From: Candidatus Gastranaerophilales bacterium | Lineage (GTDB): Bacteria; Cyanobacteriota; Vampirovibrionia; Gastranaerophilales; Gastranaerophilaceae | NCBI GenBank assembly: GCA_944323615.1 | Contig: CALUTG010000005.1 | Coordinates: 8,264-72,263, forward strand | Reading direction: 5' to 3' | Length of the DNA stretch: 64,000 bases | Shown: positions 1-64,000 of the stretch, in pieces | Layout of the letters: the number at the start of each line of letters is the position of its first letter | How positions within the stretch are numbered: the stretch's first letter is position 1 | The notes under the pieces: model-generated | The model's database searches: none | The model's input: only the letters and a program-made list of their open reading frames with translations | Told to the model about the DNA's origin: nothing | Translations under genes and position numbers: made by a program

Positions 1-753
1 TGAAATACCGTATTTCATACCTAAATAAACATTTCCGGCAGCAGTTAATAACATCAAAATCCAATAAAGCCATCTTGTGTCATAAAACTTATCAATAACT
101 TCTTTGTATCTGGAACAAAACATTCCGAAAACGTACAAAGAGAAGAAATGAATAAATCCGGCAAAAACATAGCCCAAATATGCCAAATATTTATCCGTAT
201 AGGATAATCCCATTACAGTATTATAGTCAACATCATGTCTGGGCATAAAAATAGTTATCAAAAATAGGACAGGCAGCAGTTTATATAAAATATTTTTCTT
301 TTCAAGATAAAGCAACCCCCGGCTCGCTAAGAAAAATAAAATTATCATCGGTATAAACCATGTCGGCGTGTTATGAACTCTTCCGACCGATAACATCATG
401 GGAATTTGTAAAATAGGATTCAGCCCATCAAAAGAATTACCGTATTTTAGGGGTAAAATTAAACAAAAAATAATTCCCGGAATTGCGGTGTAAAGATAGG
501 GCAATATTACATTAGTCCATTTCTTTTTCATATAATTTTTAAATTCATATTTATAAGAAAGATGCTGAAACAAAAATCCCGAAATAAAGATAAATAAAGC
601 AGTGCCGCCCACAAAAACTTCAACTGCAATTCTTCTGGATAAACTGCCGGCTGCCCCAAACTGCATGGTATGTCCTGCAACTATAAGCAGAATTGCAAGC
701 CCTCTGAAAACATTTATATAATTCAGAATTTTTGTTTTCTTAATTTCCGGCAT
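1..753 (-). CDS. acyltransferase family 3 (OafA/YrhL-like) integral membrane protein; C-terminus runs off the window
   Basis: My own minus-strand translation from the ATG (complement of 751-753, GGGGGAGG Shine-Dalgarno upstream) gives MPEIKKTKILNYINVFRGLAILLIVAGHT... with multiple hydrophobic spans. The N-x-x-RG-x-A-I-L-L-V-x-x-H start is typical of the acyltransferase_3 family. It is missing from the ORF track because it is open at the window edge. Confidence 0.6.
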   Translation of the reverse strand, partial: MPEIKKTKILNYINVFRGLAILLIVAGHTMQFGAAGSLSRRIAVEVFVGGTALFIFISGFLFQHLSYKYEFKNYMKKKWTNVILPYLYTAIPGIIFCLILPLKYGNSFDGLNPILQIPMMLSVGRVHNTPTWFIPMIILFFLASRGLLYLEKKNILYKLLPVLFLITIFMPRHDVDYNTVMGLSYTDKYLAYLGYVFAGFIHFFSLYVFGMFCSRYKEVIDKFYDTRWLYWILMLLTAAGNVYLGMKYGIS

Positions 754-861
754 TAAAAACCTCCCCCATAAAATCTTATTTAGATTATATAGCAAAAAAA
801 CTTTACAAACTTGCTTTTTGTATTTTTATGTTACGATAAATTTAGTTTTTATGGAGTGTGT

Positions 862-2700
862 ATGAATATAACAACTAATTATGGTCCTAGCTTCGGGAGG
901 AAACCGAATGTTTCTGAAATGAAACTTTATACTAAAACAATTAATGAAGGATTACGAGTTTTGGACAAAAAGGTAGGAATTATATTGCATAATTCTTCTG
1001 CACCTGCCCTCAAAAGCCAGAACACCGGAATAGGTTCGCTATTGTCTGAAACTACAGAAAAAAAGCTTGTGCCATTTTTAAGGAAACATGCAATTACAAC
1101 TATTCAGCAGGAACCGACCGGACTCAGAAGTGTAACAGATGCTTCTCCGTACGCTCCGGTTGATATGGCAAAAAACACCTTAATGACACCGCTGGAAAAG
1201 CTTGTCGGTCTTATTTCGGCAGGAACTTATGCCGGTATAGTTGCAAATGCGCCTAAAGATGATGAACGTACAGACTACAAATACGTAAAAGAAAATTATC
1301 CAAAAGCTCTCAAAGAAGCATGGGAAAATTATAAAAAGGGGGACATGAGCGAATTCAGGGAGTTCAAATCTTCACATAATGAAGAGCTGGAGGCCGGTGC
1401 ATTATATCAGGTTCTTTCAAAACTTAACAAAACAGATAAATGGAAAAGATGGAATACTACGGATAAAAATTTATTTAATCCGCAAACTCCGGCTCAAACC
1501 AAGAATACACAGGCAAGGATTGAAGAACTAAGAAATAATTATAGTGATGATATTGATTTTTACTTCTTCCAGCAAATGATTTTGGAAAAAGAAATTCAGT
1601 CAACAAACGCAAAAAATAAAGAAGCCGGAATTACCATAATCGGCGATTCTCCTGTAGCATACAGTTCTGTAGAAGCTTGGAAAAATCAGGATTTATTTAT
1701 GAAAAACATTGCACTCGGTGTTGGACCGGATTACTTTTCTCCTAAAGGGCAGAGATGGGGATTCCCTGTTCTAAAACCGGAAACTATCTTTAATCCCGAT
1801 GGAAGCCTTGGCAAAGGCGGCGAATTCTTGAAACAAAGATATGAAAAAATGTTTTCCGAGTCACCGGGCGGTGTAAGAATAGACCACATTATAGGGCTAA
1901 TTGATCCGTTTGTTTATTCTACAAAAGAACCTAAAATGACCGAAACAAATTCCGGCAGACTCTATTCTTCCCCAAACAGTGAATTATTGGGAAAATACGC
2001 AAAACATACTGATGAAGAGTATGAAGCAATTTTGACAAAAATTATTATTCCTGCTGCGGAAAAATACGGTTTAACAAAAAGTGATATTATATGCGAAGAT
2101 TTAGGAACAATAACCCCTCCGGTAGATAAAACAATGAAGGACTTAAAACTTTCAGGTATCGCCGTAACCGAGTTTGACTATAGGGGCAGGGATACCGCGC
2201 CGGAAAAAATCCTGATGCTTGGCTCTCATGATAATTCATCATTTATAGAATTTACTGACAATTTATTTAATGCAACAAATACTGAGGAAGGGCGAAACCA
2301 TTTTTCCAGAAAGACACAGTATCTGGCAGAAGATACCGCTCCTTACGGGCAAAATTTTGAAGGATACCTAAACAATATAAGAACCAATAAGAAAAAATTT
2401 ATGGCAGCTTCTTTTGCAGAACTGTTTACAAGTCCGGCAAAACGTATTCAAGTGTTCTTCACTGACTTTTTCGGAATCCCTAAGACTTACAATATCCCTG
2501 GGAAGAGACAGGGATGCTGGACATTAAGACTTCCTGAAAAATTTGAAGAACTTTACTACAAAAATATTAAAGAAGGTTTGGGCTTAAATCTTCCTGAATC
2601 TATTGCAACAGCAATAAGACACAAAGGAGAAGATTTTGCTAACCAGCATAAAGAACTTCTTGATAATCTGGATAAATTTACTGGAATTTTAAAAGAATAG
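862..2700 (+). CDS. malQ: 4-alpha-glucanotransferase (amylomaltase), GH77
   Basis: ORF 811-2700, with the start moved to ATG 862 (GGAG about 6 nt upstream). GH77 blocks are present: GQRWGFPV, GVRIDHIIGL, ICEDLGTIT, LGSHDNSSF. Confidence 0.85.
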   Translation: MNITTNYGPSFGRKPNVSEMKLYTKTINEGLRVLDKKVGIILHNSSAPALKSQNTGIGSLLSETTEKKLVPFLRKHAITTIQQEPTGLRSVTDASPYAPVDMAKNTLMTPLEKLVGLISAGTYAGIVANAPKDDERTDYKYVKENYPKALKEAWENYKKGDMSEFREFKSSHNEELEAGALYQVLSKLNKTDKWKRWNTTDKNLFNPQTPAQTKNTQARIEELRNNYSDDIDFYFFQQMILEKEIQSTNAKNKEAGITIIGDSPVAYSSVEAWKNQDLFMKNIALGVGPDYFSPKGQRWGFPVLKPETIFNPDGSLGKGGEFLKQRYEKMFSESPGGVRIDHIIGLIDPFVYSTKEPKMTETNSGRLYSSPNSELLGKYAKHTDEEYEAILTKIIIPAAEKYGLTKSDIICEDLGTITPPVDKTMKDLKLSGIAVTEFDYRGRDTAPEKILMLGSHDNSSFIEFTDNLFNATNTEEGRNHFSRKTQYLAEDTAPYGQNFEGYLNNIRTNKKKFMAASFAELFTSPAKRIQVFFTDFFGIPKTYNIPGKRQGCWTLRLPEKFEELYYKNIKEGLGLNLPESIATAIRHKGEDFANQHKELLDNLDKFTGILKE

Positions 2701-3534
2701 TCAGATTTCTGCTTCAAAAACATATTCGGCAGGTCCTGTCATAAAAATGTCATGATTTAGCCCCTGCCATTCTATATTTACAATCCCGCCCGGGAGTTTA
2801 ACCTCGACAGAGCTGCCCAGAATTCCGTTGAGAACACCCGCCGCAACAGCTGCACAGGCTCCGGTTCCGCATGCCAATGTAATTCCGCACCCTCTTTCCC
2901 ATACACAAAGCTCTATTTTAGAAGGGTTCTTTATTTTTACAAATTCAACATTTGTTTTTTCAGGAAATTCCGCACTGACTTCAATTTCCGGACCGTAGGT
3001 TTTGGCAAGGAAAAGAAGGTCTTCATCATCCTTTATAAAAATTACAAAATGAGGGTTTCCCATAGAAACAGCATTGCCTTCAAAGATTCTGTTTTTAACC
3101 GAAATCTTATAGTTTAAATTGTTCTGAGGGATAAAAGGAATTTTTTCACTTTCCAAGATAGGTTTTGACATATTAACCCTAACATTCCCATCCTCCAGAA
3201 TCTCAGGAGAAATTATTCCAGCCAGAGTTTTAACCGAGAAACTTTTTTTATCAATGAGTTTTCTGTCGTAAACATATTTAGCAAAACATCTCATACCGTT
3301 TCCGCACATTTGCGCGGTAGACCCGTCAGAATTATAGAAAAACCAGCCGATATCTGCATCTTCTGTTTTTTGATTGGGAATAATCAGACCATCAGCACCG
3401 ACTCCAAAGTGTCTGTCGCAAAGCTTTTTTGCTGTCTCAGCCATATCCGTCCGACCGCTATTAATAAACTCTTGATAATCAAGAATGACAAAATCGTTTC
3501 CGCAGCCCTGCATTTTGGTAAGTTTTATTCCCAT
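2701..3534 (-). CDS. dapF: diaminopimelate epimerase
   Basis: 277 aa. MQGCGNDF start and two active-site Cys contexts (MCGNGMRC, LACGTGACA). Ends with TGA at the expected length. Confidence 0.92.
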   Translation of the reverse strand: MGIKLTKMQGCGNDFVILDYQEFINSGRTDMAETAKKLCDRHFGVGADGLIIPNQKTEDADIGWFFYNSDGSTAQMCGNGMRCFAKYVYDRKLIDKKSFSVKTLAGIISPEILEDGNVRVNMSKPILESEKIPFIPQNNLNYKISVKNRIFEGNAVSMGNPHFVIFIKDDEDLLFLAKTYGPEIEVSAEFPEKTNVEFVKIKNPSKIELCVWERGCGITLACGTGACAAVAAGVLNGILGSSVEVKLPGGIVNIEWQGLNHDIFMTGPAEYVFEAEI

Positions 3535-3584
3535 TTCAAAACCTCTTTTTTATAGTAAAATAATTATACAAAGGAATTGGAATT

Positions 3585-4820
3585 ATGACAATGATAAAAG
3601 CACAAAAAGGAACAAAAGATATACTCCCGGTCGATATGCCGGTCTGGCATTTAATGGAAAAAAATGCCGAAGAAATTTTTTCAAGATACGGGGCAAAAGA
3701 AATCAGAACCCCTATCTTTGAAGCAACAGAACTCTTCGCAAGAGGGGTTGGCGATACTACAGATATTGTAAACAAAGAAATGTACACATTTGAAAAAAGC
3801 GAACGTTCGCTGACTTTGAGACCTGAAAACACGGCAGGAGTTGTGCGATCTTTTATAGAAAACGGGATGCACAGACTTCCTATGCCGGTAAAACTTTGGT
3901 ATAAAGGACCTATGTTTCGTTATGAGCGCCCGCAGGCAGGAAGACAAAGGCAGTTTCATCAGGTCGGAGTGGAAGTTTTCGGTATAAAACAACCTACAGC
4001 CGATGCCGAAGTAATTCTTATGGCGGTTAATTATCTAAAATCTTTGGGATTAAATGACTTAAGTGTTGAACTTAATTCACTCGGATGTCCTGAATGCAGA
4101 GATGAATTTAAACTTCATCTAAAGGCCGTTCTAAGACCCTACCTAAAAGATCTTTGCCCTGATTGTCAGACAAGATACGAAAAAAATCCGCTGAGACTTC
4201 TTGACTGCAAAGTCCCTGAGTGTCAGGAGATATTCTCTAAACCTGAAATTCAAGAAGTAATTATGTCTGATTTTATTTGCGAAGAATGTGCGGAACACTT
4301 TAATGAACTAAAAAAATATCTTGATGAATTAAAGATTAATTATTCAATAAATAAACTTCTGGTTAGAGGGCTGGATTATTATAACAGAACTGTTTTTGAA
4401 ATAAAATCAAATAATCTTGGTTCTCAAAACGCGGTATGCGGCGGGGGAAGATATGATAGTCTGGTCAGAAACCTCGGTGGAGAAGATATCCCTGCCATAG
4501 GCTTTGCAATGGGTATGGAGAGATTGGCTTACCTTATCGGAGAAAAAGACGACAAGAAAACAACTGCATTTGTTGTGTCAAATAGCCCGGCAGAAGCACT
4601 CAAACTTGCTGAAGAGTTAAGAAAAGACGGAATCTCTTGTGAGTTTGATCTTTCTAATAAAAAGTTTGTGAAACAAATCGAGAAAGCATCCAAGACAGCA
4701 AAATACGCGCTTATTCTCGGAGAAGATGAACTCGCGGCAGACAAAGTAACTGTTAAAAATCTCGAGAATTCGGAACAAAAAACCGTATTCCGCCAAAATG
4801 TAAAATCAGAAATTATATAA
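3585..4820 (+). CDS. hisS: histidine--tRNA ligase
   Basis: 411 aa. Class II aaRS motifs FRYERPQAGRQRQFHQ, GGGRYD and GFAMGMERL, plus a C-terminal anticodon-binding domain. Confidence 0.95.
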   Translation: MTMIKAQKGTKDILPVDMPVWHLMEKNAEEIFSRYGAKEIRTPIFEATELFARGVGDTTDIVNKEMYTFEKSERSLTLRPENTAGVVRSFIENGMHRLPMPVKLWYKGPMFRYERPQAGRQRQFHQVGVEVFGIKQPTADAEVILMAVNYLKSLGLNDLSVELNSLGCPECRDEFKLHLKAVLRPYLKDLCPDCQTRYEKNPLRLLDCKVPECQEIFSKPEIQEVIMSDFICEECAEHFNELKKYLDELKINYSINKLLVRGLDYYNRTVFEIKSNNLGSQNAVCGGGRYDSLVRNLGGEDIPAIGFAMGMERLAYLIGEKDDKKTTAFVVSNSPAEALKLAEELRKDGISCEFDLSNKKFVKQIEKASKTAKYALILGEDELAADKVTVKNLENSEQKTVFRQNVKSEII

Positions 4821-4833
4821 TTTCCTGTCTCTT

Positions 4834-4955
4834 CCTCCCTTATGAGGGAGGATTGAGGTGGGTGATTAACTAGTGACTAGTGACTAGTGACTAGTGACTA
4901 GTGACTAAGTGACTAAGGTTCTCCCTCCCTTATGAGGGAGGGCAGGGGTGGGCGA
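4834..4955 (+). repeat. two direct copies of a GC hairpin plus G-rich tail, flanking a heptamer microsatellite
   Basis: CCTCCCTTATGAGGGAGG + ATTGAGGTGGGTGA at 4834-4865, and CCCTCCCTTATGAGGGAGGG + CAGGGGTGGGCGA at 4923-4955. Confidence 0.85.
4871..4913. repeat. (TAGTGAC)x5 perfect heptamer microsatellite plus one TAAGTGAC variant
   Basis: Units start at 4871, 4878, 4885, 4892 and 4899; the variant is at 4906-4913. It carries stop codons in all three forward frames. Confidence 0.95.
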
Positions 4956-5016
4956 CCGTAGAATACAAATACTACAATAACCGGCTAAGTATTTAAGCTT
5001 CTTTCTTACATATAAG

Positions 5017-5048
5017 CACCCATCCCAACCTTCCCTAACCAGGGAAGG
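5017..5048 (-). repeat. third copy of the hairpin plus G-rich tail family, inverted orientation
   Basis: The minus strand reads CCTTCCCTGGTTAGGGAAGG + TTGGGATGGGTG. Confidence 0.7.
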
Positions 5049-5176
5049 AGATCTTTAATACAATTCATTTACAGCTGACTGCCAATATTGTCTCAATATT
5101 TTAGTAATACCATCTATTACAATGTTATATGAATAATTTTTAACAGGTAAAACCCCAAAGCGGAACTGTGTATAAA

Positions 5177-5209
5177 TAAAAAAAGCTCCTTTTAAAAGGA
5201 GCTTTTTTT
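5177..5209. terminator. bidirectional intrinsic terminator between hisS and the SLH gene
   Basis: A-run, then GCTCCTTTT/AAAAGGAGC stem, then T-run. Confidence 0.8.
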
Positions 5210-5225
5210 GTTTCCTATATTTATA

Positions 5226-6374
5226 CTATTCGTAAATATATCCGTTAGTAAGGTCTATTTTAATAGGAGCAAGAAGTCTGATATTAACTTCCTGATTAGG
5301 CATTGTTAACACTTTATCTCCTTTAAAGACTCTTCTTATGAAAGTCATAAACTTACCTTTTTTGGCAGGATCAAGAGTTGCTACACCGTAAACCATTACA
5401 GCTTGATCGTTTGGCGTTACGAGAAGCTCATTTTTGATAATAACCTGACCGTTTGTTTTAAACAATTTGCCCGGTTGAACGTATTTAACCTGACCTTTCA
5501 TGTCACTGCCTTCAGATATTAAGAGGTATTTTTCTTTAGTTACATAGTTTTTAGGTGCTTTAGCGGTATAAATATCACTTACACTGGATATTTGAGAACC
5601 GACTACGGTTTCAAGTCTGATAGGAAGAATTGTTCCCGCAGGAATAATACCAATAGAGCCCTGAACTCTTACATTATCAACAATGAAACCTTCCGCGGTT
5701 CTTTTTTGCATAACTTCTGCAAGCTTAGCGTTAGGATTAAGTTTAGCTTCCTGCATCATTTTATAGAGGATAGCTGCAACTTCAGCTCTGTTAGCCGGTC
5801 TGTCTGCTTCCAATTTTCCTTCGTGTCCCGGCATTGTAACAACAAGATCAAGAATCTGCGCTTTTGCTGCAGCCATTAAAAACCATGCCGGCATTAATTC
5901 ATAGTCTGTATAAGTTTTTGAAATAATATCCTGAGCCTTTTGTTCGCTTATTTGCTGAGTGGTAAGAGCGTTAACCGCAATATTGATAGCTTCAGCTCTT
6001 GTTACTGAATCAAACGGTCTGTAATTTTCACCTTTTGAATCAGGGATCAAATCGAAATAAACAGCTTTTTGAATTATATTATAAGCCCAGAATCCCGGAT
6101 CTAAATCTTTAAAGTGGATTTCCTGTTCAACTTCAGCATTTTCCTGCCCGAGCGCCTTGATAGCCATAGAAGCGAATTCTGCTCTTGTTACAGGAATATC
6201 AGGTTTGTATGTTCCATCCGGATAACCTACTACAACACCAACATCTGTCAAAAACTTGATTGACTGATATGCCCAGTGATCTTCTGCCATATCAGAATAA
6301 AAAGCATTAGCAGGGTTGTTTATCATAAATACCGCAGCTAAAACAAACAATCCTTGAAATATTTTTTTGAACAT
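5226..6374 (-). CDS. secreted protein with three SLH domains and a C-terminal beta-rich domain
   Basis: 382 aa. Signal peptide ...NNPANA. Three SLH repeats (W-x-Y, GYPDGTYKP, TRAEFA-type motifs). The C-terminal roughly 150 aa resemble those of the 9625 and 22677 proteins. Confidence 0.85.
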   Translation of the reverse strand: MFKKIFQGLFVLAAVFMINNPANAFYSDMAEDHWAYQSIKFLTDVGVVVGYPDGTYKPDIPVTRAEFASMAIKALGQENAEVEQEIHFKDLDPGFWAYNIIQKAVYFDLIPDSKGENYRPFDSVTRAEAINIAVNALTTQQISEQKAQDIISKTYTDYELMPAWFLMAAAKAQILDLVVTMPGHEGKLEADRPANRAEVAAILYKMMQEAKLNPNAKLAEVMQKRTAEGFIVDNVRVQGSIGIIPAGTILPIRLETVVGSQISSVSDIYTAKAPKNYVTKEKYLLISEGSDMKGQVKYVQPGKLFKTNGQVIIKNELLVTPNDQAVMVYGVATLDPAKKGKFMTFIRRVFKGDKVLTMPNQEVNIRLLAPIKIDLTNGYIYE

Positions 6375-6501
6375 TAAAAGTCCTCCTTTTCATATCCTCT
6401 CCTATTATTCTATGCTATATTAAATATGGAGTTTATGCAATGTTTGTTAACAATTCTACATATTAAAGCAAAAAGTAAGTTTTAGGACTTTTAACATCAA
6501 T

Positions 6502-8373
6502 ATGAAAATAAGCTTAGATTCATCTCCAGCATTCAAACGTCGGCTTAAGACTTCGGAGGAAGCCGATTATTGCGCTGTTTTAAAGAGGGGTAAAGAACTT
6601 GCAGGAAATACGGGAAAAACAATCCTAATTGTACCGTCGCCGTCTTTGCCTCAAAGTAAAGAAACGAATACCGGAGTCGGAAATATTCTGGATAAGAAAT
6701 CTCTTGAATTTTTAGAGTTTGCAAAAAAATATTGGGGAATTAATTGCATTCAAGACCTTCCGAATGGAAGATATATCCCGCATAACAGGTATTGGAGACT
6801 GTATTCCGGGAGCTCAATGGATCTTGGAAGTCAGCTTATCAATCTTGAAATATTAACGAAAGATATTATTAAACCCGAAGAGCTTAATAAAATTGTTTAT
6901 CAGAACCTTTCTCAGGATAGTGTAAATTTTGAAAATGTATTAAGTCCTGATTCAGAAACAGAAAATGTGCTCAAAAAAGCATATAAAAACTTATGCGAGG
7001 CGGATACTGAGTATAAAAAAAACATGTTAAAGGAAATAGAAACTTTTAGCAGTGAAAATAAGAGCTGGATAGAGCCAAAATCTATTTTTCATACACTAAA
7101 AGAGTATTATCATACAGAAAATTTCAGAAATTGGTCTGATATAGACAAAAATCTCTACAATCCTGATAAAGTTAGTATTGAAGCCAGAGATAAAAGAATT
7201 GTTGAAATTATAAAAAATAATTCTTTTGATGCAGGATATTATAAATTTAAACAGTATCTGGCTGATAAACACTTAAGACTTGCAAAAGAAAAACTTAACG
7301 AAAAAGGTATAGAACTAAGCGGAGATTTTATCTGTGGATTTTCCTGGGATGAACTCTGGATGCGCCCGAAAGCATTTCTTCCAGATACTAAAATGTACTG
7401 GGGTTTCCCGGCTTTAGATCTTAATTCACAAGAGGGTCTGGCTTTATTAAAAGAAAAAGCTGCTCTCTATGCCAAAAGATATGATGATATAAGAGTGGAT
7501 GCTGCTTGGACCTATGTTAATCAGCCAATAGAATCTGTAAATGATAAAAAAGTAAATATAAGAAATTACTATGGAGACAAGGCTCTTAAAGTTATTGAAG
7601 AGGGTGTGAGAGAGGTAAAAGGAAAAAACTTTAATCCTGAGAATGTAATGTATGAGTTTGTTGCTGAAACGGATGATTTTCGAGCTTTTGATTCCGGAAG
7701 GAAGACAAATCCGGTATTGATAAATAGAAATAAAATATATTGTTCAAATGATATAAGTTATGATTGGGGCACAACCAAAAGTTTTGAAAATCTCGGATGG
7801 AAGGGTGAATTATACACCCTTGGCACAACAAATCACGATCAAAAGACAATGAAAACGCACTTTGCATCAAAGGAATCAAGAAAGTTACAAACAGAAGTTC
7901 TCGCGGATCTTTTAAAAATTCCAAAAGAAAAACTGGAAGACTTAAAGGATTTTATAAAAGCAAAATATGCGGAACCGATGCGGGCAAGAAACAATTTTAT
8001 ATTCTTTGCAGATGCCTTAAATTTGGACGGTAATTATAAGGATAATCCAAACAGAGCACAAGATTACCGCATGAAAATAGAGCCTAATTATCAGGAACAT
8101 TATTTTAAGGCTCTTGAAAACGGTGAAGGTTATAATCCGATGGATGCTCTTGAAAAAGCTTTTAGGGCGGAAGGTTTGGATAAGAAGGAACCAAAATTGT
8201 ATAAGAAAATTGTTAAATACAGAAAAATTCTTGAAGAGCCGCAAAAAAATGTTGTTAAATCTCGTATACTAAAAGGCGGACTTGCAGCTCTTGCAGTATG
8301 TTTTGTAACTTATGCAGCAGTGAAATATCATTCAAATAAAAAAGAAAAGCCGGCTGAAAATCAACCGGCATAA
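6502..8373 (+). CDS. divergent GH77-like glucanotransferase paralogue with a C-terminal transmembrane anchor
   Basis: 623 aa. Collinear with malQ blocks but altered: NTGVGNI, YWGFPALD, IRVDAAWTY, FVAETDD, LGTTNHDQ. The C-terminus has a hydrophobic helix GGLAALAVCFVTYAAV followed by a Lys-rich tail. Confidence 0.7.
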   Translation: MKISLDSSPAFKRRLKTSEEADYCAVLKRGKELAGNTGKTILIVPSPSLPQSKETNTGVGNILDKKSLEFLEFAKKYWGINCIQDLPNGRYIPHNRYWRLYSGSSMDLGSQLINLEILTKDIIKPEELNKIVYQNLSQDSVNFENVLSPDSETENVLKKAYKNLCEADTEYKKNMLKEIETFSSENKSWIEPKSIFHTLKEYYHTENFRNWSDIDKNLYNPDKVSIEARDKRIVEIIKNNSFDAGYYKFKQYLADKHLRLAKEKLNEKGIELSGDFICGFSWDELWMRPKAFLPDTKMYWGFPALDLNSQEGLALLKEKAALYAKRYDDIRVDAAWTYVNQPIESVNDKKVNIRNYYGDKALKVIEEGVREVKGKNFNPENVMYEFVAETDDFRAFDSGRKTNPVLINRNKIYCSNDISYDWGTTKSFENLGWKGELYTLGTTNHDQKTMKTHFASKESRKLQTEVLADLLKIPKEKLEDLKDFIKAKYAEPMRARNNFIFFADALNLDGNYKDNPNRAQDYRMKIEPNYQEHYFKALENGEGYNPMDALEKAFRAEGLDKKEPKLYKKIVKYRKILEEPQKNVVKSRILKGGLAALAVCFVTYAAVKYHSNKKEKPAENQPA

Positions 8374-8374
8374 G

Positions 8375-9304
8375 TTATCCGCAGTCAAGATATGTTTTTA
8401 AACATTCAACATTTTCAACTTTTCTCAGTTTCTGTATTGCAAGATTCTCAATTTGTCTGATTCTTTCCTTTGAGAACCCTAAGGCATTTCCTATCTGCTC
8501 TAAAGTCTTTGGTTCCTCATTATCAATTCCGAACCTTCTTCTTATAATCTCCTGTTCTCTTTTATCCAAAATGCTTATTAATTTTGTTATATCTTTCTCT
8601 TGGAGTTTCATCTGGGTGCTTGCCTCCGGAGAAATATATGTTGTATCTTCTATATAATCCTGTATAGATAAGTCATCTGTTACAAGAGTATCCAGGCTGA
8701 CAGGTTCTTTTTTTATAGCGCTCTTCACTTCCTCAATCTTTTTTGTATCTAAACCGGAAATTTTTGAAATAGTTTCCTCATCCGCTTCCAGAATATCACC
8801 GCTGCAAACAATATCAGAACATGCTTTTTTGTATCTTCTTATTTTTTCCAGCATATGTACAGGAATTCTAATCGTTCTTGAATGGTTAGAAATAGCTCTA
8901 ATGATTGTCTGCTTAATCCACCATGTTGCGTAGGTTGAAAATTTAAAGTTCTTTTTGTAATCAAATTTTTCAGCCGCCTTGATTAAACCTAAAGACCCTT
9001 CCTGCACAAGATCCATAAACAGAACACCTTGTCCTATATATTTTTTAGCAATACTAACCACCAGTCTCAAATTTGCCTGCACAAGCCTGTTTTTAGCATA
9101 CTCCTTTTCTTCATCTGAGCCTTCCTGAATCATTCTTCCCAGCTCAATTTCCTCTTTTTTTGTAAGCATACGTTTGCGCCCGATTTCTTTCAGGTACATT
9201 TGTAAAATATCATCATTATTCACTACGGCACTAAAAGTTTTAGGCGCATTCGGATCCATTTCCGTATCGTCAATAAACTCAAAATTACTCATAGCTCTTC
9301 CCAT
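8375..9304 (-). CDS. RNA polymerase sigma factor, sigma-70 family (RpoD/SigA-like)
   Basis: 309 aa. Region 2 [23 protein letters not shown] and region 4 [28 protein letters not shown]. Confidence 0.9.
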
Positions 9305-9624
9305 CTTTTTCTCCTTCCCATCGTATCTACCATGTAAGACGATGTTTTAAAAAAAAAGTTCCATCTCATCCCTCATTAACCATTTATCCCCACATTTACC
9401 CCTATATTTACCCCCCGATTGGACTCCCTTTTTTGGCAATGTTTTTAATTCTGAAAAACTACATAATTTAGGAGACAGTAAAGGAAAGGGAGTAAATACA
9501 GGCTTCGGCAGACAGGAAAACTCCTCTCCGGAAACTGTAAAGGTAATACTCTTTAAGACACAAAAGTAATACGGTTTGTAGAATAAAAGTAAATCTACTC
9601 CGCCTACTAACAAAGGAGGTTAAA

Positions 9625-11574
9625 ATGACGATTAGAAAACTTACTGTGGCAGCTGCAATTGCCGTTGGTATAGCAACGTGTTCGTTCAATACGGTAATGG
9701 CAGCCTGCCCATGTGACCAACGCCCTGTAGTAACCCAGGGTGCATGTCCTTGTGAAAAGGACATTCCGGAAGTTACCGGCGCAGCATGTCCTTGCGATCC
9801 GGCCCCGGAACCTTGCGGCTGTGACAAAGCCCCAAAATGTGAACCGGATCCGGTTCCTTCATGTGCACTTTGCCCGGGAGTAAAGGATCTCCAGAGAAGT
9901 AACATGAGACAGGTTTATGCGTATCCGAATGCGATTTACGGATACAACAACTTTGTAGGTACTCAAGCTGATTCTGTTTACTCTGCAGAAGGGTTTTCCG
10001 TTACAAGAGACAACTCTAAGCTCAGCTCAACAACAATGGGCACAACCGTTGCATCAGACGGTTCTATCACTGGCGCTGCAACTGACATCCCATGCCTTAA
10101 CGAAATGAGCAGACACAATGGTATTCCGATTATCAGAGATGAATCTAAAATGGACGGAAACGGCTGCCCTATTCAGATGGGTACAGCAAACTCAATTCAG
10201 GCAATTAAAAAGAGCTTAGTGCCTTTTGATTTATCCCCGTTCAATGAAATGACAGGTGCTGCAGCTAATTTACAAATGTTCCCTGACGTTCCTAACGGAT
10301 ACTGGGCATCTTGCGAAATTGATAAACTCGCTACAAATGATGTAGTAGTTGGTTATCCTGACAGACTGTTTAAGCCGTCAAGAAACATTTCCCGTGCAGA
10401 GTTTGCAACTATGTTAGTTAAAGGTTTTGACAAAGACATGTATTCTTGCCAGCCTGAAAAACTTTTCTCAGACGTACCTGCAAACCACTGGGCAAATTCA
10501 GCTATCACAGTTGCCGTACACCAAGACTTGTTAAAAGGTTATCCTGACGGTACATATAAACCTAACCATAACGTAACAAGAGTAGAAGCTTTGTGTGCAT
10601 TATCTAAAGGTGTAAAATGTCCTGAAATGGATAAATGTAAGGCACAGGAAATCCTTTCAAAATACTGTGACGGAAATACTGTTCCTGAATGGGCGCAAAT
10701 CCCTATTGCAATTGCTTTAGACAAAGGTGCTTTAAACAACTCGCCTAATCCTGATACAATTGCACCGTTCAAGGATGCAACAAGAGCGGATATTGCGGCT
10801 ATGTTACAGAATATTCGTGTAAGTGCGGGTATTGATAAAAATCCTGTAACAGCAAATAACGATTGTCCGATTTGCCCTGATAACAAACAGGCATTTGTAG
10901 AGAATGAAGAAATCGTTCAAATTCCGACATTACAGTTAGAATTCAAAGATCAGGTAACTGCAAAATCTTCTCACGTAGGTCAGAGATTTGCTGCAAAAAC
11001 ACTTGAAGACGTAACAATTAACGGTCAGTTATTCCCTTGCGGATCAAAGGTTTACGGTAAGGTTGTAGAAGTTATAAGACCTTCCGGATGTCAGAAGGGT
11101 GCTTTAAAACTTGCGTTCACAGAAATTGAAAATTGCGGATGCAGAGCAACATTACCTAGACAAATCCTTACAGCTCAGGTTGACAAATCAAATACACCTA
11201 ACATTCTGTCAAGAATTGTTACAGCACCACTTACCTGGGGTGGTTCAATGCTCGGTATCGTAGGCAGAACAACAGGCGGTATGTTAACATCATTAGGTAA
11301 CGCTTGTGAAGACGTAGCTTCCGGTACAGGTATTGCATTGGGTGAAGTATTCCAGGGTCAGTTTGCAGCTGCAGGCAGAAGCGCAATGGATGTTGTTAAA
11401 GACACCGTTAAGGCTCCTATTGACTTAACAAGAACAGCATTGTCAGGTACAATGGGCTTGTTCCAGTCAACAGGCGACGAAGTAGCTTACTTAGTTGACG
11501 CTAAGGGGTACAAAATCTCAGCTATTAACCCGAAAGAACACGTAACTATAGCTTTCGGATGCAGCGGCGAGTAA
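9625..11574 (+). CDS. secreted protein: Cys/Pro-rich N-terminal segment, three SLH domains and a C-terminal beta-rich/Gly-rich domain
   Basis: 649 aa. Signal peptide ...NTVMA. ACPC repeated three times plus further CxC/CPxC motifs. SLH repeats (FPDVPNGYWA.., FSDVPANHWA.., VPEWAQ..). GGAGG Shine-Dalgarno upstream. Confidence 0.85.
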   Translation: MTIRKLTVAAAIAVGIATCSFNTVMAACPCDQRPVVTQGACPCEKDIPEVTGAACPCDPAPEPCGCDKAPKCEPDPVPSCALCPGVKDLQRSNMRQVYAYPNAIYGYNNFVGTQADSVYSAEGFSVTRDNSKLSSTTMGTTVASDGSITGAATDIPCLNEMSRHNGIPIIRDESKMDGNGCPIQMGTANSIQAIKKSLVPFDLSPFNEMTGAAANLQMFPDVPNGYWASCEIDKLATNDVVVGYPDRLFKPSRNISRAEFATMLVKGFDKDMYSCQPEKLFSDVPANHWANSAITVAVHQDLLKGYPDGTYKPNHNVTRVEALCALSKGVKCPEMDKCKAQEILSKYCDGNTVPEWAQIPIAIALDKGALNNSPNPDTIAPFKDATRADIAAMLQNIRVSAGIDKNPVTANNDCPICPDNKQAFVENEEIVQIPTLQLEFKDQVTAKSSHVGQRFAAKTLEDVTINGQLFPCGSKVYGKVVEVIRPSGCQKGALKLAFTEIENCGCRATLPRQILTAQVDKSNTPNILSRIVTAPLTWGGSMLGIVGRTTGGMLTSLGNACEDVASGTGIALGEVFQGQFAAAGRSAMDVVKDTVKAPIDLTRTALSGTMGLFQSTGDEVAYLVDAKGYKISAINPKEHVTIAFGCSGE

Positions 11575-11577
11575 AGA

Positions 11578-11748
11578 ATGCCGTAGGCCGGTGTGAAGGA
11601 CTGAAACGCATTGTGGAAGCACAATGCGTTGGAAGTCCAAAACACTACGAAGCCGCCGTTGGGAGTGAAGCGAGAGCGGAACGACCGAACAAATCTCCGA
11701 TTTGACAGGCGGATAAGCCGCAGGCCGGTGTGAAGCCCAAAACGGCAT
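11578..11748 (+). ncRNA. candidate structured RNA or 3' UTR element, class unknown
   Basis: GC-rich island in AT-rich DNA. A 7-bp closing stem pairs ATGCCGT (11578-11584) with ACGGCAT (11742-11748). An internal 11-bp hairpin pairs AACGCATTGTG with CACAATGCGTT (11605-11630). GCCG[TC]AGGCCGGTGTGAAG is duplicated at both ends. An intrinsic terminator follows about 25 nt later. Confidence 0.35.
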
Positions 11749-11773
11749 ATTTTAATCGTTTGCTCATACTGAA

Positions 11774-11813
11774 AAGACCCCTGGCAGTAGTTTTTGCGGG
11801 GGTCTTTTTTTTA
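11774..11813 (+). terminator. intrinsic terminator
   Basis: AGACCCC...GGGGGTCT stem followed by T8. Confidence 0.85.
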
Positions 11814-11820
11814 TTTCTTT

Positions 11821-12723
11821 TTACTCAAATAAAGCTTGGATAAATTCTTTGGAGTCAAATAGTTTTAAATCTTCCATTTTTTCCCCGACACCTACAAGCT
11901 TAACCGGAAGTTTTAAATCTTTTGCAATCGCAAGAACAATTGCCCCTTTGGCTGAACCATCCAGTTTTGTTAAAGCTACAGCCGTAAGGTTAACACAGTC
12001 TTTAAAAACCTTTGCCTGAACGAGACCGTTTTGTCCGGTATTGGCATCTATTACGAGAATACTTTCTCTCAAAGCCTCAGGAGCGTTTTTATCAATAACC
12101 GTTTTTATTTTTGATAACTCTTCCATCAGGTTAAATTTATTCTGAAGCCTGCCTGCCGTATCAACAAGGATTACGTCATAGTTTTCATTTTTGGCTTTTT
12201 GGATTGCCTCATAAACAACCGAAGCAGGGTCAGCTTTATCTCTTCTTACAATATCGGCGCCTGAGCGTTTTGACCAAATATCCACCTGCTCTTCCGCTGC
12301 AGCGCGAAAAGTATCTCCGGCTGCTATTAAAACTTTTTTACCTTTTTCTTTAAAAAAGTATGCGAGCTTTCCGATTAGAGTTGTTTTGCCTGCGCCGTTT
12401 ACACCGGTTATAAAATAAATATTCAATTCATTTTCTTTATAATTAAGTTCGCTGGAGCCGGCTTCATCAAGGGTTTTGTTAAACTCATTAAGAAGAAATT
12501 CTTTAACCTGAGACGGTTTAATTTTAGACTGCCCTCTTAGTTTATCCGTTAATTCGGACGCATAATTTACCCCTAAATCGGCACTTATAAGAAGGTCTTC
12601 CATATCATCAAGGACAAATTCGGAAAATTCTTCTTCCTCTCCGACCGCATCTACAACGTTACCAACGAGTGCTTGAGCTGTTTTGGATACTGTGGATTTT
12701 AGTTTATCAAAAAAGTTAAACAT
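11821..12723 (-). CDS. ftsY: signal recognition particle receptor FtsY
   Basis: 300 aa. SRP GTPase motifs GVNGAGKTT, DTAGR, TKLD. Confidence 0.93.
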   Translation of the reverse strand: MFNFFDKLKSTVSKTAQALVGNVVDAVGEEEEFSEFVLDDMEDLLISADLGVNYASELTDKLRGQSKIKPSQVKEFLLNEFNKTLDEAGSSELNYKENELNIYFITGVNGAGKTTLIGKLAYFFKEKGKKVLIAAGDTFRAAAEEQVDIWSKRSGADIVRRDKADPASVVYEAIQKAKNENYDVILVDTAGRLQNKFNLMEELSKIKTVIDKNAPEALRESILVIDANTGQNGLVQAKVFKDCVNLTAVALTKLDGSAKGAIVLAIAKDLKLPVKLVGVGEKMEDLKLFDSKEFIQALFE

Positions 12724-12726
12724 CTT

Positions 12727-13389
12727 TTAACCCTTTAAGCCGTTTTCCAGAATTACTTTAGCTAAAATACCGTTTACAAAAGATGAAGAATCTTCTGTTG
12801 AATATTTTTTAGCAAGTTCAACCGCTTCATCCACAACGACCTTAACAGGTGCTCCTTTTGTATATAGAAGTTCGGTGATAGCGATTCTTAAGATATCTTT
12901 ATCCATTTTAACAAGTCTTGAGATATCCCAGCCGTTTGAATATTTTTGGATTTCACCATCAATTGTTTTGTGATTGTTTTTAAAAGCTTCTGCAATTTCC
13001 GTTGCATAATCTTTTACTTCGCTTTGACTTTCAAGCGTGGTAAATTCCGCTATTTCAAGCGCAAGAATTGCTTTTTCCGCTACATCAATCATTGTATCTA
13101 CTTTTGCAATCATTTCATCAGTCATCGGAATTTGAACAGGTTTGTTTTTTGCACCGAGAGGACGGGAAAGATTTGATTCATGTTCAGCTTCGTAGGTATC
13201 AAGTGATTCCTTAATATCAATTAATGAGCCGACTGTAAGTTTTAATTCTTCTGAAGCTGAATTTGAAAGAATTCTTACGGATTTCAGCATAATATCTTCA
13301 AAATCTTTTTTTGAATAATGAGTTATTTCTTTTTCAAACTGTGAAAATAATATAAGTGCTAATTCTCTTGCTGCACGTCTTGCCTGCAT
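12727..13389 (-). CDS. nusB: transcription antitermination factor NusB (long form)
   Basis: 220 aa. N-terminal RRAARELALILF and C-terminal DEAVELAKKYS...FVNGILAKV, with an internal insertion of about 70 aa relative to 130-150 aa NusB proteins. Confidence 0.85.
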   Translation of the reverse strand: MQARRAARELALILFSQFEKEITHYSKKDFEDIMLKSVRILSNSASEELKLTVGSLIDIKESLDTYEAEHESNLSRPLGAKNKPVQIPMTDEMIAKVDTMIDVAEKAILALEIAEFTTLESQSEVKDYATEIAEAFKNNHKTIDGEIQKYSNGWDISRLVKMDKDILRIAITELLYTKGAPVKVVVDEAVELAKKYSTEDSSSFVNGILAKVILENGLKG

Positions 13390-13481
13390 TTTTTTATCTC
13401 CTAAAGTTTATTGTCATTTTTCATAATAGTATCATAAAAATATGATATAATTAAGAAAAATAATTTATCTTGGAGGACATT

Positions 13482-14669
13482 ATGAGTAAGAAGAAACGTG
13501 CAATTATAGTTGTAATAGATTCAATGGGAATCGGTGCTATGCCTGATTGCAAAGAATTCGGAGATACAGAAAAATGCAACACTTTAAAGAATGTATGTGC
13601 TTTTAATAAAGGTTTAAATTTACCTAACCTTGAAAAACTCGGGCTTGGAAATATTCAGGATTTTGAAGGGGTAAATAAGGTCTCAAATCCTATCGGGCAA
13701 TACGGGACCTTACAGGAAAAATCAAAGGGAAAAGATACAACAACAGGGCACTGGGAAATTGCAGGACTTGTAAGTGAAAAGCCGTTTTCAACTTTCCCTG
13801 ACGGATTTCCGAAAGAACTTATTGATAAGTTTATTGAAGAAACCGGCTGCGGCGGAGTTCTTGCAAATATTCCGGCAAGCGGAACCGCTATTATTGAACA
13901 ATTAAATGATGAACATCACAGAACAAAGTTCCCGATTGTTTACACGTCTGCAGACAGCGTATTCCAGATTGCGCTTGATACAGATATGATTCCGCTCGAA
14001 ACTCTTTATGACTGGTGCAAAATTGCCAGAAGGCTTCTTGATGAGGGAGATTATAATACCGCAAGAGTAATCGCAAGACCTTATAAAATAATTGACGGAA
14101 AACCTACAAGAATCTCAAAGGACAGAAGAGACTATTCTATGGCTCCTCCTAAGAAAACCGTCTTAGACAAAGTAAAAGATTCTGGAGCTAAAGTTATCGG
14201 AATCGGAAAAATTGAAGATATTTTCTCAAAAGCCGGAATAACTCATGCTATTCATACCGGTTCAAACAAAGAGGGGTTAGAACTTACTTTGCAAGCTGTT
14301 AAAGACGAACTTCCTCTTGATAAAATGATTTATCCGGGGGTAAATATAACGGATGAGGCAAGGGAAATTATCTTCACTAACCTTGTTGATACAGATATGC
14401 TGTATGGGCACAGAAATAACCCGGAAGGTTACGGAAAGGCTATTGAAGAAATTGACACTTATTTGGAAAAAATTCTTCCACTGATTACAGAAGATGACCT
14501 TCTTATAATTACGGCAGATCATGGCTGCGATCCGACGGTTGAAGGAACTGATCATACAAGAGAATATGTTCCGGTTCTATATTACTCAAAAGAAATTAAA
14601 CCGAAAGATCTGGGTCTTACACTCGGATTTGATTCCATAGCGGAAAGAATATCCGAATGGCTCTTTTAA
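13482..14669 (+). CDS. deoB: phosphopentomutase
   Basis: ORF 13470-14669, with the start moved to ATG 13482 (GGAGG at 13472-13476). Motifs VIDSMGIG, TTGHWE, ADHGCDPT. Confidence 0.9.
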   Translation: MSKKKRAIIVVIDSMGIGAMPDCKEFGDTEKCNTLKNVCAFNKGLNLPNLEKLGLGNIQDFEGVNKVSNPIGQYGTLQEKSKGKDTTTGHWEIAGLVSEKPFSTFPDGFPKELIDKFIEETGCGGVLANIPASGTAIIEQLNDEHHRTKFPIVYTSADSVFQIALDTDMIPLETLYDWCKIARRLLDEGDYNTARVIARPYKIIDGKPTRISKDRRDYSMAPPKKTVLDKVKDSGAKVIGIGKIEDIFSKAGITHAIHTGSNKEGLELTLQAVKDELPLDKMIYPGVNITDEAREIIFTNLVDTDMLYGHRNNPEGYGKAIEEIDTYLEKILPLITEDDLLIITADHGCDPTVEGTDHTREYVPVLYYSKEIKPKDLGLTLGFDSIAERISEWLF

Positions 14670-14761
14670 TTAGTCACTTTATTTTTTATAATTAAGTTGT
14701 ATAATATAGGCATACCCGCCTTCAAAAGGTGGTTTTAATATAAAACATAAGGAGAAAACAA

Positions 14762-14938
14762 ATGAACGTAACAATTGAAGATTCTTGCATCGGATGCGGC
14801 GCTTGTGAATCAATTTGCGACGCAGTATTTCACGTAGAAGATAAAGCTTCTGTTAAAGAAGCTGGTGTTTCAGGAAATGAAGCTTGCGTTAAAGAAGCTG
14901 CTGAAGCTTGCCCTGTAGGTGCAATTATTGTAGGCTAA
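14762..14938 (+). CDS. small [4Fe-4S] ferredoxin (58 aa; below the ORF-track size cut-off)
   Basis: My own translation gives MNVTIEDSCIGCGACESICDAVFHVEDKASVKEAGVSGNEACVKEAAEACPVGAIIVG. It has CxxCxxC...CP cluster ligands, AAGGAG upstream and a terminator downstream. Confidence 0.85.
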   Translation: MNVTIEDSCIGCGACESICDAVFHVEDKASVKEAGVSGNEACVKEAAEACPVGAIIVG

Positions 14939-14959
14939 AATTTATTTAATAAAGAAGTA

Positions 14960-15000
14960 AAGGCATAGGCGGATTTTATATCTGCCTATGCCTTTGTTTT
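14960..15000 (+). terminator. intrinsic terminator after the ferredoxin gene
   Basis: AGGCATAGGCGG...CTGCCTATGCCT stem followed by TTGTTTT. Confidence 0.8.
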
Positions 15001-15060
15001 AAGGTATCTTATTATAATTTCAAACTCTTTTATATTAGCCTTTTATGCTAAAATTTTAGT

Positions 15061-16131
15061 ATGAAACAGCTGAAAGATTTTAAAAATGATATTCATTCCT
15101 GTTCAAAATGCGGCTTGTGCCAGTCCGTTTGTCCCGTTTACAAAGTTACGGGAAACGATTGTACGGTCTCTCGCGGGCATTTTATAATGCTAAAAGGGCT
15201 GATTAAGGGTGAAATCAAGATGTCGAAAAAACTTAACCGATATCTTGATTTATGTTTGAAATGCGGAGCTTGCTCAAGATTCTGCCCGAGCGGTATTGAT
15301 GTTGTTGATATAATTGCAGCAGCCAAGGCAGAATATTTTAAGTCAAGTTTGAAACAAAAAGTACTTTCTTTTATTCAAAAAAGAATTATTTTTGGTGCGT
15401 TTGTTGACTTTATAAACCTATTTACTCCTAAAGCTAAAAGTAAAACTTTTGATAAAAAAGTCCTCTACTTCGGCGGATGCAGCGCAAAAATTAACGGAGA
15501 CAAAGCTGTAGTTAAAATCTTAAACAGCGCGGGGATTGAAGTAATAAATCCGTCCTTTTCCTGCTGCGGAATTTCACTTTTTACAAGAGGGGATTTAGAA
15601 GGGTTTAATCAGAGTATTGAAAATTTCGTAAAAACGCTGAAGCAATATAATATTAAAGATATTGTCACAACTTGTGCAAGCTGCGAAAAATCTCTTAAGG
15701 ATTATTCAAGGTGGACGGAATCAGAAGAAACTAAAAACTTTTTAAAAGATATCAAAGTCAGAAATATTTATGAATATATTAAAGAAAATGATTTAAAACT
15801 TGTTCTTAAGCAGCCGGCTCGTGTAACTTTTCACAAACCCTGCAATATCGATAATTATGATGATATAAAATGGCTTTTAAATAATACGGAAAATCTTGAA
15901 TATGTTGAAATGAATGATTATGACAAATGCTGCGGGCTTAACGGAATTTCTAGGTTCAGTGAATATAAAATAATGACAGAAATTTTTAACAGTAAAAGAA
16001 AAAATATACTCAAAACCAATACAAAATATGTATTAACATCTTGTTTAGGATGTGAAATATCTCTGAAACTATTTAGCCAAAACTCTTACAGGGTTTGCGA
16101 TCTGATAAATTTTATAGCAAGCCGGATATAA
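15061..16131 (+). CDS. (Fe-S)-binding oxidoreductase subunit, GlcF/GlpC/LutA-like (two 4Fe-4S motifs plus two CCG domains)
   Basis: 356 aa. CSKCGLCQSVCP and CLKCGACSRFCP motifs, and two Cys-rich CCG segments (FSCCG, KCCG). Confidence 0.75.
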   Translation: MKQLKDFKNDIHSCSKCGLCQSVCPVYKVTGNDCTVSRGHFIMLKGLIKGEIKMSKKLNRYLDLCLKCGACSRFCPSGIDVVDIIAAAKAEYFKSSLKQKVLSFIQKRIIFGAFVDFINLFTPKAKSKTFDKKVLYFGGCSAKINGDKAVVKILNSAGIEVINPSFSCCGISLFTRGDLEGFNQSIENFVKTLKQYNIKDIVTTCASCEKSLKDYSRWTESEETKNFLKDIKVRNIYEYIKENDLKLVLKQPARVTFHKPCNIDNYDDIKWLLNNTENLEYVEMNDYDKCCGLNGISRFSEYKIMTEIFNSKRKNILKTNTKYVLTSCLGCEISLKLFSQNSYRVCDLINFIASRI

Positions 16132-16231
16132 TTTTATTGACCATATGGTCTATAAGAAATTTAATCCCTTGATTGATGGCATGGGCATGCAAACCATGTA
16201 CACTTAAAAGCAAGGGAGAGAGAGTATATTT

Positions 16232-17302
16232 ATGAAGAGAGTATTGTTGTTTGTTGGAATGTTTTTATCAATGTTGTCTGTGTTTGCAGAAGATAACGTA
16301 TTGCAAACTATAGAAATAGAACCTGTTAAAGATACATATAATATAGTTCTTGTTTCTGACAAGGCTGTTGATGTAAAAAAAGAAGTACAGGATTCTAATA
16401 AGATTACACTTACAATGAAAGATATCAGAGCATCAAAAACTCTGAACACTGTATACAATAATGTTTCAAACGTTGATACAGTAATGGTCGAACCGCAAGG
16501 AAACGGTATCAGCATATTTTTCCAGGCAGAAAATGCCGCTGATGCAACCGTTACTTTTGATTCGTTAGCCCCTGTGGCTAATACTAAAAACGAAGCAAAA
16601 ACACTTAAGCTTAATAACCCTATTGACAGCTATGCACCTATTTATAAAGAAGATTACCAAACAGAAAAAACTTCTTCTTTGTTTAATAAATTAAAATCAT
16701 CACAGGCAGTAAATTCTATCAAAGAAACTGTAGATGAATCAGATGCAGGAGATACTGCCAATAAAATTTTCTCATTCGGTCTGGTTGCACTTCTCGGATA
16801 CTTTGTTATGAGATTATTCAAACGTAAAGAACCTGAAATGAAAATCGGTTTAAGTCAGGGATTAAATGAAAGAGAAATTAATATGTATCGCGGAATGCAG
16901 CCGATTGCATCACCTTACGTAACTCCTGAAAAACCGTTTACAACTGTTAACTACGGGTTGAATGCATATCAGAGAGAGGCAAGAAATCCTTATGAAACTG
17001 AACCGCAGGAAACCCAGTTCCATAATCCGAGATTAAGAAATTATGTTAATCCTCAGCCGATTCAGAATGGGGTGCAGAATACCATAACCGCCCCTATTCC
17101 GCCGCAGGCACCTACAGCAGTAGCACAGCCGCAGGTAAAAAAACACACTACTCCTGTTAATACTGCACCCGTAAATCAGTCTAATCCTAATATTGACAAC
17201 CTCAAGTTTTTGGAATCAATGACTGCTATTTACGAAAAAAGCGGGCGCCACGATTTAGCCAGAGGTTTGAAAGCCAGTTTAAATAAAAATAATATAAAAT
17301 AA
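16232..17302 (+). CDS. hypothetical single-pass membrane protein (signal peptide, beta-rich ectodomain, TM helix, Pro/Gln-rich tail)
   Basis: 356 aa. N-terminal hydrophobic signal, TM segment IFSFGLVALLGYFVMRLF, and a low-complexity P/Q/N region. No family recognised with confidence. Confidence 0.7.
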   Translation: MKRVLLFVGMFLSMLSVFAEDNVLQTIEIEPVKDTYNIVLVSDKAVDVKKEVQDSNKITLTMKDIRASKTLNTVYNNVSNVDTVMVEPQGNGISIFFQAENAADATVTFDSLAPVANTKNEAKTLKLNNPIDSYAPIYKEDYQTEKTSSLFNKLKSSQAVNSIKETVDESDAGDTANKIFSFGLVALLGYFVMRLFKRKEPEMKIGLSQGLNEREINMYRGMQPIASPYVTPEKPFTTVNYGLNAYQREARNPYETEPQETQFHNPRLRNYVNPQPIQNGVQNTITAPIPPQAPTAVAQPQVKKHTTPVNTAPVNQSNPNIDNLKFLESMTAIYEKSGRHDLARGLKASLNKNNIK

Positions 17303-17337
17303 CAACAAATCTTTTTATAAAACTATACTATGTTAAT

Positions 17338-17374
17338 TGGTACAAAAAGCACACACTTTGTGCCATTTTTTTTG
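17338..17374 (+). terminator. probable intrinsic terminator
   Basis: TGGTACAAA (17338-17346) pairs with TTTGTGCCA (17357-17365), followed by T8. Confidence 0.55.
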
Positions 17375-17635
17375 CTATTTTTTCCCTCTTATTTTATTCC
17401 ATAAGGCTTTAAGATGTTTACCTTTTGCAAAGATTATATCGCAAAGCATAGCAATTTTTACCCCGAGAAATACAAAGAATCCGGTTTTCAATATTTTATT
17501 TCGTTTTGCTTTTGCTGGGTTAGAACCTGCATGAACAGCCCCCGCCATAGTACTTTTAGACGTAAAAGCGATGCAGCGGGCAGAACCCTGATAACCGGTG
17601 TACGATTTTGTTTGTGGATTAATACTTTGGATCAT
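17375..17635 (-). CDS. possible small basic protein (86 aa from ATG 17635); the coding status is doubtful
   Basis: It is the only sizeable ORF in a 437-nt gap. The Shine-Dalgarno is weak, no family is recognised, and its 3' end abuts the terminator stem of the opposite strand. Confidence 0.25.
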   Translation of the reverse strand: MIQSINPQTKSYTGYQGSARCIAFTSKSTMAGAVHAGSNPAKAKRNKILKTGFFVFLGVKIAMLCDIIFAKGKHLKALWNKIRGKK

Positions 17636-17739
17636 AGTTAACAAGCCTTTAATTCTGTTAAGTATTTAACAAAAAAAATATTGCCATACTTTTCTTTAAC
17701 ATTTTACTATAATTCCATAATTTATGCTAAAATACCCCT

Positions 17740-19065
17740 ATGAAAATATGTTTTATTCCTATTGATAACCGTCCTGTGTGTTACAATCTTGCAAAGGATA
17801 TCTGCTCAATTGATGAAAAGATTTATCTTCTTATACCGCCGCGCAGCTTACTGGGAGATTTAACCAAACAAGCCGATATAAAAAATCTTATGCTCTGGCT
17901 TAAGAATTTACCGGAAGTTGATTCAATAATTTTATCTCTTGATACGATTATCTATGGGGGGCTTATTCCTTCAAGAAGGTCAAAGGAAACATTTTCCGAG
18001 CTACAAGAAAGAGCTAATGCTTTAAAAGAGATTCTTGTTGAGAAAAATACTAAAGTTTATGCTTTTTCAAGTATAATGAGGATTTCAAACAATAATTATA
18101 ATGAAGAAGAAACAGAGTATTGGAAAGATTGGGGAAAAAAGATTTTTGAATATTCTTACCTTACTCACAAGGGAGAGGATGTTAATACTGATATTCCTCA
18201 TGATATTTTAGATGATTATTTGAACACACGGAAGCGTAATTTCGAAATTAATAAGCTTTACCTTGAGTGGCAGAAGGAAGGAATCTTTGAGACCCTTATT
18301 TTTTCAAAAGATGATTGCGCGGAGTTTGGATTGAATGTAATAGAAGCCCAAATCTTGGAATCAATGGGAGGAAAGACAAAAACAGGGGCTGACGAAATTC
18401 CGCTTGCGCTGCTTTCAAGATCTATTGACAAAAATATAAAAATTTATCCTGTTTTTACAGAACCTGAATATAAGAATTGTATTTCAAATTATGAAGACAT
18501 TTCTATAGAGCAATCAGTTCTTTCCCAGCTGGAGCTTGGCGGATTCAAGGCTGCAGATTCCTATGAGGACGCGGATTTAATACTAATAGTTAATAATTTT
18601 ATTAAAAAACAGGGCGAACTTGTTATGGGATGGGAAACAAAACCTTTTAAACATCAGTTTGTCCCGCCGGAAAAACCTTATGCAGCTGCAGATGTAAGAT
18701 TTGCGAACGGAGCTGACAACGATTTTGTGAAACAGCTTCTGCCTCAGATTGAGTTAAAAAACTTCTATGGCTATTCGGGATGGAATACTTCTGCCAATAC
18801 GTTAGGAAGTTTACTTGCAGGAATAAAAGTAAAATTTAAAGCTTCAAAATATAATGAAAAAGCTTTCGAAAAGCTTCAGGTAATCAGATTCCTTGATGAC
18901 TGGGCATATCAGGCAAACGTAAGAGGGAAGATAAATATTCCTTGCGATATAAAAGATTTGATGAAACCTTATGAAAATCAGCTTGCACAAGTATTTGAAT
19001 ATCCTGCAAATCCTCAATACACTTACCCATGGAACAGAAAATTTGAATTGGAAGTTAGCCTTTAG
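17740..19065 (+). CDS. hypothetical protein, DUF4127-like
   Basis: 441 aa. The N-terminus MKICFIPIDNRPVCYN resembles the (L/I)P-x-D-x-RP-x-N start I associate with DUF4127. Assigned from memory only. Confidence 0.5.
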   Translation: MKICFIPIDNRPVCYNLAKDICSIDEKIYLLIPPRSLLGDLTKQADIKNLMLWLKNLPEVDSIILSLDTIIYGGLIPSRRSKETFSELQERANALKEILVEKNTKVYAFSSIMRISNNNYNEEETEYWKDWGKKIFEYSYLTHKGEDVNTDIPHDILDDYLNTRKRNFEINKLYLEWQKEGIFETLIFSKDDCAEFGLNVIEAQILESMGGKTKTGADEIPLALLSRSIDKNIKIYPVFTEPEYKNCISNYEDISIEQSVLSQLELGGFKAADSYEDADLILIVNNFIKKQGELVMGWETKPFKHQFVPPEKPYAAADVRFANGADNDFVKQLLPQIELKNFYGYSGWNTSANTLGSLLAGIKVKFKASKYNEKAFEKLQVIRFLDDWAYQANVRGKINIPCDIKDLMKPYENQLAQVFEYPANPQYTYPWNRKFELEVSL

Positions 19066-19072
19066 AGGGTTC

Positions 19073-21166
19073 CTAAGTAATTATATAGTTGTAAACCTGA
19101 TTTATTACATCTTTAAAGGCATTATGATTTCCAAAGAAAACATATAATTCAGCCCTGTTTTCTCCTATCATTTGAAGAGCCGGTGTCTCCAGCGGCGGTC
19201 CGGCAGGGGTTGAACGCGCCGGGTTATAAGGATTTGAAATAGTTCCGGTCGCTCTCAATATCGGAATCAGAAGAAAATTTTTATATATCTCATATTGAGT
19301 CAGTCCTTTTGTTACAACTCCGAGATTATTTTTATTCTCATCAATAATTAACCCCCTCTGCATTGGTGCAGTATTAGCAGCAGCTTCTATTCCTCTTGTC
19401 TTAGGTAAATTTGCACGAATGTTGTAATCCGGATTGAAATTCCGCTTAATTAAGATATTCATATCTTCCGAAAATACTTCTTTGATTTTTTCAGGTAATT
19501 CAAAACACAGCTCAAGAAGGTGATTTTTCTGAGTGTTAATCCAGTTAAATTCAAATTTTATAAAGGCAGCTTCTTTGTCCAGTGTAACTGTTAAAGGAAC
19601 AATATCCCACGGACCTTCAAAATCTATTTTTAAAGAAACTCTATTCCTGCCTTTAAGTACCGCTTTTGAGCGTAAAATTTTAAATTCGGTACCTTTATCA
19701 TCCTCTCTCGGACCGTTATTATAACTGTCTCCTTCGTCAACAAAATCTATAAGTTTGACAGGTACTTCATTTATAAATATCTGCTCAGCTTTAATTTCAA
19801 GCTTGATATTAGAGTTTTCTATTGAAGTATCAGTGACTTTTAAGTCTGTTAAACCTATAATCGGCATAAGAGCTTCAACTTCTTCAGGAGGAATATTTTC
19901 TACTTGAGCGGTATATGTTCCGATTTCTGTATAATCTTCTGTCACAGGAATACGCTGAGTATCTGTGAGTAAGTTTTTCTCAAAACCTTTAGCAGAAGCT
20001 ATTTTTTCATATCCTTCCTGAGGCCTTGCAGTTTTTACTTCAATTACACCTGAAAAATAATTGTCAGAAAGGTTTAAAATCTTATTTTCTTCCTGCCATT
20101 GTTCATCAATAATGGTTTGAGCGATTTGAAGAACTTTTTTGTATCGAATAATATTTTCGCTGTGCGTATCGTCTGTTGAGCAGCCGCAAATTCCGTCATG
20201 AGCCTGATTTTGAAGTAAAAGCTTGTATGCATATTCAATGATTTTTTCGTATTTTTCTTCGGACCTTCGGAATTTGATAAACTTAGAAGCAAGGTCAAGC
20301 TTATGAGTACATTCGATATTCATTCTTTTTAAATCAAGTCTTGAAGAATGTGTGCCCGGGAGTATAAATGTTTTTGAATTATCCCTCAATTCATCATCAA
20401 ACCTGAATTTTTCAAAATTTGACTGAACTCTTTTAAAGTATTCAAAAGGTGATGAAAGTTTAATATTGTAATCTTCTTTTAAAATTTCGTTAACTGCAAG
20501 AATCTGGTCATTAATGTCTTTTTCAACTCCCAAATGGTCTGCGCCTATTGGGAAAAGCAGAAAGTTGCCTGATTTTTCTGATATTAAATCCAGATTCTTT
20601 TTGAGAATCTCAGCTTTTTTTTCAATATCACAATTTAATGAAAAAACATCCTGAAAATAGCCCCTCACAAGGTTAACCGTATCCATTCCGCACCACTTGA
20701 AATCAGCCGGAAAATCTCCGCAGCCCCGCCAGACAATACATTTATCTATTCCGAAATCTCTGAGAATGTCCGGAACATTTTTGCTGTGACCGAAAGTATC
20801 CGGAAGGTATCCGATAAAATCAGTGCAGCCAAAATCCAATGCTGTTTTTAATCCTATTTCCAAGTTTTTGGAAAAACAAGTTTTATCGGTTAAAAATTCA
20901 TCCACAAGACAATAAAAAGGTCCGATAAATATTTTTTTTGAGAAAATAAGACTCCTTACGAGTTCTTCTTTTTCCGGACGAATCTCCAAGTAATCTTGCA
21001 GGGCGGAAACCTGTCCGTCAAAATAAAAACAAGGAATTTTATTAGTTGCAAGAAGCTCCAGAATATTATCAAAAACACGTAAAAGACGCATTCTGAATAT
21101 TTCAAACTCTCTGTACCATTCCCTGTCCCAATGTGTATGCAGATAGGCTATAACTTGTTTCCTCAT
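19073..21166 (-). CDS. glycoside hydrolase family 38 (alpha-mannosidase / mannosylglycerate hydrolase-like)
   Basis: ORF 19073-21202, with the start moved to ATG 21166. The GH38 N-domain signatures LHTHWDREWY and GYLPDTFGHS are present. Confidence 0.8.
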   Translation of the reverse strand: MRKQVIAYLHTHWDREWYREFEIFRMRLLRVFDNILELLATNKIPCFYFDGQVSALQDYLEIRPEKEELVRSLIFSKKIFIGPFYCLVDEFLTDKTCFSKNLEIGLKTALDFGCTDFIGYLPDTFGHSKNVPDILRDFGIDKCIVWRGCGDFPADFKWCGMDTVNLVRGYFQDVFSLNCDIEKKAEILKKNLDLISEKSGNFLLFPIGADHLGVEKDINDQILAVNEILKEDYNIKLSSPFEYFKRVQSNFEKFRFDDELRDNSKTFILPGTHSSRLDLKRMNIECTHKLDLASKFIKFRRSEEKYEKIIEYAYKLLLQNQAHDGICGCSTDDTHSENIIRYKKVLQIAQTIIDEQWQEENKILNLSDNYFSGVIEVKTARPQEGYEKIASAKGFEKNLLTDTQRIPVTEDYTEIGTYTAQVENIPPEEVEALMPIIGLTDLKVTDTSIENSNIKLEIKAEQIFINEVPVKLIDFVDEGDSYNNGPREDDKGTEFKILRSKAVLKGRNRVSLKIDFEGPWDIVPLTVTLDKEAAFIKFEFNWINTQKNHLLELCFELPEKIKEVFSEDMNILIKRNFNPDYNIRANLPKTRGIEAAANTAPMQRGLIIDENKNNLGVVTKGLTQYEIYKNFLLIPILRATGTISNPYNPARSTPAGPPLETPALQMIGENRAELYVFFGNHNAFKDVINQVYNYIIT

Positions 21167-21336
21167 ACAACTTATGATACCCAAAATTATATGCAAGGTC
21201 AATTGCTTTCTAGTATTAACGGAGGATTTTTTGACTATTTTCTAAAGTAAAAAGATTAGACTGCCGTTTTTCATGTTGACTTTATCTAAAAAAGGATTAA
21301 AACAAAAAAACAGGTAAAATATAGGAGATTCCGGCT

Positions 21337-22644
21337 ATGGGAATGGCAGCATCACAAGCGAGATATTTAGCACTCACGGCAAGAAAGACAAACTGCGAAT
21401 ACGAAGGTCAGCAGATTAACCAGGCAAGAACGGCTCTTGCTAACCAGAGTGCAGATTTGTTTAATCGTTTGCTGGATCTTGAGGTTCCTGTTGCACCAAA
21501 GACTACTGATTATACAGAGGTTCAATACTCATATTCGGACGGTACAAATGAATCTGTTCTCGACAGTTGGTATCAGCTCTCTTCGTCTGACCCGAATTAT
21601 AATTATATAGTTAACCATTATTATTATGCTGATGTGTATACAGGTTCTCAAAAACAGCTTAATAACCCACAGGTACAGACAAAGGGTGAAGTAATAGAAG
21701 ATGCTTTCGATGGTCAGGATCCTATTGTAACCTATGATGCTAACAATGATACTTATACAATAACTACGGCTGACGGGCAGACTAGAACATATTCAGCTAT
21801 TGGTTCTTTAGCAATGGATGAGAAACTGGAAAATTCTTTAAGGGATTTTGAAGTGGCAAAGGGAATGGCCACTGCCGATGGCGCCTTGACCACTGATGCT
21901 GTATACGGATATCAGGATTCAAATGGAACCTGGCATTTCTTTTTAGAAGATGAAGTTGCGGAGCCGAAAGACTATTCTACGGTTTATGTCCCTTCAATGG
22001 TTGGGAATTCTCCGCTTACTGAACTTACCAATTTGACTGAAGATCAAGCGGCAGAACTTGCTCAAATACTTAAAGACTTGCCGGATTCTTCCATGAACCA
22101 GTATTTAAGCTTTGATGCCGAAGGTAATCTTGTTTATAACGGAAGTGGTATATATGCTTTTGATATGCAGGGTAAAACCTATTTTACAACAGAATCAGAT
22201 TTGTATAACAGTATGCAGACCTATGATGAATATGGAAAGCCGATTGAAGGGCAGCAGCAACTTGCTTATTATAATGCTTCATATATAAAAACTAAAATAG
22301 AAGAAACAAATCATGCGCTTCTGGAAACGGACGAAAATGGCAGGTTCACTTCAGTTAAATTTGATGATGACAGTGTTGTATATACTTTGAATACAGAAAC
22401 TGTAACGGATGAAGATGCTTACCAAGATGCAATGAATGAATATAATTACAAAGTTCAACAATATGAAAAAACAATTGCTGATATTAACGCAAAAACATCT
22501 ATCATTCAGCAGGAAGACCGCACTCTGGAATTAAGACTTAAGCAGCTTGATACGGAACAAAACGCACTTTCTACGGAAATGGAAGCTGTTAAGAAAGTTA
22601 TCAGCGATAACGTTGAAGCAACATTCAAGACATTCTCAGATTAA
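21337..22644 (+). CDS. hypothetical acidic protein with conserved-looking N-terminal helix and C-terminal coiled coil
   Basis: 435 aa. MGMAASQARYLALTARKTNCEYEGQQINQARTALANQS, then a D/E/Y/T-rich core, then about 80 aa of heptad-like sequence at the C-terminus. No signal peptide. GGAG Shine-Dalgarno upstream. Confidence 0.75.
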   Translation: MGMAASQARYLALTARKTNCEYEGQQINQARTALANQSADLFNRLLDLEVPVAPKTTDYTEVQYSYSDGTNESVLDSWYQLSSSDPNYNYIVNHYYYADVYTGSQKQLNNPQVQTKGEVIEDAFDGQDPIVTYDANNDTYTITTADGQTRTYSAIGSLAMDEKLENSLRDFEVAKGMATADGALTTDAVYGYQDSNGTWHFFLEDEVAEPKDYSTVYVPSMVGNSPLTELTNLTEDQAAELAQILKDLPDSSMNQYLSFDAEGNLVYNGSGIYAFDMQGKTYFTTESDLYNSMQTYDEYGKPIEGQQQLAYYNASYIKTKIEETNHALLETDENGRFTSVKFDDDSVVYTLNTETVTDEDAYQDAMNEYNYKVQQYEKTIADINAKTSIIQQEDRTLELRLKQLDTEQNALSTEMEAVKKVISDNVEATFKTFSD

Positions 22645-22676
22645 TAAGTAATTATGATTTAAATCTAATTTGCTTC

Positions 22677-23258
22677 TTAGTCTTCATCAAGTTCTGAAGT
22701 TTTAAATCTCAGATAGAAAATTTCGTTTTCATAAATATAAAGTTCTTCCCCTTTTTCTATATATGAAAGAGGGGAATCTTCGTAAACTTGAATGGCACCG
22801 GATTTTAACCTGTTGCCTTCTTCATTGTTAACCATTCCTTTGACAAGAGAAACCCCTTGAGTTAATCCATGCACAAAATATCCGCCAACTGTAGTTGCTG
22901 CAGACAAAGCTACTTTACCTTTGTCTATTTCTCTTTTAGCTTTATATTTTGCGGTGAACTCAAAATCACTAATCTCTTTTGTAACACCGTTCATCGTATA
23001 TGACGTAGGGCGTAGTGTGAAAGAGGCATTTCTTTTCCCTCGCTTTGGAAATTTCACATCAATTACACTGGCCTCGACTATTGTATTAAGGTCAAATGTT
23101 ACACCGTTTTCAAAACTTACATTATCAAGAGTTTTAAATTTCATAGTAGCAGGCGGCTTTGTTGAATCAAATGGCGTTAGTGCCTGTACTTCAACAGTTA
23201 CACCTGCATACGCAGGCATCATAATTAAGCAGAATAATAATACTAAATACTTTTTCAT
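22677..23258 (-). CDS. secreted hypothetical protein, paralogous to the C-terminal domains of the two SLH proteins
   Basis: ORF 22677-23309, with the start moved to ATG 23258 (MKKYLVLLFCLIMMPAYAG signal peptide). Confidence 0.7.
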   Translation of the reverse strand: MKKYLVLLFCLIMMPAYAGVTVEVQALTPFDSTKPPATMKFKTLDNVSFENGVTFDLNTIVEASVIDVKFPKRGKRNASFTLRPTSYTMNGVTKEISDFEFTAKYKAKREIDKGKVALSAATTVGGYFVHGLTQGVSLVKGMVNNEEGNRLKSGAIQVYEDSPLSYIEKGEELYIYENEIFYLRFKTSELDED

Positions 23259-23381
23259 AATAATATTTAACCCTTTTTCTAAAATTCTGTCAACAAAAAA
23301 GAAAAACATCTCTGCCCTTGCTATTTAAGCTTTTTTTTCGTATGATTGTATAGCAAGACTTACTAAAAAGGGGATATTAAA

Positions 23382-24134
23382 ATGAGTGGACATTCAAAAT
23401 GGTCGACTATTAAACATAAAAAAGCTAAAACAGATTCACTAAGAGCTGCAGAATTTCAGAAATTTTCACGTGAAATTATTGTTGCTTCAAAACTTGGCGG
23501 AGGTGACCCTGCAGGGAACTTCCGTTTGAGAACAGCTATTGAAAAAGCTAAGGCGGCAGGGCTTCCAAATGACAATATTAAAAGAGCAATCGAAAAAGGC
23601 TGCGGAAGCGGCAATAATGAAAATTACGAAGAAATGATTTATGAAGGTTATGCAGCGGGCGGTGTTGCAGTTGTTATTGAAGCAATGACAGATAACAAAA
23701 ACAGAACGGCAGGCGATATTAGAAGCTATTTTACAAAATTTAACGGGAATCTTGGTGAAACAGGCTGCGTAGGCTGGATGTTTGATAAAAAAGGCTGTAT
23801 AACTTTTGATGCTGACTCTGTAGATTACGAGAAACTCTTTGAAGCTGCAATTAATCTGGATGCGGAAGACATTGTTGAGGAAGATGATGAATATAAAGTA
23901 TACACCTCAGTAGCTAATTTCCAAACAGTAGCAGAAGGTCTTGAGTCGGAAGGGTTTAAATCAAAAACAGCAGAGTTTACTCGTATTCCTCAAAATATGA
24001 TAGAAGTTACTGATGAAAAAACGGCTCAAAATATTATGAGACTTTTGAATAAACTGGAAGAACACGATGATGTTCAGAATGTTTATGCTAATTTTGATAT
24101 TAGCGATGATATTATGGAAAAAATAGATGTGTAA
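23382..24134 (+). CDS. yebC: YebC/PmpR family DNA-binding transcriptional regulator
   Basis: 250 aa. MSGHSKWSTIKHKKA start, which is diagnostic of the family. Confidence 0.93.
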   Translation: MSGHSKWSTIKHKKAKTDSLRAAEFQKFSREIIVASKLGGGDPAGNFRLRTAIEKAKAAGLPNDNIKRAIEKGCGSGNNENYEEMIYEGYAAGGVAVVIEAMTDNKNRTAGDIRSYFTKFNGNLGETGCVGWMFDKKGCITFDADSVDYEKLFEAAINLDAEDIVEEDDEYKVYTSVANFQTVAEGLESEGFKSKTAEFTRIPQNMIEVTDEKTAQNIMRLLNKLEEHDDVQNVYANFDISDDIMEKIDV

Positions 24135-24159
24135 ATAATTTTTAGGAGGGCACCCTATT

Positions 24160-24495
24160 ATGATGAACATGATGAATATGATGAAACAAGCTCAAAATAT
24201 TCAAAAAAAGCTCATGGAAGCTCAGGAAGAACTTTCAAATATGAATATTCCGGCGGAAGCAGGCAATGGTTCCGTTAAAGTTACATGTGACGGAAAAGGT
24301 ATATTTAAATCAATTAAATTGTCTGCGGAAGCTATCAACCCTGATAGTCCGTCTTCTGTTTCCGAAGATACAATTGAAATGCTTGAAGATTTAATAACAA
24401 CTGCATTAAACAAAGCTATTGAAGATTCAAAAAAGGTTATGGAAGAAAAAATGAAATCTGTTACAGGTGGAGTTAATCTTCCGGGATTAATGTAA
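24160..24495 (+). CDS. ybaB: YbaB/EbfC nucleoid-associated protein
   Basis: 111 aa. MKQAQ..QKK..EAQEEL start and C-terminal TGG..LPGLM. Confidence 0.88.
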   Translation: MMNMMNMMKQAQNIQKKLMEAQEELSNMNIPAEAGNGSVKVTCDGKGIFKSIKLSAEAINPDSPSSVSEDTIEMLEDLITTALNKAIEDSKKVMEEKMKSVTGGVNLPGLM

Positions 24496-24498
24496 AAA

Positions 24499-25095
24499 AT
24501 GATTTATCCAAAATCAATAGCAAGATTAATAGAACAATTTCAAAAATTTCCGTCCGTTGGTCCAAAATCAGCCCAACGGATGGCTTTTCAAGTGCTTAAG
24601 ATGCCTCTGGGCGAAGTTGAAAAATTTGCCCAGGCTATTATTGATGCTAAAAAAAGTTCCAAAACTTGCGAAATTTGTTTCAATATCTCAACCCAGAGTC
24701 CTTGTGAAATCTGTGAATCAACTAACCGTAACCGCTCTGTTATTTGTGTTGTTGCTGAGACAAAAGACCTTATTGCAATAGAAAAAACCAATGAATACAG
24801 AGGACTTTATCACGTTTTACAGGGGTTAATTTCTCCTATGGACGGGATAGGTGCTGAAGATATAAGGATAAAAGAACTTTTAACCCGGCTGACGGATGAA
24901 ACGGTTCAGGAAGTTATTCTTGCTTTATCACCATCCGTTGAGGGAGAAGCAACAAGCCTTTATTTAACAAAGTTGATCAAACCTTTCGGGATAAAGATTT
25001 CAAGAATTGCGTTCGGCATTCCGGTAGGAGCTGACCTGGAATACGCTGATGAAGTAACTCTTGCCCGTGCAATAGAGGGAAGAAGAGAATTATAA
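24499..25095 (+). CDS. recR: recombination protein RecR
   Basis: 198 aa. FPSVGPKSAQRMAF helix-hairpin-helix, C4 zinc finger CEICFN...CEIC, and Toprim domain. Confidence 0.95.
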   Translation: MIYPKSIARLIEQFQKFPSVGPKSAQRMAFQVLKMPLGEVEKFAQAIIDAKKSSKTCEICFNISTQSPCEICESTNRNRSVICVVAETKDLIAIEKTNEYRGLYHVLQGLISPMDGIGAEDIRIKELLTRLTDETVQEVILALSPSVEGEATSLYLTKLIKPFGIKISRIAFGIPVGADLEYADEVTLARAIEGRREL

Positions 25096-25312
25096 AGGAG
25101 AATATATTGGCTTTATATTACCCAGCAGCTATAATGTTAAATAATGTAAAGGTGAACTTTTACACGTCTAAAACTTAATAATAATAGCTAATTTGGCTGT
25201 ATAAGGTGTGTTAAATACAAAAAAATCTGGCAAATTTTATTTGTCAGATGTTTTATTGGGTTTAGAAAGTAGTTAGAAAAATATAGTGTGAAATTTGTAG
25301 AAAGGAGATTTT

Positions 25313-25843
25313 ATGGTTACAATTAATAATTGTGTTAAACTACCGGGAGAATTAAAAACGGAAGGTGCAAAATTTATAAAGAAAAATGGGAATAAGTATG
25401 CTATCAAATACAATAGAGGCGGTAATATTACGTGTTCGGAAATTTATGTGCAGGCATCAGACAGTGCCCCTCTTAATTCAGTATATCGTTTAATTGGCAG
25501 ACGTATAAGCAGAGCAGCTAAAAGGTCAGGGGATACAATAGAACGTAACCACCTTACTACTCAAATAATGGATGGTAAGCCTCAAGAAAGTGTTCTTAAA
25601 AAAATACAAAGGGTTTTTTTAGGCAAAGGAGAACCGGTACTGGTTAATACCCTGACAGGAACAGCAAAAGGTCCGTTTGCTTCTCCGGAAAAAGCTCTTA
25701 AATTTTCAAATTTTACAAAAGAAAGCAGGCTCATCGGGGTGAATGCTCCGGAATCAGAAATAAAAGCTTTAAATCACTTTTCAGATCTTAATTTTGATGA
25801 AGGCAGTAAGAAATTGCTTGGAGTTGACACGATTTCATTCTAA
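25313..25843 (+). CDS. hypothetical protein
   Basis: 176 aa. AGGAG Shine-Dalgarno. Stand-alone between a 217-nt AT-rich spacer and a terminator. No family recognised. Confidence 0.6.
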   Translation: MVTINNCVKLPGELKTEGAKFIKKNGNKYAIKYNRGGNITCSEIYVQASDSAPLNSVYRLIGRRISRAAKRSGDTIERNHLTTQIMDGKPQESVLKKIQRVFLGKGEPVLVNTLTGTAKGPFASPEKALKFSNFTKESRLIGVNAPESEIKALNHFSDLNFDEGSKKLLGVDTISF

Positions 25844-25847
25844 TTAA

Positions 25848-25879
25848 TAAAGGAACAGGAAAAATCCTGTTCCTTTTTA
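25848..25879. terminator. bidirectional intrinsic terminator (25313 gene / eno)
   Basis: AGGAACAGG / CCTGTTCCT stem flanked by A- and T-runs. Confidence 0.85.
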
Positions 25880-25884
25880 TATCA

Positions 25885-27231
25885 TTATAAACTGCAGCAA
25901 GGTGGGATATCATCATCGTTTTTTAGGGCTTTAAACGATCTTATTCCCATATATTTAGCATTCTCGCCCAGTTCTTCTTCAATTTTCAGGAGTCTGTTAT
26001 ATTTGCAGATTCGATCTGTTCTCGAAAGGGAGCCGGTTTTGATAAGACCTGCATTTACGCCTACAGCTAAGTCTGCTATGAAAGTATCTTCCGTTTCTCC
26101 TGAACGATGCGAAATTATCGTACTAAAGTCATTTTGCTGAGCCATTAGTATTGTATCTAAAGTCTCAGAGAGTGTTCCTATCTGATTTGGCTTAATCAGA
26201 ATAGAATTAGCCAGTTTCTTTTGTATACCGCCTCTAAGCCTTTCAACATTTGTCACAAACAAATCATCTCCGACTAACTGGCAAGAATCTCCCAATCTTT
26301 CTCTCAGTTTTTTCCAGCCGAGTTCGTCATCTTCTGCAAGTCCGTCTTCAATAGAGATAATAGGATAAGTTTTTACAAGATTTTCTAAATAATCTATCAT
26401 CTCTTCGGAAGAAAAGGTTTTTCCCATACCTTTTAGTTTGTATTTTGAAAGAGAACAAAAACCGCCCTGACACTCGCCTTCTTCATATAATTCGGAGGCT
26501 GCCACATCAAGACACAGGCGGACACTTTTAAGATTATATCCTGATACTTCTATAGCTTTTATAATGAGTTCTATTGCCTCTTCCGTTGAAGATAAATTCG
26601 GTGCAAAACCGCCTTCATCGCCTACTGTTGTAGAAAGGTTTTTCTCATTAAGTATTTGTTTTAGGGTATGGAATATTTCTGAGCCTGCGCGAATGGCATC
26701 TGCAAATGTAGAAGCTCCGACTGGCGCTATCATAAACTCTTGAAAATCGAGGTTATTATTTGCATGTGCTCCCCCATTTAAAATATTCATCATAGGAGTC
26801 GGCAGTACTCTGGCATTAATTCCGCCTAAATATTTATACAAAGGAATGTCATACGCTTTAGCACTGACTCTTGCGCAGGCTAAAGATACCGCAAGCAGAG
26901 CATTAGCTCCGAGAGTTGATTTATTAAACGAACCATCCATCTCGAGGAGGGTATTATCTATTCCTCTTTGATCTGAAGGATCTTCACCTTCAAGGTTTGG
27001 GGCTATTATATTATTAATATTATCAACTGCTTTGTAAACTGATTTTCCCTGAAACTCATTTTTATTTTTGTCTCTGAGTTCTACCGCCTCAAAAGTTCCG
27101 GTGGAAGCGCCTGATGGAACGGATGCTGAGGCCTTAGTACCGTCTGATAGTTCAACTTCGGCTTCTACTGTAGGGTTCCCGCGGGAATCAAGAATCTGTC
27201 TTGCAGTAATGTTTTCAATCTCTAAAATCAT
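25885..27231 (-). CDS. eno: enolase (phosphopyruvate hydratase)
   Basis: 448 aa. [32 protein letters not shown]. Confidence 0.96.
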
Positions 27232-27316
27232 AAATCACTCCTTTTTTATAAGGAGTATAAAAAAGAATTAAAAGAGATAATATTCAACAATAGGGCAGTT
27301 TTATTTACACCTGATT

Positions 27317-28438
27317 TTACCTTGTGTAAACTCTGGGCAGTCGGACTTTCAGACGGCATGTGAGTTCATAATTAATTGTTCCGAGAAGCTCCGCCCAGGT
27401 ATCAAGAGTCAAATCATCTTCGTTTAGAAGGGTTACAACATCACCAACTTCGGCTTCCGTCTCTCCAAGATCAAAAATCATTTGGTCCATTGTAATATTC
27501 CCGATTTGGCGGATTTTTTCTCCGTTAACCTCGCCCCAGATTTTGTTTGAAAGATTCCTTGAAACTCCGTCAGCATAACCGATAGGAATTGTTGCTGCTC
27601 TTGTAGATTCATAAGCCGTAAAGGTATGAGAATAACTTACACCTTCATTAGGTTTAACTTCATGTATATTAGTTATTCTTCCTTTAAGGCTCATTATTTG
27701 TTTGAGTTTCGGTTTATAGTTATATTTTTCCGGTAAATCCGGATAAAGCCCGTATAATGAAATACCTACTCTTACCACATTGGATTCTATATCGTAAGCA
27801 AAAGTTCCCGCAGTATTCTGGATATGCAAGAGAAGTCCTGTTGTATCAATTTTTTTAATAACGTAATTCCAGCGTCTGAATTGTTCTCGGGTCGGCTTTT
27901 CTTCTTCTGCTGAAGCTAAATGGGTAAATATACCTTCAAGTGTTAAATAGTCCGCTGCCTGAACCTCTTTTATATAATCAACGGCATCTTCATATCTAAC
28001 CCCGATTCTGTTCATGCCGGTATCTACTTTAACGTGAACTTTCGGTTTAAGACCTGTTCTTGCAAAAACTTCTTTGCAGGCTTTTAGGTGCGAGTCATTA
28101 AAGATTGAAAAAGCGATATCATTTTGAGCTGCAGATTCAACTGCCCATAAAGGAATAGCACCTACAACAAGAATAGGAGCTTTAATTTTTGCTGCTCTTA
28201 AATCCAAACCTTCATCCACAGATGATACACCAAAAGAGTCCACTCCTGATGCCAGCATTGTCTGGGCAAGCATTTGTGCACCATGTCCGTATGCGTCGGC
28301 TTTCACTACTGCCATCATTTTTTTACTATCAGGAATACCTTTTTTTATCTCTTGAATATTTTCTGCAAGATATTCAAGATTAATCTCGACCCAGGCATCT
28401 TTATGGATATTTATATTTGATTGTCTTATATTTTTCAT
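27317..28438 (-). CDS. alr: alanine racemase
   Basis: 373 aa. PLP-Lys motif AVVKADAYGHG. Confidence 0.92.
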   Translation of the reverse strand: MKNIRQSNINIHKDAWVEINLEYLAENIQEIKKGIPDSKKMMAVVKADAYGHGAQMLAQTMLASGVDSFGVSSVDEGLDLRAAKIKAPILVVGAIPLWAVESAAQNDIAFSIFNDSHLKACKEVFARTGLKPKVHVKVDTGMNRIGVRYEDAVDYIKEVQAADYLTLEGIFTHLASAEEEKPTREQFRRWNYVIKKIDTTGLLLHIQNTAGTFAYDIESNVVRVGISLYGLYPDLPEKYNYKPKLKQIMSLKGRITNIHEVKPNEGVSYSHTFTAYESTRAATIPIGYADGVSRNLSNKIWGEVNGEKIRQIGNITMDQMIFDLGETEAEVGDVVTLLNEDDLTLDTWAELLGTINYELTCRLKVRLPRVYTR

Positions 28439-28441
28439 TTT

Positions 28442-29746
28442 TTAAACCAGCTCTCCGTTTAAATACCAAGTTCTCGCTCCGGTTATTTTAACATTAACAA
28501 ACCCCCCTGTTATATCTTTATCATAAGGGACATGGACGATTTTATTATTTCTTGTTCTTCCTGTGATAACTTTTTTATCTTCTTCAAACTTTTCTACAAG
28601 AATTTCAATTTCTCGTCCTAAGTATTTTTGATTAGACTTGAGGCAGCAGGCTCTGTTATGTTCATTGAGTCTTGCAAGACGATCTGTTTTAATATCTTCC
28701 GGAATATACAAATCGACCCATTTTGCAGCAACAGTTTTTTCTCTCGGAGAATAAGCCGCTGTATTTGAATAATCCAGTTCAAGCTCGCTCATCGCTTTTA
28801 ACGTATTTTCAAACTGTTCTTCCGTCTCACCAGGGAATCCTGCAATAAAATCGCTTGTAATGGTTACATCAGGGATTCTGCTTCTTAAATTATCACAGAT
28901 TTTTTTGTATGTAGCGTAATCATATCTTCTGTTCATTTTTTTCAGAATATAATCATCTCCTGACTGCATCGGGATATGGAAATATTCACAAACTTTATCA
29001 AGTTCAATCACTGTATTAATTAATTCTTCCGTTATCTCAGTCGGGTAATTAGTGACAAATCTTATTCTAAATTTGCCGTCAAGAGCGTTAATTTGCCTTA
29101 AAAGCCAGGAAAGATTCTGCCCTTCTTCTCCTCCCTGATAACTGTCTACATTCTGCCCCAGAAGAGTAATCTCTTTAAACCCTTCCGAGAGAGCTTTTTT
29201 AACCTCACTCATGATAAGCTCAGGTTTTCTTGAACGTTCTCTGCCGCGAGTATACGGCACAATACAGTATGTACAAAAATTGTTGCACCCTTCCATAATA
29301 GGTATCCAAGCATTAACACTTTTTACCCTGTTAATTTTTATATCCGACTCTTCAAATGGGGTTTCATCAACAGAAACAACTCTTTCGCCAGTTTCTATTC
29401 TTTTAATGAGTTCCGGAAGCTCATACAATCTTTGAGTTCCAAGAACGAGATCGACATAAGGAGCCCTTTTTAATACATTTTCTCCTGCCTGCTGAGCTAC
29501 GCAGCCTGCAAAAACTATTTTTAAATCGGGTTTACTCTCTTTTTTCCATTTCCCCCAAACACCTATTGCGCTGTAGGCTTTATCTTCCGAAAGCTGCCTT
29601 ATTGAGCAGGTGTTGATTATCAATAAATCAGCTTCTTTTGGATTTTCAGTCTGGGTATAGTCAAGGCATTCCAGCATCCCGTACATTCTTTCAGCATCTG
29701 ACTTATTCATCTGACAGCCCAGAGTTTCTATATAAACTTTTTTCAT
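28442..29746 (-). CDS. miaB: tRNA-2-methylthio-N6-dimethylallyladenosine synthase (MiaB-type radical SAM methylthiotransferase)
   Basis: 434 aa. YIETLGCQMN start, radical SAM CNNFCTYC motif, C-terminal TRAM domain. Confidence 0.88.
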   Translation of the reverse strand: MKKVYIETLGCQMNKSDAERMYGMLECLDYTQTENPKEADLLIINTCSIRQLSEDKAYSAIGVWGKWKKESKPDLKIVFAGCVAQQAGENVLKRAPYVDLVLGTQRLYELPELIKRIETGERVVSVDETPFEESDIKINRVKSVNAWIPIMEGCNNFCTYCIVPYTRGRERSRKPELIMSEVKKALSEGFKEITLLGQNVDSYQGGEEGQNLSWLLRQINALDGKFRIRFVTNYPTEITEELINTVIELDKVCEYFHIPMQSGDDYILKKMNRRYDYATYKKICDNLRSRIPDVTITSDFIAGFPGETEEQFENTLKAMSELELDYSNTAAYSPREKTVAAKWVDLYIPEDIKTDRLARLNEHNRACCLKSNQKYLGREIEILVEKFEEDKKVITGRTRNNKIVHVPYDKDITGGFVNVKITGARTWYLNGELV

Positions 29747-29850
29747 ATTTCCCCTTCGTATTGTACCTGATTATTGTATTACAAACAAAGCGCAAAAAAT
29801 ATTTTCTTCTGTTTTATAATGAAAGTCATTATTAGATAGAAAGGAGCAAT

Positions 29851-30096
29851 ATGAACATATCAGCTATTACATTTATGGGTAAGCCTTCGGGGATTAAGCC
29901 GACAAATAATAGTAATATAAAAAAGATGTGGAAAGATGGATTACCGACAAATCGTTACAATACTTCTCAGGATAGAAAGGCACTAATGCAGGAAATTGAA
30001 TTTTACAAAGACCTTTTAAAAGAAAATCCGGGAAATTCAATTTATATGCAGGTTGTTGAAGAAGCTATTAAAGAGTTAAAGAAAATATCAAAATAG
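29851..30096 (+). CDS. hypothetical small protein (81 aa)
   Basis: AAGGAG Shine-Dalgarno. The N-terminus MNISAITFMGKP shares a motif with three other ORFs (see findings). Confidence 0.55.
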   Translation: MNISAITFMGKPSGIKPTNNSNIKKMWKDGLPTNRYNTSQDRKALMQEIEFYKDLLKENPGNSIYMQVVEEAIKELKKISK

Positions 30097-30097
30097 A

Positions 30098-31549
30098 TTA
30101 ATCCTTGATTTCTTTATAAGTAAGATTCGGATGTCTGGCCGCCAGAGTTTCATCAACTTTTTTGATAGGAGTTTTCTGCGGTGATTTTAAGACTTCTTCC
30201 GGATTAGATTTTATTTCTTCCGCAATTTTCAGCATTACATTAATAAAGTTATCAAGAACCTCTTTTGATTCTGATTCTGTCGGTTCAATCATAATCGCTT
30301 CATGTACAATGAGCGGGAAATAAACCGTAGGCGGATGAATATTGTCATCCATTAATCGTTTTGCAATGCCTAAAGTTGAAACACCTTCGTGGTGCTGCTT
30401 TTCTCCTGATAGGACAAACTCGTGCATGCAAGGTTCGTCATAAGGAAGCTCATATACACCTTTTAGTTTTTCTTTAATATAGTTAGCGTTCAACACAGCA
30501 TCAGCACTTGCAAGTTTGAGATTATCACCCATCATAAGAATATATGCGTATGCTCTTACAAGGATGCCGAAGTTTCCGTAAAAACTTCTAACTTTGCCGA
30601 TTGAGTGCTTAATATTATAGTTTCTGTAATATTTAGCTCCGTCAAATTCAATTACAGGGGACGGCAAACAATCTTTTAATTTTTCTATTACGCCGACAGG
30701 CCCTGCACCGGGACCACCGCCTCCGTGAGGAGTAGCAAATGTTTTGTGAAGGTTAAGGTGAACCACATCAAACCCCATTAAAGCAGGGTTTGTCCAGCCC
30801 ATAACAGCGTTAAAGTTTGCACCGTCATAATATAATAAAGAACCGTTATCGTGCATTAATTTGGAAATTTCAAGAACTTTTTCTTCAAAAATTCCCAGAG
30901 TATTAGGGTTGGTCATCATAATAGCGGCAATATTTTCATCAAGAAGAGACTTAAGGGCATCTATATCGACTTGCCCTCTTTCGTTTGACTTAACTTCAAT
31001 AATCTCAAATCCGCACATTTTGGCGCTCGCAGGGTTTGTGCCGTGGGCCGAATCGGGGATGATAACTTTAGTTCTGTTAGTTTCGCCTTTAACTTCAAAA
31101 TACTTTTTAATAATCATCATGCCGGTAAGTTCTCCGTGTGCTCCGGCTGCCGGCTGGAGCGTAACCGCGTCCATTCCGGTTATGTATTTTAATTTTTCCT
31201 GAAGATTATACATTAATTCAAGTGCACCCTGGGAATCTTCGTCGGACTGAAGCGGGTGAAGATTAGCAAATCCCTCCAGAGAAGCTAACAGTTCATTGAC
31301 TTTCGGGTTATATTTCATCGTGCATGAACCCAGAGGATAGAATCCCTTTTCTATGCAGAAATTTCTGTCCGAAAGAGCTTTATAATGTCTTAGAACTTCA
31401 AGTTCGCTTAATTGCGGAAGTCCTATAGAACCTTCTCTTAGTAATTCTTTCGGGATGCAGCTCTTCGGTTTTATTTCACTATTTACCCCTACATTTACCC
31501 CTATCCCTATGCCGTCAGCGCCGTTTGATTTTTCAAATATTGTCTTCAT
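30098..31549 (-). CDS. gcvPB: glycine dehydrogenase (aminomethyl-transferring) subunit 2
   Basis: 483 aa. PLGSCTMKYNP, and the PLP-Lys context HLNLHKTF. Confidence 0.93.
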   Translation of the reverse strand: MKTIFEKSNGADGIGIGVNVGVNSEIKPKSCIPKELLREGSIGLPQLSELEVLRHYKALSDRNFCIEKGFYPLGSCTMKYNPKVNELLASLEGFANLHPLQSDEDSQGALELMYNLQEKLKYITGMDAVTLQPAAGAHGELTGMMIIKKYFEVKGETNRTKVIIPDSAHGTNPASAKMCGFEIIEVKSNERGQVDIDALKSLLDENIAAIMMTNPNTLGIFEEKVLEISKLMHDNGSLLYYDGANFNAVMGWTNPALMGFDVVHLNLHKTFATPHGGGGPGAGPVGVIEKLKDCLPSPVIEFDGAKYYRNYNIKHSIGKVRSFYGNFGILVRAYAYILMMGDNLKLASADAVLNANYIKEKLKGVYELPYDEPCMHEFVLSGEKQHHEGVSTLGIAKRLMDDNIHPPTVYFPLIVHEAIMIEPTESESKEVLDNFINVMLKIAEEIKSNPEEVLKSPQKTPIKKVDETLAARHPNLTYKEIKD

Positions 31550-32207
31550 CTAATTCTTCCTGTTTTAACAATTCTTTCTTGATTTTATCGAGTGCATTTT
31601 GAATAATTCTGGAGATTCTCGACTGAGAAATATCAAACTCTGCCGAGATATCTTTTAGTTTTTTATCATAGAAATACTTTGCTTCGATTAAATCTTGTTC
31701 ACGCTGCGAAAGCTTTTTCATAGCTTCATTAACGCGTCTTTTAAGTTCGACAATTTCGGCCTTTTCTTCCGGGGTTCTGGAATGATCCTTAATAATAGTA
31801 GGATTTTCAGCATCAGCCATCTCTTCTATTGAAAGAATGGTTTTATAAACAGCATCTTTAATTTTTTCCTGCTCGGTTGATTCCTGATTCTTCATAACAT
31901 ACCATTTATACCTTCGGCGCATTTCGTTTCTGATAGCCCACTTAATAGCCTTTGTAAGGTATGCCGTGTTGTATAAATCAGGTGATTTAGAGTTATTAAC
32001 AAGATAATAGACCGTATAGTTTGCAAGATTTATAACCTCGCTAAGCTCAATAAGTCCAAGGTTTGCGAATTTTTTAAACTCGACTTTGGATATAGTTTCG
32101 ATTAAATCTTTATACTGAGAAAGATTAATCCTTCCTTCCCTCTCTTTGTTAATGGTCTCCAAATCTTTCATATAATATAATATATCAGAAACTGTATTGA
32201 TTATCAA
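31533..32207 (-). CDS. RNA polymerase sigma factor, sigma-70 family (group 3 / FliA-SigF-like)
   Basis: 224 aa. Region 4 reads LSQREQDLIEAKYFYDKKLKDISAEFDISQSRISRIIQNALDKIKK. Its TGA stop overlaps the gcvPB start by 17 nt. Confidence 0.8.
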   Translation of the reverse strand: MIINTVSDILYYMKDLETINKEREGRINLSQYKDLIETISKVEFKKFANLGLIELSEVINLANYTVYYLVNNSKSPDLYNTAYLTKAIKWAIRNEMRRRYKWYVMKNQESTEQEKIKDAVYKTILSIEEMADAENPTIIKDHSRTPEEKAEIVELKRRVNEAMKKLSQREQDLIEAKYFYDKKLKDISAEFDISQSRISRIIQNALDKIKKELLKQEELDEDNI

Positions 32208-32274
32208 ATGGTTTTAAATTTACTTTCATATTAAAGCATGTTACAATATCAAGAAAAGAAGAGGTTACTATAAG

Positions 32275-32790
32275 ATGAGAAGTTTTAGATATATTAAATC
32301 TGCGGCACTTGTTTTATTATGCGCTGCAGCCCTTACAACAAGCAGCATTTGTACTGACGGCGTAATTGCTGCTCCTACTGCTGCCGTAAAACCAGCACCG
32401 CCGGCAGCTGTTCAACTGGATACAATGAATGTCAGACCGCTTGACGTGGTTAATTCTCCTAAACTTTACTTAAATAAAACAATTACAATGAATGCGAAGT
32501 TTGATAAGTTTTCTACACTGGGGCTTGATTACAAACCGGCATTTAAGTCTTCAGAAGATTATATTTCGTTTTTAATTAAAAGAGATGATACAAATTACGA
32601 TATTCCGTTGTCAGAAATGAAACTTTTCCTGAAAAGAGAGGAAGCAGAGAAATTTATAGAGCTTAAAACAGATGATGAAATCTCTATAACCGGGGTAATG
32701 TTTTCTGACGCTTTAGGCGATGCTTGGGTTGATGTAAAAAGTTTGACAGTGGTAAAAAAAGCACCGGAAAAGAAGGACGGAGTTAATTAA
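32275..32790 (+). CDS. secreted hypothetical protein
   Basis: 171 aa. Signal peptide followed by an Ala/Pro linker. Lies 2 nt upstream of the GH57 gene. Confidence 0.65.
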   Translation: MRSFRYIKSAALVLLCAAALTTSSICTDGVIAAPTAAVKPAPPAAVQLDTMNVRPLDVVNSPKLYLNKTITMNAKFDKFSTLGLDYKPAFKSSEDYISFLIKRDDTNYDIPLSEMKLFLKREEAEKFIELKTDDEISITGVMFSDALGDAWVDVKSLTVVKKAPEKKDGVN

Positions 32791-32792
32791 TA

Positions 32793-35294
32793 ATGAATGA
32801 ACAGCTTGAAAAAGATAAGAATAAGGTATTTTTAACAATTCACGGCCATTTTTACCAGCCTCCGAGAGAAAATCCTTGGCTGGAAGCTATTGAACAGCAA
32901 GACAGTGCTCTTCCTTTCCATGACTGGAACGAAAGAATCAATGCTGAATGTTATAATCCTAATTCTGTCTCTAAGATTGTTGATTCAAAAAACAAAATTT
33001 TAAATGTAGTAAATAACTATGAATACATAAGCTACAACTTTGGTCCTACCCTTTTGTCCTGGATGGAAGAGTTTGCGCCGTTAGCTTATGAAAGAGTCAT
33101 TAAGGCGGACATAAACAGCCGAAAACTTCATGGCGGGCATGGAAATGCTATTGCTCAGGTTTATAACCACATGATTATGCCGCTTGCTAATGAGCGGGAT
33201 AAACAAACTCAGGTTAAGTGGGGGAAAAAGGATTTTGAATACCGTTTTGGAAGAGAACCGGAAGGTATGTGGCTTGCTGAAACTGCGGTTGATGATGATA
33301 CTTTAAGAGTTCTTGTAGAAAACGGTATCAAGTTTACAATTCTTTCTCCTTATCAGGCTCAAAGAATAAGAAAAGAAGGCGAAGAAAACTGGCAGGACGT
33401 AAGCTGGGGAAATATTGATCCAGCTCGTTCCTACAGATACTATATAAAATCTGCTCCGGGTAAGTATATTGACTTATTTTTCTATGATGGTGCTATTTCT
33501 AAATCAGTAGCTTTTGATGAGCTCTTAAAAGACGGAAATAAGTTCGTAAGCCGTCTCAAGGACGGTATTTCCACTTTAAGAAATTATCCACAGCTTGTTA
33601 ATATTGCAACAGACGGCGAAAGCTACGGACATCACACAAAATTCGGCGACATGGCTCTTGCCTATGCTTTGAAGTTAAAGGTTAAAGATGCAGGCTTTAT
33701 AGTAACAAATTATGCCGAATATCTGGAAAAATACAGAAGCAATTGGGAAGTCGAAATAAAACCGGTTTCTTCTTGGAGCTGTTTTCATGGTGTAGGCAGA
33801 TGGTGCGAGGATTGCGGCTGCTCCACAGGCGGACATCCGGGCTGGAACCAAAAGTGGAGAAAACCGTTAAGAGATGCTCTTGATTATTTAAGAGATGAAA
33901 CAATCGCTATTTATAAAAAATTCGGCAAAAAATTCTTTATAAATCCGGAAGAAGCAAGAAATAATTATATAAGCGTTATTCTGGACAGAAGCGACACAAG
34001 TGTTAAGAACTTTCAGGATGAGTATTTTATTCCTGAACTTGACGAGGAACAAAGAATTCTTGCGATGAAACTCCTTGAAATTCAAAGAGAAGCCATGCTT
34101 ATGTACACAAGCTGCGGATGGTTCTTCTCGGAGATTTCCGGAATTGAAACTGTTCAGATTATGAAGTACGCTGCACGTGTAATGCAGCTGGCTAAAGACT
34201 TTGTAAAAAAAGATCTTGAAACACATTTCTTAGAAATTTTATCCGAAGCGAGAAGCAACCTTCCTGAATTCGGTTCAGGCAAAGATGTTTTTGAAAGATT
34301 TGTAAAACCTTCAGTTGTTACGGCAAAACAAATTGTCAGTCTCTGGGCGATTTCATCTCTTTATACTGAAATTGAAGATGAAGAAAACGTTTACTGCTAC
34401 AAGATTAAAAAACATTCATATAAACGGGTTGTTAAGGGTAACACCCAGCTTGTAATAGGACATATAGAGGTTCAATCAAAAGTAACTCTTGAAAAAGCAA
34501 ATATGGTGTTTACACTTCTGCAATTCTCAGGCGGAGACTTCCACTGTGCAATTAAAGAATACACGGAAAGCTTTACCGAAACGAGAAAAGAACTTATAAG
34601 AACTTATCTAGTTTCTCCTTTGACAGAAATAATAAGAGCTATTGACAGCTATTTTGGCAAAGAATACTTTACTCTTAAAGATATCTTTATCGAAGAGAGA
34701 AGAAAAATTCTTCAAACAATGCTCAAAGGCAGACTTCAAAACTTTGCCAATACATATGAATCTATGTATAACGAAGGTAAAGGTTCTATTTACCAGATGC
34801 AGACACTCGGGCTTGAAATTCCTAATGAGTTTAAAATTTCTGCCCAATACGTTCTTACTAAACAATTTAATGATTTGTTTGTGGAATCAAAAGGTTTCTT
34901 GAGCAGCGATATTCTCCAGCAGGCATCCGATATTCTGTTTGAAGCAAAAAGAATCGGCATAGAAATTGATAAAACTCCTACAGCAAAAATTTTCAGTAAA
35001 AAGATTGCTCAGAATGTCGGAAGACTTGCCTACGCTCTTGATATTCAGCAGGTTGATGCAACTCTGGAACTTCTTGATTGCATAGGAAAACTTGAATTGA
35101 GTATTGATATCGGAGAAGCTCAAAGCTACTTCTTTACTAAAATTGTAACCAATATTAATGAACTAATAAGTACAATGAGCTGCGCTGCTGACAGAGAACT
35201 CATCACAATGTTGTTTGAAATCGGTGAAAATCTAAATATTAATATGGATTACTATAAGCAGCAGTTCGATAAGGCGCTCGTAAGCAAGAAGTAA
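32793..35294 (+). CDS. glycoside hydrolase family 57 protein with a long C-terminal (DUF3536-like) domain
   Basis: 833 aa. HGHFYQPPRENPW start, GMWLAETAV and ATDGESYGHH catalytic-region motifs. Confidence 0.85.
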   Translation: MNEQLEKDKNKVFLTIHGHFYQPPRENPWLEAIEQQDSALPFHDWNERINAECYNPNSVSKIVDSKNKILNVVNNYEYISYNFGPTLLSWMEEFAPLAYERVIKADINSRKLHGGHGNAIAQVYNHMIMPLANERDKQTQVKWGKKDFEYRFGREPEGMWLAETAVDDDTLRVLVENGIKFTILSPYQAQRIRKEGEENWQDVSWGNIDPARSYRYYIKSAPGKYIDLFFYDGAISKSVAFDELLKDGNKFVSRLKDGISTLRNYPQLVNIATDGESYGHHTKFGDMALAYALKLKVKDAGFIVTNYAEYLEKYRSNWEVEIKPVSSWSCFHGVGRWCEDCGCSTGGHPGWNQKWRKPLRDALDYLRDETIAIYKKFGKKFFINPEEARNNYISVILDRSDTSVKNFQDEYFIPELDEEQRILAMKLLEIQREAMLMYTSCGWFFSEISGIETVQIMKYAARVMQLAKDFVKKDLETHFLEILSEARSNLPEFGSGKDVFERFVKPSVVTAKQIVSLWAISSLYTEIEDEENVYCYKIKKHSYKRVVKGNTQLVIGHIEVQSKVTLEKANMVFTLLQFSGGDFHCAIKEYTESFTETRKELIRTYLVSPLTEIIRAIDSYFGKEYFTLKDIFIEERRKILQTMLKGRLQNFANTYESMYNEGKGSIYQMQTLGLEIPNEFKISAQYVLTKQFNDLFVESKGFLSSDILQQASDILFEAKRIGIEIDKTPTAKIFSKKIAQNVGRLAYALDIQQVDATLELLDCIGKLELSIDIGEAQSYFFTKIVTNINELISTMSCAADRELITMLFEIGENLNINMDYYKQQFDKALVSKK

Positions 35295-35297
35295 TCT

Positions 35298-35957
35298 ATG
35301 AATAAGCTGGGAATTGATGAAAGCTGGATAAAAGGCGGATTGGATATTGATTTAATAGAAAATATCCTGGCTTTTATTGCCGAAAAACGTAAATCCAGAG
35401 AAATTTTGCCGTCTCAGGATAATGTTTTAAACTCGCTAAAACTTACCAGTCTGGATAATGTAAAAGTCTTGATTATAGGACAGGATCCGTATCCATCAAG
35501 CGAGCACGCCCATGGGCTTGCTTTTTCCAGTTTGTCAAATAAAACTCCGGCTTCTTTAAAAAATATTTTTAAAAAACTTGAACAGGATTTTCCAGGAACA
35601 AAACATAATTCAAATACGCTTACGGGGTGGGTAAAACAGGGCGTCTTGCTTTTAAATACATCTCTGACATTCGAGGATAAAGACCCTAAAATTCTTAAAG
35701 AACATACAAAGCTCTGGAAACCTGTAATAGATAATATCTATCAGGTTTTAATAAATAGAGGAAAAACTTTAATAGTTTTCAGATGGGGCTCTCATGCCAT
35801 TAAATCCGGCGAAGTCTTTGAAGGGAAGAAGCATATCTATGTAATGGATACAACTCATCCTTCCCCTTTATCTGCACACAGAGGATTTATGGAATCCGGT
35901 CATTTTATTAAATGTAACGAAATCCTCGGAGATGATAGAATAGATTGGTCTACTTAG
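35298..35957 (+). CDS. ung: uracil-DNA glycosylase (family 1)
   Basis: 219 aa. GQDPYP, GVLLLN, HPSPLSA. Confidence 0.9.
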   Translation: MNKLGIDESWIKGGLDIDLIENILAFIAEKRKSREILPSQDNVLNSLKLTSLDNVKVLIIGQDPYPSSEHAHGLAFSSLSNKTPASLKNIFKKLEQDFPGTKHNSNTLTGWVKQGVLLLNTSLTFEDKDPKILKEHTKLWKPVIDNIYQVLINRGKTLIVFRWGSHAIKSGEVFEGKKHIYVMDTTHPSPLSAHRGFMESGHFIKCNEILGDDRIDWST

Positions 35958-37323
35958 ATATGTAAAAGCATTTAGTATAAATTCCTGTTTCATCAAGTGT
36001 GGAATAACCATCAAGAATTTTTTGCGCTTCGGGATGAACAACGACAAGATACTTTCCGGACGGAAGTTTTGAAAATTCTTCTTTGCAGGCATCCGGATTC
36101 AGCCTGCAGTCATCTTGCAATGAAATTACAGGGTTAGATAGTTTTTCTATCTTAATATAATAAAGATAATCTGCAGGATAGTCTGCTAATATAATTTTTT
36201 CAGATACAGAATAAGTTTTTTTAATATACTTTACTATATCGCGTGACGATGAGTTAAAAACCCATGGGTTTATCACGTAATAAATAGAGATTACAAGGCT
36301 GGCAAAACAAATAATAGATAAAAATATTGGCTTAAATCTGATTGTAATACTTCCCAGCATATAACAGATTAACGGAAAGAGAAATAATATTAATCTGGCC
36401 GGAACAGGATAAAGCTTTAACATTGAAGCTGCTATAGTTATTGCTACCGGTAAGAAAATATATAATTTAAATAACCGGTCTTTTTTAGAAGTTAGAAAAA
36501 CTATCCAGCTAAAAACCACTATTCCGCCGACAATGAAAGCTATCACCTTATAATATGTCCAATATTCAGCGAATCTTAACAATATGCGGAGAGGATGCAT
36601 AATGTCAAGAAATGCATACCCTCCTTTCCAAAAAATTTCCATTCCGCCATAGTTTACATTCATAACTTTAGAAAGGTTTGTTAAATAAAAAAGCAGAACG
36701 CTTAAAATATATGGGCATATAACTATAAAAAATTTCTTGAACTGTTTGCTTATCAACATTATCAGAAAAATAGAACCGGAGATAAAAAACGATGATAAAG
36801 AGAACCAGGGAGAAAATATCATAAATATTGTTGCCGGTAAAAGCTGCTTGTTTCTGAAAATTACTCTATAAAATAATGTTAGTAAAATTATAGAGTAAAG
36901 GAGTTCTAATGAATATTGTTTAATTTGGGCCGAATATAAAATTGTTACCGGAGAGAATGTAAAAATAAACAGCGAAAAAATGATAACAGAACGTTTTTGG
37001 GTAATATTCTTTAAAAAATAGTAGAATGCCGGAATGGCAGTAATTCCGCATAAAAATGGCAGAAATCGGAGAGATAGTGCAAAAGCGGTATCGTTTAGCG
37101 GATTAAACAGATTAAGAAAGAACTTTTCCAGTATAAGAAAAAATGGCGGTGCAACCTGCATCCATTTCAAACCGCCGAATAAGTCTTTGTATGACATATC
37201 AAGAATGTTTACGGCTAGTCTTGCCTCATCAGCCCATACCGGAAGGGCTTTAAAATAAAAGCAAAGTCTTATAATAATTCCAAAAACAAAAATTAGTCCT
37301 AAATAAAGATTAAACTTTTTCAT
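35950..37323 (-). CDS. polytopic membrane glycosyltransferase, GT39/ArnT-like
   Basis: 457 aa with about 10 or more hydrophobic spans. The early WADEARLA loop resembles the GT-C DE/DD motif region. Its 3' end overlaps the 3' end of ung by 8 nt. Confidence 0.55.
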   Translation of the reverse strand: MKKFNLYLGLIFVFGIIIRLCFYFKALPVWADEARLAVNILDMSYKDLFGGLKWMQVAPPFFLILEKFFLNLFNPLNDTAFALSLRFLPFLCGITAIPAFYYFLKNITQKRSVIIFSLFIFTFSPVTILYSAQIKQYSLELLYSIILLTLFYRVIFRNKQLLPATIFMIFSPWFSLSSFFISGSIFLIMLISKQFKKFFIVICPYILSVLLFYLTNLSKVMNVNYGGMEIFWKGGYAFLDIMHPLRILLRFAEYWTYYKVIAFIVGGIVVFSWIVFLTSKKDRLFKLYIFLPVAITIAASMLKLYPVPARLILFLFPLICYMLGSITIRFKPIFLSIICFASLVISIYYVINPWVFNSSSRDIVKYIKKTYSVSEKIILADYPADYLYYIKIEKLSNPVISLQDDCRLNPDACKEEFSKLPSGKYLVVVHPEAQKILDGYSTLDETGIYTKCFYISK

Positions 37324-37335
37324 TTCTATATATTA

Positions 37336-38544
37336 TCATAAATAAAGCTCTTTAGCCTTGAGCTGTTTTTCTTTTTGAGCGTTTTCGTAGCGTTTTCTTG
37401 TAAAGAAATTGGTCATACCTGCAACAAAGAAGCCCATTACTCCAATAGAGAATATATAAGGAAGTCCTGCAATCATTATTTTTTGTTTTGCAAGAGAAGT
37501 GTACTCTTTATCAAAATTTGTTTTTCTTTCCTTTGCCAGTTTCTTTGCCAGGTCTCCAAGCTCATCAAACTTAGGTACGGATAAATCTTTTCTAATTAAA
37601 TCCTTACATTTTCCCCCTTTTTGAAGCAGCTTTTTGAACCCTTTTTCAACAAGTTCGCTTCCTGTGATTACGTAGAGTCCTACCAGCGGAAATCTTGTTG
37701 CAGTCTCCTTAAGGTTTTCTTTTCCTCTGTCTGCTGATGCACCAAAATATCCCATACCGCCTATTACTACACTTGTTGTGAGCTGTCCTTTACTTAAAAC
37801 AAGTTTCCCATTCTGGTTATTAAAGTCCATTGAACAATACTTGTTAAAGAAATTTTTGGCCCTGTTATTTTTCTTAAACAAAACAGAGCCCGGAGCGAGA
37901 ATAAACTCGGAGACTTTTTGAAGCACTTTAGAATTTTTTCCTTTTGTTGCAACAAGCGCCGCCATACCGAGACATCCGGCATAAAGTGATGCTGCAAGCC
38001 CGATGTGCCTTTTTGCGCTTTTTTCTACTTTTTTCTGGTGTGCCTCATCTTCTTTTGTGTTTTCCAGAGACGCAATGTTTTTAAAATTACTCTTCTTAAA
38101 AACTTTTAATGTCATCAAATTTTTAAAATAATTAAGTGTAAATTCTGTAAGCGGGATTGCCATTGCCATCAATGCGATTGCAGCTTTTACCGGTAAAACT
38201 TCTTTTGAATTTTTCTTTTTTAACATCTCAACTGCAGGTGTTGCAACTGCTGACTTTAAGTTGTTTGGCAGTTTCTTGGAAAAAATCTTTCTTGCGATTT
38301 TTTCACCCAATATTGCCGGAACAAAATACATAAGAATTTCTTCAGAAACCTCAACAAAAGTTGTTTCTGTTAAATCCGCAAGGCTGCGTGCGAATACAAC
38401 TTTGGGAAGCAAGCTTGTTGAAACATCCTGTATAAAACGGGAAGTGGAAAGTCCGGCAGCCTGTTCCTGGTGCCGTACAAACCTTGCCGCAGGCTGTATT
38501 GCCTTCGGTAATCTATTAATCATATTGCTGTTATTTGATGACAT
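37336..38544 (-). CDS. hypothetical membrane protein
   Basis: 402 aa with several hydrophobic helices and Lys-rich loops. No family recognised. Confidence 0.65.
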   Translation of the reverse strand: MSSNNSNMINRLPKAIQPAARFVRHQEQAAGLSTSRFIQDVSTSLLPKVVFARSLADLTETTFVEVSEEILMYFVPAILGEKIARKIFSKKLPNNLKSAVATPAVEMLKKKNSKEVLPVKAAIALMAMAIPLTEFTLNYFKNLMTLKVFKKSNFKNIASLENTKEDEAHQKKVEKSAKRHIGLAASLYAGCLGMAALVATKGKNSKVLQKVSEFILAPGSVLFKKNNRAKNFFNKYCSMDFNNQNGKLVLSKGQLTTSVVIGGMGYFGASADRGKENLKETATRFPLVGLYVITGSELVEKGFKKLLQKGGKCKDLIRKDLSVPKFDELGDLAKKLAKERKTNFDKEYTSLAKQKIMIAGLPYIFSIGVMGFFVAGMTNFFTRKRYENAQKEKQLKAKELYL

Positions 38545-38578
38545 AATCCAAATCCTTAAAACTTGTGAAACCTGAAAA

Positions 38579-38608
38579 TTGACTTTCCTGAAGGATTATG
38601 TTTACAAT
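38579..38608 (+). promoter_or_regulatory. sigma-70-type promoter candidate (TTGACT-18-TACAAT)
   Basis: TTGACT at 38579-38584 and TACAAT at 38603-38608. The nearest downstream plus-strand CDS starts about 300 nt away. Confidence 0.4.
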
Positions 38609-38799
38609 CGTTAACTTTTTACAAGTTTTAGAGCAGACAAACCCTTTCAGGATTTTGCTGCCCGAATCTCAACTAAATAAATCCACAAAACTACAGGCAG
38701 CTAAACTAGCTGCACCACCAAGATTTATTCAGTTTAAGAGAGTTGTTTTTCAATTCGGCCTCCTCTTTGTATCGATATATCGAAACAAAGTCCACTTTC

Positions 38800-38828
38800 A
38801 GTATAATATCACTCATATATTTTGTCAA
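38800..38828 (-). promoter_or_regulatory. sigma-70-type promoter candidate (TTGACA-17-TATACT) for the 37336-38544 gene
   Basis: On the minus strand, TTGACA is the complement of 38823-38828 and TATACT is the complement of 38800-38805. Confidence 0.45.
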
Positions 38829-38876
38829 CATCACCATTCTCCCCCTTATTTCTCCCTCACCTCTTATTTACCCTCT

Positions 38877-38904
38877 TTGCCTTTTGGAATAAAATGACTA
38901 TAAT
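38877..38904 (+). promoter_or_regulatory. promoter candidate (TTGCCT-16-TATAAT) placed 6 nt before the ATG at 38911; possible leaderless mRNA
   Basis: TATAAT lies at 38899-38904. There is no Shine-Dalgarno between it and the ATG. Confidence 0.35.
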
Positions 38905-38910
38905 ATTAAT

Positions 38911-39561
38911 ATGAAAAAGTTTATTGTATTTTTGATTCTGGTTGCGTTTTCAAACCCTTGTTATGCCTTCTTATGGTGGAACAAAAAGGATAAGGCGCTT
39001 GAAGCGGAGCTTGAAGGAAAAGGTTATGCGGGAACTCTGCCAAACCTGAACAAGAAATTCGAAAAGAAAGAACAAAAAGTCACTACCCCGATATTTGAGT
39101 CTCAAGACGGATTTAATGATCCATCCGAGTTAAAACCGGCTCCAATCGATAACCCGGCGTTTATAAACATAATTCAGAAAAAAGATAAAACTTCAAAATA
39201 CCTGACCGATGCTAACGAAATAATTCCGATGATTGAGCGTCTCATGGATTGTATTGAAGAAAACGGAAATATCCAGCTTTTTGTTACAAGAGCTAACGTT
39301 CTTTCAATGAATATTGATAATCTTATGAAAAAATACGAGGGTCAGCCGGAAAGTTATTATGAATCCTTCAGAAAACTGGAAGAAATAAACCGTTATGTTA
39401 AATCAATCGCCCAGCTTAGACGAGAGGCACAAACATACCAGCGCTATCTTGCTTATCAAGAATCCGGCTCTATTTATAACCCTGAAAATATTCAGCAGCA
39501 GCTTCAATACCTGCTTGACGAGCTTAACTCCGCAGTTCTTCTTTTAAGAGCGGAAGAATAA
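38911..39561 (+). CDS. secreted hypothetical protein
   Basis: 216 aa. Signal peptide MKKFIVFLILVAFSNPCYA. Confidence 0.65.
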   Translation: MKKFIVFLILVAFSNPCYAFLWWNKKDKALEAELEGKGYAGTLPNLNKKFEKKEQKVTTPIFESQDGFNDPSELKPAPIDNPAFINIIQKKDKTSKYLTDANEIIPMIERLMDCIEENGNIQLFVTRANVLSMNIDNLMKKYEGQPESYYESFRKLEEINRYVKSIAQLRREAQTYQRYLAYQESGSIYNPENIQQQLQYLLDELNSAVLLLRAEE

Positions 39562-39586
39562 AACTTTACAAATATTTACTTTTCTG

Positions 39587-39615
39587 TTGATTTTAAATTT
39601 TATTTTAAATATAAT
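39587..39615 (+). promoter_or_regulatory. near-consensus sigma-70 promoter (TTGATT-17-TATAAT) upstream of rpsH
   Basis: TTGATT at 39587-39592 and TATAAT at 39610-39615. This implies a leader of about 230 nt. Confidence 0.55.
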
Positions 39616-39853
39616 AACTTATGTTGACTGCCGGAATACGCTTTCAATGAGCAAAGATTAATCCGGCAAGAACGAGTACAAGGGTGCTGGAAATGGTGCA
39701 AAGGTAATAGGTTAAAAGCCCGTTTTATGTAAATAGCTGATTGCAGCGAAAAGTGCTTCGGGTGGTGATGCAGGTCACAGTATTATTTATACCGCACAAC
39801 ATCTGTTCCTTTATACCAAATCAACCACCCGCAAGACAAAAAGGATAGAAAAT

Positions 39854-40249
39854 ATGAACACAGATCCGATAGCAGATATGCTAACAAGAATCAGAAACGC
39901 AAACCTCGTTTCTCACCCGTCAGTAGAAATGCCTTCTTCTAAATTGAAAGTTGCTCTTGCAAAGCTTTTGAAATCAGAAGGTTATATTACTGACTACTCA
40001 GAAAGAGTTGACGGACACTTCAAGTTCCTTACAATCGAACTCAAGTATGATGAAGCTAACAAACCGGTTATTACTAACTTGAAAAGAGTTTCTAAACCTG
40101 GTTTAAGAAGCTACTGCAAAGCTAAAAACCTTCCGCAGGTATTCGGCGGTATGGGTATAGCAGTTGTTTCTACCAGCAAAGGGCTCTTAACTGACCGTAA
40201 GGCTAGAAAAGAAAACCTCGGCGGGGAAGTTCTCTGCTACGTATGGTAG
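39854..40249 (+). CDS. rpsH: 30S ribosomal protein S8
   Basis: 131 aa. [13 protein letters not shown] start. Confidence 0.97.
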
Positions 40250-40566
40250 TGCTACGCAAATAGAAAAAGGGTAAAACTATATAAATGTCATCCCGAACTT
40301 GTTTCGGGATCTTACCGGAAATCAAGTAAAGTGCCAAACTGATAAGATGCTGAAGGGGTAAATATAGTTAGTAGGACAAGTGTCAAACTGTTCCGCCTGA
40401 TGTAAAAAGTTCAGCATGACGAAACAAATTATCATGGACAGCAGTGGAATTTGTTTCCGGAGCTTACGGAATAATAGTCAACCCAACTTACTACCAAACA
40501 GAACACACAATTAATACAGGTGCAATTGGCAGAAAAGCCTGTAGTAACTAAAAAGGAGAAAATGAT
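40250..40566 (+). repeat. 317-nt rpsH-rplF spacer made of nested short hairpin repeats
   Basis: GCTACGCAAATAG directly after the stop. Hairpin GTCATCCCGAACTTGTTTCGGGATC. A split hairpin GATGCTGAA...[about 55 nt including GGGGTAAAT]...AGTTCAGCATGAC. Confidence 0.75.
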
Positions 40567-41106
40567 ATGTCACGTATTGGTAAAAAACCTATTGAAATAC
40601 CTTCAGGTGTTGAAGTAAAAATCGAAGGTAATGTATTTACGGCAAAAGGACCTAAAGGTACTGAATCTGTTACTTTTAGAGATGAAGTTAAGGTTTCTGT
40701 TGCTGATAACCACGTAATCGTGGAAACAAATTCCGATGACAGAAAAACCGGTGCTTTACACGGTCTTTTCAGAACATTGATCGCAAACGCAATCACAGGT
40801 GTTTCTAAAGGATTTGAAAAGAAATTAGAAATCGTTGGTGTTGGTTACCGTGCTAACATGGAAGGTTCTAACCTTAACATGGCTCTCGGTTACTCTCACC
40901 CTGTAATTATTACTCCTCCTGCAGGTATTACCCTCAGTGTAGAAGCTAACACAAAGATTACGGTTCAAGGTTCTAATAAACAAGCAGTCGGTGATGTTGC
41001 TGCATTCATCAGAAGCAAACGCCCTCCTGAAGTTTACAAAGGAAAAGGTGTTAAATATGAAGGCGAATACATCAGACGTAAAGCTGGTAAAGCTGGTAAA
41101 AAGTAA
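40567..41106 (+). CDS. rplF: 50S ribosomal protein L6
   Basis: 179 aa. MSRIGKKPIEIPSGV start. Confidence 0.97.
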   Translation: MSRIGKKPIEIPSGVEVKIEGNVFTAKGPKGTESVTFRDEVKVSVADNHVIVETNSDDRKTGALHGLFRTLIANAITGVSKGFEKKLEIVGVGYRANMEGSNLNMALGYSHPVIITPPAGITLSVEANTKITVQGSNKQAVGDVAAFIRSKRPPEVYKGKGVKYEGEYIRRKAGKAGKK

Positions 41107-41125
41107 GATAGACGTGCATGAGCTT

Positions 41126-41250
41126 TGCGAACGCTACGTAGGGGTAAATATCAGATTATTCCTGAACTTGTTTCAGGATCTCCTGCGGGAGCAAGTGCGA
41201 ACGCTACGTAGGGGTAAATATCAGATTATTCCTGAACTTGTTTCAGGATC
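41126..41250 (+). repeat. two identical 55-bp direct repeats (period 70 bp) in the rplF-rplR spacer
   Basis: TGCGAACGCTACGTAGGGGTAAATATCAGATTATTCCTGAACTTGTTTCAGGATC at 41126-41180 and again at 41196-41250. Each contains the CTACGTAG palindrome, GGGGTAAAT and the CCTGAA-CTTGT-TTCAGG hairpin. Confidence 0.95.
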
Positions 41251-41415
41251 CCATGCGTAAGCCGGTGAGAAGACCGAAAAGACTTGCAGAAGTGTAAGTC
41301 TTTGGAGGACGAAACACCACAATACCGCCGGCGGAAGAGCCGGAAGAATAATACAAGCCCATATAAACTCTTGAGTGGTATCAAGCAAGTTTGGGTAAAA
41401 GAAAGGAAAAACCAA

Positions 41416-41784
41416 ATGATTAAACAAGAAATTAGAAAACCAAAAGTACAAAAAAGACACCAGTCTATCAGAGTCAAAATTTCAGGAACTTCTGAATTCC
41501 CTAGACTGGCTGTATACAGAAGTACAAAACACATCTATGCCCAGTTAATTGATGATGAAAAACATGTAACTATCTGTTCTGCATCATCTGTTGACAAAGA
41601 CCTTAAAGAAAAATTAGCACATGGCGGAAATATCGAAGCTGCAAAAGTTGTCGGTGAAGCTATTGCTAAAAAGGCTAAAAAAGCAGGTATTGAATGTGTA
41701 GTATTTGACAGAGGCGGTTTCCTCTATCACGGCAGAATTGCTGCATTAGCAGAAGCTGCAAGAGAAGCCGGTTTAATGTTCTAA
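41416..41784 (+). CDS. rplR: 50S ribosomal protein L18
   Basis: ORF 41284-41784, with the start moved to ATG 41416 (GAAAGGA upstream). [17 protein letters not shown]; 122 aa. Confidence 0.93.
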
Positions 41785-41806
41785 TTCATAAACCAATGAA
41801 AATATT

Positions 41807-41860
41807 CAGAGCGGGATGTGACTTTAAGTCACATCCCGCTCTGTTGTTTTATTTATTTTT
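41807..41860 (+). terminator. strong intrinsic terminator after rplR
   Basis: Near-perfect hairpin of about 15 bp, CAGAGCGGGATGTGAC...GTCACATCCCGCTCTG, followed by a T-rich tract. Confidence 0.9.
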
Positions 41861-41889
41861 TTGATAAAATACTTTTGAGGGCATTGATT

Positions 41890-43959
41890 ATGAATAGAAA
41901 AAAATTATATCTTCCGTTATTGGTTTTGTGTGCCGTGTTATCAATTAACGGAGCAGAAGCTAAGATGACTAAAGAGGCACACGCTCTTTACCAGCAGGCT
42001 TGTGCTTATGAGTATAAAAGCGATTATGTAAATGCTATTAAGATTATTAAAAAAGCATTAGAGATTAATGGCGATGATGCCATGCTTTATACTAAAATAG
42101 CCGGATTGTATTCAGATATCGGGGAATATCAGGATTCACTCGGGGCTTATAAAAAAGCTATTAAACTAAGACCGAATGATGCATTTATTTATATAAGCAT
42201 GGGGAATATTCTGCAAACTCTCGGGGATTATGAAAATGCTTATAATGCCTTCAACCAAGCCCAGCAGATTTACCCCGAGTATAAGTATAACTATTTAAAT
42301 CTTGCGAATGTCGAGTATTTCAGAAAAAACTATAAAAATGCGATTGAATATTATAATACATTCTTGAGCGCTTATCCTGAGCATATGGAAGCCAGTGAGA
42401 ACCTTGCAAATGTTTACTATTTGTCTGATCAGCCGGAAAAAGCTTGTGATATTTATTCAAATATTTATAAACAGTATCCGTCGGCATTTAAAGAATTTAA
42501 AAACTACGGTATGGTTTTATTTGATACAAAACAGTATCAGGCAGCTGCAGAAATGCTTGAAAAAGCTCTTGAAAACGATACAGAGGATGAAGCTATTCTT
42601 GCAAAACTTGCTCTGTCTTATCAGAACATAGATGAAAATGAGAAAGCTCTAAAAACTTTTAATAAAGTTTTTGAGATTAATCCGAAACTTACTGCTCTTA
42701 GGTTCGATTATGCTAATCTTCTCGGTAATATGGGCAGAAATGACGAAGCTATTGAACAATACAAACAGTATTTGGCTGCGTTTCCGGAGGATACAAATGC
42801 ATATTTAAATTTAGGCCTCGTGTATAAAAAACTTGATAACAACGAGCTGGCACTTTTTAACTTCGAAAAATCTTATTCCAAAGATTCTTCAAATGTGGAG
42901 ACAAAAAAAGAATTAGCATTGAGTTATCATAAAAAAGAAGATTATTCTAACGCTTTGAAATTTTATAATTTTGCATTAAAAACAGAACCCGACAATCCGG
43001 AACTGCTTGCAAATAAAGCTTTAACCCTTCATGCTATGCATAATTATGTAGCCGCGATAGAAATTTATAAAGAACTTTTAGAGAAACAGCCTAATGACAG
43101 GATTAAAGAAAACCTGACGGCAGCATCTATTGCCTATGGCTATGATTTGTACGACAAGCAGGATTATGGTCAGGCCATTTTGTATTTTGAAGATGCGATA
43201 GAACTTAATAACAAGGAAGCTTCGGCATATTTTGGATACGCAAGAGCAAATGCCAAAATGGGCTGTACTGATATTGCTCTCGCTGCTTACGAAAAAGCAG
43301 TTTCTTTAAACCCTTCTAATACTGCTTATGTGAGTGAACTCAATACCTTTAGAGAAGAATACAAAGATGTTATAAAAAGATCTATTACGCAGACAGCAGA
43401 GCTGCCTGAACCTGAGTTATCAATTATCACACCGGTTGTGACGGAGGCTGTTGAAGAAAATACTCCGGAGTCGCAGATTGACAACGAGCAGGCTGCAACC
43501 TATGATACGCTTATCCAGAAAGGTGATGATGCTTACAGACAGCAAAAATACGAAGAAGCTGTTGATTACTTTACCAAGGCTGTAGTGTTTGTTCCGTCTG
43601 ATAAAGTTACAATGCTGAAAATTGCTAATATCTATAAACTTATGGGGAATAACGCTAAAGCTATAAGTTTTTATGACAAAATAATCACACTCGATAAAGA
43701 TAATACGGATGCATATTTCAATAAAGGTTTGGTCTATGCTAACCAGAAGAACTATGATGAAAGCATAAAATGCTTTGAAAAGGTTATCAGCCTTTCTCCT
43801 GAATATCCTTATGCTTATTACTCAATCGGTATGGCTTATGAACTCAAAAACCAGCCGGATAAAGCCCTTGAGTATTATTACTTATACACCGGAATTGAGA
43901 CTGACGAGAAAATGCTTAACCTTGTAAACAAGAGAATTAAGAATTTGGAAAATAAATAA
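41890..43959 (+). CDS. secreted tetratricopeptide-repeat protein
   Basis: ORF 41818-43959, with the start moved to ATG 41890 (signal peptide MNRKKLYLPLLVLCAVLSINGAEA). Many TPR units (A..Y.KA..L.P). Confidence 0.85.
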   Translation: MNRKKLYLPLLVLCAVLSINGAEAKMTKEAHALYQQACAYEYKSDYVNAIKIIKKALEINGDDAMLYTKIAGLYSDIGEYQDSLGAYKKAIKLRPNDAFIYISMGNILQTLGDYENAYNAFNQAQQIYPEYKYNYLNLANVEYFRKNYKNAIEYYNTFLSAYPEHMEASENLANVYYLSDQPEKACDIYSNIYKQYPSAFKEFKNYGMVLFDTKQYQAAAEMLEKALENDTEDEAILAKLALSYQNIDENEKALKTFNKVFEINPKLTALRFDYANLLGNMGRNDEAIEQYKQYLAAFPEDTNAYLNLGLVYKKLDNNELALFNFEKSYSKDSSNVETKKELALSYHKKEDYSNALKFYNFALKTEPDNPELLANKALTLHAMHNYVAAIEIYKELLEKQPNDRIKENLTAASIAYGYDLYDKQDYGQAILYFEDAIELNNKEASAYFGYARANAKMGCTDIALAAYEKAVSLNPSNTAYVSELNTFREEYKDVIKRSITQTAELPEPELSIITPVVTEAVEENTPESQIDNEQAATYDTLIQKGDDAYRQQKYEEAVDYFTKAVVFVPSDKVTMLKIANIYKLMGNNAKAISFYDKIITLDKDNTDAYFNKGLVYANQKNYDESIKCFEKVISLSPEYPYAYYSIGMAYELKNQPDKALEYYYLYTGIETDEKMLNLVNKRIKNLENK

Positions 43960-44360
43960 TGCGCAAACTTTTTCTGCTTGCAATAATATCTTTAATCTTT
44001 TTGTGCGGTTGTGTATACGAAAGAGGGATAATTTTATTTAATACTCAGCCTATAACAAGGGAGAATGCGCTTAGCGACGAGAAAATATTTAGAGAGGGAC
44101 AAAAAGTTTATTACCTTTTTATTGCTCCTAAAAAAATGAAGAATAAATATATTCGTATTCAGATATTTAAAATGACTGATTTAGCTCCGACCGGAGGAGC
44201 AGAGATAGTAAGGACAAAAGATTTCAGACTAATGAAAGATGAGCGGTACTACCATTCAGATTATTTTATTCTGTACACTCCCGGTAAATACGTAATGCAG
44301 GTATTTTCTATTGATGATTTGCAGCATCCTCTTTCTATCGGAGATTTTTATATAAGGTAG
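43959..44360 (+). CDS. small lipoprotein
   Basis: 133 aa with lipobox LIFLCGC. Its start overlaps the TPR gene stop (TAATG). Confidence 0.7.
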   Translation: MRKLFLLAIISLIFLCGCVYERGIILFNTQPITRENALSDEKIFREGQKVYYLFIAPKKMKNKYIRIQIFKMTDLAPTGGAEIVRTKDFRLMKDERYYHSDYFILYTPGKYVMQVFSIDDLQHPLSIGDFYIR

Positions 44361-44415
44361 ATTTAAGGGGAAAATTATTGTATAATTATCAGGTACAATC
44401 CCGGGAGGAATAAGA

Positions 44416-45282
44416 ATGAGCGAGATATGCAAGAACTGGACTGAATGGCTTAAGAAAAACAGATTTGCCGGTCAGACACCGGAAATGGTTGAGCAAACTA
44501 CACGCTGGCTGGAAGCGGTAAGAGATGTAATACTTGTCTATGCGGAAATTAAACCTTATGATGTTGTTCTTGATATTGGTACAGGAACAGGTCTTCTTGC
44601 TTTTAAGGCTCTTGAAATGCAGGACTGTAAAGGTAAGGTGATTTTCTCCGATAAGTTTCAGGATTGTTTAGATGACTGCAAAAAAATTCTTGATGATGCA
44701 GGAATTACAACGGGTTATGAGATGATTCAGTGCCCTTGTGAGCATATTGCACTTCCTGAAAGCACCGTTCACAAGGCATTGATGAGATCCGTTCTTGTTC
44801 ATATTGTTAATAAACAGCCTGCAATAAGTGAAGTATACAGAGTGCTTAAACCGGGCGGAAAGTTCTGTGCTTTTGAACCTATTATCCGATCTAATACAAG
44901 GTATTGGGAAATCCTTGATCCTGTTTATATTGAAAAGTATGAGGATTTTAAAAAGGTTGAGAACGAACTTATGGAAAATCCGCTGGATTCTCTCTGTAAC
45001 TTTGACGAAAGTACTCTTAAGACAAATCTTGAGATTGCAGGATTTTCTATACCGGAAGTCCGTGTTCAGGCTGTGCAGTCAAAATATGTAGTTCAGTCGA
45101 ATATGGTTAAAGAATGGTTTGTAAATCCGCCTTCTCCTGATCAGCCTAGTACAAGAGAAAGGTTCTTGAAATATTTTGACGAGCAGACTGTTGATAAATA
45201 TATGCAGGACGTCCAAAACTATCTTACCGGGCGTGAAATACAGTTGAAGTCCAACGCAGTATTTATTAATGCAACCAAGTAA
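44416..45282 (+). CDS. class I SAM-dependent methyltransferase
   Basis: 288 aa. Motif I VLDIGTGTGLLA, and later LKPGGKF. Confidence 0.8.
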   Translation: MSEICKNWTEWLKKNRFAGQTPEMVEQTTRWLEAVRDVILVYAEIKPYDVVLDIGTGTGLLAFKALEMQDCKGKVIFSDKFQDCLDDCKKILDDAGITTGYEMIQCPCEHIALPESTVHKALMRSVLVHIVNKQPAISEVYRVLKPGGKFCAFEPIIRSNTRYWEILDPVYIEKYEDFKKVENELMENPLDSLCNFDESTLKTNLEIAGFSIPEVRVQAVQSKYVVQSNMVKEWFVNPPSPDQPSTRERFLKYFDEQTVDKYMQDVQNYLTGREIQLKSNAVFINATK

Positions 45283-45293
45283 AAGAGGAAGTT

Positions 45294-46064
45294 ATGAGTG
45301 AGAATCAGACAGCAATAATAATTCCGGCAAGATACGGATCATCAAGACTTGAGGGCAAACCGCTTTTAAAAGCAAATGATAAGCCAATTATTCAGTGGGT
45401 TTGGGAAAAAGCAAAAACGTGTCCTTATGTAGACAGGGTTATTGTTGCGACTGATGATGAGAGAATCTTTAATGCTTGCAAAGAGTTTGAGGCAGAAGTT
45501 GAAATGACTTCAACCGATCACAAAAGCGGTAGCGACCGTATTGCTGAAGTTGCCCGCAGACATCCAGAGATTGCGTATATAATTAATCTTCAAGGGGATG
45601 AGCCTTTAATAGAACAAGCAAACATAGAGCTTGTAATAAAAGGGGTCAAATTTGACGATAAAGCCGATATTTCAACCCTTGTTCGCGAAATTAAAGAAGA
45701 TGATGAGATAAATAATCCTAATTTAGTCAAATGTGTCTTTGATTTAAATGGCTACGCAATGTATTTTTCCCGTTCCAAAATTCCTTTTGAGCGCGGAGTA
45801 GATGAAGAAAACAAGGCTGAAAAACGAGCAAACGGAGGCTGGAAGTTTTACGGGCATCTGGGTATTTATGGATACAAAAGAGACGCGTTATTCAAGATGA
45901 CGGAACTTCCTCAAGCATCTTACGAGAAAGCTGAAAGCCTTGAACAATTAAGAGCACTCCAAAACGGGATGAAAATAAAAGTCTCAATTGTAGATAATAT
46001 TCCGGTCGGGATTGATACAATAGAAGACTTTGAAAAGTTTAAGGCTATGGTCGAAGGGATTTAA
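45294..46064 (+). CDS. kdsB: 3-deoxy-manno-octulosonate cytidylyltransferase
   Basis: 256 aa. IIPARYGSSRLEGKPL, NLQGDEPL. Confidence 0.92.
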   Translation: MSENQTAIIIPARYGSSRLEGKPLLKANDKPIIQWVWEKAKTCPYVDRVIVATDDERIFNACKEFEAEVEMTSTDHKSGSDRIAEVARRHPEIAYIINLQGDEPLIEQANIELVIKGVKFDDKADISTLVREIKEDDEINNPNLVKCVFDLNGYAMYFSRSKIPFERGVDEENKAEKRANGGWKFYGHLGIYGYKRDALFKMTELPQASYEKAESLEQLRALQNGMKIKVSIVDNIPVGIDTIEDFEKFKAMVEGI

Positions 46065-46072
46065 GAGTATAA

Positions 46073-47128
46073 ATGAACCTTAAAACAGAAATAACAAAAC
46101 TTCATTATACAAGAGATCCGAAAGGAGTTCTATTTAATCTCCTTAAGTTTTGTTCTGTTTTTTATGGGCTGGGAAGCGGTTTTAAGAACTTTTTATACGA
46201 TAAAGGTATAATTAAACCTAAAAAAGTTGATGCCTATGTAATCTCTGTTGGCAATTTTACTACAGGCGGGGTCGGAAAAACTCCTGTGGTAGCGGAGCTT
46301 GCAAAATATTTTGTAGATAAAGGAGAACGGGTCGCAATTATTTCACGCGGTTATGGCGGAAAACTCGACAACAAAAAGGTAAATGTAATATCTGATGGTA
46401 TTAATTTATATTACAAAGCTGATATGGCCGGAGATGAACCGTACTGGCTCGCTGTTAATCTGAATATGTGCGCAGTGTTAACCTGTTCTAGCAGATTCAA
46501 AGCCGCAGAATATGCAATAAAAGAGCTTGGCGTTACAAGAATAATTCTGGATGACGGATTCCAGCATAGAAAACTCCACAGGGATTTAGATATTGTACTT
46601 GTAGATTCCGAAAAAATGTTCGGAAATGAAAACCTTCTGCCTGCAGGACCGCTAAGAGAGGGACCTGAAGGTTTTAAAAGGGTGGATAAACTTGTTATAG
46701 TAAGTAAAAATATTGATCACACCAGAGCAGAAAAGCTTGCAAAAATAATGGAGAAAAAGTTCTTCAAAAATACTGCCCCCTCACCCCAACCCTCTCCCGC
46801 AGGGCGAGGGCACGTTATCCTCTGCAAAGTTGAGCCGGATTATGTCTACAATATTGTTACAGGTGAACATTTAGAAAAAGGAGAAGAGATAACTGCGCTC
46901 TCCGCAATCGGGCAGCCGGAACAGTTTTACCAATTCTTAAAAGATTATCAAGTTAAAGAAACAATAACTTTTGATGATCATCATCAATACACCTTAGATG
47001 ATATTAAAAATGTTGAAGGAAATCTTGTTACAACTGAAAAGGATGCGGTAAAACTTTCGCTTCTCGGCAAAACAAATATTTACGCACTTAAACTAAAAAC
47101 TATATTGGATGTAGAAAAATTAATATAG
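46073..47128 (+). CDS. lpxK: tetraacyldisaccharide 4'-kinase
   Basis: 351 aa. P-loop GNFTTGGVGKTP, ILDDGFQH. Confidence 0.9.
   Translation: MNLKTEITKLHYTRDPKGVLFNLLKFCSVFYGLGSGFKNFLYDKGIIKPKKVDAYVISVGNFTTGGVGKTPVVAELAKYFVDKGERVAIISRGYGGKLDNKKVNVISDGINLYYKADMAGDEPYWLAVNLNMCAVLTCSSRFKAAEYAIKELGVTRIILDDGFQHRKLHRDLDIVLVDSEKMFGNENLLPAGPLREGPEGFKRVDKLVIVSKNIDHTRAEKLAKIMEKKFFKNTAPSPQPSPAGRGHVILCKVEPDYVYNIVTGEHLEKGEEITALSAIGQPEQFYQFLKDYQVKETITFDDHHQYTLDDIKNVEGNLVTTEKDAVKLSLLGKTNIYALKLKTILDVEKLI
46775..46813 (-). repeat. GC-rich hairpin plus G-tail repeat embedded in-frame in lpxK
   Basis: The plus strand reads GCCCCCTCACCCCAACCCTCTCCCGCAGGGCGAGGGCAC. It encodes APSPQPSPAGRGH inside otherwise AT-rich coding sequence. 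Confidence 0.7.
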
Positions 47129-47228
47129 ATTTCTTTCTCCGCCCCGCTCTATGCTCTTGAAAAACTCTTATTTTTGATGTAATTTTAAATCGTAAAAGAA
47201 TTTTTACAGAAAAAGAAGGAGAACTCAC

Positions 47229-48188
47229 ATGAGTGAAAGAAAATTAGTTGGAACACAAGAGATGTTCAAAAAAGCTTTAGCCGGCGGATACGCTATCGGT
47301 GCTTACAATGTTAACAACATGGAAATCCTTCAGGCTATCGCTGAAGCTGCTGAAGAAACAAGATCACCTATTATTTTACAGGTTTCAGCAGGTGCAAGAA
47401 AATACGCTAACCAAACTTACTTAATCAAGCTTGTTGAAGCAGCATTGGCTACTACAACTGTACCTATCGCTCTTCACTTAGACCACGGTGCTGATTTTGA
47501 AATTTGTAAAGCTTGTATCGACGGCGGTTTCTCTTCTGTTATGATTGACGGAAGCAGATTCCCGCTTGAAGAAAACATCGCTCTTACTAAACAGGTTGTA
47601 GACTATGCTCACGCAAGAGGAGTTTCAGTTGAAGCTGAATTAGGTAAATTAGCAGGTGTTGAAGACGATGTTAAAGTTCACGCTAAAGATTCAACTTACA
47701 CAGATCCAGAAGAAGCTGCTAGATTCGTTAGAGAAACTGGCTGTGATTCTTTAGCTGTTGCTATCGGTACTTCACACGGTGCTTACAAATTCAAAGGCGA
47801 AGCTAAATTAGACTTTGAAAGACTCGCTGAAATTAAGAAAGCTGTTAATGAAGTTGTCGGATATGACTATCCATTAGTTCTTCACGGTTCATCTTCAGTT
47901 CCGAAAGAATTTGTTGCTAAATGCAACCAGTTTGGCGGTAAATTACCTGATGCTCAAGGTGTTCCTGAAGAAATGCTTAACTACGCTTCTAAACACGGTG
48001 TAGCTAAAATTAATATTGATACAGATTTGAGATTAGCTATGACTGCTACTATCAGAGAGTTCTTTATTGAACACCCTGAAAAATTTGACCCTCGTGAATA
48101 CATGGGACCAGGCAGAACCGCTGTTAAAGAAATGGTTATGCACAAAATGAGAGATGTATTAGGTACTGCAGGTCACGCTGACGACTAG
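47229..48188 (+). CDS. fba: class II fructose-bisphosphate aldolase
   Basis: 319 aa. HLDHG, and metal or substrate motifs GTSHGAYKF, LVLHGSS. Confidence 0.92.
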   Translation: MSERKLVGTQEMFKKALAGGYAIGAYNVNNMEILQAIAEAAEETRSPIILQVSAGARKYANQTYLIKLVEAALATTTVPIALHLDHGADFEICKACIDGGFSSVMIDGSRFPLEENIALTKQVVDYAHARGVSVEAELGKLAGVEDDVKVHAKDSTYTDPEEAARFVRETGCDSLAVAIGTSHGAYKFKGEAKLDFERLAEIKKAVNEVVGYDYPLVLHGSSSVPKEFVAKCNQFGGKLPDAQGVPEEMLNYASKHGVAKINIDTDLRLAMTATIREFFIEHPEKFDPREYMGPGRTAVKEMVMHKMRDVLGTAGHADD

Positions 48189-48190
48189 GT

Positions 48191-48346
48191 GCTACGCACG
48201 TAGGTAAGGGACGGAGTACAATAGTCAAACTACAAGACGAATTATATACTCCGAGTACTCCTTAAAGTCTAATGCATTGTCGGTATTGGGCTCAATGCTA
48301 CGCACGTAGATAAGGTCTCGGCTAAGAGGTGAAAACTACAAGATTG
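48191..48346 (+). repeat. two copies of a roughly 50-nt element starting GCTACGCACGTAG, immediately after the fba stop
   Basis: GCTACGCACGTAG at 48191-48203 and 48297-48309. Both are followed by ..TAAGG..AAACTACAAGA... GGAGTAC and GTACTCC could pair between the copies. Confidence 0.8.
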
Positions 48347-48373
48347 AATAAAATCTAATACAGAACTAAATTT

Positions 48374-48408
48374 AGCGGGTGCGGGTTGTGAAACAACCCG
48401 CACCCGCT
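48374..48408. terminator. GC-rich hairpin terminator between fba and ruvC
   Basis: AGCGGGTGCGGGTTG / CAACCCGCACCCGCT stem of 15 bp. Confidence 0.8.
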
Positions 48409-48420
48409 TATTCTATAATT

Positions 48421-48894
48421 CTAAACACTTCTTGAATGACATATGGCTATTGCTATTGCATCAACTGTATCGTCTAGCTTTGGTAAATCATCCGTATCCA
48501 GTGCTAGTCTTACCATTCTGTCAACTTCTTTTTTCTCGGCTCTTCCATATCCGGTCAAAACCTGTTTTACTTCCATCGGGGTATATTCATATACAGGAAT
48601 GTTATATTTTTCAAGAACGGATAATATTACTCCTCTTGCCTCTGCAACAGGGATAATTGTTTTCTGGTTTTTGAAGAAAAATAACTTTTCAACTGAAGCA
48701 CAATCTGGATTGTACATCTCTAAAATCTGTGCCAAATCGTTTGAAATTTCTAAAAGCCGTTTTGAATCGGAAAGCTTTTTATCAGTCTGAATAGAGCCTG
48801 ATGTTATTAAATTTATCTCTTCTTCTCCGGCATTAATTTCTATCATTCCATAGCCTACAATAGCCATGCCGGGGTCAATTCCCAGTATTTTCAT
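48421..48894 (-). CDS. ruvC: crossover junction endodeoxyribonuclease RuvC
   Basis: 157 aa. ILGIDPG start and conserved acidic residues. Confidence 0.9.
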   Translation of the reverse strand: MKILGIDPGMAIVGYGMIEINAGEEEINLITSGSIQTDKKLSDSKRLLEISNDLAQILEMYNPDCASVEKLFFFKNQKTIIPVAEARGVILSVLEKYNIPVYEYTPMEVKQVLTGYGRAEKKEVDRMVRLALDTDDLPKLDDTVDAIAIAICHSRSV

Positions 48895-49002
48895 GACTCA
48901 ATTATAACAGCTGCTTAACATTTTTGCAATTTCTCGTGACAAAAATCTTCTTTTGAGTTACTATTAAGGTTGTGTTACAAATTTTAAGGAAGTTAATAAT
49001 AT

Positions 49003-50103
49003 ATGGCAGCAGAAAATACACAGGAACTGGTTATAGGGATACCTAGAGGAATGTCTTTTTATAGCAATTATCCTTTCTGGTATGGCTTTTTCAGCAGTTT
49101 GGGTTTTAAAATTATCCTTTCGGATCCTACGACAAAAGAAACTATGTCAGAAGGTTCCGCACTTGTTGTAACTGAAACCTGCCTGCCTATAAAAATATAT
49201 CTGGGACATATTCTTAATCTTATTAAAAAAGGAGTTAAAGATATTTTTGTTCCGTCGCTTCAATCAGTTGCACCTAAAATTTACAACTGTTCTAAAATCA
49301 GAGGACTCCCTGATTTGGTCAGAAATGTTGTGAAGGGTGATTTCAGAATAATAGAAGCAACACTTGATAAATCAGCTAAAAATCAGGGATTGTATACTTT
49401 TCTTGAAGAAGCTGTAAAGCCTTTTGGGATTACTGATTTTGAAACAATTAAAAAAGCTTCAAAACAAGGATGGAAGGTTTATAATAATTTTCTTGTTATG
49501 ATGAGAGCCGGTATGAGCTATAAAAAAGCAATTAATTACGCGCTTCAAGGCAAGGTCTTTATAGAAAACCCTTCAAACTCTGCGCCTATAAATGTTGCAC
49601 TGGTTTCTCACGGGTATAATATTTATGATGACAGAGCTTGTATGAAAATTTTTGACAAGCTTGAAAAAATGGAAGTGAAAGTGTTTACTTCGCTTCAGCT
49701 TACGGATGAACAGATGGAAGAAGGTATTGCATCTCTCGGCCAGCACAGATACTGGGCTAATGAATATGAAATGACCGGTACTGCAGGACACTATCTTAAA
49801 GATAATAAAATTGACGGAATTATTACGCTAAATGCTTTCGGCTGCGGTCCGGACTCTCTTATGATAGAAAGAATTGCAAGAAAAGCTAAAGAAGCTGGTA
49901 AGCCTCTTTTATCTCTGACAATTGATGAACATACCGGTGAAGCCGGATTTGTTACCCGTTTGGAAGCTTTTATTGATATGCTTTTCCGTAAAAAACGTTC
50001 AAAAATTATTAATAAAATCACAATGCCTGAGTATGATTATGTTCCTCAGACAAATATTTGTGATAACTTGCTTGCAGCAGAAAGTTCCGGCAGGATAAAA
50101 TAG
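49003..50103 (+). CDS. acyl-CoA dehydratase activase-related protein (DUF2229-like domain only)
   Basis: 366 aa. IGIPRGMSFYSNYPFWYGFFSSLGF...ETCLPIKIYLGH resembles the DUF2229 domain. No BcrAD/BadFG ATPase part is present. Confidence 0.55.
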   Translation: MAAENTQELVIGIPRGMSFYSNYPFWYGFFSSLGFKIILSDPTTKETMSEGSALVVTETCLPIKIYLGHILNLIKKGVKDIFVPSLQSVAPKIYNCSKIRGLPDLVRNVVKGDFRIIEATLDKSAKNQGLYTFLEEAVKPFGITDFETIKKASKQGWKVYNNFLVMMRAGMSYKKAINYALQGKVFIENPSNSAPINVALVSHGYNIYDDRACMKIFDKLEKMEVKVFTSLQLTDEQMEEGIASLGQHRYWANEYEMTGTAGHYLKDNKIDGIITLNAFGCGPDSLMIERIARKAKEAGKPLLSLTIDEHTGEAGFVTRLEAFIDMLFRKKRSKIINKITMPEYDYVPQTNICDNLLAAESSGRIK

Positions 50104-50130
50104 TAATAATTAAGCCAAGGAAAGCTGTTT

Positions 50131-51360
50131 ATGATAGATTTTAAATCTACATTAAAAATGGCGATTAACTCGCTCAGAGTGAATAAGCTTCGTTCCGCAC
50201 TAACCAGTTTAGGTGTAATTATCGGTGTAAGTGCCGTTATTATAATGCTTGCAGTGGGGCAGGGTGCAAGTGAACAGGTCACTAAGAATATGGAATCAAT
50301 GGGAACAAATATTCTGACAGTTCGCTCTGCTTCTGCTAAATCAGGCGGGGTGCATATGGGAATGGGTACCAAACCAACCCTTACTTCAAAGGATGCTCTT
50401 GCCATAAAGAAAATGGCAAGAGGTATTGAAGCTATTTCAACAGCTTCATCTGAAGCCCAGCAGCTCACTTACGGAAATCAAAACTGGTCTACAACTGTTT
50501 ATGGAGTAGAACCGGCATACTTGTATATTAAAAACTATGAAATAGAGTCAGGCAGAAAATTTATTCCGGAGGATATGCAAAATAGCGCAAAAGTTACCCT
50601 TTTGGGTGCAACAGTTGCAATAGAGCTGTTCGGAGATGTTGATCCGGTTAACAAGCAGATCAGAGTTGGAAATATTCCGTTTAAGGTAATAGGCATACTT
50701 AAAAGTAAAGGTCAATCCGGACCGTTTGATCCGGATGACTTAATAATGATTCCGATAACTACGGCTCAGAAAAAAGTCTTTGGAACTGATTTTCCGGGAA
50801 CTGTTAATATGATACTGGTTAAAGGATATGATTCCGACAGCCTGAATGAAACAATAGAGGACATTACCGAAATTCTTATTACAAGGCATAATATTGGTAA
50901 AAATCAGGAAAATGATTTTGAAATTAGAAATTCTGCCGAATTTCAGGAAAAAATGAAATCTACCGTTCAGACATTTGCAATTCTACTGGCATCAATTGCT
51001 TCGGTTTCGCTTCTTGTCGGCGGAATCGGAATTATGAATATTATGCTTGTATCTGTAACGGAAAGAACGAAAGAAATTGGTATCAGAATGGCTATAGGGG
51101 CGCAGGTTGAAGATATTCGCTGGCAGTTTCTTATTGAATCATTCCTTTTGTCAATGATTGGCGGTTTGATAGGAGTTGCATTCGGTATAATAGGTGCAAA
51201 TCTGATTACTGTTTTTGCACCTACTATGACAATTTCAATTTCTTTCTTTTCAATTATATTGTCTTTGGGGTTTTCTGCTTTAGTCGGTGTAGGATTCGGA
51301 TATTATCCGGCTTACAAAGCTTCTTTACTAAATCCTATAGATGCGCTAAGATATGAATAG
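50131..51360 (+). CDS. ABC transporter permease, MacB/FtsX family
   Basis: 409 aa. LRSALTSLGVIIGV N-terminal TM, a large periplasmic domain, and a C-terminal FtsX domain with TERTKEIGIRMAIGA. Confidence 0.88.
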   Translation: MIDFKSTLKMAINSLRVNKLRSALTSLGVIIGVSAVIIMLAVGQGASEQVTKNMESMGTNILTVRSASAKSGGVHMGMGTKPTLTSKDALAIKKMARGIEAISTASSEAQQLTYGNQNWSTTVYGVEPAYLYIKNYEIESGRKFIPEDMQNSAKVTLLGATVAIELFGDVDPVNKQIRVGNIPFKVIGILKSKGQSGPFDPDDLIMIPITTAQKKVFGTDFPGTVNMILVKGYDSDSLNETIEDITEILITRHNIGKNQENDFEIRNSAEFQEKMKSTVQTFAILLASIASVSLLVGGIGIMNIMLVSVTERTKEIGIRMAIGAQVEDIRWQFLIESFLLSMIGGLIGVAFGIIGANLITVFAPTMTISISFFSIILSLGFSALVGVGFGYYPAYKASLLNPIDALRYE

Positions 51361-51378
51361 AATGGAGATGTTGCTTTT

Positions 51379-52131
51379 ATGAATAAAAAATATTTTGGTG
51401 TTGCCTTAGTTTTTATTACTGCTTTTGGGTTTATACAGCTTAATAGTTATGCTGAACCTTCAAAGTGTAATATGCAGACCTTGGGACAGACTGCAATGAA
51501 TTATATCCGTAATAAAGATTATAATAATGCCCTGGGGGTAATTGATGCTTGTATTGCGGAACATCCGAATAATGCAACTTTATATAATAACCGCGGTAAT
51601 GTACTAATGGAGATGGGAAAATTCAATGAAGCAGCTTTTGCCTATCAAAAGTCTATAAATATAAATCCTAAATTTACAGCTCCTTATAACGGTTTATCTA
51701 CGCTATATATGAAAACCGGACAGGCGGAAAAAGGGCTTGAGGTGCTAATGGATCTTAAGGAAATTGCTCCGAATGATTCTGTTGCGGCATTAAACAGGGC
51801 TTCTTTTGAATTAATCCTTAAAAATTATAATGCAGCAATTGAAGATTATACGATTGTTCTTAAAGATAAAAAGAATTCTGTTTATTATAAAGACAGAGCC
51901 TATGCTTATCTTGCAAATTCAAACCCTGAAAAGGCAATTTCCGATTATGAAAATTACCTGAAAGCCGGGCATGAGTCAGGAGAAGCATATAAATATATGG
52001 GCATAGCTTATGAGGTTATGGGTAATAATGATAAAGCTATGGAATATTTCAGAAAGGCTGCTGATCAATACAGGAAAGAAAATAATCTTGAAGAATACAA
52101 CAACCTGATGAGGATATTCCGTGCCGGCTAG
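51379..52131 (+). CDS. secreted TPR-repeat protein
   Basis: 250 aa with a signal peptide and TPR units. Confidence 0.8.
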   Translation: MNKKYFGVALVFITAFGFIQLNSYAEPSKCNMQTLGQTAMNYIRNKDYNNALGVIDACIAEHPNNATLYNNRGNVLMEMGKFNEAAFAYQKSININPKFTAPYNGLSTLYMKTGQAEKGLEVLMDLKEIAPNDSVAALNRASFELILKNYNAAIEDYTIVLKDKKNSVYYKDRAYAYLANSNPEKAISDYENYLKAGHESGEAYKYMGIAYEVMGNNDKAMEYFRKAADQYRKENNLEEYNNLMRIFRAG

Positions 52132-52367
52132 TTGGCGGATTTGTTAGCTTGAATGTTATATTTTGCAAGGAGTGCTTCGTATTGCTGTTCTTTTTCAAAA
52201 GGAACCGTAATTTTTACTCCTTCGTTTGTTTGCTCAACTTTACCGTTTGGGGCTACAATTTTAGCAGTCTCATTTCCGTATTCTTCCAATTTTTTAGGAT
52301 CCTGTTTCATTAAATCCTGATAAGAAACTGTATAGCTGCCTTTGAATGCCGGATTAATCTGTGTCAT
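52128..52367 (-). CDS. hypothetical small protein (79 aa)
   Basis: AGAAGG upstream. The N-terminus MTQINPAFKGSY shares the motif described in the findings. Confidence 0.5.
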   Translation of the reverse strand: MTQINPAFKGSYTVSYQDLMKQDPKKLEEYGNETAKIVAPNGKVEQTNEGVKITVPFEKEQQYEALLAKYNIQANKSAN

Positions 52368-52460
52368 AAATTACCTTCTTTCTGAAATAAAACTTACACA
52401 TATATATGAAAGTTTTTTATTTCGGAAAAATTGATAATATATTACAAAACAGTTACAATT

Positions 52461-55148
52461 CTAATTTTCTTTCCAGGATTCTCCGCAGCTAAGATCCAGA
52501 ACCAGCGGAACTTTAAGCGGCTGATTGAGTTCCATGGAATCCTTAACAATTAATTTAACTTCTTCAAGTTCTTCTTTTGCTACTTCAAACACAAGTTCAT
52601 CATGAACCTGCATAATCATTTTTGTTTTAAGATTTCTTTCTTCCAACCGCTTTTCAACCTCTATCATAGCCATTTTTATTAAATCGGCGGCGGTTCCTTG
52701 AAGAGGCTGGTTAATCGCAGCTCTTTGAGCAAATTCTCTTATCTGGAAGTTAGGGCTCTGAAGTTCTGATGCTAAGTAGCGTTTTCTTCCAAATATTGTT
52801 TCCACATATCCGTGCTTATTTACAAAATCAACTTCGTAATTCATATAATCTTTTACGCCCGGATAGTGCTGGAAGTATTTGTCAATAAATTCTTGAGCTT
52901 CCGCGTTAGATATACCGATACTCTTAGCAAGTCCGTATTTGGATTGTCCGTAAACTATACCAAAATTAACGGCTTTGGCTTTTCTTCGCATTTCTTTGGT
53001 GACTTCACTCAAAGAAACTCCAAAAACTTTAGAAGCTGTCATTGTATGAACATCTTCGCCTGACGTGAATGCGTGAATAAGGTTTTCATCTCCGGATACA
53101 TGCGCAAGCAGTCTTAATTCAATCTGGGAATAATCGGCAGATAGGATAAGATAGTTTTCTTTGTCCATTGCACAAAACGCAGCGCGGATTTTGTTTCCTT
53201 CTTCCGTTCTTATAGGAATATTCTGCAAATTAGGGTTTGAAGAAGACAATCTTCCTGTAACGGTAAGCGCCTGATTGTAAGTTGTATGAATTCTTCCGTC
53301 ACGCTTGCTTATAAGAGCAGGGAGCGCATCCGTATAAGTGGATTTTAGCTTAGAAAACTTCCTGTGCTGAAGAATATAATCGCAAATTTCATACTCTGCG
53401 GCAAGCTCTTCCAATACTTCTGCACTTGTAGAACGGCTTTTACGCTTTTTTGTTTTTAAGCCGAGTTTATCAAATAAAACTTCTGCTACTTGTTTTGGTG
53501 AGTTTATATTGAAAGGTCCTCCCGCAAGTTGATAGATTATATCTTCAAGCTCTGCGAGCTTTTCTGTCATAAAATCGGAAAGCTCTTTTAGGTAGTTTAC
53601 ATCAATTGCAACTCCGGTGTGTTCCATTTTTGCAAGAACTACAGTCAGCGGAATTTCTATATCTGATACTAATTTCTTTTCTTTTTCATCAAGATTTTCT
53701 ATCCAGTAATCATATAGTTTTAGAACCGTGGAAGCTTCGTCGCAGCAAAACTTTTCTCCCTCATCCTGATGCGAGAGGATATGGTTTAAAAAGTCTAAAG
53801 CTTGCGCTTCAATTGTGTGCTTTCTATTCGGATCTTTAACATAACTTGCCAAAAGAACGTCATATTCAAGACCTTTAGGAGAAAAACCGTTGTTTAAAAG
53901 TATGTGGTATTCCGATTTGGCATCATACGCAACTTTTTTGATATTTTTATCTTCAATTATAGGTCTTAGAGCTTCTACAAATTCATTGGAGAAGAAATAA
54001 TTTTTTTCGGCTGCAATTGCAATATGGTCAATAAGCCCGTCTTTTGAATAATAGCGGATACCGATTCTTTCAGCTTTTTTAATATCTTCAATAGCGGAAT
54101 CAAAAGAACTGCGGTTTACGATTTCATATTCCAGCTCGCTGTCTTGAACGGTTTCTTTTATTGCCTGAGTAAAAATATTCTGCTGGACAGAATCTCCGCC
54201 TTGTTGTTTTTGAGGCGCAAAAAGACTCAGGTTTTCTCCGGTAGAAATAGACTGCGAATTAAAAGAAGAAAGAATTTTATCAATATTTTTAATAAATGTA
54301 TAAAACTGCATTTTTCTTAAAAAAGCGGAAACTTTTGCCATAGAAGGCAATGTAACACTTGCGGTATTTATATCAAAATCAATTTCCACGTCCCTTATAA
54401 TAGTTGCAAGATCTTTTGATAAAACAGCAATTTCTTTTTGGGTGCAGATCTTTTCTTTGACAGCTTTTTCCGGAATGTTATCACAATCCGCAAGGAGTTC
54501 TTCCAAATGCGGATATCTGCTTAAAAGTTTTTGAGCAGTCTTTTCGCCGATGCCTTTTATACCCGGAATATTATCGGAAGTATCCCCTCTGAGCCCTTTA
54601 TAATCCGTTACCTGATTAGGGTAAACTCCGAGTTTTTCATAGACTTTGGCCCAATCATATTCAACAAGTTCTCCTTTTGTCGGGATAAGAACTTTGACAA
54701 GTCCGTCTTGATCTACAAGCTGAAAGCTGTCTTGATCTCCTGTCAGGATAAGGGTTTCATTTCCGCTTTGTGAAGCAATTTTAGAAATTGTTCCTATAAT
54801 ATCATCGGCTTCGAAGCCTTCTTTTGTATAAATCGGAATATCAAAAGCTTCCAAACCTTCAACAATAGTGGAAATCTGGCATCTTAAAGTATCCGGCATG
54901 GCATCTCTGTTTGCTTTATATTCTTCAAACTTATCCGTCCGGAAAGTATGTCTTCCGACATCAAAAGCTACTGCTATAAAATCCGGTTTTATTTTGGAGA
55001 GCAGATCAAAAATTGCTTTAAAAAATCCGTATACAGCCCAGGTTGGCTGATTTTCCGAATTTTTCATTCCTGTTCTTTCCAATGCAAAATACTGACGATA
55101 AGCTAATGCGTGTCCGTCAATTAATACCAAAGTCTTTTTATCCGACAT
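52461..55148 (-). CDS. polA: DNA polymerase I
   Basis: 895 aa. 5'-nuclease domain, and polymerase motifs DYSQIELR and QVHDELVFE. Confidence 0.97.
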   Translation of the reverse strand: MSDKKTLVLIDGHALAYRQYFALERTGMKNSENQPTWAVYGFFKAIFDLLSKIKPDFIAVAFDVGRHTFRTDKFEEYKANRDAMPDTLRCQISTIVEGLEAFDIPIYTKEGFEADDIIGTISKIASQSGNETLILTGDQDSFQLVDQDGLVKVLIPTKGELVEYDWAKVYEKLGVYPNQVTDYKGLRGDTSDNIPGIKGIGEKTAQKLLSRYPHLEELLADCDNIPEKAVKEKICTQKEIAVLSKDLATIIRDVEIDFDINTASVTLPSMAKVSAFLRKMQFYTFIKNIDKILSSFNSQSISTGENLSLFAPQKQQGGDSVQQNIFTQAIKETVQDSELEYEIVNRSSFDSAIEDIKKAERIGIRYYSKDGLIDHIAIAAEKNYFFSNEFVEALRPIIEDKNIKKVAYDAKSEYHILLNNGFSPKGLEYDVLLASYVKDPNRKHTIEAQALDFLNHILSHQDEGEKFCCDEASTVLKLYDYWIENLDEKEKKLVSDIEIPLTVVLAKMEHTGVAIDVNYLKELSDFMTEKLAELEDIIYQLAGGPFNINSPKQVAEVLFDKLGLKTKKRKSRSTSAEVLEELAAEYEICDYILQHRKFSKLKSTYTDALPALISKRDGRIHTTYNQALTVTGRLSSSNPNLQNIPIRTEEGNKIRAAFCAMDKENYLILSADYSQIELRLLAHVSGDENLIHAFTSGEDVHTMTASKVFGVSLSEVTKEMRRKAKAVNFGIVYGQSKYGLAKSIGISNAEAQEFIDKYFQHYPGVKDYMNYEVDFVNKHGYVETIFGRKRYLASELQSPNFQIREFAQRAAINQPLQGTAADLIKMAMIEVEKRLEERNLKTKMIMQVHDELVFEVAKEELEEVKLIVKDSMELNQPLKVPLVLDLSCGESWKEN

Positions 55149-55216
55149 TTTATACTCCCGTTTGTTAGATTATTATATCATAAATTCGTGCTACAATAAA
55201 ATCTCAGGAGGCACGT

Positions 55217-56002
55217 ATGATTAACAACTATAACATTTTGTTGAATATGGTAAATGACTATAAGTCCTTAAAAGAGATAGAGGCAATAGGTCTTGGCGGT
55301 TCTTCAACCGCTAATACTGCTGATAATAAATCTGATTATGATATTTATATTTACGGAAAATCAGAGCCTCCTGTTGAAGCGAGGCGGCAAATTGCAGAAA
55401 AGTACGCGGATAAATTAGAAATAGATAACCATAATTTTGAAACCGGCGATGTCTTTTGCTTGAGGGATTCAGGAAAACCAATTGATATAATGTACAGGCA
55501 TCCGGATTTTATTGAAAATAATATTAAATGGGTCTGGGAAGAGCATAATGCTTCTTTAGGCTACACAACCTGCTTTATAGATAATATTAAAAAAACGGAA
55601 ATTTTTTATGATAAAAACGGATGGCTTAAAAAGATGCAGGAAAGGGTTGATACTCCTTATCCTGAAAAACTTGCAGAGAATATAATTAAGAAAAATTTCA
55701 ATTATCTAAAAGATGCAATGTTTTCTTTCTATGACCAGCTTGTCTCTGCCGTGGAAAGAGATGATTTTGTCAGTGTAAATCACAGATGTGCGGCTTTTCT
55801 TGCAAGTTATTTTGACGCTGTTTTTGCTAAAAATCGTATCCTTAATCCGGGAGAGAAAAAGCTTGTGCCGTTTGCGTTAAAAAATTGTAAGATTCTTCCT
55901 GAAGGTTTTGAATCGGATGTAAAAACTCTGTCTGTAGGAGAAGTTCCTAAACGTGTTCCGGCTGCTGCAAGAATGGTGGAAAATCTTAGAAAAATACTTT
56001 AA
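55217..56002 (+). CDS. nucleotidyltransferase-domain protein
   Basis: 261 aa. GLGGSS...SDYDIYIY matches the G-S...D-x-D pattern of the NTase fold. Confidence 0.6.
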   Translation: MINNYNILLNMVNDYKSLKEIEAIGLGGSSTANTADNKSDYDIYIYGKSEPPVEARRQIAEKYADKLEIDNHNFETGDVFCLRDSGKPIDIMYRHPDFIENNIKWVWEEHNASLGYTTCFIDNIKKTEIFYDKNGWLKKMQERVDTPYPEKLAENIIKKNFNYLKDAMFSFYDQLVSAVERDDFVSVNHRCAAFLASYFDAVFAKNRILNPGEKKLVPFALKNCKILPEGFESDVKTLSVGEVPKRVPAAARMVENLRKIL

Positions 56003-56070
56003 AGGGGTAAATGGGGTAAATTAGGCAATTGTAAAATGCTTCCCTTTATTTACCCCGGGCATTATTTCTT

Positions 56071-56316
56071 TTGTAAAGATTCATTTACCCCTATTTTTGT
56101 CGCTCATTTTGGGAGTTTATTTCCAATTGTAAAGATTCATTTACCCCTATTTTTGTTGCTCATTTTGGGAGTTTATTTCCAATTGTAAAGATTCATTTAC
56201 CCCTATTTTTGTTGCTCATTTTGGGAGTTTATTTCTAGTTGTAAAGATTCATTTACCCCAAATTTCAGAATACATTTGGAGATATTATTTCCAAATGTAA
56301 AGATTCATTTACCCCC
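56071..56316. repeat. tandem array: three near-identical 56-bp units, one diverged unit and one partial unit
   Basis: Units lie at 56071-56126, 56127-56182, 56183-56238, 56239-56295 and 56296-56316. Each starts (T)TGTAAAGATTCATTTACCCC. A degenerate copy at 56027-56056 and two plus-strand GGGGTAAAT at 56004-56021 precede the array. Confidence 0.95.
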
Positions 56317-56385
56317 GGCAAAAAAATCTTTTCTTTTGTTTTGAATAGTGTATAATAAAACAAAGGAAAACTGAGAATAGTTTTT

Positions 56386-57249
56386 ATGCTTCAAAATATA
56401 GTTAACAATTCAAATATATCAACTAAATCACAATACATAACAAAACCATCATCAAGATGTGATGAAATTGAGCTTTATTTAAACAGAATATTTGAAAAAG
56501 AACTTCACACTCCGGATTCGGTTTTGTTAGATTACAATCCTTTTGTCATTAAAAAGATTGCGGCATATATTTCTGGCAAAATTCAAATGCCGGCATCAAT
56601 AGGTATAGCGGGAGAAACGGCGAGCGGGAAGTCTACGATTACAATGGATTTAATTGATACAATAGAATCTTTTGCGGCGGAGTTTGGGATAGAAGATGTT
56701 ATCACCCGTGTAAATACGGATGATTATTACTATGATCGTTCTGATATGGTAAAAGCTGCAGGGAGCTTTTCAGAGTTTGCCAAAAATTATGATTTAGACA
56801 GTCCGGAAGCTCTTGAATTGGAACTTATGAGCCGGCATATTAAGGAACTTCTTGCCGGAAAGCCTACTTACCTTCCTAAATATGATATGAGCGGAACTGC
56901 AATAAGGTATGATAATCACACTCTTGCAAAACCTTCAAAAGTTATTATATCGGAGGAACTTTTTACTCTTACCCCAAAGGTAAAAGATGCATTTAATTTT
57001 AAGATTTATGTAGATATTCCGGAAGATATTAAACGAAAAAGATTCTTTGTACGAGCAGCTGAACGCGATTTGGGAGATTCTGCGGAATTTATTTATGAAA
57101 ATGCGAATAAAAAAGCAGAAGTCCATATAAGACCTTGTAAAGCACATGCGGATATTGTTTTATCAGGGTACGCAGATAGAATTAAGTATAAAAATTTCTT
57201 AAATAAAATCATAGGGATTATACAGGAAATATATTTTTCTGAAATCTAG
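56386..57249 (+). CDS. uridine kinase / phosphoribulokinase-family P-loop kinase with an N-terminal extension
   Basis: 287 aa. Walker A GIAGETASGKST, DDYY, and later IYVDIPEDIKRKR. Confidence 0.7.
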   Translation: MLQNIVNNSNISTKSQYITKPSSRCDEIELYLNRIFEKELHTPDSVLLDYNPFVIKKIAAYISGKIQMPASIGIAGETASGKSTITMDLIDTIESFAAEFGIEDVITRVNTDDYYYDRSDMVKAAGSFSEFAKNYDLDSPEALELELMSRHIKELLAGKPTYLPKYDMSGTAIRYDNHTLAKPSKVIISEELFTLTPKVKDAFNFKIYVDIPEDIKRKRFFVRAAERDLGDSAEFIYENANKKAEVHIRPCKAHADIVLSGYADRIKYKNFLNKIIGIIQEIYFSEI

Positions 57250-57262
57250 AAGATACAATAGA

Positions 57263-57949
57263 TTATTTGTTTTTGTATTTTTCCCATAAATCCGGACGTC
57301 TTTTCTTAGTGCGTTCGATTTTTTGTTCCAGTCTGAATTCTTCAATTAATTTGTGATTTCCGTTTAAAAGAACTTCCGGAACTTTTAAGCCTCGATATTC
57401 TCTCGGTTTTGTGTACTGAGGATATTCTAATAATCCGTCTGAAAAGCTGTCATCATGAGCAGATTCAATTTTCCCCAGGGTTCCTTCAATTTTTCTGGAT
57501 ACACTGTCTATAATACAAAGAGCAGGAAGTTCTCCCCCTGTAAGTACAAAATCTCCTATAGAAATTTCTCTTGGCTTAATAATTTCACGGATTCTTTCAT
57601 CAAAACCTTCATAATGCCCGCATAGAATGATTATCTGCTCATACTTTGAAAGTTCGTTTGAAACTTTATCAGTAAATGGTTCTCCCTGTGGAGTCATCAT
57701 AAGAGTAATTGTGTTATTGAGTTTTTCCATATCTTCGTATGCTTCTACATAGGGCTGCGGAGCTAAAACCATGCCTGCGCCGCCTCCGTAGGGAGTATCA
57801 TCAACTTTTTTATGTTTGTCATGCGAGTAGTCTCTTGGGTTAATTGTATTAACTTCAATAATCCCGCCTTCTGATGCTCGTTTCATTATACTAAAGTCCA
57901 TATGGGACTGTATAAGCTCTGGAAATAGGGTTAATACATCAAATCTCAT
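57263..57949 (-). CDS. trmD: tRNA (guanine37-N1)-methyltransferase
   Basis: 228 aa. MRFDVLTLFPE start, and GHYEGFDERI. Confidence 0.95.
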   Translation of the reverse strand: MRFDVLTLFPELIQSHMDFSIMKRASEGGIIEVNTINPRDYSHDKHKKVDDTPYGGGAGMVLAPQPYVEAYEDMEKLNNTITLMMTPQGEPFTDKVSNELSKYEQIIILCGHYEGFDERIREIIKPREISIGDFVLTGGELPALCIIDSVSRKIEGTLGKIESAHDDSFSDGLLEYPQYTKPREYRGLKVPEVLLNGNHKLIEEFRLEQKIERTKKRRPDLWEKYKNK

Positions 57950-58458
57950 TGGAGCAGCCCCTCAAGGTTGTTAATCTGGATTTTACGGTTTTTTATATCA
58001 ACCGAAAGAACGATTGCTTTCACAAAAGGAACAAGACAAATATTTTTTGAGAGCGTTTTAACTGACAAAAGGTCGCTCGCTCCATTGTTAGAAACTCCTA
58101 CGACGGCTCCGACTATCTTATCACCGTCATAAACATCAAGTCCGACAAGTTCATCAATCAAGAACTCATCTTCTTCCAAAAATTCTCTTGCAGAATCTTG
58201 CGGTACAAAAAGAAGTTTACCTTTGTATTCCAGGATATCATTTAAACTGTTAATATCTTTAAACTTTATAATTGCACATTTTGGAGTAAACCGAATATTC
58301 TCTATCAAAAGAGTTTTATATCCATCTTGAGTTTGCACAAAAACTTCTTTGAGTTTAGACAAAAACTCTTCCCTGTTTTTTGAATACCCAAGTTTAGCCT
58401 CACCGCGAACGCCATGGAAGTTAAGAATTTTTCCTACAGAAATAAAGTTATTCTTCAT
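57946..58458 (-). CDS. rimM: 16S rRNA processing protein RimM
   Basis: ORF 57946-58665, with the start moved to ATG 58458 (ISVGKILNFHGVRGEAKL). It overlaps trmD by 4 nt. Confidence 0.88.
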   Translation of the reverse strand: MKNNFISVGKILNFHGVRGEAKLGYSKNREEFLSKLKEVFVQTQDGYKTLLIENIRFTPKCAIIKFKDINSLNDILEYKGKLLFVPQDSAREFLEEDEFLIDELVGLDVYDGDKIVGAVVGVSNNGASDLLSVKTLSKNICLVPFVKAIVLSVDIKNRKIQINNLEGLLQ

Positions 58459-58699
58459 CTTCTTTCTTCTTAGGTTTTCTTCCGCGTTTAGGCTTTTCTT
58501 CTTCCGTAGTTTCTTCAGCCGCAGCAGGAACCGGGATCTCTTCTGTCGGTTCTGTTTTAGCCTCCGGAGCTTTCTCCTGTTTTTCGTGTTTAGCAACCAT
58601 ATAATCGGCAGGTTTGTCAGCTCGGTCTTCATTCCATCTTTCAAGTCCGAGCTGTGCACGAACAAGCTTAATACCTACGTGGACCCGCCATTCATCCAT
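58448..58699 (-). CDS. 83-aa ORF that continues the upstream zinc-ribbon protein in the same frame after TGA-AAA
   Basis: MDEWRVHVGIKLVRAQLGLERW... then an acidic/Lys-rich tail ending KPKRGRKPKKKEDEE. No Shine-Dalgarno. See the finding for this locus. Confidence 0.45.
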   Translation of the reverse strand: MDEWRVHVGIKLVRAQLGLERWNEDRADKPADYMVAKHEKQEKAPEAKTEPTEEIPVPAAAEETTEEEKPKRGRKPKKKEDEE

Positions 58700-58702
58700 T
58701 TT

Positions 58703-59401
58703 TCACTGTGTTGCAATAATTTTGTGGCAGCCAATCGGCGGCAGCGGAAGTAATGGTTCGTATAAACTCTTGATTGCCATTAGCTGATCCGGTGAAATAG
58801 CCAGCTTGCGTTTAGGGAACGGAAGTTTAGGGAGCATCATCTTCTGACGTACCAGATTAATTCCGAAGAACACTTTTTGAGGTTCAATCCCTAATTTTGC
58901 TCCGATTACTTCATGCGCATCCGGATTAGGAAGCGGAAGCATGGCTTTGTACAATACTTCTATTTGTTCTAATTGTTCTTTGCTTATTAATAATGGTTTT
59001 GCAGCTTTTTGAGGTCTAGGACGTTTGTTTTGATTGCGTTTTTGCTGGAAACCGCCTTTAGAACCTCCGCTAGCGTAATTATTTCTGAAACCTCTGTTTC
59101 CGTCCTGTCTTCTCTGGAAATTATTATTGCGGTTGTTATCTCTTCTTTGATATCCTCCGCCTTGCTGTCCGCCTCTGTTATCACGCGAGTAGTTACTTTT
59201 GTAACCGCCTTGCTGAGGTCTGTCATAACTTCTAGGCTTAGGGTCGGCAGAATATGAGCTATAAGAACTATAACTCTGAAGGGGTTTCTCCTCTGGAGAT
59301 TCGTTTCCTTTGTCTGCATAAAGACAATTCGGACAGATTACTCGTTTGGGGTTCTTTGTTTCAAACTCAGCACCACACTTAATGCACTTGTTTACATACA
59401 T
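58703..59401 (-). CDS. zinc-ribbon protein with a long RGG/QGG/N-rich low-complexity region and an internal repeat
   Basis: 232 aa. CIKCGAEF...ICPNC zinc ribbon, a region of about 90 aa rich in G/R/Q/N, then repeat 1 and the first half of repeat 2. First gene of the rimM-trmD operon. Confidence 0.7.
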   Translation of the reverse strand: MYVNKCIKCGAEFETKNPKRVICPNCLYADKGNESPEEKPLQSYSSYSSYSADPKPRSYDRPQQGGYKSNYSRDNRGGQQGGGYQRRDNNRNNNFQRRQDGNRGFRNNYASGGSKGGFQQKRNQNKRPRPQKAAKPLLISKEQLEQIEVLYKAMLPLPNPDAHEVIGAKLGIEPQKVFFGINLVRQKMMLPKLPFPKRKLAISPDQLMAIKSLYEPLLPLPPIGCHKIIATQ

Positions 59402-59517
59402 AATAAAAGCCTCTTAACCACAATAAAAAATTTCACTAAGTCTTAAATATCCTATCAAATAAAGTAATAATATGAGATTTAATCAAAATTAACGGTTAAA
59501 TATAACCGAACATGTAT

Positions 59518-59545
59518 ATTATAATACAATTTTGAAATTTATCAA
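59518..59545 (-). promoter_or_regulatory. sigma-70 promoter candidate (TTGATA-16-TATAAT) for the zinc-ribbon-rimM-trmD operon
   Basis: On the minus strand, TTGATA is the complement of 59540-59545 and TATAAT is the complement of 59518-59523. Confidence 0.5.
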
Positions 59546-59610
59546 GGGGGTGAATATAACTTATCTGGATATAATGCCCTTTAGTTTATATAAAAATAAT
59601 ATGGAATTTA

Positions 59611-60876
59611 CTAACTTTTGTCTTTCAAATATCTATTATAGGCTGCCTGAGCTATGGAATTGGCTGAACTCTGTGACATATCTCCAATACAAACCTCACA
59701 TAACCTCATGAGACCCGAACCGCCACTTGTAAATTCTCCGAGAACAGTATAGCCAAAATCTATCAAAGTCCCGCTGGCATCATACACAGAATGAAGCTTA
59801 TCAACCTGTCCATTTTTGTTTAGCACATTTTGAGTTAATCTGTATCCTAGATATTCTCCGGTTTGCTCATTGTAGACTTTTTGTATATACTGAGTTCCAA
59901 GATCATCTGTAGGAGCTGCATCTCCCATAGCCTCTACAATAATATTCAGCTTTAAATCCTGAAGAGCTGATGTATATTCAAAATCCAGATACTTTCCTTT
60001 ATAATAGGCATAATCTTTTTGGCAAATGGAAATATCTCGGGCATCCAAACAACTTGAATACCCTGATAAGCTGGCGCTTTTATTTTCTCCTCCACTACCT
60101 ACTCCTCCGGTGTTTTCACTCACTTCTCCGGTGCTTTCATCCTCTTCTGGAGGGGTTGGTTCGGCTTCTTCTTTTTTTTCTATTGGTTTCACTTCAAAAT
60201 TCTTTAAATCATTTGGAAGGGATGAATCTATATTAGCATCAGCAATTTGAATATCTTCTTTTCTCCAGTTCTTTTGTTTTTCCAAATACCATTTTCCTAC
60301 TGGATCCGCGGCTACTACCAATCCCTCTACATTTACCATAACTTTGAACCTGTCAGGTTTTTTACAATTATCTGAATACAAACAATTATTGCCATTTTTT
60401 CCGTTTACATCAAAATATATATCTGTCTGGTATGATGAATCAGCAATATCACTTGTTACAAAGTATTGTGTTCCATTTGGTATAACAAAAGAAGGTTTAA
60501 ATTTTGAATCCGAATAACTTGAGTATGAAGACAAACAATTTATTTCTCCTACAGCATTCATGCTTTTTGCCAGTAGTTCGCATAATTTGGCGGAGTTTCC
60601 TCCGACAGTTTCATTTTTTGTTAAATTTATCTTTGCGATGTTATATAAAGGTATTGTTCTATAATCAATATTTTCACCTTTATTACGAGGCGGATAAATT
60701 GTTTCATTGGATGATATTTCTCTTAATGCTGTTAGGATAGCATTGTAATTACTTATATACATTGCCTTAATAGGATCAGGTTTATATTTATTAACTAAAG
60801 GTAAAACAATGGCAGCTAAAACCCCGATTACTCCCAAACAGACTAAAACTTCTGCTAATGTATAGGCTTTTTTCAT
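59611..60876 (-). CDS. type IV pilin / pseudopilin-like protein with a large C-terminal domain
   Basis: ORF 59611-60963, with the start moved to ATG 60876 (AAGGAG Shine-Dalgarno). MKKAYTLAEVLVCLGVIGVLAAIVLP is a class III signal-like N-terminus with Glu at +5. About 390 aa follow, including an acidic E/P/T/G linker. Confidence 0.75.
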   Translation of the reverse strand: MKKAYTLAEVLVCLGVIGVLAAIVLPLVNKYKPDPIKAMYISNYNAILTALREISSNETIYPPRNKGENIDYRTIPLYNIAKINLTKNETVGGNSAKLCELLAKSMNAVGEINCLSSYSSYSDSKFKPSFVIPNGTQYFVTSDIADSSYQTDIYFDVNGKNGNNCLYSDNCKKPDRFKVMVNVEGLVVAADPVGKWYLEKQKNWRKEDIQIADANIDSSLPNDLKNFEVKPIEKKEEAEPTPPEEDESTGEVSENTGGVGSGGENKSASLSGYSSCLDARDISICQKDYAYYKGKYLDFEYTSALQDLKLNIIVEAMGDAAPTDDLGTQYIQKVYNEQTGEYLGYRLTQNVLNKNGQVDKLHSVYDASGTLIDFGYTVLGEFTSGGSGLMRLCEVCIGDMSQSSANSIAQAAYNRYLKDKS

Positions 60877-60904
60877 ACTTGAAGCTCCTTTTTTTACTAA
60901 TAAA

Positions 60905-60936
60905 CCCACCCCTGCAACATAATTACTATTATGTTG
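60905..60936 (-). repeat. AT hairpin plus CAGGGGTGGG tail, copy proximal to the pilin-like gene
   Basis: The minus strand reads CAACATAATAGTAATTATGTTG + CAGGGGTGGG. Confidence 0.8.
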
Positions 60937-61116
60937 TACTTTGCCAAGTATATCATACAACAACTGCTTTGTACAGTTCTAAACAATTTGTTCGGCAGGT
61001 CGGGTATATTTATCCCTCAAACACGCTCCCAGCTTTACCCCCTTCGCCTCCCGCTATCGTTTCGTGATAAATACACCCTCCGCCTCACCATAAGCTGAAA
61101 GTGTTATTTCTAATAC

Positions 61117-61155
61117 ATTTACCCCACCCCTGCAACATAATAGTAATTGTGTTGC
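61117..61155 (-). repeat. AT hairpin plus CAGGGGTGGGGTAAAT tail, distal copy
   Basis: The minus strand reads GCAACACAATTACTATTATGTTGC + AGGGGTGGGGTAAAT. Confidence 0.8.
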
Positions 61156-61177
61156 AAGATTTGGTTGAGTGTAAGGT

Positions 61178-61771
61178 TTAAATAAGTTTCTCAAACTCTT
61201 TCAAAACAGTAATCCCGTCATTTAGTCCGGGTGTATTTATTGCCCGCTCAGGGTGCGGCATTAATCCTATTACTTTATTTTTTCTGTCTATTATTCCTGC
61301 TATTTTGTCATCAGAGCCGTTTATATCTTCGCAGTATTTCATAAATATTTCTGTCTCCTGCGTTTTCATATAATTCCCCTGATGATGTGCTATTGGAAGT
61401 TTTATAATTTTACCTTCAAATTCTAAATCGACATTTTTTGAGATAAACTTCATAGAGCTGTTATGAGTCAGCACCCCGGGTAGAATGCCGGCTTCACAGA
61501 GGATTTGGAATCCGTTGCAAATTCCCGTAATAAGAGTTTTACCTACCGGAAGGCTCTTGACCGCAGTTGTTGTTTTAGCGAGTCTTCCTGATGAAACGTA
61601 GTCCCCGTAAGAAAAACCTCCTGGCAGGAAAATTATATCGTAGCCGTTTTTAATTTTTTCATCCTGAAAAATATACTCACTCTCCCATCCCATAAAATCA
61701 CAGGCAAGTTTTGTGTCCTTTTCGCAATTTGTACCTAAAAAAACAACAATTCCGGCTTTTATTTTTCCCAT
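61178..61771 (-). CDS. purQ: phosphoribosylformylglycinamidine synthase subunit PurQ (glutaminase)
   Basis: 197 aa. GTNCEKD, catalytic GICNGFQ, HPER. Confidence 0.9.
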   Translation of the reverse strand: MGKIKAGIVVFLGTNCEKDTKLACDFMGWESEYIFQDEKIKNGYDIIFLPGGFSYGDYVSSGRLAKTTTAVKSLPVGKTLITGICNGFQILCEAGILPGVLTHNSSMKFISKNVDLEFEGKIIKLPIAHHQGNYMKTQETEIFMKYCEDINGSDDKIAGIIDRKNKVIGLMPHPERAINTPGLNDGITVLKEFEKLI

Positions 61772-62010
61772 ATTACTTCACTTACTTCCGTTATAGGGTT
61801 GCATAGCAATTCTTCAATAATTTTGTTTACCTTTTTTTGGGCTTCTTCTTTTGTTTCAGCTAAGAGAGAAAAGTCGTAAACGGTTCCGGTTCTAAATTTG
61901 AAACTTTCATTAAAAGAACTTTTTACCGCTTCTTCAAGAGTAAGCCCGCGTACATCTTTAATACTGTCTTTAAGTTTAACAATAATCTGTCCTTTAAACT
62001 CTCCGCCCAT
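61759..62010 (-). CDS. purS: phosphoribosylformylglycinamidine synthase subunit PurS
   Basis: ORF 61759-62082, with the start moved to ATG 62010. 83 aa; KDSIKDVRG...NPITE pattern. It overlaps purQ by 13 nt. Confidence 0.8.
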   Translation of the reverse strand: MGGEFKGQIIVKLKDSIKDVRGLTLEEAVKSSFNESFKFRTGTVYDFSLLAETKEEAQKKVNKIIEELLCNPITEVSEVIWEK

Positions 62011-62023
62011 AATACGAGTTTCC

Positions 62024-62896
62024 TTATTTATTCCCGCCGTAGCGTTTTGCAATAATTTCTTCTTTTCGTTCAAGTTTTGCATAAAGCTGTGAGTTTATTT
62101 CTCCGCCAATAAGTATCAAAATAGAGGTGTAATAAAGCCATACCATCATTACGGCAAACCCTGCAATTGTACCGTATACAAAGTTATAAGTATGAAGGTT
62201 GTTAATATAGACCGAAAACAGCCAAGAACCAAGCAGCCAGGAAATACAAAAGAAAATAGAGCCCGGCAGAGCACTGTGCCTGCGGAGTTTTTCGTTTCCG
62301 CTAAAGTCTGGCAGTATATAATAGCTAAGATATGCCATAATAAATAGGGTCAAAAATGCAACCGGCCAGCGGACAAATAACATTATGTTTGCAAAATGCT
62401 GGGTCATGCCAAGATATGTAACCAAAAATTTTATTATAACTTTACCGAAAACGATTAAGTTAACGCTTAAAAACAGTACAAGTATGTTTACAAAAACCAT
62501 AATTAAGGCGAGGAGTCTTGAGCAGAGAAAACTCCTTGTTTCTTTAACTTTATATGCCCTGTTTAATCCTTTGGCAACAATTGCAACGGTATTTGTAGAA
62601 AGAAAAAGGGTTATGCAGAAACCTAAAACAGCAATCAGTCCGCCTTTTTTAAAGAAAAACACTTCGTTTAAAACGGTATTTACTACATTTACAACGTCAT
62701 GAGGCATTATACTCTGCATAAAAACGAATATAGGCTGCATGAAGTTTTGTTTTCCTATATATCCAAAAATAGCGGTAAGAAATAATAAAAACGGGCAGAT
62801 ACCTATACAGAGCATATATCCCATTTCGGATGCCATTCCGAAATAGTCATGTTCTATAACTGATTCTACTATATTTCTTAGTGTTTTAAATTTCAC
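62024..62896 (-). CDS. YihY/BrkB family membrane protein
   Basis: 290 aa with six hydrophobic spans. The N-terminal ...MASEMGYMLCIGICPFLLFL pattern is typical of YihY. Confidence 0.75.
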   Translation of the reverse strand: MKFKTLRNIVESVIEHDYFGMASEMGYMLCIGICPFLLFLTAIFGYIGKQNFMQPIFVFMQSIMPHDVVNVVNTVLNEVFFFKKGGLIAVLGFCITLFLSTNTVAIVAKGLNRAYKVKETRSFLCSRLLALIMVFVNILVLFLSVNLIVFGKVIIKFLVTYLGMTQHFANIMLFVRWPVAFLTLFIMAYLSYYILPDFSGNEKLRRHSALPGSIFFCISWLLGSWLFSVYINNLHTYNFVYGTIAGFAVMMVWLYYTSILILIGGEINSQLYAKLERKEEIIAKRYGGNK

Positions 62897-63839
62897 GTTC
62901 TATCTCTTTCAGTAGTTTTTCAACAGACTCTTTAATGCCGTATTTCATGGTGCATCCTGCGGCAAAAGTATGTCCTCCGCCTCCGTAGACAGAGCATATT
63001 TTAGCACAATCTATGTGTTTTGACCTCATAGAAACTTTTGTTGTTTTAGAATCAACTTCCTTTACGACAAAAGATACTTCGGTTGAATCTATTGCTCTTA
63101 AGGTTTCGGCTATTCCATCCGTATAATCATCGCCGGCTGAGAATTTTTCTAAGTCTTTCTTATACACGGTTGTGTATGCAATTTTATTATCATTTTTAAA
63201 TTCGGCTTTATTTACACAGTAGTTTTGAAACATTACAAGATTTTTTGTTTTTGTCTCGTAGCATAGTTTGTAAAGCTGATTAGGGTTTGCACCTGCCTCA
63301 ACCAGTTCCGCAACAGCTCTGAATACGTTTGCAGAAGTGTTTTCAAAACGGAAGTTTCCAGTGTCTGTCATTATTGCGGTATAGAGACATATTGCGGAAT
63401 CTTTATCAATCTTCCAGCCATGTTCTTTAAAATAATTAAACAAAACTTCGCCCGTAGAGCTGGAATCAGGATCTATAATATTATAGTCTCCAAATCCGGG
63501 ATTGGTTTTATGATGATCTATATTAACTCTGACTTTTGCCTTATTAAAGAAAATTTCTGAATCCCGCACTCTCTCAATAGATGCAACATCAAGAGTTATA
63601 ACAAGGTCATAAACAAGAGACTGGTCAAAATATCTTTCAGCCAGATTTATATTAGGTAAAAATTTGTAGTTATAAGGCAGGTTAGATACAATATTCATAT
63701 CTGCCTTTATCTTAAACCTGTTATAAATCATGGAATACATAGCGCACATTGAACCCAGCGTGTCTCCGTCAGGGTTAACATGGCTTAATAATAATATCTT
63801 TTTTGAGCTTTTTATGATATCATCAAGATTACAATTCAT
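62886..63839 (-). CDS. nrnA: DHH/DHHA1 phosphoesterase (NrnA-type oligoribonuclease / pAp phosphatase)
   Basis: 317 aa. SHVNPDGDTLGS, IDHHKTN, GGGHTFAAG. Confidence 0.85.
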   Translation of the reverse strand: MNCNLDDIIKSSKKILLLSHVNPDGDTLGSMCAMYSMIYNRFKIKADMNIVSNLPYNYKFLPNINLAERYFDQSLVYDLVITLDVASIERVRDSEIFFNKAKVRVNIDHHKTNPGFGDYNIIDPDSSSTGEVLFNYFKEHGWKIDKDSAICLYTAIMTDTGNFRFENTSANVFRAVAELVEAGANPNQLYKLCYETKTKNLVMFQNYCVNKAEFKNDNKIAYTTVYKKDLEKFSAGDDYTDGIAETLRAIDSTEVSFVVKEVDSKTTKVSMRSKHIDCAKICSVYGGGGHTFAAGCTMKYGIKESVEKLLKEIEREI

Positions 63840-63880
63840 TGCATTATAATATCACAAAAATGCAATAACCAAGGAAATAA

Positions 63881-64000
63881 ATGAAAAAAGTTCTCTATAC
63901 AGATTTTGAAGGGGTGGAATCCGTCATTAGTTCAATGATGGATAATCCTCAGCTAAAAAAAGCAATTACCAAAACAAATTTGTATAGCTTCTGGGATAAA
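63881..64000 (+). CDS. 5' end of an ORF (40 codons, runs off the window), possibly DUF721-like
   Basis: MKKVLYTDFEGVESVISSMMDNPQLKKAITKTNLYSFWDK. AAGGAA upstream. The family guess is weak. Confidence 0.3.
   Translation, partial: MKKVLYTDFEGVESVISSMMDNPQLKKAITKTNLYSFWDK

Follow-up and report, generated by a model that had tools for sequence, protein, structure and literature searches.

To our knowledge, the only words established by experiment to mark self-DNA in bacteria are the Haemophilus USS, with its 9-bp core AAGTGCGGT, and the 10-12-bp Neisseria DUS, which come from two proteobacterial families and occur at roughly one copy per kb. In Cyanobacteria, the role of the abundant palindromic octamer HIP1 (GCGATCGC) as a self-marking word is debated, and heterocystous cyanobacteria additionally carry STRRs, short tandem units containing a run of G that lie in spacers and that are not known to us as solo copies inside genes. 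Some authors have interpreted HIP1 as a signal for transformation or uptake in Cyanobacteria (bioRxiv 10.1101/2024.09.10.611283; 10.64898/2026.06.24.733823), and it is now proposed to aid transformation (the same two reports and PMC5861425). Here, we describe a distinct asymmetric word, GGGGTAAAT, from the clade that is sister to Cyanobacteria and does not photosynthesise. Our material is a 64-kb stretch of DNA (the window, analysed in full) from an uncultured Candidatus Gastranaerophilales genome, one of the gut Melainabacteria that are relatives of the Cyanobacteria.

Like USS and DUS, GGGGTAAAT is an exact asymmetric word with weakly conserved flanking bases that is strongly over-represented, occurs in either orientation and is denser in spacers than in genes; its coding copies lie in frames that proteins tolerate and arise by point substitution, and the word recurs among relatives, though unevenly, with possible dialects. 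There are also differences. USS and DUS typically form inverted pairs at terminators, whereas GGGGTAAAT forms head-to-tail 12-bp arrays, also inside genes; its density (~0.3 copies per kb) is lower; and it piles up at stop codons, in sense orientation only, and is spread patchily within its order. The USS and DUS hosts are proteobacteria with an uptake phenotype, while our host is an uncultured Melainabacterium. HIP1 resembles GGGGTAAAT in being hyper-abundant, in belonging to the same broad phylum, in spreading by substitution and in varying in abundance among lineages, but it is a palindrome linked to the methylases DmtA and DmtC and frequent within genes, whereas GGGGTAAAT is asymmetric, spans 9-12 bp, lies mainly between genes and occurs in tandem arrays; the window holds 0 copies of HIP1 itself. 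STRRs, too, are short units with a G-run that repeat head to tail in spacers, in many cases right after a gene. Their units are heptamers, and we reject STRR membership for GGGGTAAAT, whose unit is 12 bp and which also occurs inside genes as solo and tandem copies.

The window contains 20 exact copies of GGGGTAAAT on its two strands, against expectations of 0.48 from dinucleotide shuffling (the highest count in any shuffle being 3) and 0.50 from a 3rd-order Markov model, and the word ranks first in over-representation among all 9-mers of the window. A first-pass annotation of this DNA had estimated that chance would supply one copy or fewer and had placed 19 copies, every one of which is an exact match; it overlooked the twentieth (42268-42276, minus strand). 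The variant GGGGATAAAT that it reported at 9382-9391 is likewise present, as are its tandem spacings of 12 nt (9382-9414 and 31481-31501) and 9 nt (56004-56021). One-mismatch neighbours of GGGGTAAAT show a mild excess (28 versus ~15 expected), and individual variants such as GGGGCAAAT (6 versus 5.9 expected) and GGGGTGAAT (3 versus 3.0 expected) stay near background, so that it is the exact word that is special.

The full unit is the 12-mer R-GGGGTAAAT-R-W-A. Across 75 solo copies, the information content falls to about zero beyond positions -1 and +3; since the flanks are not conserved, the copies are independent of one another, and a mobile element, a CRISPR array and an RNA family can all be rejected. 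The largest group of copies does have a superficially repeat-spacer-like look: six minus-strand copies occupy 56048..56321, five of which head a 56-bp tandem array of 4.4 units with 89% matches and the form (motif-X)n-motif. This array, together with the G-rich composition that the word shares with Chi and KOPS, is what speaks for tracing the copies to a single mobile repeat (MITE or REP) of which they would be remnants, to a CRISPR array, to iterons of the plasmid type or to a polar signal like Chi or KOPS, a set of explanations that we consider highly improbable and that the data already contradict. No conserved REP- or MITE-type element extends past the 12-mer. The would-be spacers of the array are nearly identical to each other, sharing in the 89% identity of the 56-bp units, there is no cas gene among the neighbours and no rep gene, and comparable 53-57-bp arrays in the relatives L100, L117, L071 and L073 have unrelated unit sequences and unrelated neighbouring genes. 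Nor does the window show a replichore-wide polarity of the Chi/KOPS kind: the orientation of copies switches repeatedly along it, flipping with the adjacent genes within ~1 kb (from minus at 12565 to plus at 13668).

Open reading frames take up ~89% of the window, yet 14 of the 20 copies fall between genes, and the density of GGGGTAAAT in spacers is ~10-18 times that in genes. Five of the six coding copies are read as GGG-GTA-AAT: one in ftsY (12565..12573, minus strand, sense; LGVNY), two in deoB (13668..13676, EGVNK, and 14337..14345, PGVNI, both plus strand) and an in-frame tandem pair with a 12-bp period in a variable N-terminal segment of gcvPB (31481..31501, minus strand; GVNVGVN). The sixth lies antisense, as ATT-TAC-CCC, in a TPR-protein gene (41818-43959, plus strand) at 42268..42276 on the minus strand. 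The single fixed reading frame emphasised by the first-pass annotation is not a special signal: one sense frame is barred by its in-frame TAA, and related genomes use the frame xGG-GGT-AAA-T as well as all three antisense frames. What does stand out is the way in which the tripeptide G-V-N is encoded. Of the nine G-V-N tripeptides that the window encodes, five are written with GGGGTAAAT, compared with 2.9% expected, and the four that are encoded otherwise match the 3.9 expected; the excess of G-V-N thus stems entirely from GGGGTAAAT, placing the signal in the DNA and not in the protein.

Strand counts lead to a similar conclusion. Among non-seed and unbiased clusters, with codon usage as the null model, sense coding clusters number 27 against 2.67 expected (~10-fold) and antisense clusters 10 against 1.19 (~8-fold), while in spacers the ratio of sense to antisense clusters is 33 to 15, or 2.2 to 1, and strand composition predicts 1.5-2.35 to 1. 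With corrections for codon usage and strand composition, enrichment is therefore about the same on the two strands. These numbers bear on the idea that the word works in RNA, as a 3'-UTR or intercistronic element read by an RNA-binding protein or by pairing with the anti-Shine-Dalgarno sequence. Such a role would account for the sense orientation of most copies (~80% of coding clusters), for the exclusively sense hot spot at stop codons and for the word 3-4 nt before the deoB start in one lineage (L161, L167, L168 and L184), where it could be a ribosome-binding site. It is hard to square with the near-equal enrichment of antisense coding copies, with a spacer ratio that composition alone predicts, with distances to start codons that are not fixed, and with an Rfam search that returned no family match, and we regard it as very unlikely.

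Comparison with orthologues indicates how the coding copies came about. At the site of the first deoB copy, orthologues read GGA GTA AAT (L120) or GGC ATT GAA (L118), and these differing codons show that the copy arose by point substitution. The second deoB copy is present in L142, L118, L143 and L144, with GGG ATA AAT in its place in L141 and L120. The ftsY copy is intact in L141, L142 and L120, despite differences at neighbouring synonymous sites, and missing from L118 and L119. In L142, all three coding copies are intact, with ~0.16-0.24 expected for each, although identity at third codon positions is just 57-66%. Point substitution is therefore the origin of coding copies, which are then kept at synonymous sites. 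New copies appear where they are tolerated, in spacers and in coding loops able to read G-V-N, and they multiply locally by slippage, in which the repeated piece is either the 12-bp unit or a segment of 56-70 bp with a copy at each end. Taken together, the encoding of G-V-N, the origin by point substitution and the retention of copies uphold the first-pass suggestion that the word is maintained at the DNA level, in the manner of USS, DUS or HIP1.

Maintenance of this kind might come about without any function for the organism, if the word were a selfish by-product of biased mutation, repair or short-patch conversion, driven for example by an accessory methyltransferase or repair enzyme and amplified by minisatellite-type slippage. 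The patchiness of the word among lineages would fit an accessory driver that lineages acquire and lose, and the fast turnover of copies through single substitutions, the differences in array copy number between close relatives and the presence of other short tandem repeats in the genome, such as (ACTAGTG)6.6, a separate heptamer array at 4869-4915 of the window, all agree with this idea. We nonetheless think it unlikely: retention in L142 exceeds the neutral expectation, arrays that run in frame through proteins, with as many as 4-5 units, would be expected to be costly, and a contiguous asymmetric site of 9-12 bp is longer than the typical target of a methyltransferase or of very-short-patch repair.

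We tentatively propose, from the pattern of copies and by analogy with USS and DUS, and with HIP1 as recently interpreted, that GGGGTAAAT may be the core of a recognition word that acts like an uptake sequence. A sequence-specific process would keep writing R-GGGGTAAAT-R-W-A into the duplex DNA of this lineage of Gastranaerophilales, and the word would be recognised by a lineage-specific DNA-handling machine that favours DNA carrying it. In its likeliest form, this machine would preferentially bind and take up 'self' DNA in type IV pilus-dependent natural transformation, and under such a drive the word could accumulate even where an individual copy had no function. Type IV pilus genes have been reported for the order Gastranaerophilales (PMC5877343), and the window contains a type IV pilin-like gene (59611-60963, minus strand). 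Between this gene and purQ lie, on the minus strand at 61008..61125, an exact copy (61117-61125) and two one-mismatch copies, GGGGTAAAG at 61033 and GGGATAAAT at 61008; the presence of a copy in the leader of the pilin gene is no evidence for an uptake function. Against the uptake reading stand the lower density of the word, its head-to-tail arrays, the near absence of inverted terminator pairs and the patchy enrichment among lineages. If the reading is true, an uncultured gut lineage would be expected to be naturally competent and to recognise its own DNA. The oligomer (GGGGTAAATGTA)n would be a concrete probe with which to fish out the recognising protein, and the word offers a handle for DNA design in future genetic work as well as a simple signature for metagenome binning and contamination detection.

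Among the intergenic copies, a solo one (40355..40363, plus strand) falls in the S8-L6 spacer, which at 317 bp is unusually long, and the L6-L18 spacer holds a 70-bp tandem duplication (41126..41265, plus strand), each unit of which consists of one copy of GGGGTAAAT (at 41141 and 41211) followed by a hairpin. Two abutting plus-strand copies with a 9-bp period (56004..56021) begin 1 nt past the TAA stop codon of a nucleotidyltransferase gene (55217-56002), and the minus-strand copy at 56048 pairs with them in inverted orientation. This is the one such pair in a set of arrays that are otherwise direct repeats, and terminator prediction found no terminator-like site in the inverted pair at 56004-56056. 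Clusters pile up around stop codons, in sense orientation only: 19 are found at -1 to +8 nt relative to a stop, with TAG as the stop in 13 of the 19 compared with a baseline of 23%, and in six further clusters the TAA within the motif itself ends the gene. Clusters in antisense orientation gather 49-72 nt ahead of start codons, where they abut promoter-like sites. In the window, the head-to-tail 12-bp array at 9382..9414 (minus strand; exact copies at 9394 and 9406 plus the variant) ends 18 nt upstream of a promoter-like TGGAAC-N16-CGTC site of a sigma-70-family gene (8375-9304, minus strand), and thus lies just upstream of the -35-like element; the array is identical in L141, while L142 keeps the first copy alone together with the conserved promoter-like site.

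This layout suggests a possible, though on balance not a probable, alternative to uptake, in which a lineage-specific chromosomal protein binds the arrays head to tail, one monomer per 12-bp unit, and marks gene boundaries as a polar roadblock, terminator, insulator or nucleoid-organising factor. The 12-bp period, the TAG-rich, sense-only pile-up at stops, the antisense clusters abutting promoter-like sites and the array that precedes the sigma-factor gene's -35-like element would all follow. Yet solo copies are ~10-fold enriched within genes, on both strands and by point substitution, which would be unexpected for a boundary element and harmful for a terminator; moreover, 15 clusters lie between divergent genes, where read-through never arrives, no consistent hairpin or T-run was found 3' of the arrays, and our analysis yielded no candidate protein. 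A stricter version, in which the 12-mer would be a protein-read 'gene punctuation' forming a polar, factor-dependent transcription boundary, with arrays in sense at stops (often as TAG-GGG-TAA) and antisense just upstream of promoters, strikes us as quite unlikely, and we know of no bacterial element of this kind. The uptake-like reading leaves the hot spot at stop codons and the head-to-tail arrays unexplained; a strand-symmetric uptake drive would not predict that the hot spot is confined to sense orientation. This hot spot is out of the ordinary, as are the arrays that run in frame, and both could be signs of another mechanism.

Across relatives, the word is widespread but uneven. As the first-pass annotation had asked, related genomes do share GGGGTAAAT, which is carried by many Gastranaerophilales metagenome-assembled genomes (MAGs). 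Its excess over chance is ~40-fold in the source lineage and some relatives and ~4.6-fold order-wide, where 854 kb of sequence chosen without reference to the motif contained 25 copies against 5.4 expected. No copies occur in 21 kb of L119, L147 or L213, lineages that sit near motif-rich ones in a deoB tree, and the word GGGGTAAAG in L166 is possibly a dialect. This patchy distribution had not been foreseen at the first reading, nor had the head-to-tail arrays of the 12-mer or the hot spot at stop codons. Several matches come from MAGs assigned to other taxa and look like Melainabacteria contigs that were binned wrongly.

The 9-mer GGGGTAAAT occurs in 20 exact copies on the two strands of the window, against 0.48 expected from dinucleotide-preserving shuffles (maximum 3) and 0.50 under a 3rd-order Markov model, and it ranks top for over-representation among the window's 9-mers. 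The first-pass annotation, which had called the word strongly over-represented, listed 19 copies, all at correct coordinates, and had overlooked one at 42268-42276 on the minus strand. Because neighbours at one mismatch are just about 1.8-fold enriched (28 against about 15), it is the exact word that stands out. Spacers contain 14 of the 20 copies, though ORFs of at least 100 aa cover about 89% of the window. Gene content is otherwise that of ordinary chromosomal housekeeping (malQ, dapF, hisS, a sigma-70-family gene, SLH-domain proteins, ftsY, nusB, deoB and gcvPB; ribosomal proteins S8, L6 and L18, kdsB, lpxK, fba, ruvC, polA, trmD, rimM and purQ/purS) at a G+C of about 36%. deoB orthologues that are 84-100% identical come from gut and rumen assemblies, those with names being labelled Candidatus Gastranaerophilales.

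Within genes, the signal resides in the DNA and not in the protein. Five of the nine Gly-Val-Asn tripeptides in the window are encoded as GGGGTAAAT, where codon usage predicts 2.9%, and the other four fit the 3.9 expected from amino-acid frequencies. Where the window has its two deoB copies and its ftsY copy, orthologues have varied peptides (for example EGIEK, KGINK and PEVNI), and codon alignments show the word built by single substitutions, as where one compared locus (L120) has GGA GTA AAT and the window GGG GTA AAT. Third-codon-position identity between the window and another locus, L142, is just 57-66%, yet three of three coding copies are intact there, at an expected chance of about 0.16-0.24 for each, and the codons beside them show synonymous changes. 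The earlier suggestion that the word is kept at the DNA level is supported by this codon choice, substitution origin and retention; the accompanying claim of one fixed reading frame holds in part. Most coding copies are sense and read GGG-GTA-AAT, but the second sense frame and all three antisense frames are also occupied. One sense frame is impossible, since TAA falls in frame, and the antisense frames require rare codons. From codon usage across 218,850 codons, a null model expects 1.41 and 1.26 copies in the sense frames and 0.28, 0.29 and 0.62 in the antisense frames; the observed clusters, counting those that played no part in locus selection, number 21 and 6, and 5, 2 and 3, respectively. 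Enrichment is thus about 10-fold in sense and about 8-fold in antisense, and this similarity after correction indicates a drive that acts on double-stranded DNA. An RNA element, to which a strand-symmetric enrichment is unfavourable, seems doubtful to us: in spacers between co-directional genes the sense:antisense ratio of 33:15 is also close to the 1.5-2.35:1 that strand composition alone predicts. An Rfam search of the window at gathering threshold and a tRNA scan found no known RNA genes.

Outside GGGGTAAAT, 75 solo copies from low-GC loci conserve nothing but R at -1 and R-W-A at +1 to +3, so that the unit revealed by the extended logo is the 12-mer R-GGGGTAAAT-R-W-A. Since their flanks lack conservation, the copies are independent and not parts of one mobile element, and the single mobile repeat that the first-pass annotation had named as the case against its own proposal fails. 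Many clusters are arranged head to tail with a 12-bp period (the tandem form, (GGGGTAAATGTA)n), and their spacer triplet is the same throughout one array and different from array to array, which is the hallmark of local slippage. Two longer-period repeats in the window, a 56-bp array at 56071-56315 (4.4 units) and a 70-bp duplication at 41126-41257, have one copy in each unit. Arrays with periods of 53-57 bp in four other genomes have unrelated unit sequences and unrelated neighbouring genes, and a search for a gene shared as their neighbour found none; they take the form (motif-X)n-motif, which slippage between two flanking copies would give. On these unrelated units and neighbours, and on the solo copies without shared flanks, CRISPR, iteron and MITE readings were rejected. 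Copy orientation in the window switches with the neighbouring genes inside about 1 kb, evidence against a Chi- or KOPS-like signal polarised by replication, and we regard a mobile element, a CRISPR array or a Chi-type signal as highly improbable. Two further candidates were rejected: a G-quadruplex role, as most arrays have fewer than four G-runs, and phage carriage, as the tandem in 19 viral contigs is in every case a local 12-nt duplication without dispersed copies.

A functionless repair or conversion bias combined with slippage is in our estimate unlikely. A strand-symmetric drive does not predict where the copies lie relative to stop codons and gene starts. A same-strand long-ORF stop lies at most 200 nt upstream of 61 clusters; 19 of these begin at -1 to +8 nt relative to that stop, and in 6 more clusters the word's own TAA forms the stop codon. 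Of those 19, 13 have TAG as the stop (baseline 23%), typically in the form TAG-GGG-TAA-AT, and the pattern recurs in a set of loci chosen independently of the word (window 56004, L120 15911, L143 521 and 3551, and L159 1237). Among the clusters mapped, none of the antisense ones is close to a stop; 7 of the 15 abut promoter-like sequences instead, their ends lying 49-72 nt before a start codon. This sense-only pile-up at stops, with antisense clusters upstream of starts, is the main support for the view that the word is the binding site of a putative boundary or nucleoid protein, which we consider possible though less probable than the uptake-like role discussed below. Ahead of the sigma-70-family gene (8375-9304, minus strand) lies an ECF-sigma-type promoter-like sequence, TGGAAC-N16-CGTC (9338-9363, minus strand), and the array at 9382-9414 stops 18 nt upstream of it. 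Loci L141 and L142 conserve this site, while the DNA separating it from the motif array is replaced. In locus L100, the TAA in a GGGGTAAAT copy closes an MmeI-family restriction-modification gene (849-3839, minus strand), which adjoins a 57-bp motif array. A promoter or terminator role was rejected, as consensus scans around intergenic copies yielded no consistent match and start-codon distances are broad; a Shine-Dalgarno role is plausible in one lineage only, upstream of deoB, and a tandem-stop role lacks a phase preference after stops.

The reading that we tentatively rank first is that the word may work like an uptake or self-recognition word. With the uptake sequences and HIP1, the over-abundant word of Cyanobacteria, it has in common exactness, substitution origin, retention, strand symmetry, intergenic excess and presence across lineages. 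These properties place an uptake-like role first together with a type IV pilin-like gene in the window and the type IV pilus genes reported in Gastranaerophilales (PMC5877343). Pilin-like proteins are encoded at 57.2-61.0 kb. HIP1 has no copy in the window; recent work argues that in Cyanobacteria it promotes transformation (10.1101/2024.09.10.611283; 10.64898/2026.06.24.733823). The Haemophilus (USS) and Neisseria (DUS) uptake sequences, by contrast, are not known for head-to-tail arrays or for a sense-only hot spot at stop codons, and their inverted terminator pairs are lacking here. Full-text literature searches turned up neither this word nor a comparable Melainabacteria repeat or uptake sequence, string matches being primers. 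A hyper-abundant genomic word is a known kind of feature; this one stands apart from known words in its sequence, its asymmetry, the arrays it forms, its positional bias and its host clade.

A scan for the tandem GGGGTAAATNNNGGGGTAAAT that took one genome from each GTDB species found at least 117 loci, and most listed matches are Gastranaerophilales, Melainabacteria or 'Vampirovibrio' MAGs. Among the matches listed, these loci, biased to motif-rich genomes by the tandem pattern used to find them, have about 0.85-1 extra clusters per 10 kb, and unrelated high-GC loci 0.05. Being chosen for carrying the motif, they overstate clade-wide density, which an unbiased sample of 80 deoB-anchored metagenome loci (854 kb in total, deoB identity 66-86%) corrects downward: it holds 25 GGGGTAAAT copies against 5.4 expected (4.6-fold) and 18 copies of GGGGTAAAG against 3.1, with control variants at expectation. 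Relatives share the word, but not all of them. Motif-rich loci group on the deoB tree (window, 5 per 21 kb; L142, L120 and L143, 4 each; L118, 3), whereas their neighbours L119, L147 and L213 have zero copies, which suggests a strong but lineage-specific trait, patchy within the order. In the more distant Gastranaerophilales-like locus L166, GGGGTAAAG, including in tandem, and GGGGTAAAA far outnumber GGGGTAAAT (19346-19379 and four other sites) and may be a dialect of the word. Another dialect candidate, GCGGAGAAG in L118 and L143, proved a protein-level false lead, encoding the ABC-signature LSGGE in uvrA. Low-GC contigs with arrays and extra copies also sit in MAGs labelled Muribaculaceae, Bifidobacteriaceae, Clostridia and similar (among the matches listed, L034, L046, L053, L056, L087, L115 and others); some look like mis-binned Melainabacteria, and the word could help as a binning check for metagenomes. 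In high-GC Proteobacteria (L006, L043, L031 and L081), the double word GGGGTAAATNNNGGGGTAAAT stands immediately 5' of ORFs whose N-termini we take to resemble P4-type integrases; it may represent integrase arm-type sites there, and these cases appear unrelated to the Melainabacteria phenomenon.

The window has other small repeats as well. A heptamer array, (ACTAGTG) x 6.6 at 4869-4915, is flanked on either side by the hairpin-forming repeat TCTYCCTCCCTTATGAGGGAGG (4830-4865 and 4920-4955); this region (4830-4955) resembles cyanobacterial STRR repeats, and L142 likewise has heptamer-like words, TGAATAGTG and GTGACTAG. The S8/L6/L18 genes (39854-43959) have unusually long spacers of 317 and 177 bp, full of small repeats, and L18 is followed by a gene for a 713-aa TPR protein, not by the S5 gene expected there in typical bacterial spc-operon order. 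The small hairpin TCCYGAACTTGTTTCRGGA occurs three times (40291-40309, 41160-41178 and 41230-41248), each time in spacers of this ribosomal-protein cluster and adjoining GGGGTAAAT copies. The 20-mer TGCTACGCACGTAGGTAAGG, which consists of a short palindrome and then GTAGGTAAGG, lies directly 3' of stop codons (40250, 48190 and 48296); in locus L013 three tandem GGGGTAAAT units (4782-4814) replace it at the orthologous site after the fba stop codon. Two further intergenic families are GCCGYAGGCCGGTGTGAAG (11580-11611, 11717-11748 and 41254-41285) and a 32-nt hairpin followed by GGGGTGGG (60905-60936 and 61123-61154), the latter flanking the start of the pilin-like gene.

Follow-up and report, generated by a model that had tools for sequence, protein, structure and literature searches.

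A private in-frame TGA in a conserved zinc-ribbon and double-HTH gene preceding rimM-trmD in gut Melainabacteria

Results

Organisation of the locus

The window, that is, the whole stretch of 64,000 nucleotides of contig CALUTG010000005.1 that was analysed, carries on its minus strand a 232-aa ORF which closes with a TGA. A single AAA codon follows this stop, and directly after it an ATG in the same frame opens an 83-aa ORF, which is the layout described in an earlier note on this DNA. When the TGA is read through, the two ORFs form one interrupted gene of 317 codons (Table 1).

The start codon of rimM (ATG, 58458) lies within the end of the 83-aa ORF, sharing 11 nt with its stop end (ATGAAGAATAA). 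The same 11-nt overlap recurs in loci L001, L002 and L084-L089, and the trio formed by this gene, rimM and trmD is kept in eight Melainabacteria loci, the outer neighbours being variable. The interrupted gene is the first, translationally coupled member of a gene-rimM-trmD trio in gut Melainabacteria.

In many bacteria rimM and trmD belong to an rpsP-(KH protein YlqC)-rimM-trmD-rplS operon, and the gene described here shares with rpsP and YlqC both the slot ahead of rimM and the translational coupling to rimM-trmD. The slot is all that it shares, as its product has no similarity to S16 or KH proteins; searches of the window protein against Pfam and NCBIfam gave no match to an S16 or KH domain at E<=1. 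The earlier note had likewise placed the gene in the position normally taken by rpsP or a KH-domain gene. A literature search on Gastranaerophilales and rimM returned unrelated microbiome papers only.

Table 1. Features of the interrupted gene and of its neighbourhood (positions in the window).
Feature	Position	Strand	Description
Promoter-like site TTGATA-16-TATAAT	59518..59545	-	11/12 consensus matches, ~115 nt ahead of the start codon; evidence limited to the consensus, the count of such sites in the region equalling the shuffle expectation
Interrupted gene	58448..59401	-	317 codons with TGA at codon 233; unnamed zinc-ribbon/disordered-linker/double-HTH/AT-hook family; read-through translation
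232-aa ORF (table 11)	58703..59401	-	Zinc ribbon, linker, HTH-1 and helices 1-2 of HTH-2; closes with TGA (58705-58703)
83-aa ORF (table 11)	58448..58699	-	Begins at Met235 (ATG, 58699); helix 3 of HTH-2, acidic spacer and basic tail; stop TAA (58450-58448)
C4 zinc ribbon	59312..59401	-	Residues 1-30; Cys6, 9, 23 and 26
Disordered R/G/N/Q/Y-rich linker (RGG/QGG)	59012..59299	-	Residues ~35-130; AF2 pLDDT <50
Repeat 1, three-helix homeodomain-like HTH	58823..58993	-	Residues 137-193
Repeat 2, three-helix HTH	58634..58804	-	Residues 200-256; TGA at the end of helix 2, before helix 3
Second private difference, codon 231	58709..58711	-	ACA (Thr) here, GCA (Ala) in all relatives and runs; 7 bp upstream of the TGA
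In-frame TGA, codon 233	58703..58705	-	Coding-strand base 58704 reads G in place of the T (TTA, Leu) seen everywhere else
Basic tail KPKRGRKPKKK, AT-hook-like	58463..58495	-	Invariant in the close clade
rimM	57946..58458	-	TIGR02273, E=9e-35, equivalog
trmD	57263..57949	-	TIGR00088, E=3e-95, equivalog; 4-nt overlap with the end of rimM
Third private difference	56957	+	GAA (Glu191) in a PRK-family kinase gene, GGA (Gly, motif IISEGLF) in X1, X2, L001 and L089

Architecture of the protein

The CxxC...CxxC pattern noted earlier in the N-terminal part is present, and its four cysteines (Cys6, 9, 23 and 26) are each conserved in at least 90% of 27 relatives. AlphaFold2 (AF2) places strands at residues 2-5 and 12-15 of this putative zinc ribbon with a pLDDT of ~95, and weak zinc-ribbon matches in Pfam, all below the cut-offs, were seen in most members of the family. 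The linker that follows varies in length among relatives, appearing as indel-rich columns in the alignment.

The internal repeat that the earlier note had traced across the TGA is real. With Leu restored at the stop, residues ~135-196 and ~197-260 aligned by BLASTP with 23 of 58 positions identical and no gaps (E=6e-10), compared with the 21 of 57 counted previously. The AF2 model, built from a 27-sequence alignment, predicted helices at 141-154, 162-170 and 174-187 in the first repeat and at 204-217, 225-233 and 237-251 in the second, with pLDDT mostly above 90; a three-helix bundle of HTH geometry is thus predicted to be present twice. In the second of these modelled bundles, helix 2 ends with Leu233. 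A stop at this point cuts off helix 3, usually the recognition helix of an HTH, together with the acidic spacer and the basic tail KPKRGRKPKKK, whose presence was likewise confirmed.

The repeats of the window protein had no match in Pfam, and no Pfam or NCBIfam family covers the protein, the zinc-ribbon matches being sub-threshold. Weak matches recurred among the 27 members, to Homeodomain in 11 (best 1.9e-5), HTH_23 in 10 and Sigma70_r4_2 in nine. A Foldseek search against the PDB gave a best match with E=0.013 and a probability of 0.96, which is not significant. The top matches were tandem tri-helical DNA binders, namely the DUX4 double homeodomain, tandem engrailed, POU, NarL/DosR and Tc3. 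No relative was obtained either when PDB sequences were searched with the family profile. Canonical RGRP, the core of the AT-hook, was found in the tails of four relatives (P0133, P0135, P0144 and P0146).

Orthologues and conservation of Leu233

The family to which this protein belongs is unnamed and is found in gut Melainabacteria and in Ktedonobacteria. When residues 130-317 of the read-through product were used as the query of a protein search (E<=1e-3), 1,915 matches were obtained. Among the 120 of these that were listed, lengths ranged from 283 to 360 aa, the exceptions being four fragments from contigs of less than 1.4 kb, and one match, from 'Cyanobacteria bacterium SIG28', belongs to gut Melainabacteria. 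When 1.84 billion representatives were searched exhaustively with HMMER, only 172 clusters were recovered. The Ktedonobacteria form a distant clade with 149 confirmed genome loci.

The read-through product is 97-98% identical to the intact 317-aa proteins P0002 and P0126, and T231A and stop233L are the sole differences of P0126 from it. All 16 of the aligned close orthologues are encoded by an uninterrupted single ORF with Leu at codon 233, and all of them read A-A-Q-L-K-M-D-E-W at the place where the window reads A-T-Q-stop-K-M-D-E-W. Met235 is invariant in the same alignment, and the ATG following the stop in the window is the codon for this methionine. The comparison of sense and stop in orthologues, proposed in the earlier note as a check, therefore gave leucine and a single ORF throughout, the stop being private to this assembly.

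Leucine also occupies position 233 in 26 of 26 diverse relatives, and neither these nor the close orthologues have a stop there. Leu233 is one of nine invariant columns in the alignment of 27 diverse members, which extends down to 19-28% identity. Melainabacteria loci encode it with TTA or CTC, and among 45 Ktedonobacteria loci the codons include CTT, CTC and CTG; such differing codons among relatives indicate selection on the amino acid leucine.

The TGA is one T-to-G change away from TTA, and this change is private to one assembly. The earlier note had aligned the stop with a leucine of repeat 1 that is encoded by TTA and had regarded the TGA as one transversion removed from an ancestral TTA; both points were borne out. 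Among ~15 billion proteins, separate products of 232 and 83 aa were confined to one contig (73,660 bp), the window's own; the 90% cluster to which they belong contains intact members of 314-317 aa. Apart from the TGA, which is a single private base change, the gene is intact, and it is strongly conserved.

Assemblies and metagenome runs of the same strain

Three private substitutions were recognized (Table 1), of which two lie 7 bp apart and all fall inside 1.75 kb, each of them at a conserved residue. P0126 comes from locus L089, an independent ENA assembly that reads TTA at codon 233; across 6,954 bp this locus departs from the window at 58711, 58704 and 56957 and nowhere else. Run X1 is effectively the same strain as the window, with zero differences over 20 kb (28001-48000). 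Between 55001 and 64000 it differs at 56957, 58704 and 58711, to which a two-allele site at 62468 is added. The variant is therefore absent from both sets of independent data for this strain (L089 and X1), as would be expected of an artefact.

The earlier note held that reads carrying TTA would reduce the case to a simple assembly error. TTA, together with GCA at codon 231, was found in eight of eight public metagenome runs (X1-X6, X8 and X12), as far as can be seen from their Logan contigs, which drop minor variants; the runs come from at least four studies and include metagenomes of chicken gut and manure, among others. The matching run X1 has a depth of ~5-9x, and its contig bearing TTA one of 5.2 compared with 8.3-8.9 on its flanks. 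No indexed run was found to contain 31-mers of the TGA allele, in a search with a 68-base query of which every 31-mer spans a private base; with only three words sampled, this result carries little weight.

It was also observed that L088, a low-coverage assembly of a related strain (cov 5.5 in the contig name), has seven substitutions within ~25 bp of the same gene. This cluster includes a TGT to TGA change at Cys9, and the gene is called there from Met154.

Discussion

Origin of the in-frame TGA

The data do not support treating the stop codon as an example of read-through, reinitiation or gene splitting. The two explanations that deserve most weight are those which the earlier note had put together as a recent nonsense mutation or a sequencing error, and this pair is supported by the occurrence of TTA in L089 and in all eight runs and of leucine in the orthologues. 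We consider an assembly or base-call artefact the probable source of the TGA. The three private bases would be mistakes of consensus building or base calling in a metagenome assembly of low coverage, and the organism would then make the full-length 317-aa protein with nothing unusual at codon 233. The stop is private, the leucine is conserved and the changes are clustered; from these observations we infer an artefact rather than a real rare allele as the cause. Clustered private changes at conserved residues, with depth at ~5-9x, form the pattern expected for a stretch covered by very few reads, and the contrast between zero differences over 20 kb and three in 1.75 kb counts in the same direction. 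The substitution cluster of L088 in the same gene looks like a similar low-coverage defect and also counts for an artefact. The closest known cases are low-coverage MAGs with single-base errors in the consensus or with private nonsense alleles. The window resembles them in its one substitution against otherwise identical sequences, its neighbouring private substitutions, a depth of ~5-9x and an apparently split gene, and no difference in kind was recognized.

A genuine and very recent nonsense mutation (TTA to TGA, with the linked A231T), carried by a strain or by a minority sub-strain of a chicken-gut population, is a possible but rather doubtful alternative. The gene would in that case be a nascent pseudogene or bear a transient deleterious allele, yielding a 232-aa product without helix 3 of HTH-2 and without the basic tail. 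Ribosomes would halt 250 nt early, and the coupling into rimM-trmD would be weaker, as judged from the overlap of the ORF with rimM, unless translation restarted at the Met235 AUG located 4 nt downstream. The TGA does stand in the deposited assembly, and De Bruijn assemblers that need k-mers twice rarely pass random errors, which favours a real variant; where at least two reads are required, two linked changes are hard to obtain by independent random errors. The sample behind X1 is heterogeneous at 62468, and this, with the lower depth of the TTA contig relative to its flanks, leaves room for a minority TGA sub-strain. Very recent SNPs might also not yet have been acted upon by purifying selection, and an independent TGA exists in the same gene of L088. 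Against such an allele, it is missing from the contigs of all eight runs, from L089, from L001-L003 and from every database orthologue, and it would replace an invariant leucine in a family under strong constraint. Real point mutations would not usually put two changes into 8 bp and three into 1.75 kb while leaving 20 kb without any, and a polar mutation upstream of trmD, which is normally essential, should be costly. The broken copies in the window and in L088 could also mean real recurrent inactivation. It seems very improbable, though, that the TGAs at Leu233 in the window and at Cys9 in L088 are both real, which would mean repeated loss of the double-HTH gene in populations of chicken-gut Melainabacteria, the Leu233 allele being tolerated through a restart at Met235 that keeps rimM-trmD coupled.

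The remaining explanations keep the TGA as a functional element. Programmed recoding would involve either read-through of the UGA, by a near-cognate or suppressor tRNA or by selenocysteine insertion, or termination and reinitiation at UGA-AAA-AUG giving two functional polypeptides and keeping ribosomes flowing into rimM. The intact frame, the AUG one codon past the stop and the conserved rimM overlap at the end of the downstream ORF agree with this, and an in-frame UGA closely followed by an AUG in the same frame is a feature of known read-through, selenocysteine and reinitiation systems. In contrast to those systems, the stop here is unconserved, the search for a recoding element was negative and the AUG encodes an internal methionine that is conserved. 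Both mechanisms had been raised in the earlier note and neither gains support: every orthologue examined has leucine in place of the stop, an invariant one, and the supposed start codon is that of invariant Met235, with the stop-start junction confined to one contig. The break would moreover fall inside a compact three-helix domain, according to the model. No SECIS or other Rfam family was matched at E<=1 within 56000-61500, and no Shine-Dalgarno-like sequence precedes the Met235 AUG (ACACAGTGAAAAATG). Programmed recoding is accordingly very improbable, and a selenocysteine or other recoding element of a described type was rejected on the lack of an Rfam match and the leucine found in all relatives. 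That TGA is reassigned throughout the genome (code 4 or 25), which would leave the gene intact as written, has next to no likelihood. TGA is indeed the rarest stop in the window, ending five of 53 long frames (TAA 32, TAG 16), one of the five being the 232-aa ORF. Under table 11, 52 ORFs with a minimum length of 150 aa nevertheless tile the 64-kb window, the ends of rimM, trmD and other genes agree with those of their families, and relatives have Leu at codon 233, not Trp or Gly, with the same strain reading TTA elsewhere. Reassignment was rejected on this ORF density and stop usage. The window contains no tRNA genes.

Two further candidates were tried and rejected. A recombination tract from a diverged strain was discarded as the window has no allele typical of X2-X8, L001 or L088. 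Targeted mutagenesis of the DGR or deaminase type, considered for both the window and L088, was discarded since the changes are mixed (T>G, G>A, T>A, A>G and C>A) and have no consistent signature.

As to annotation, the locus should be entered as one 317-aa frame; the label of pseudogene would be justified only by reads that bear out the TGA. Since 1.75 kb of this assembly contains three or more private substitutions at conserved residues, other single-base oddities in this genome call for caution.

Possible role and distribution of the family

The earlier note had proposed RNA binding on account of the RGG-like region. The folded parts of the protein suggest DNA instead: homeodomain-like HTH repeats are predicted, the tails of relatives contain a canonical RGRP AT-hook, and on these two grounds the protein more likely binds DNA than RNA. 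It may be a DNA-binding protein of the nucleoid-associated or global-regulator kind, and not an RNA-binding assembly factor.

The likeness to tandem homeodomain-like and other bipartite tri-helical HTH proteins (DUX4 HD1-HD2, POU, Tc3 and the paired type) lies in the two predicted three-helix modules joined by a short linker, and the top Foldseek entries are complexes of the DUX4 double homeodomain with DNA. Unlike tandem homeodomains, the protein described here is bacterial, joins its repeats to a zinc ribbon, a disordered linker of the RGG type and a basic tail, and has no significant match for itself. The basic tail resembles the AT-hook of the HMGA type, which has the core R-G-R-P, and distant Melainabacteria members have KRGRPKK or RRGRPPG in this position. 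It departs from the AT-hook in the window, where the core is K-R-G-R-K-P with a Lys before the Pro, and the motif is missing from the Ktedonobacteria clade.

The family is worth further study, being unnamed and strongly conserved, with this combination of parts and a tie to rimM-trmD in gut Melainabacteria. In the two Ktedonobacteria loci examined, the gene is located not beside rimM but between an upstream gene encoding a fusion of a kinase with a DinG-like helicase and downstream glycosyltransferases; this different context indicates that the link to rimM is clade-specific.

Substitutions and in-frame stops

A different in-frame TGA interrupts the zinc-ribbon gene of L088, a public assembly of a related strain (SPAdes NODE_76, coverage 5.5), where TGT has become TGA at zinc-ribbon Cys9 (L088:2540-2600, corresponding approximately to window 59351-59375). 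This stop lies among seven substitutions clustered in about 25 bp, and as a consequence the L088 gene is called only from Met154 (P0125, 164 aa). Across the next ~430 bp of the alignment with the window only two sites differ, both of them synonymous. The Cys9 cluster represents either low-coverage errors or a second, independent inactivation of the gene.

The window's own assembly carries a private A at position 56957 on the forward strand, where G is found in two public metagenome runs (X1, effectively the window's strain from chicken gut, and X2) as well as in L001 and L089, a relative's assembly and an independent, near-identical one. The substitution changes the conserved Gly of the IISEGLF motif of a PRK-family kinase to Glu; counting it, the assembly has three private substitutions inside 1.75 kb. 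At window 62468, T and C alleles are both present in X1 at equal contig depth (6.6 each), which shows sub-strain heterogeneity in this chicken-gut sample.

Neighbouring regions

Coordinates of the features compared
Feature	Position	Strand	Remark
PRK-family kinase gene	56386..57249	+	contains 56957
Near-consensus promoter-like site (TTGATA-16-TATAAT) and small hairpin	59493-59545	-	consensus matches only
Pilin-like gene upstream of the zinc-ribbon gene	59611-60963	-	compared with L088:1064-2335
Homologue locus, Ktedonobacter racemifer	L028:195-3110		upstream large kinase-helicase fusion
Homologue locus, Thermogemmatispora carboxidivorans	L047:9-3155		upstream large kinase-helicase fusion

In the two Ktedonobacteria loci the distant homologue is preceded by a large fusion gene that joins a Ser/Thr protein kinase domain to a DinG/XPD-like helicase (Pkinase + DEAD_2 + Helicase_C_2) and followed by GT4 glycosyltransferases, neighbours unlike those of the rimM-trmD neighbourhood in the window.

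Judged from sequence, the 209-nt spacer 5' of the gene contains both the promoter-like site and, no more than about 10 nt downstream of it, a putative hairpin whose tail is rich in T (CGGTTATATTTAACCG TTAATTTTGA). The pilin-like product is 450 aa long in the window versus 423 aa in L088, and its N-terminus is also strain-variable; numerous small indels fall in 60800-61040, the remainder being nearly identical. Compared with L088, the intergenic tandem-array region of the window (56102-56294) contains three additional segments, of 112, 33 and 24 bp; 112 bp being 2 x 56, the copy number of the 56-bp array therefore differs among strains.
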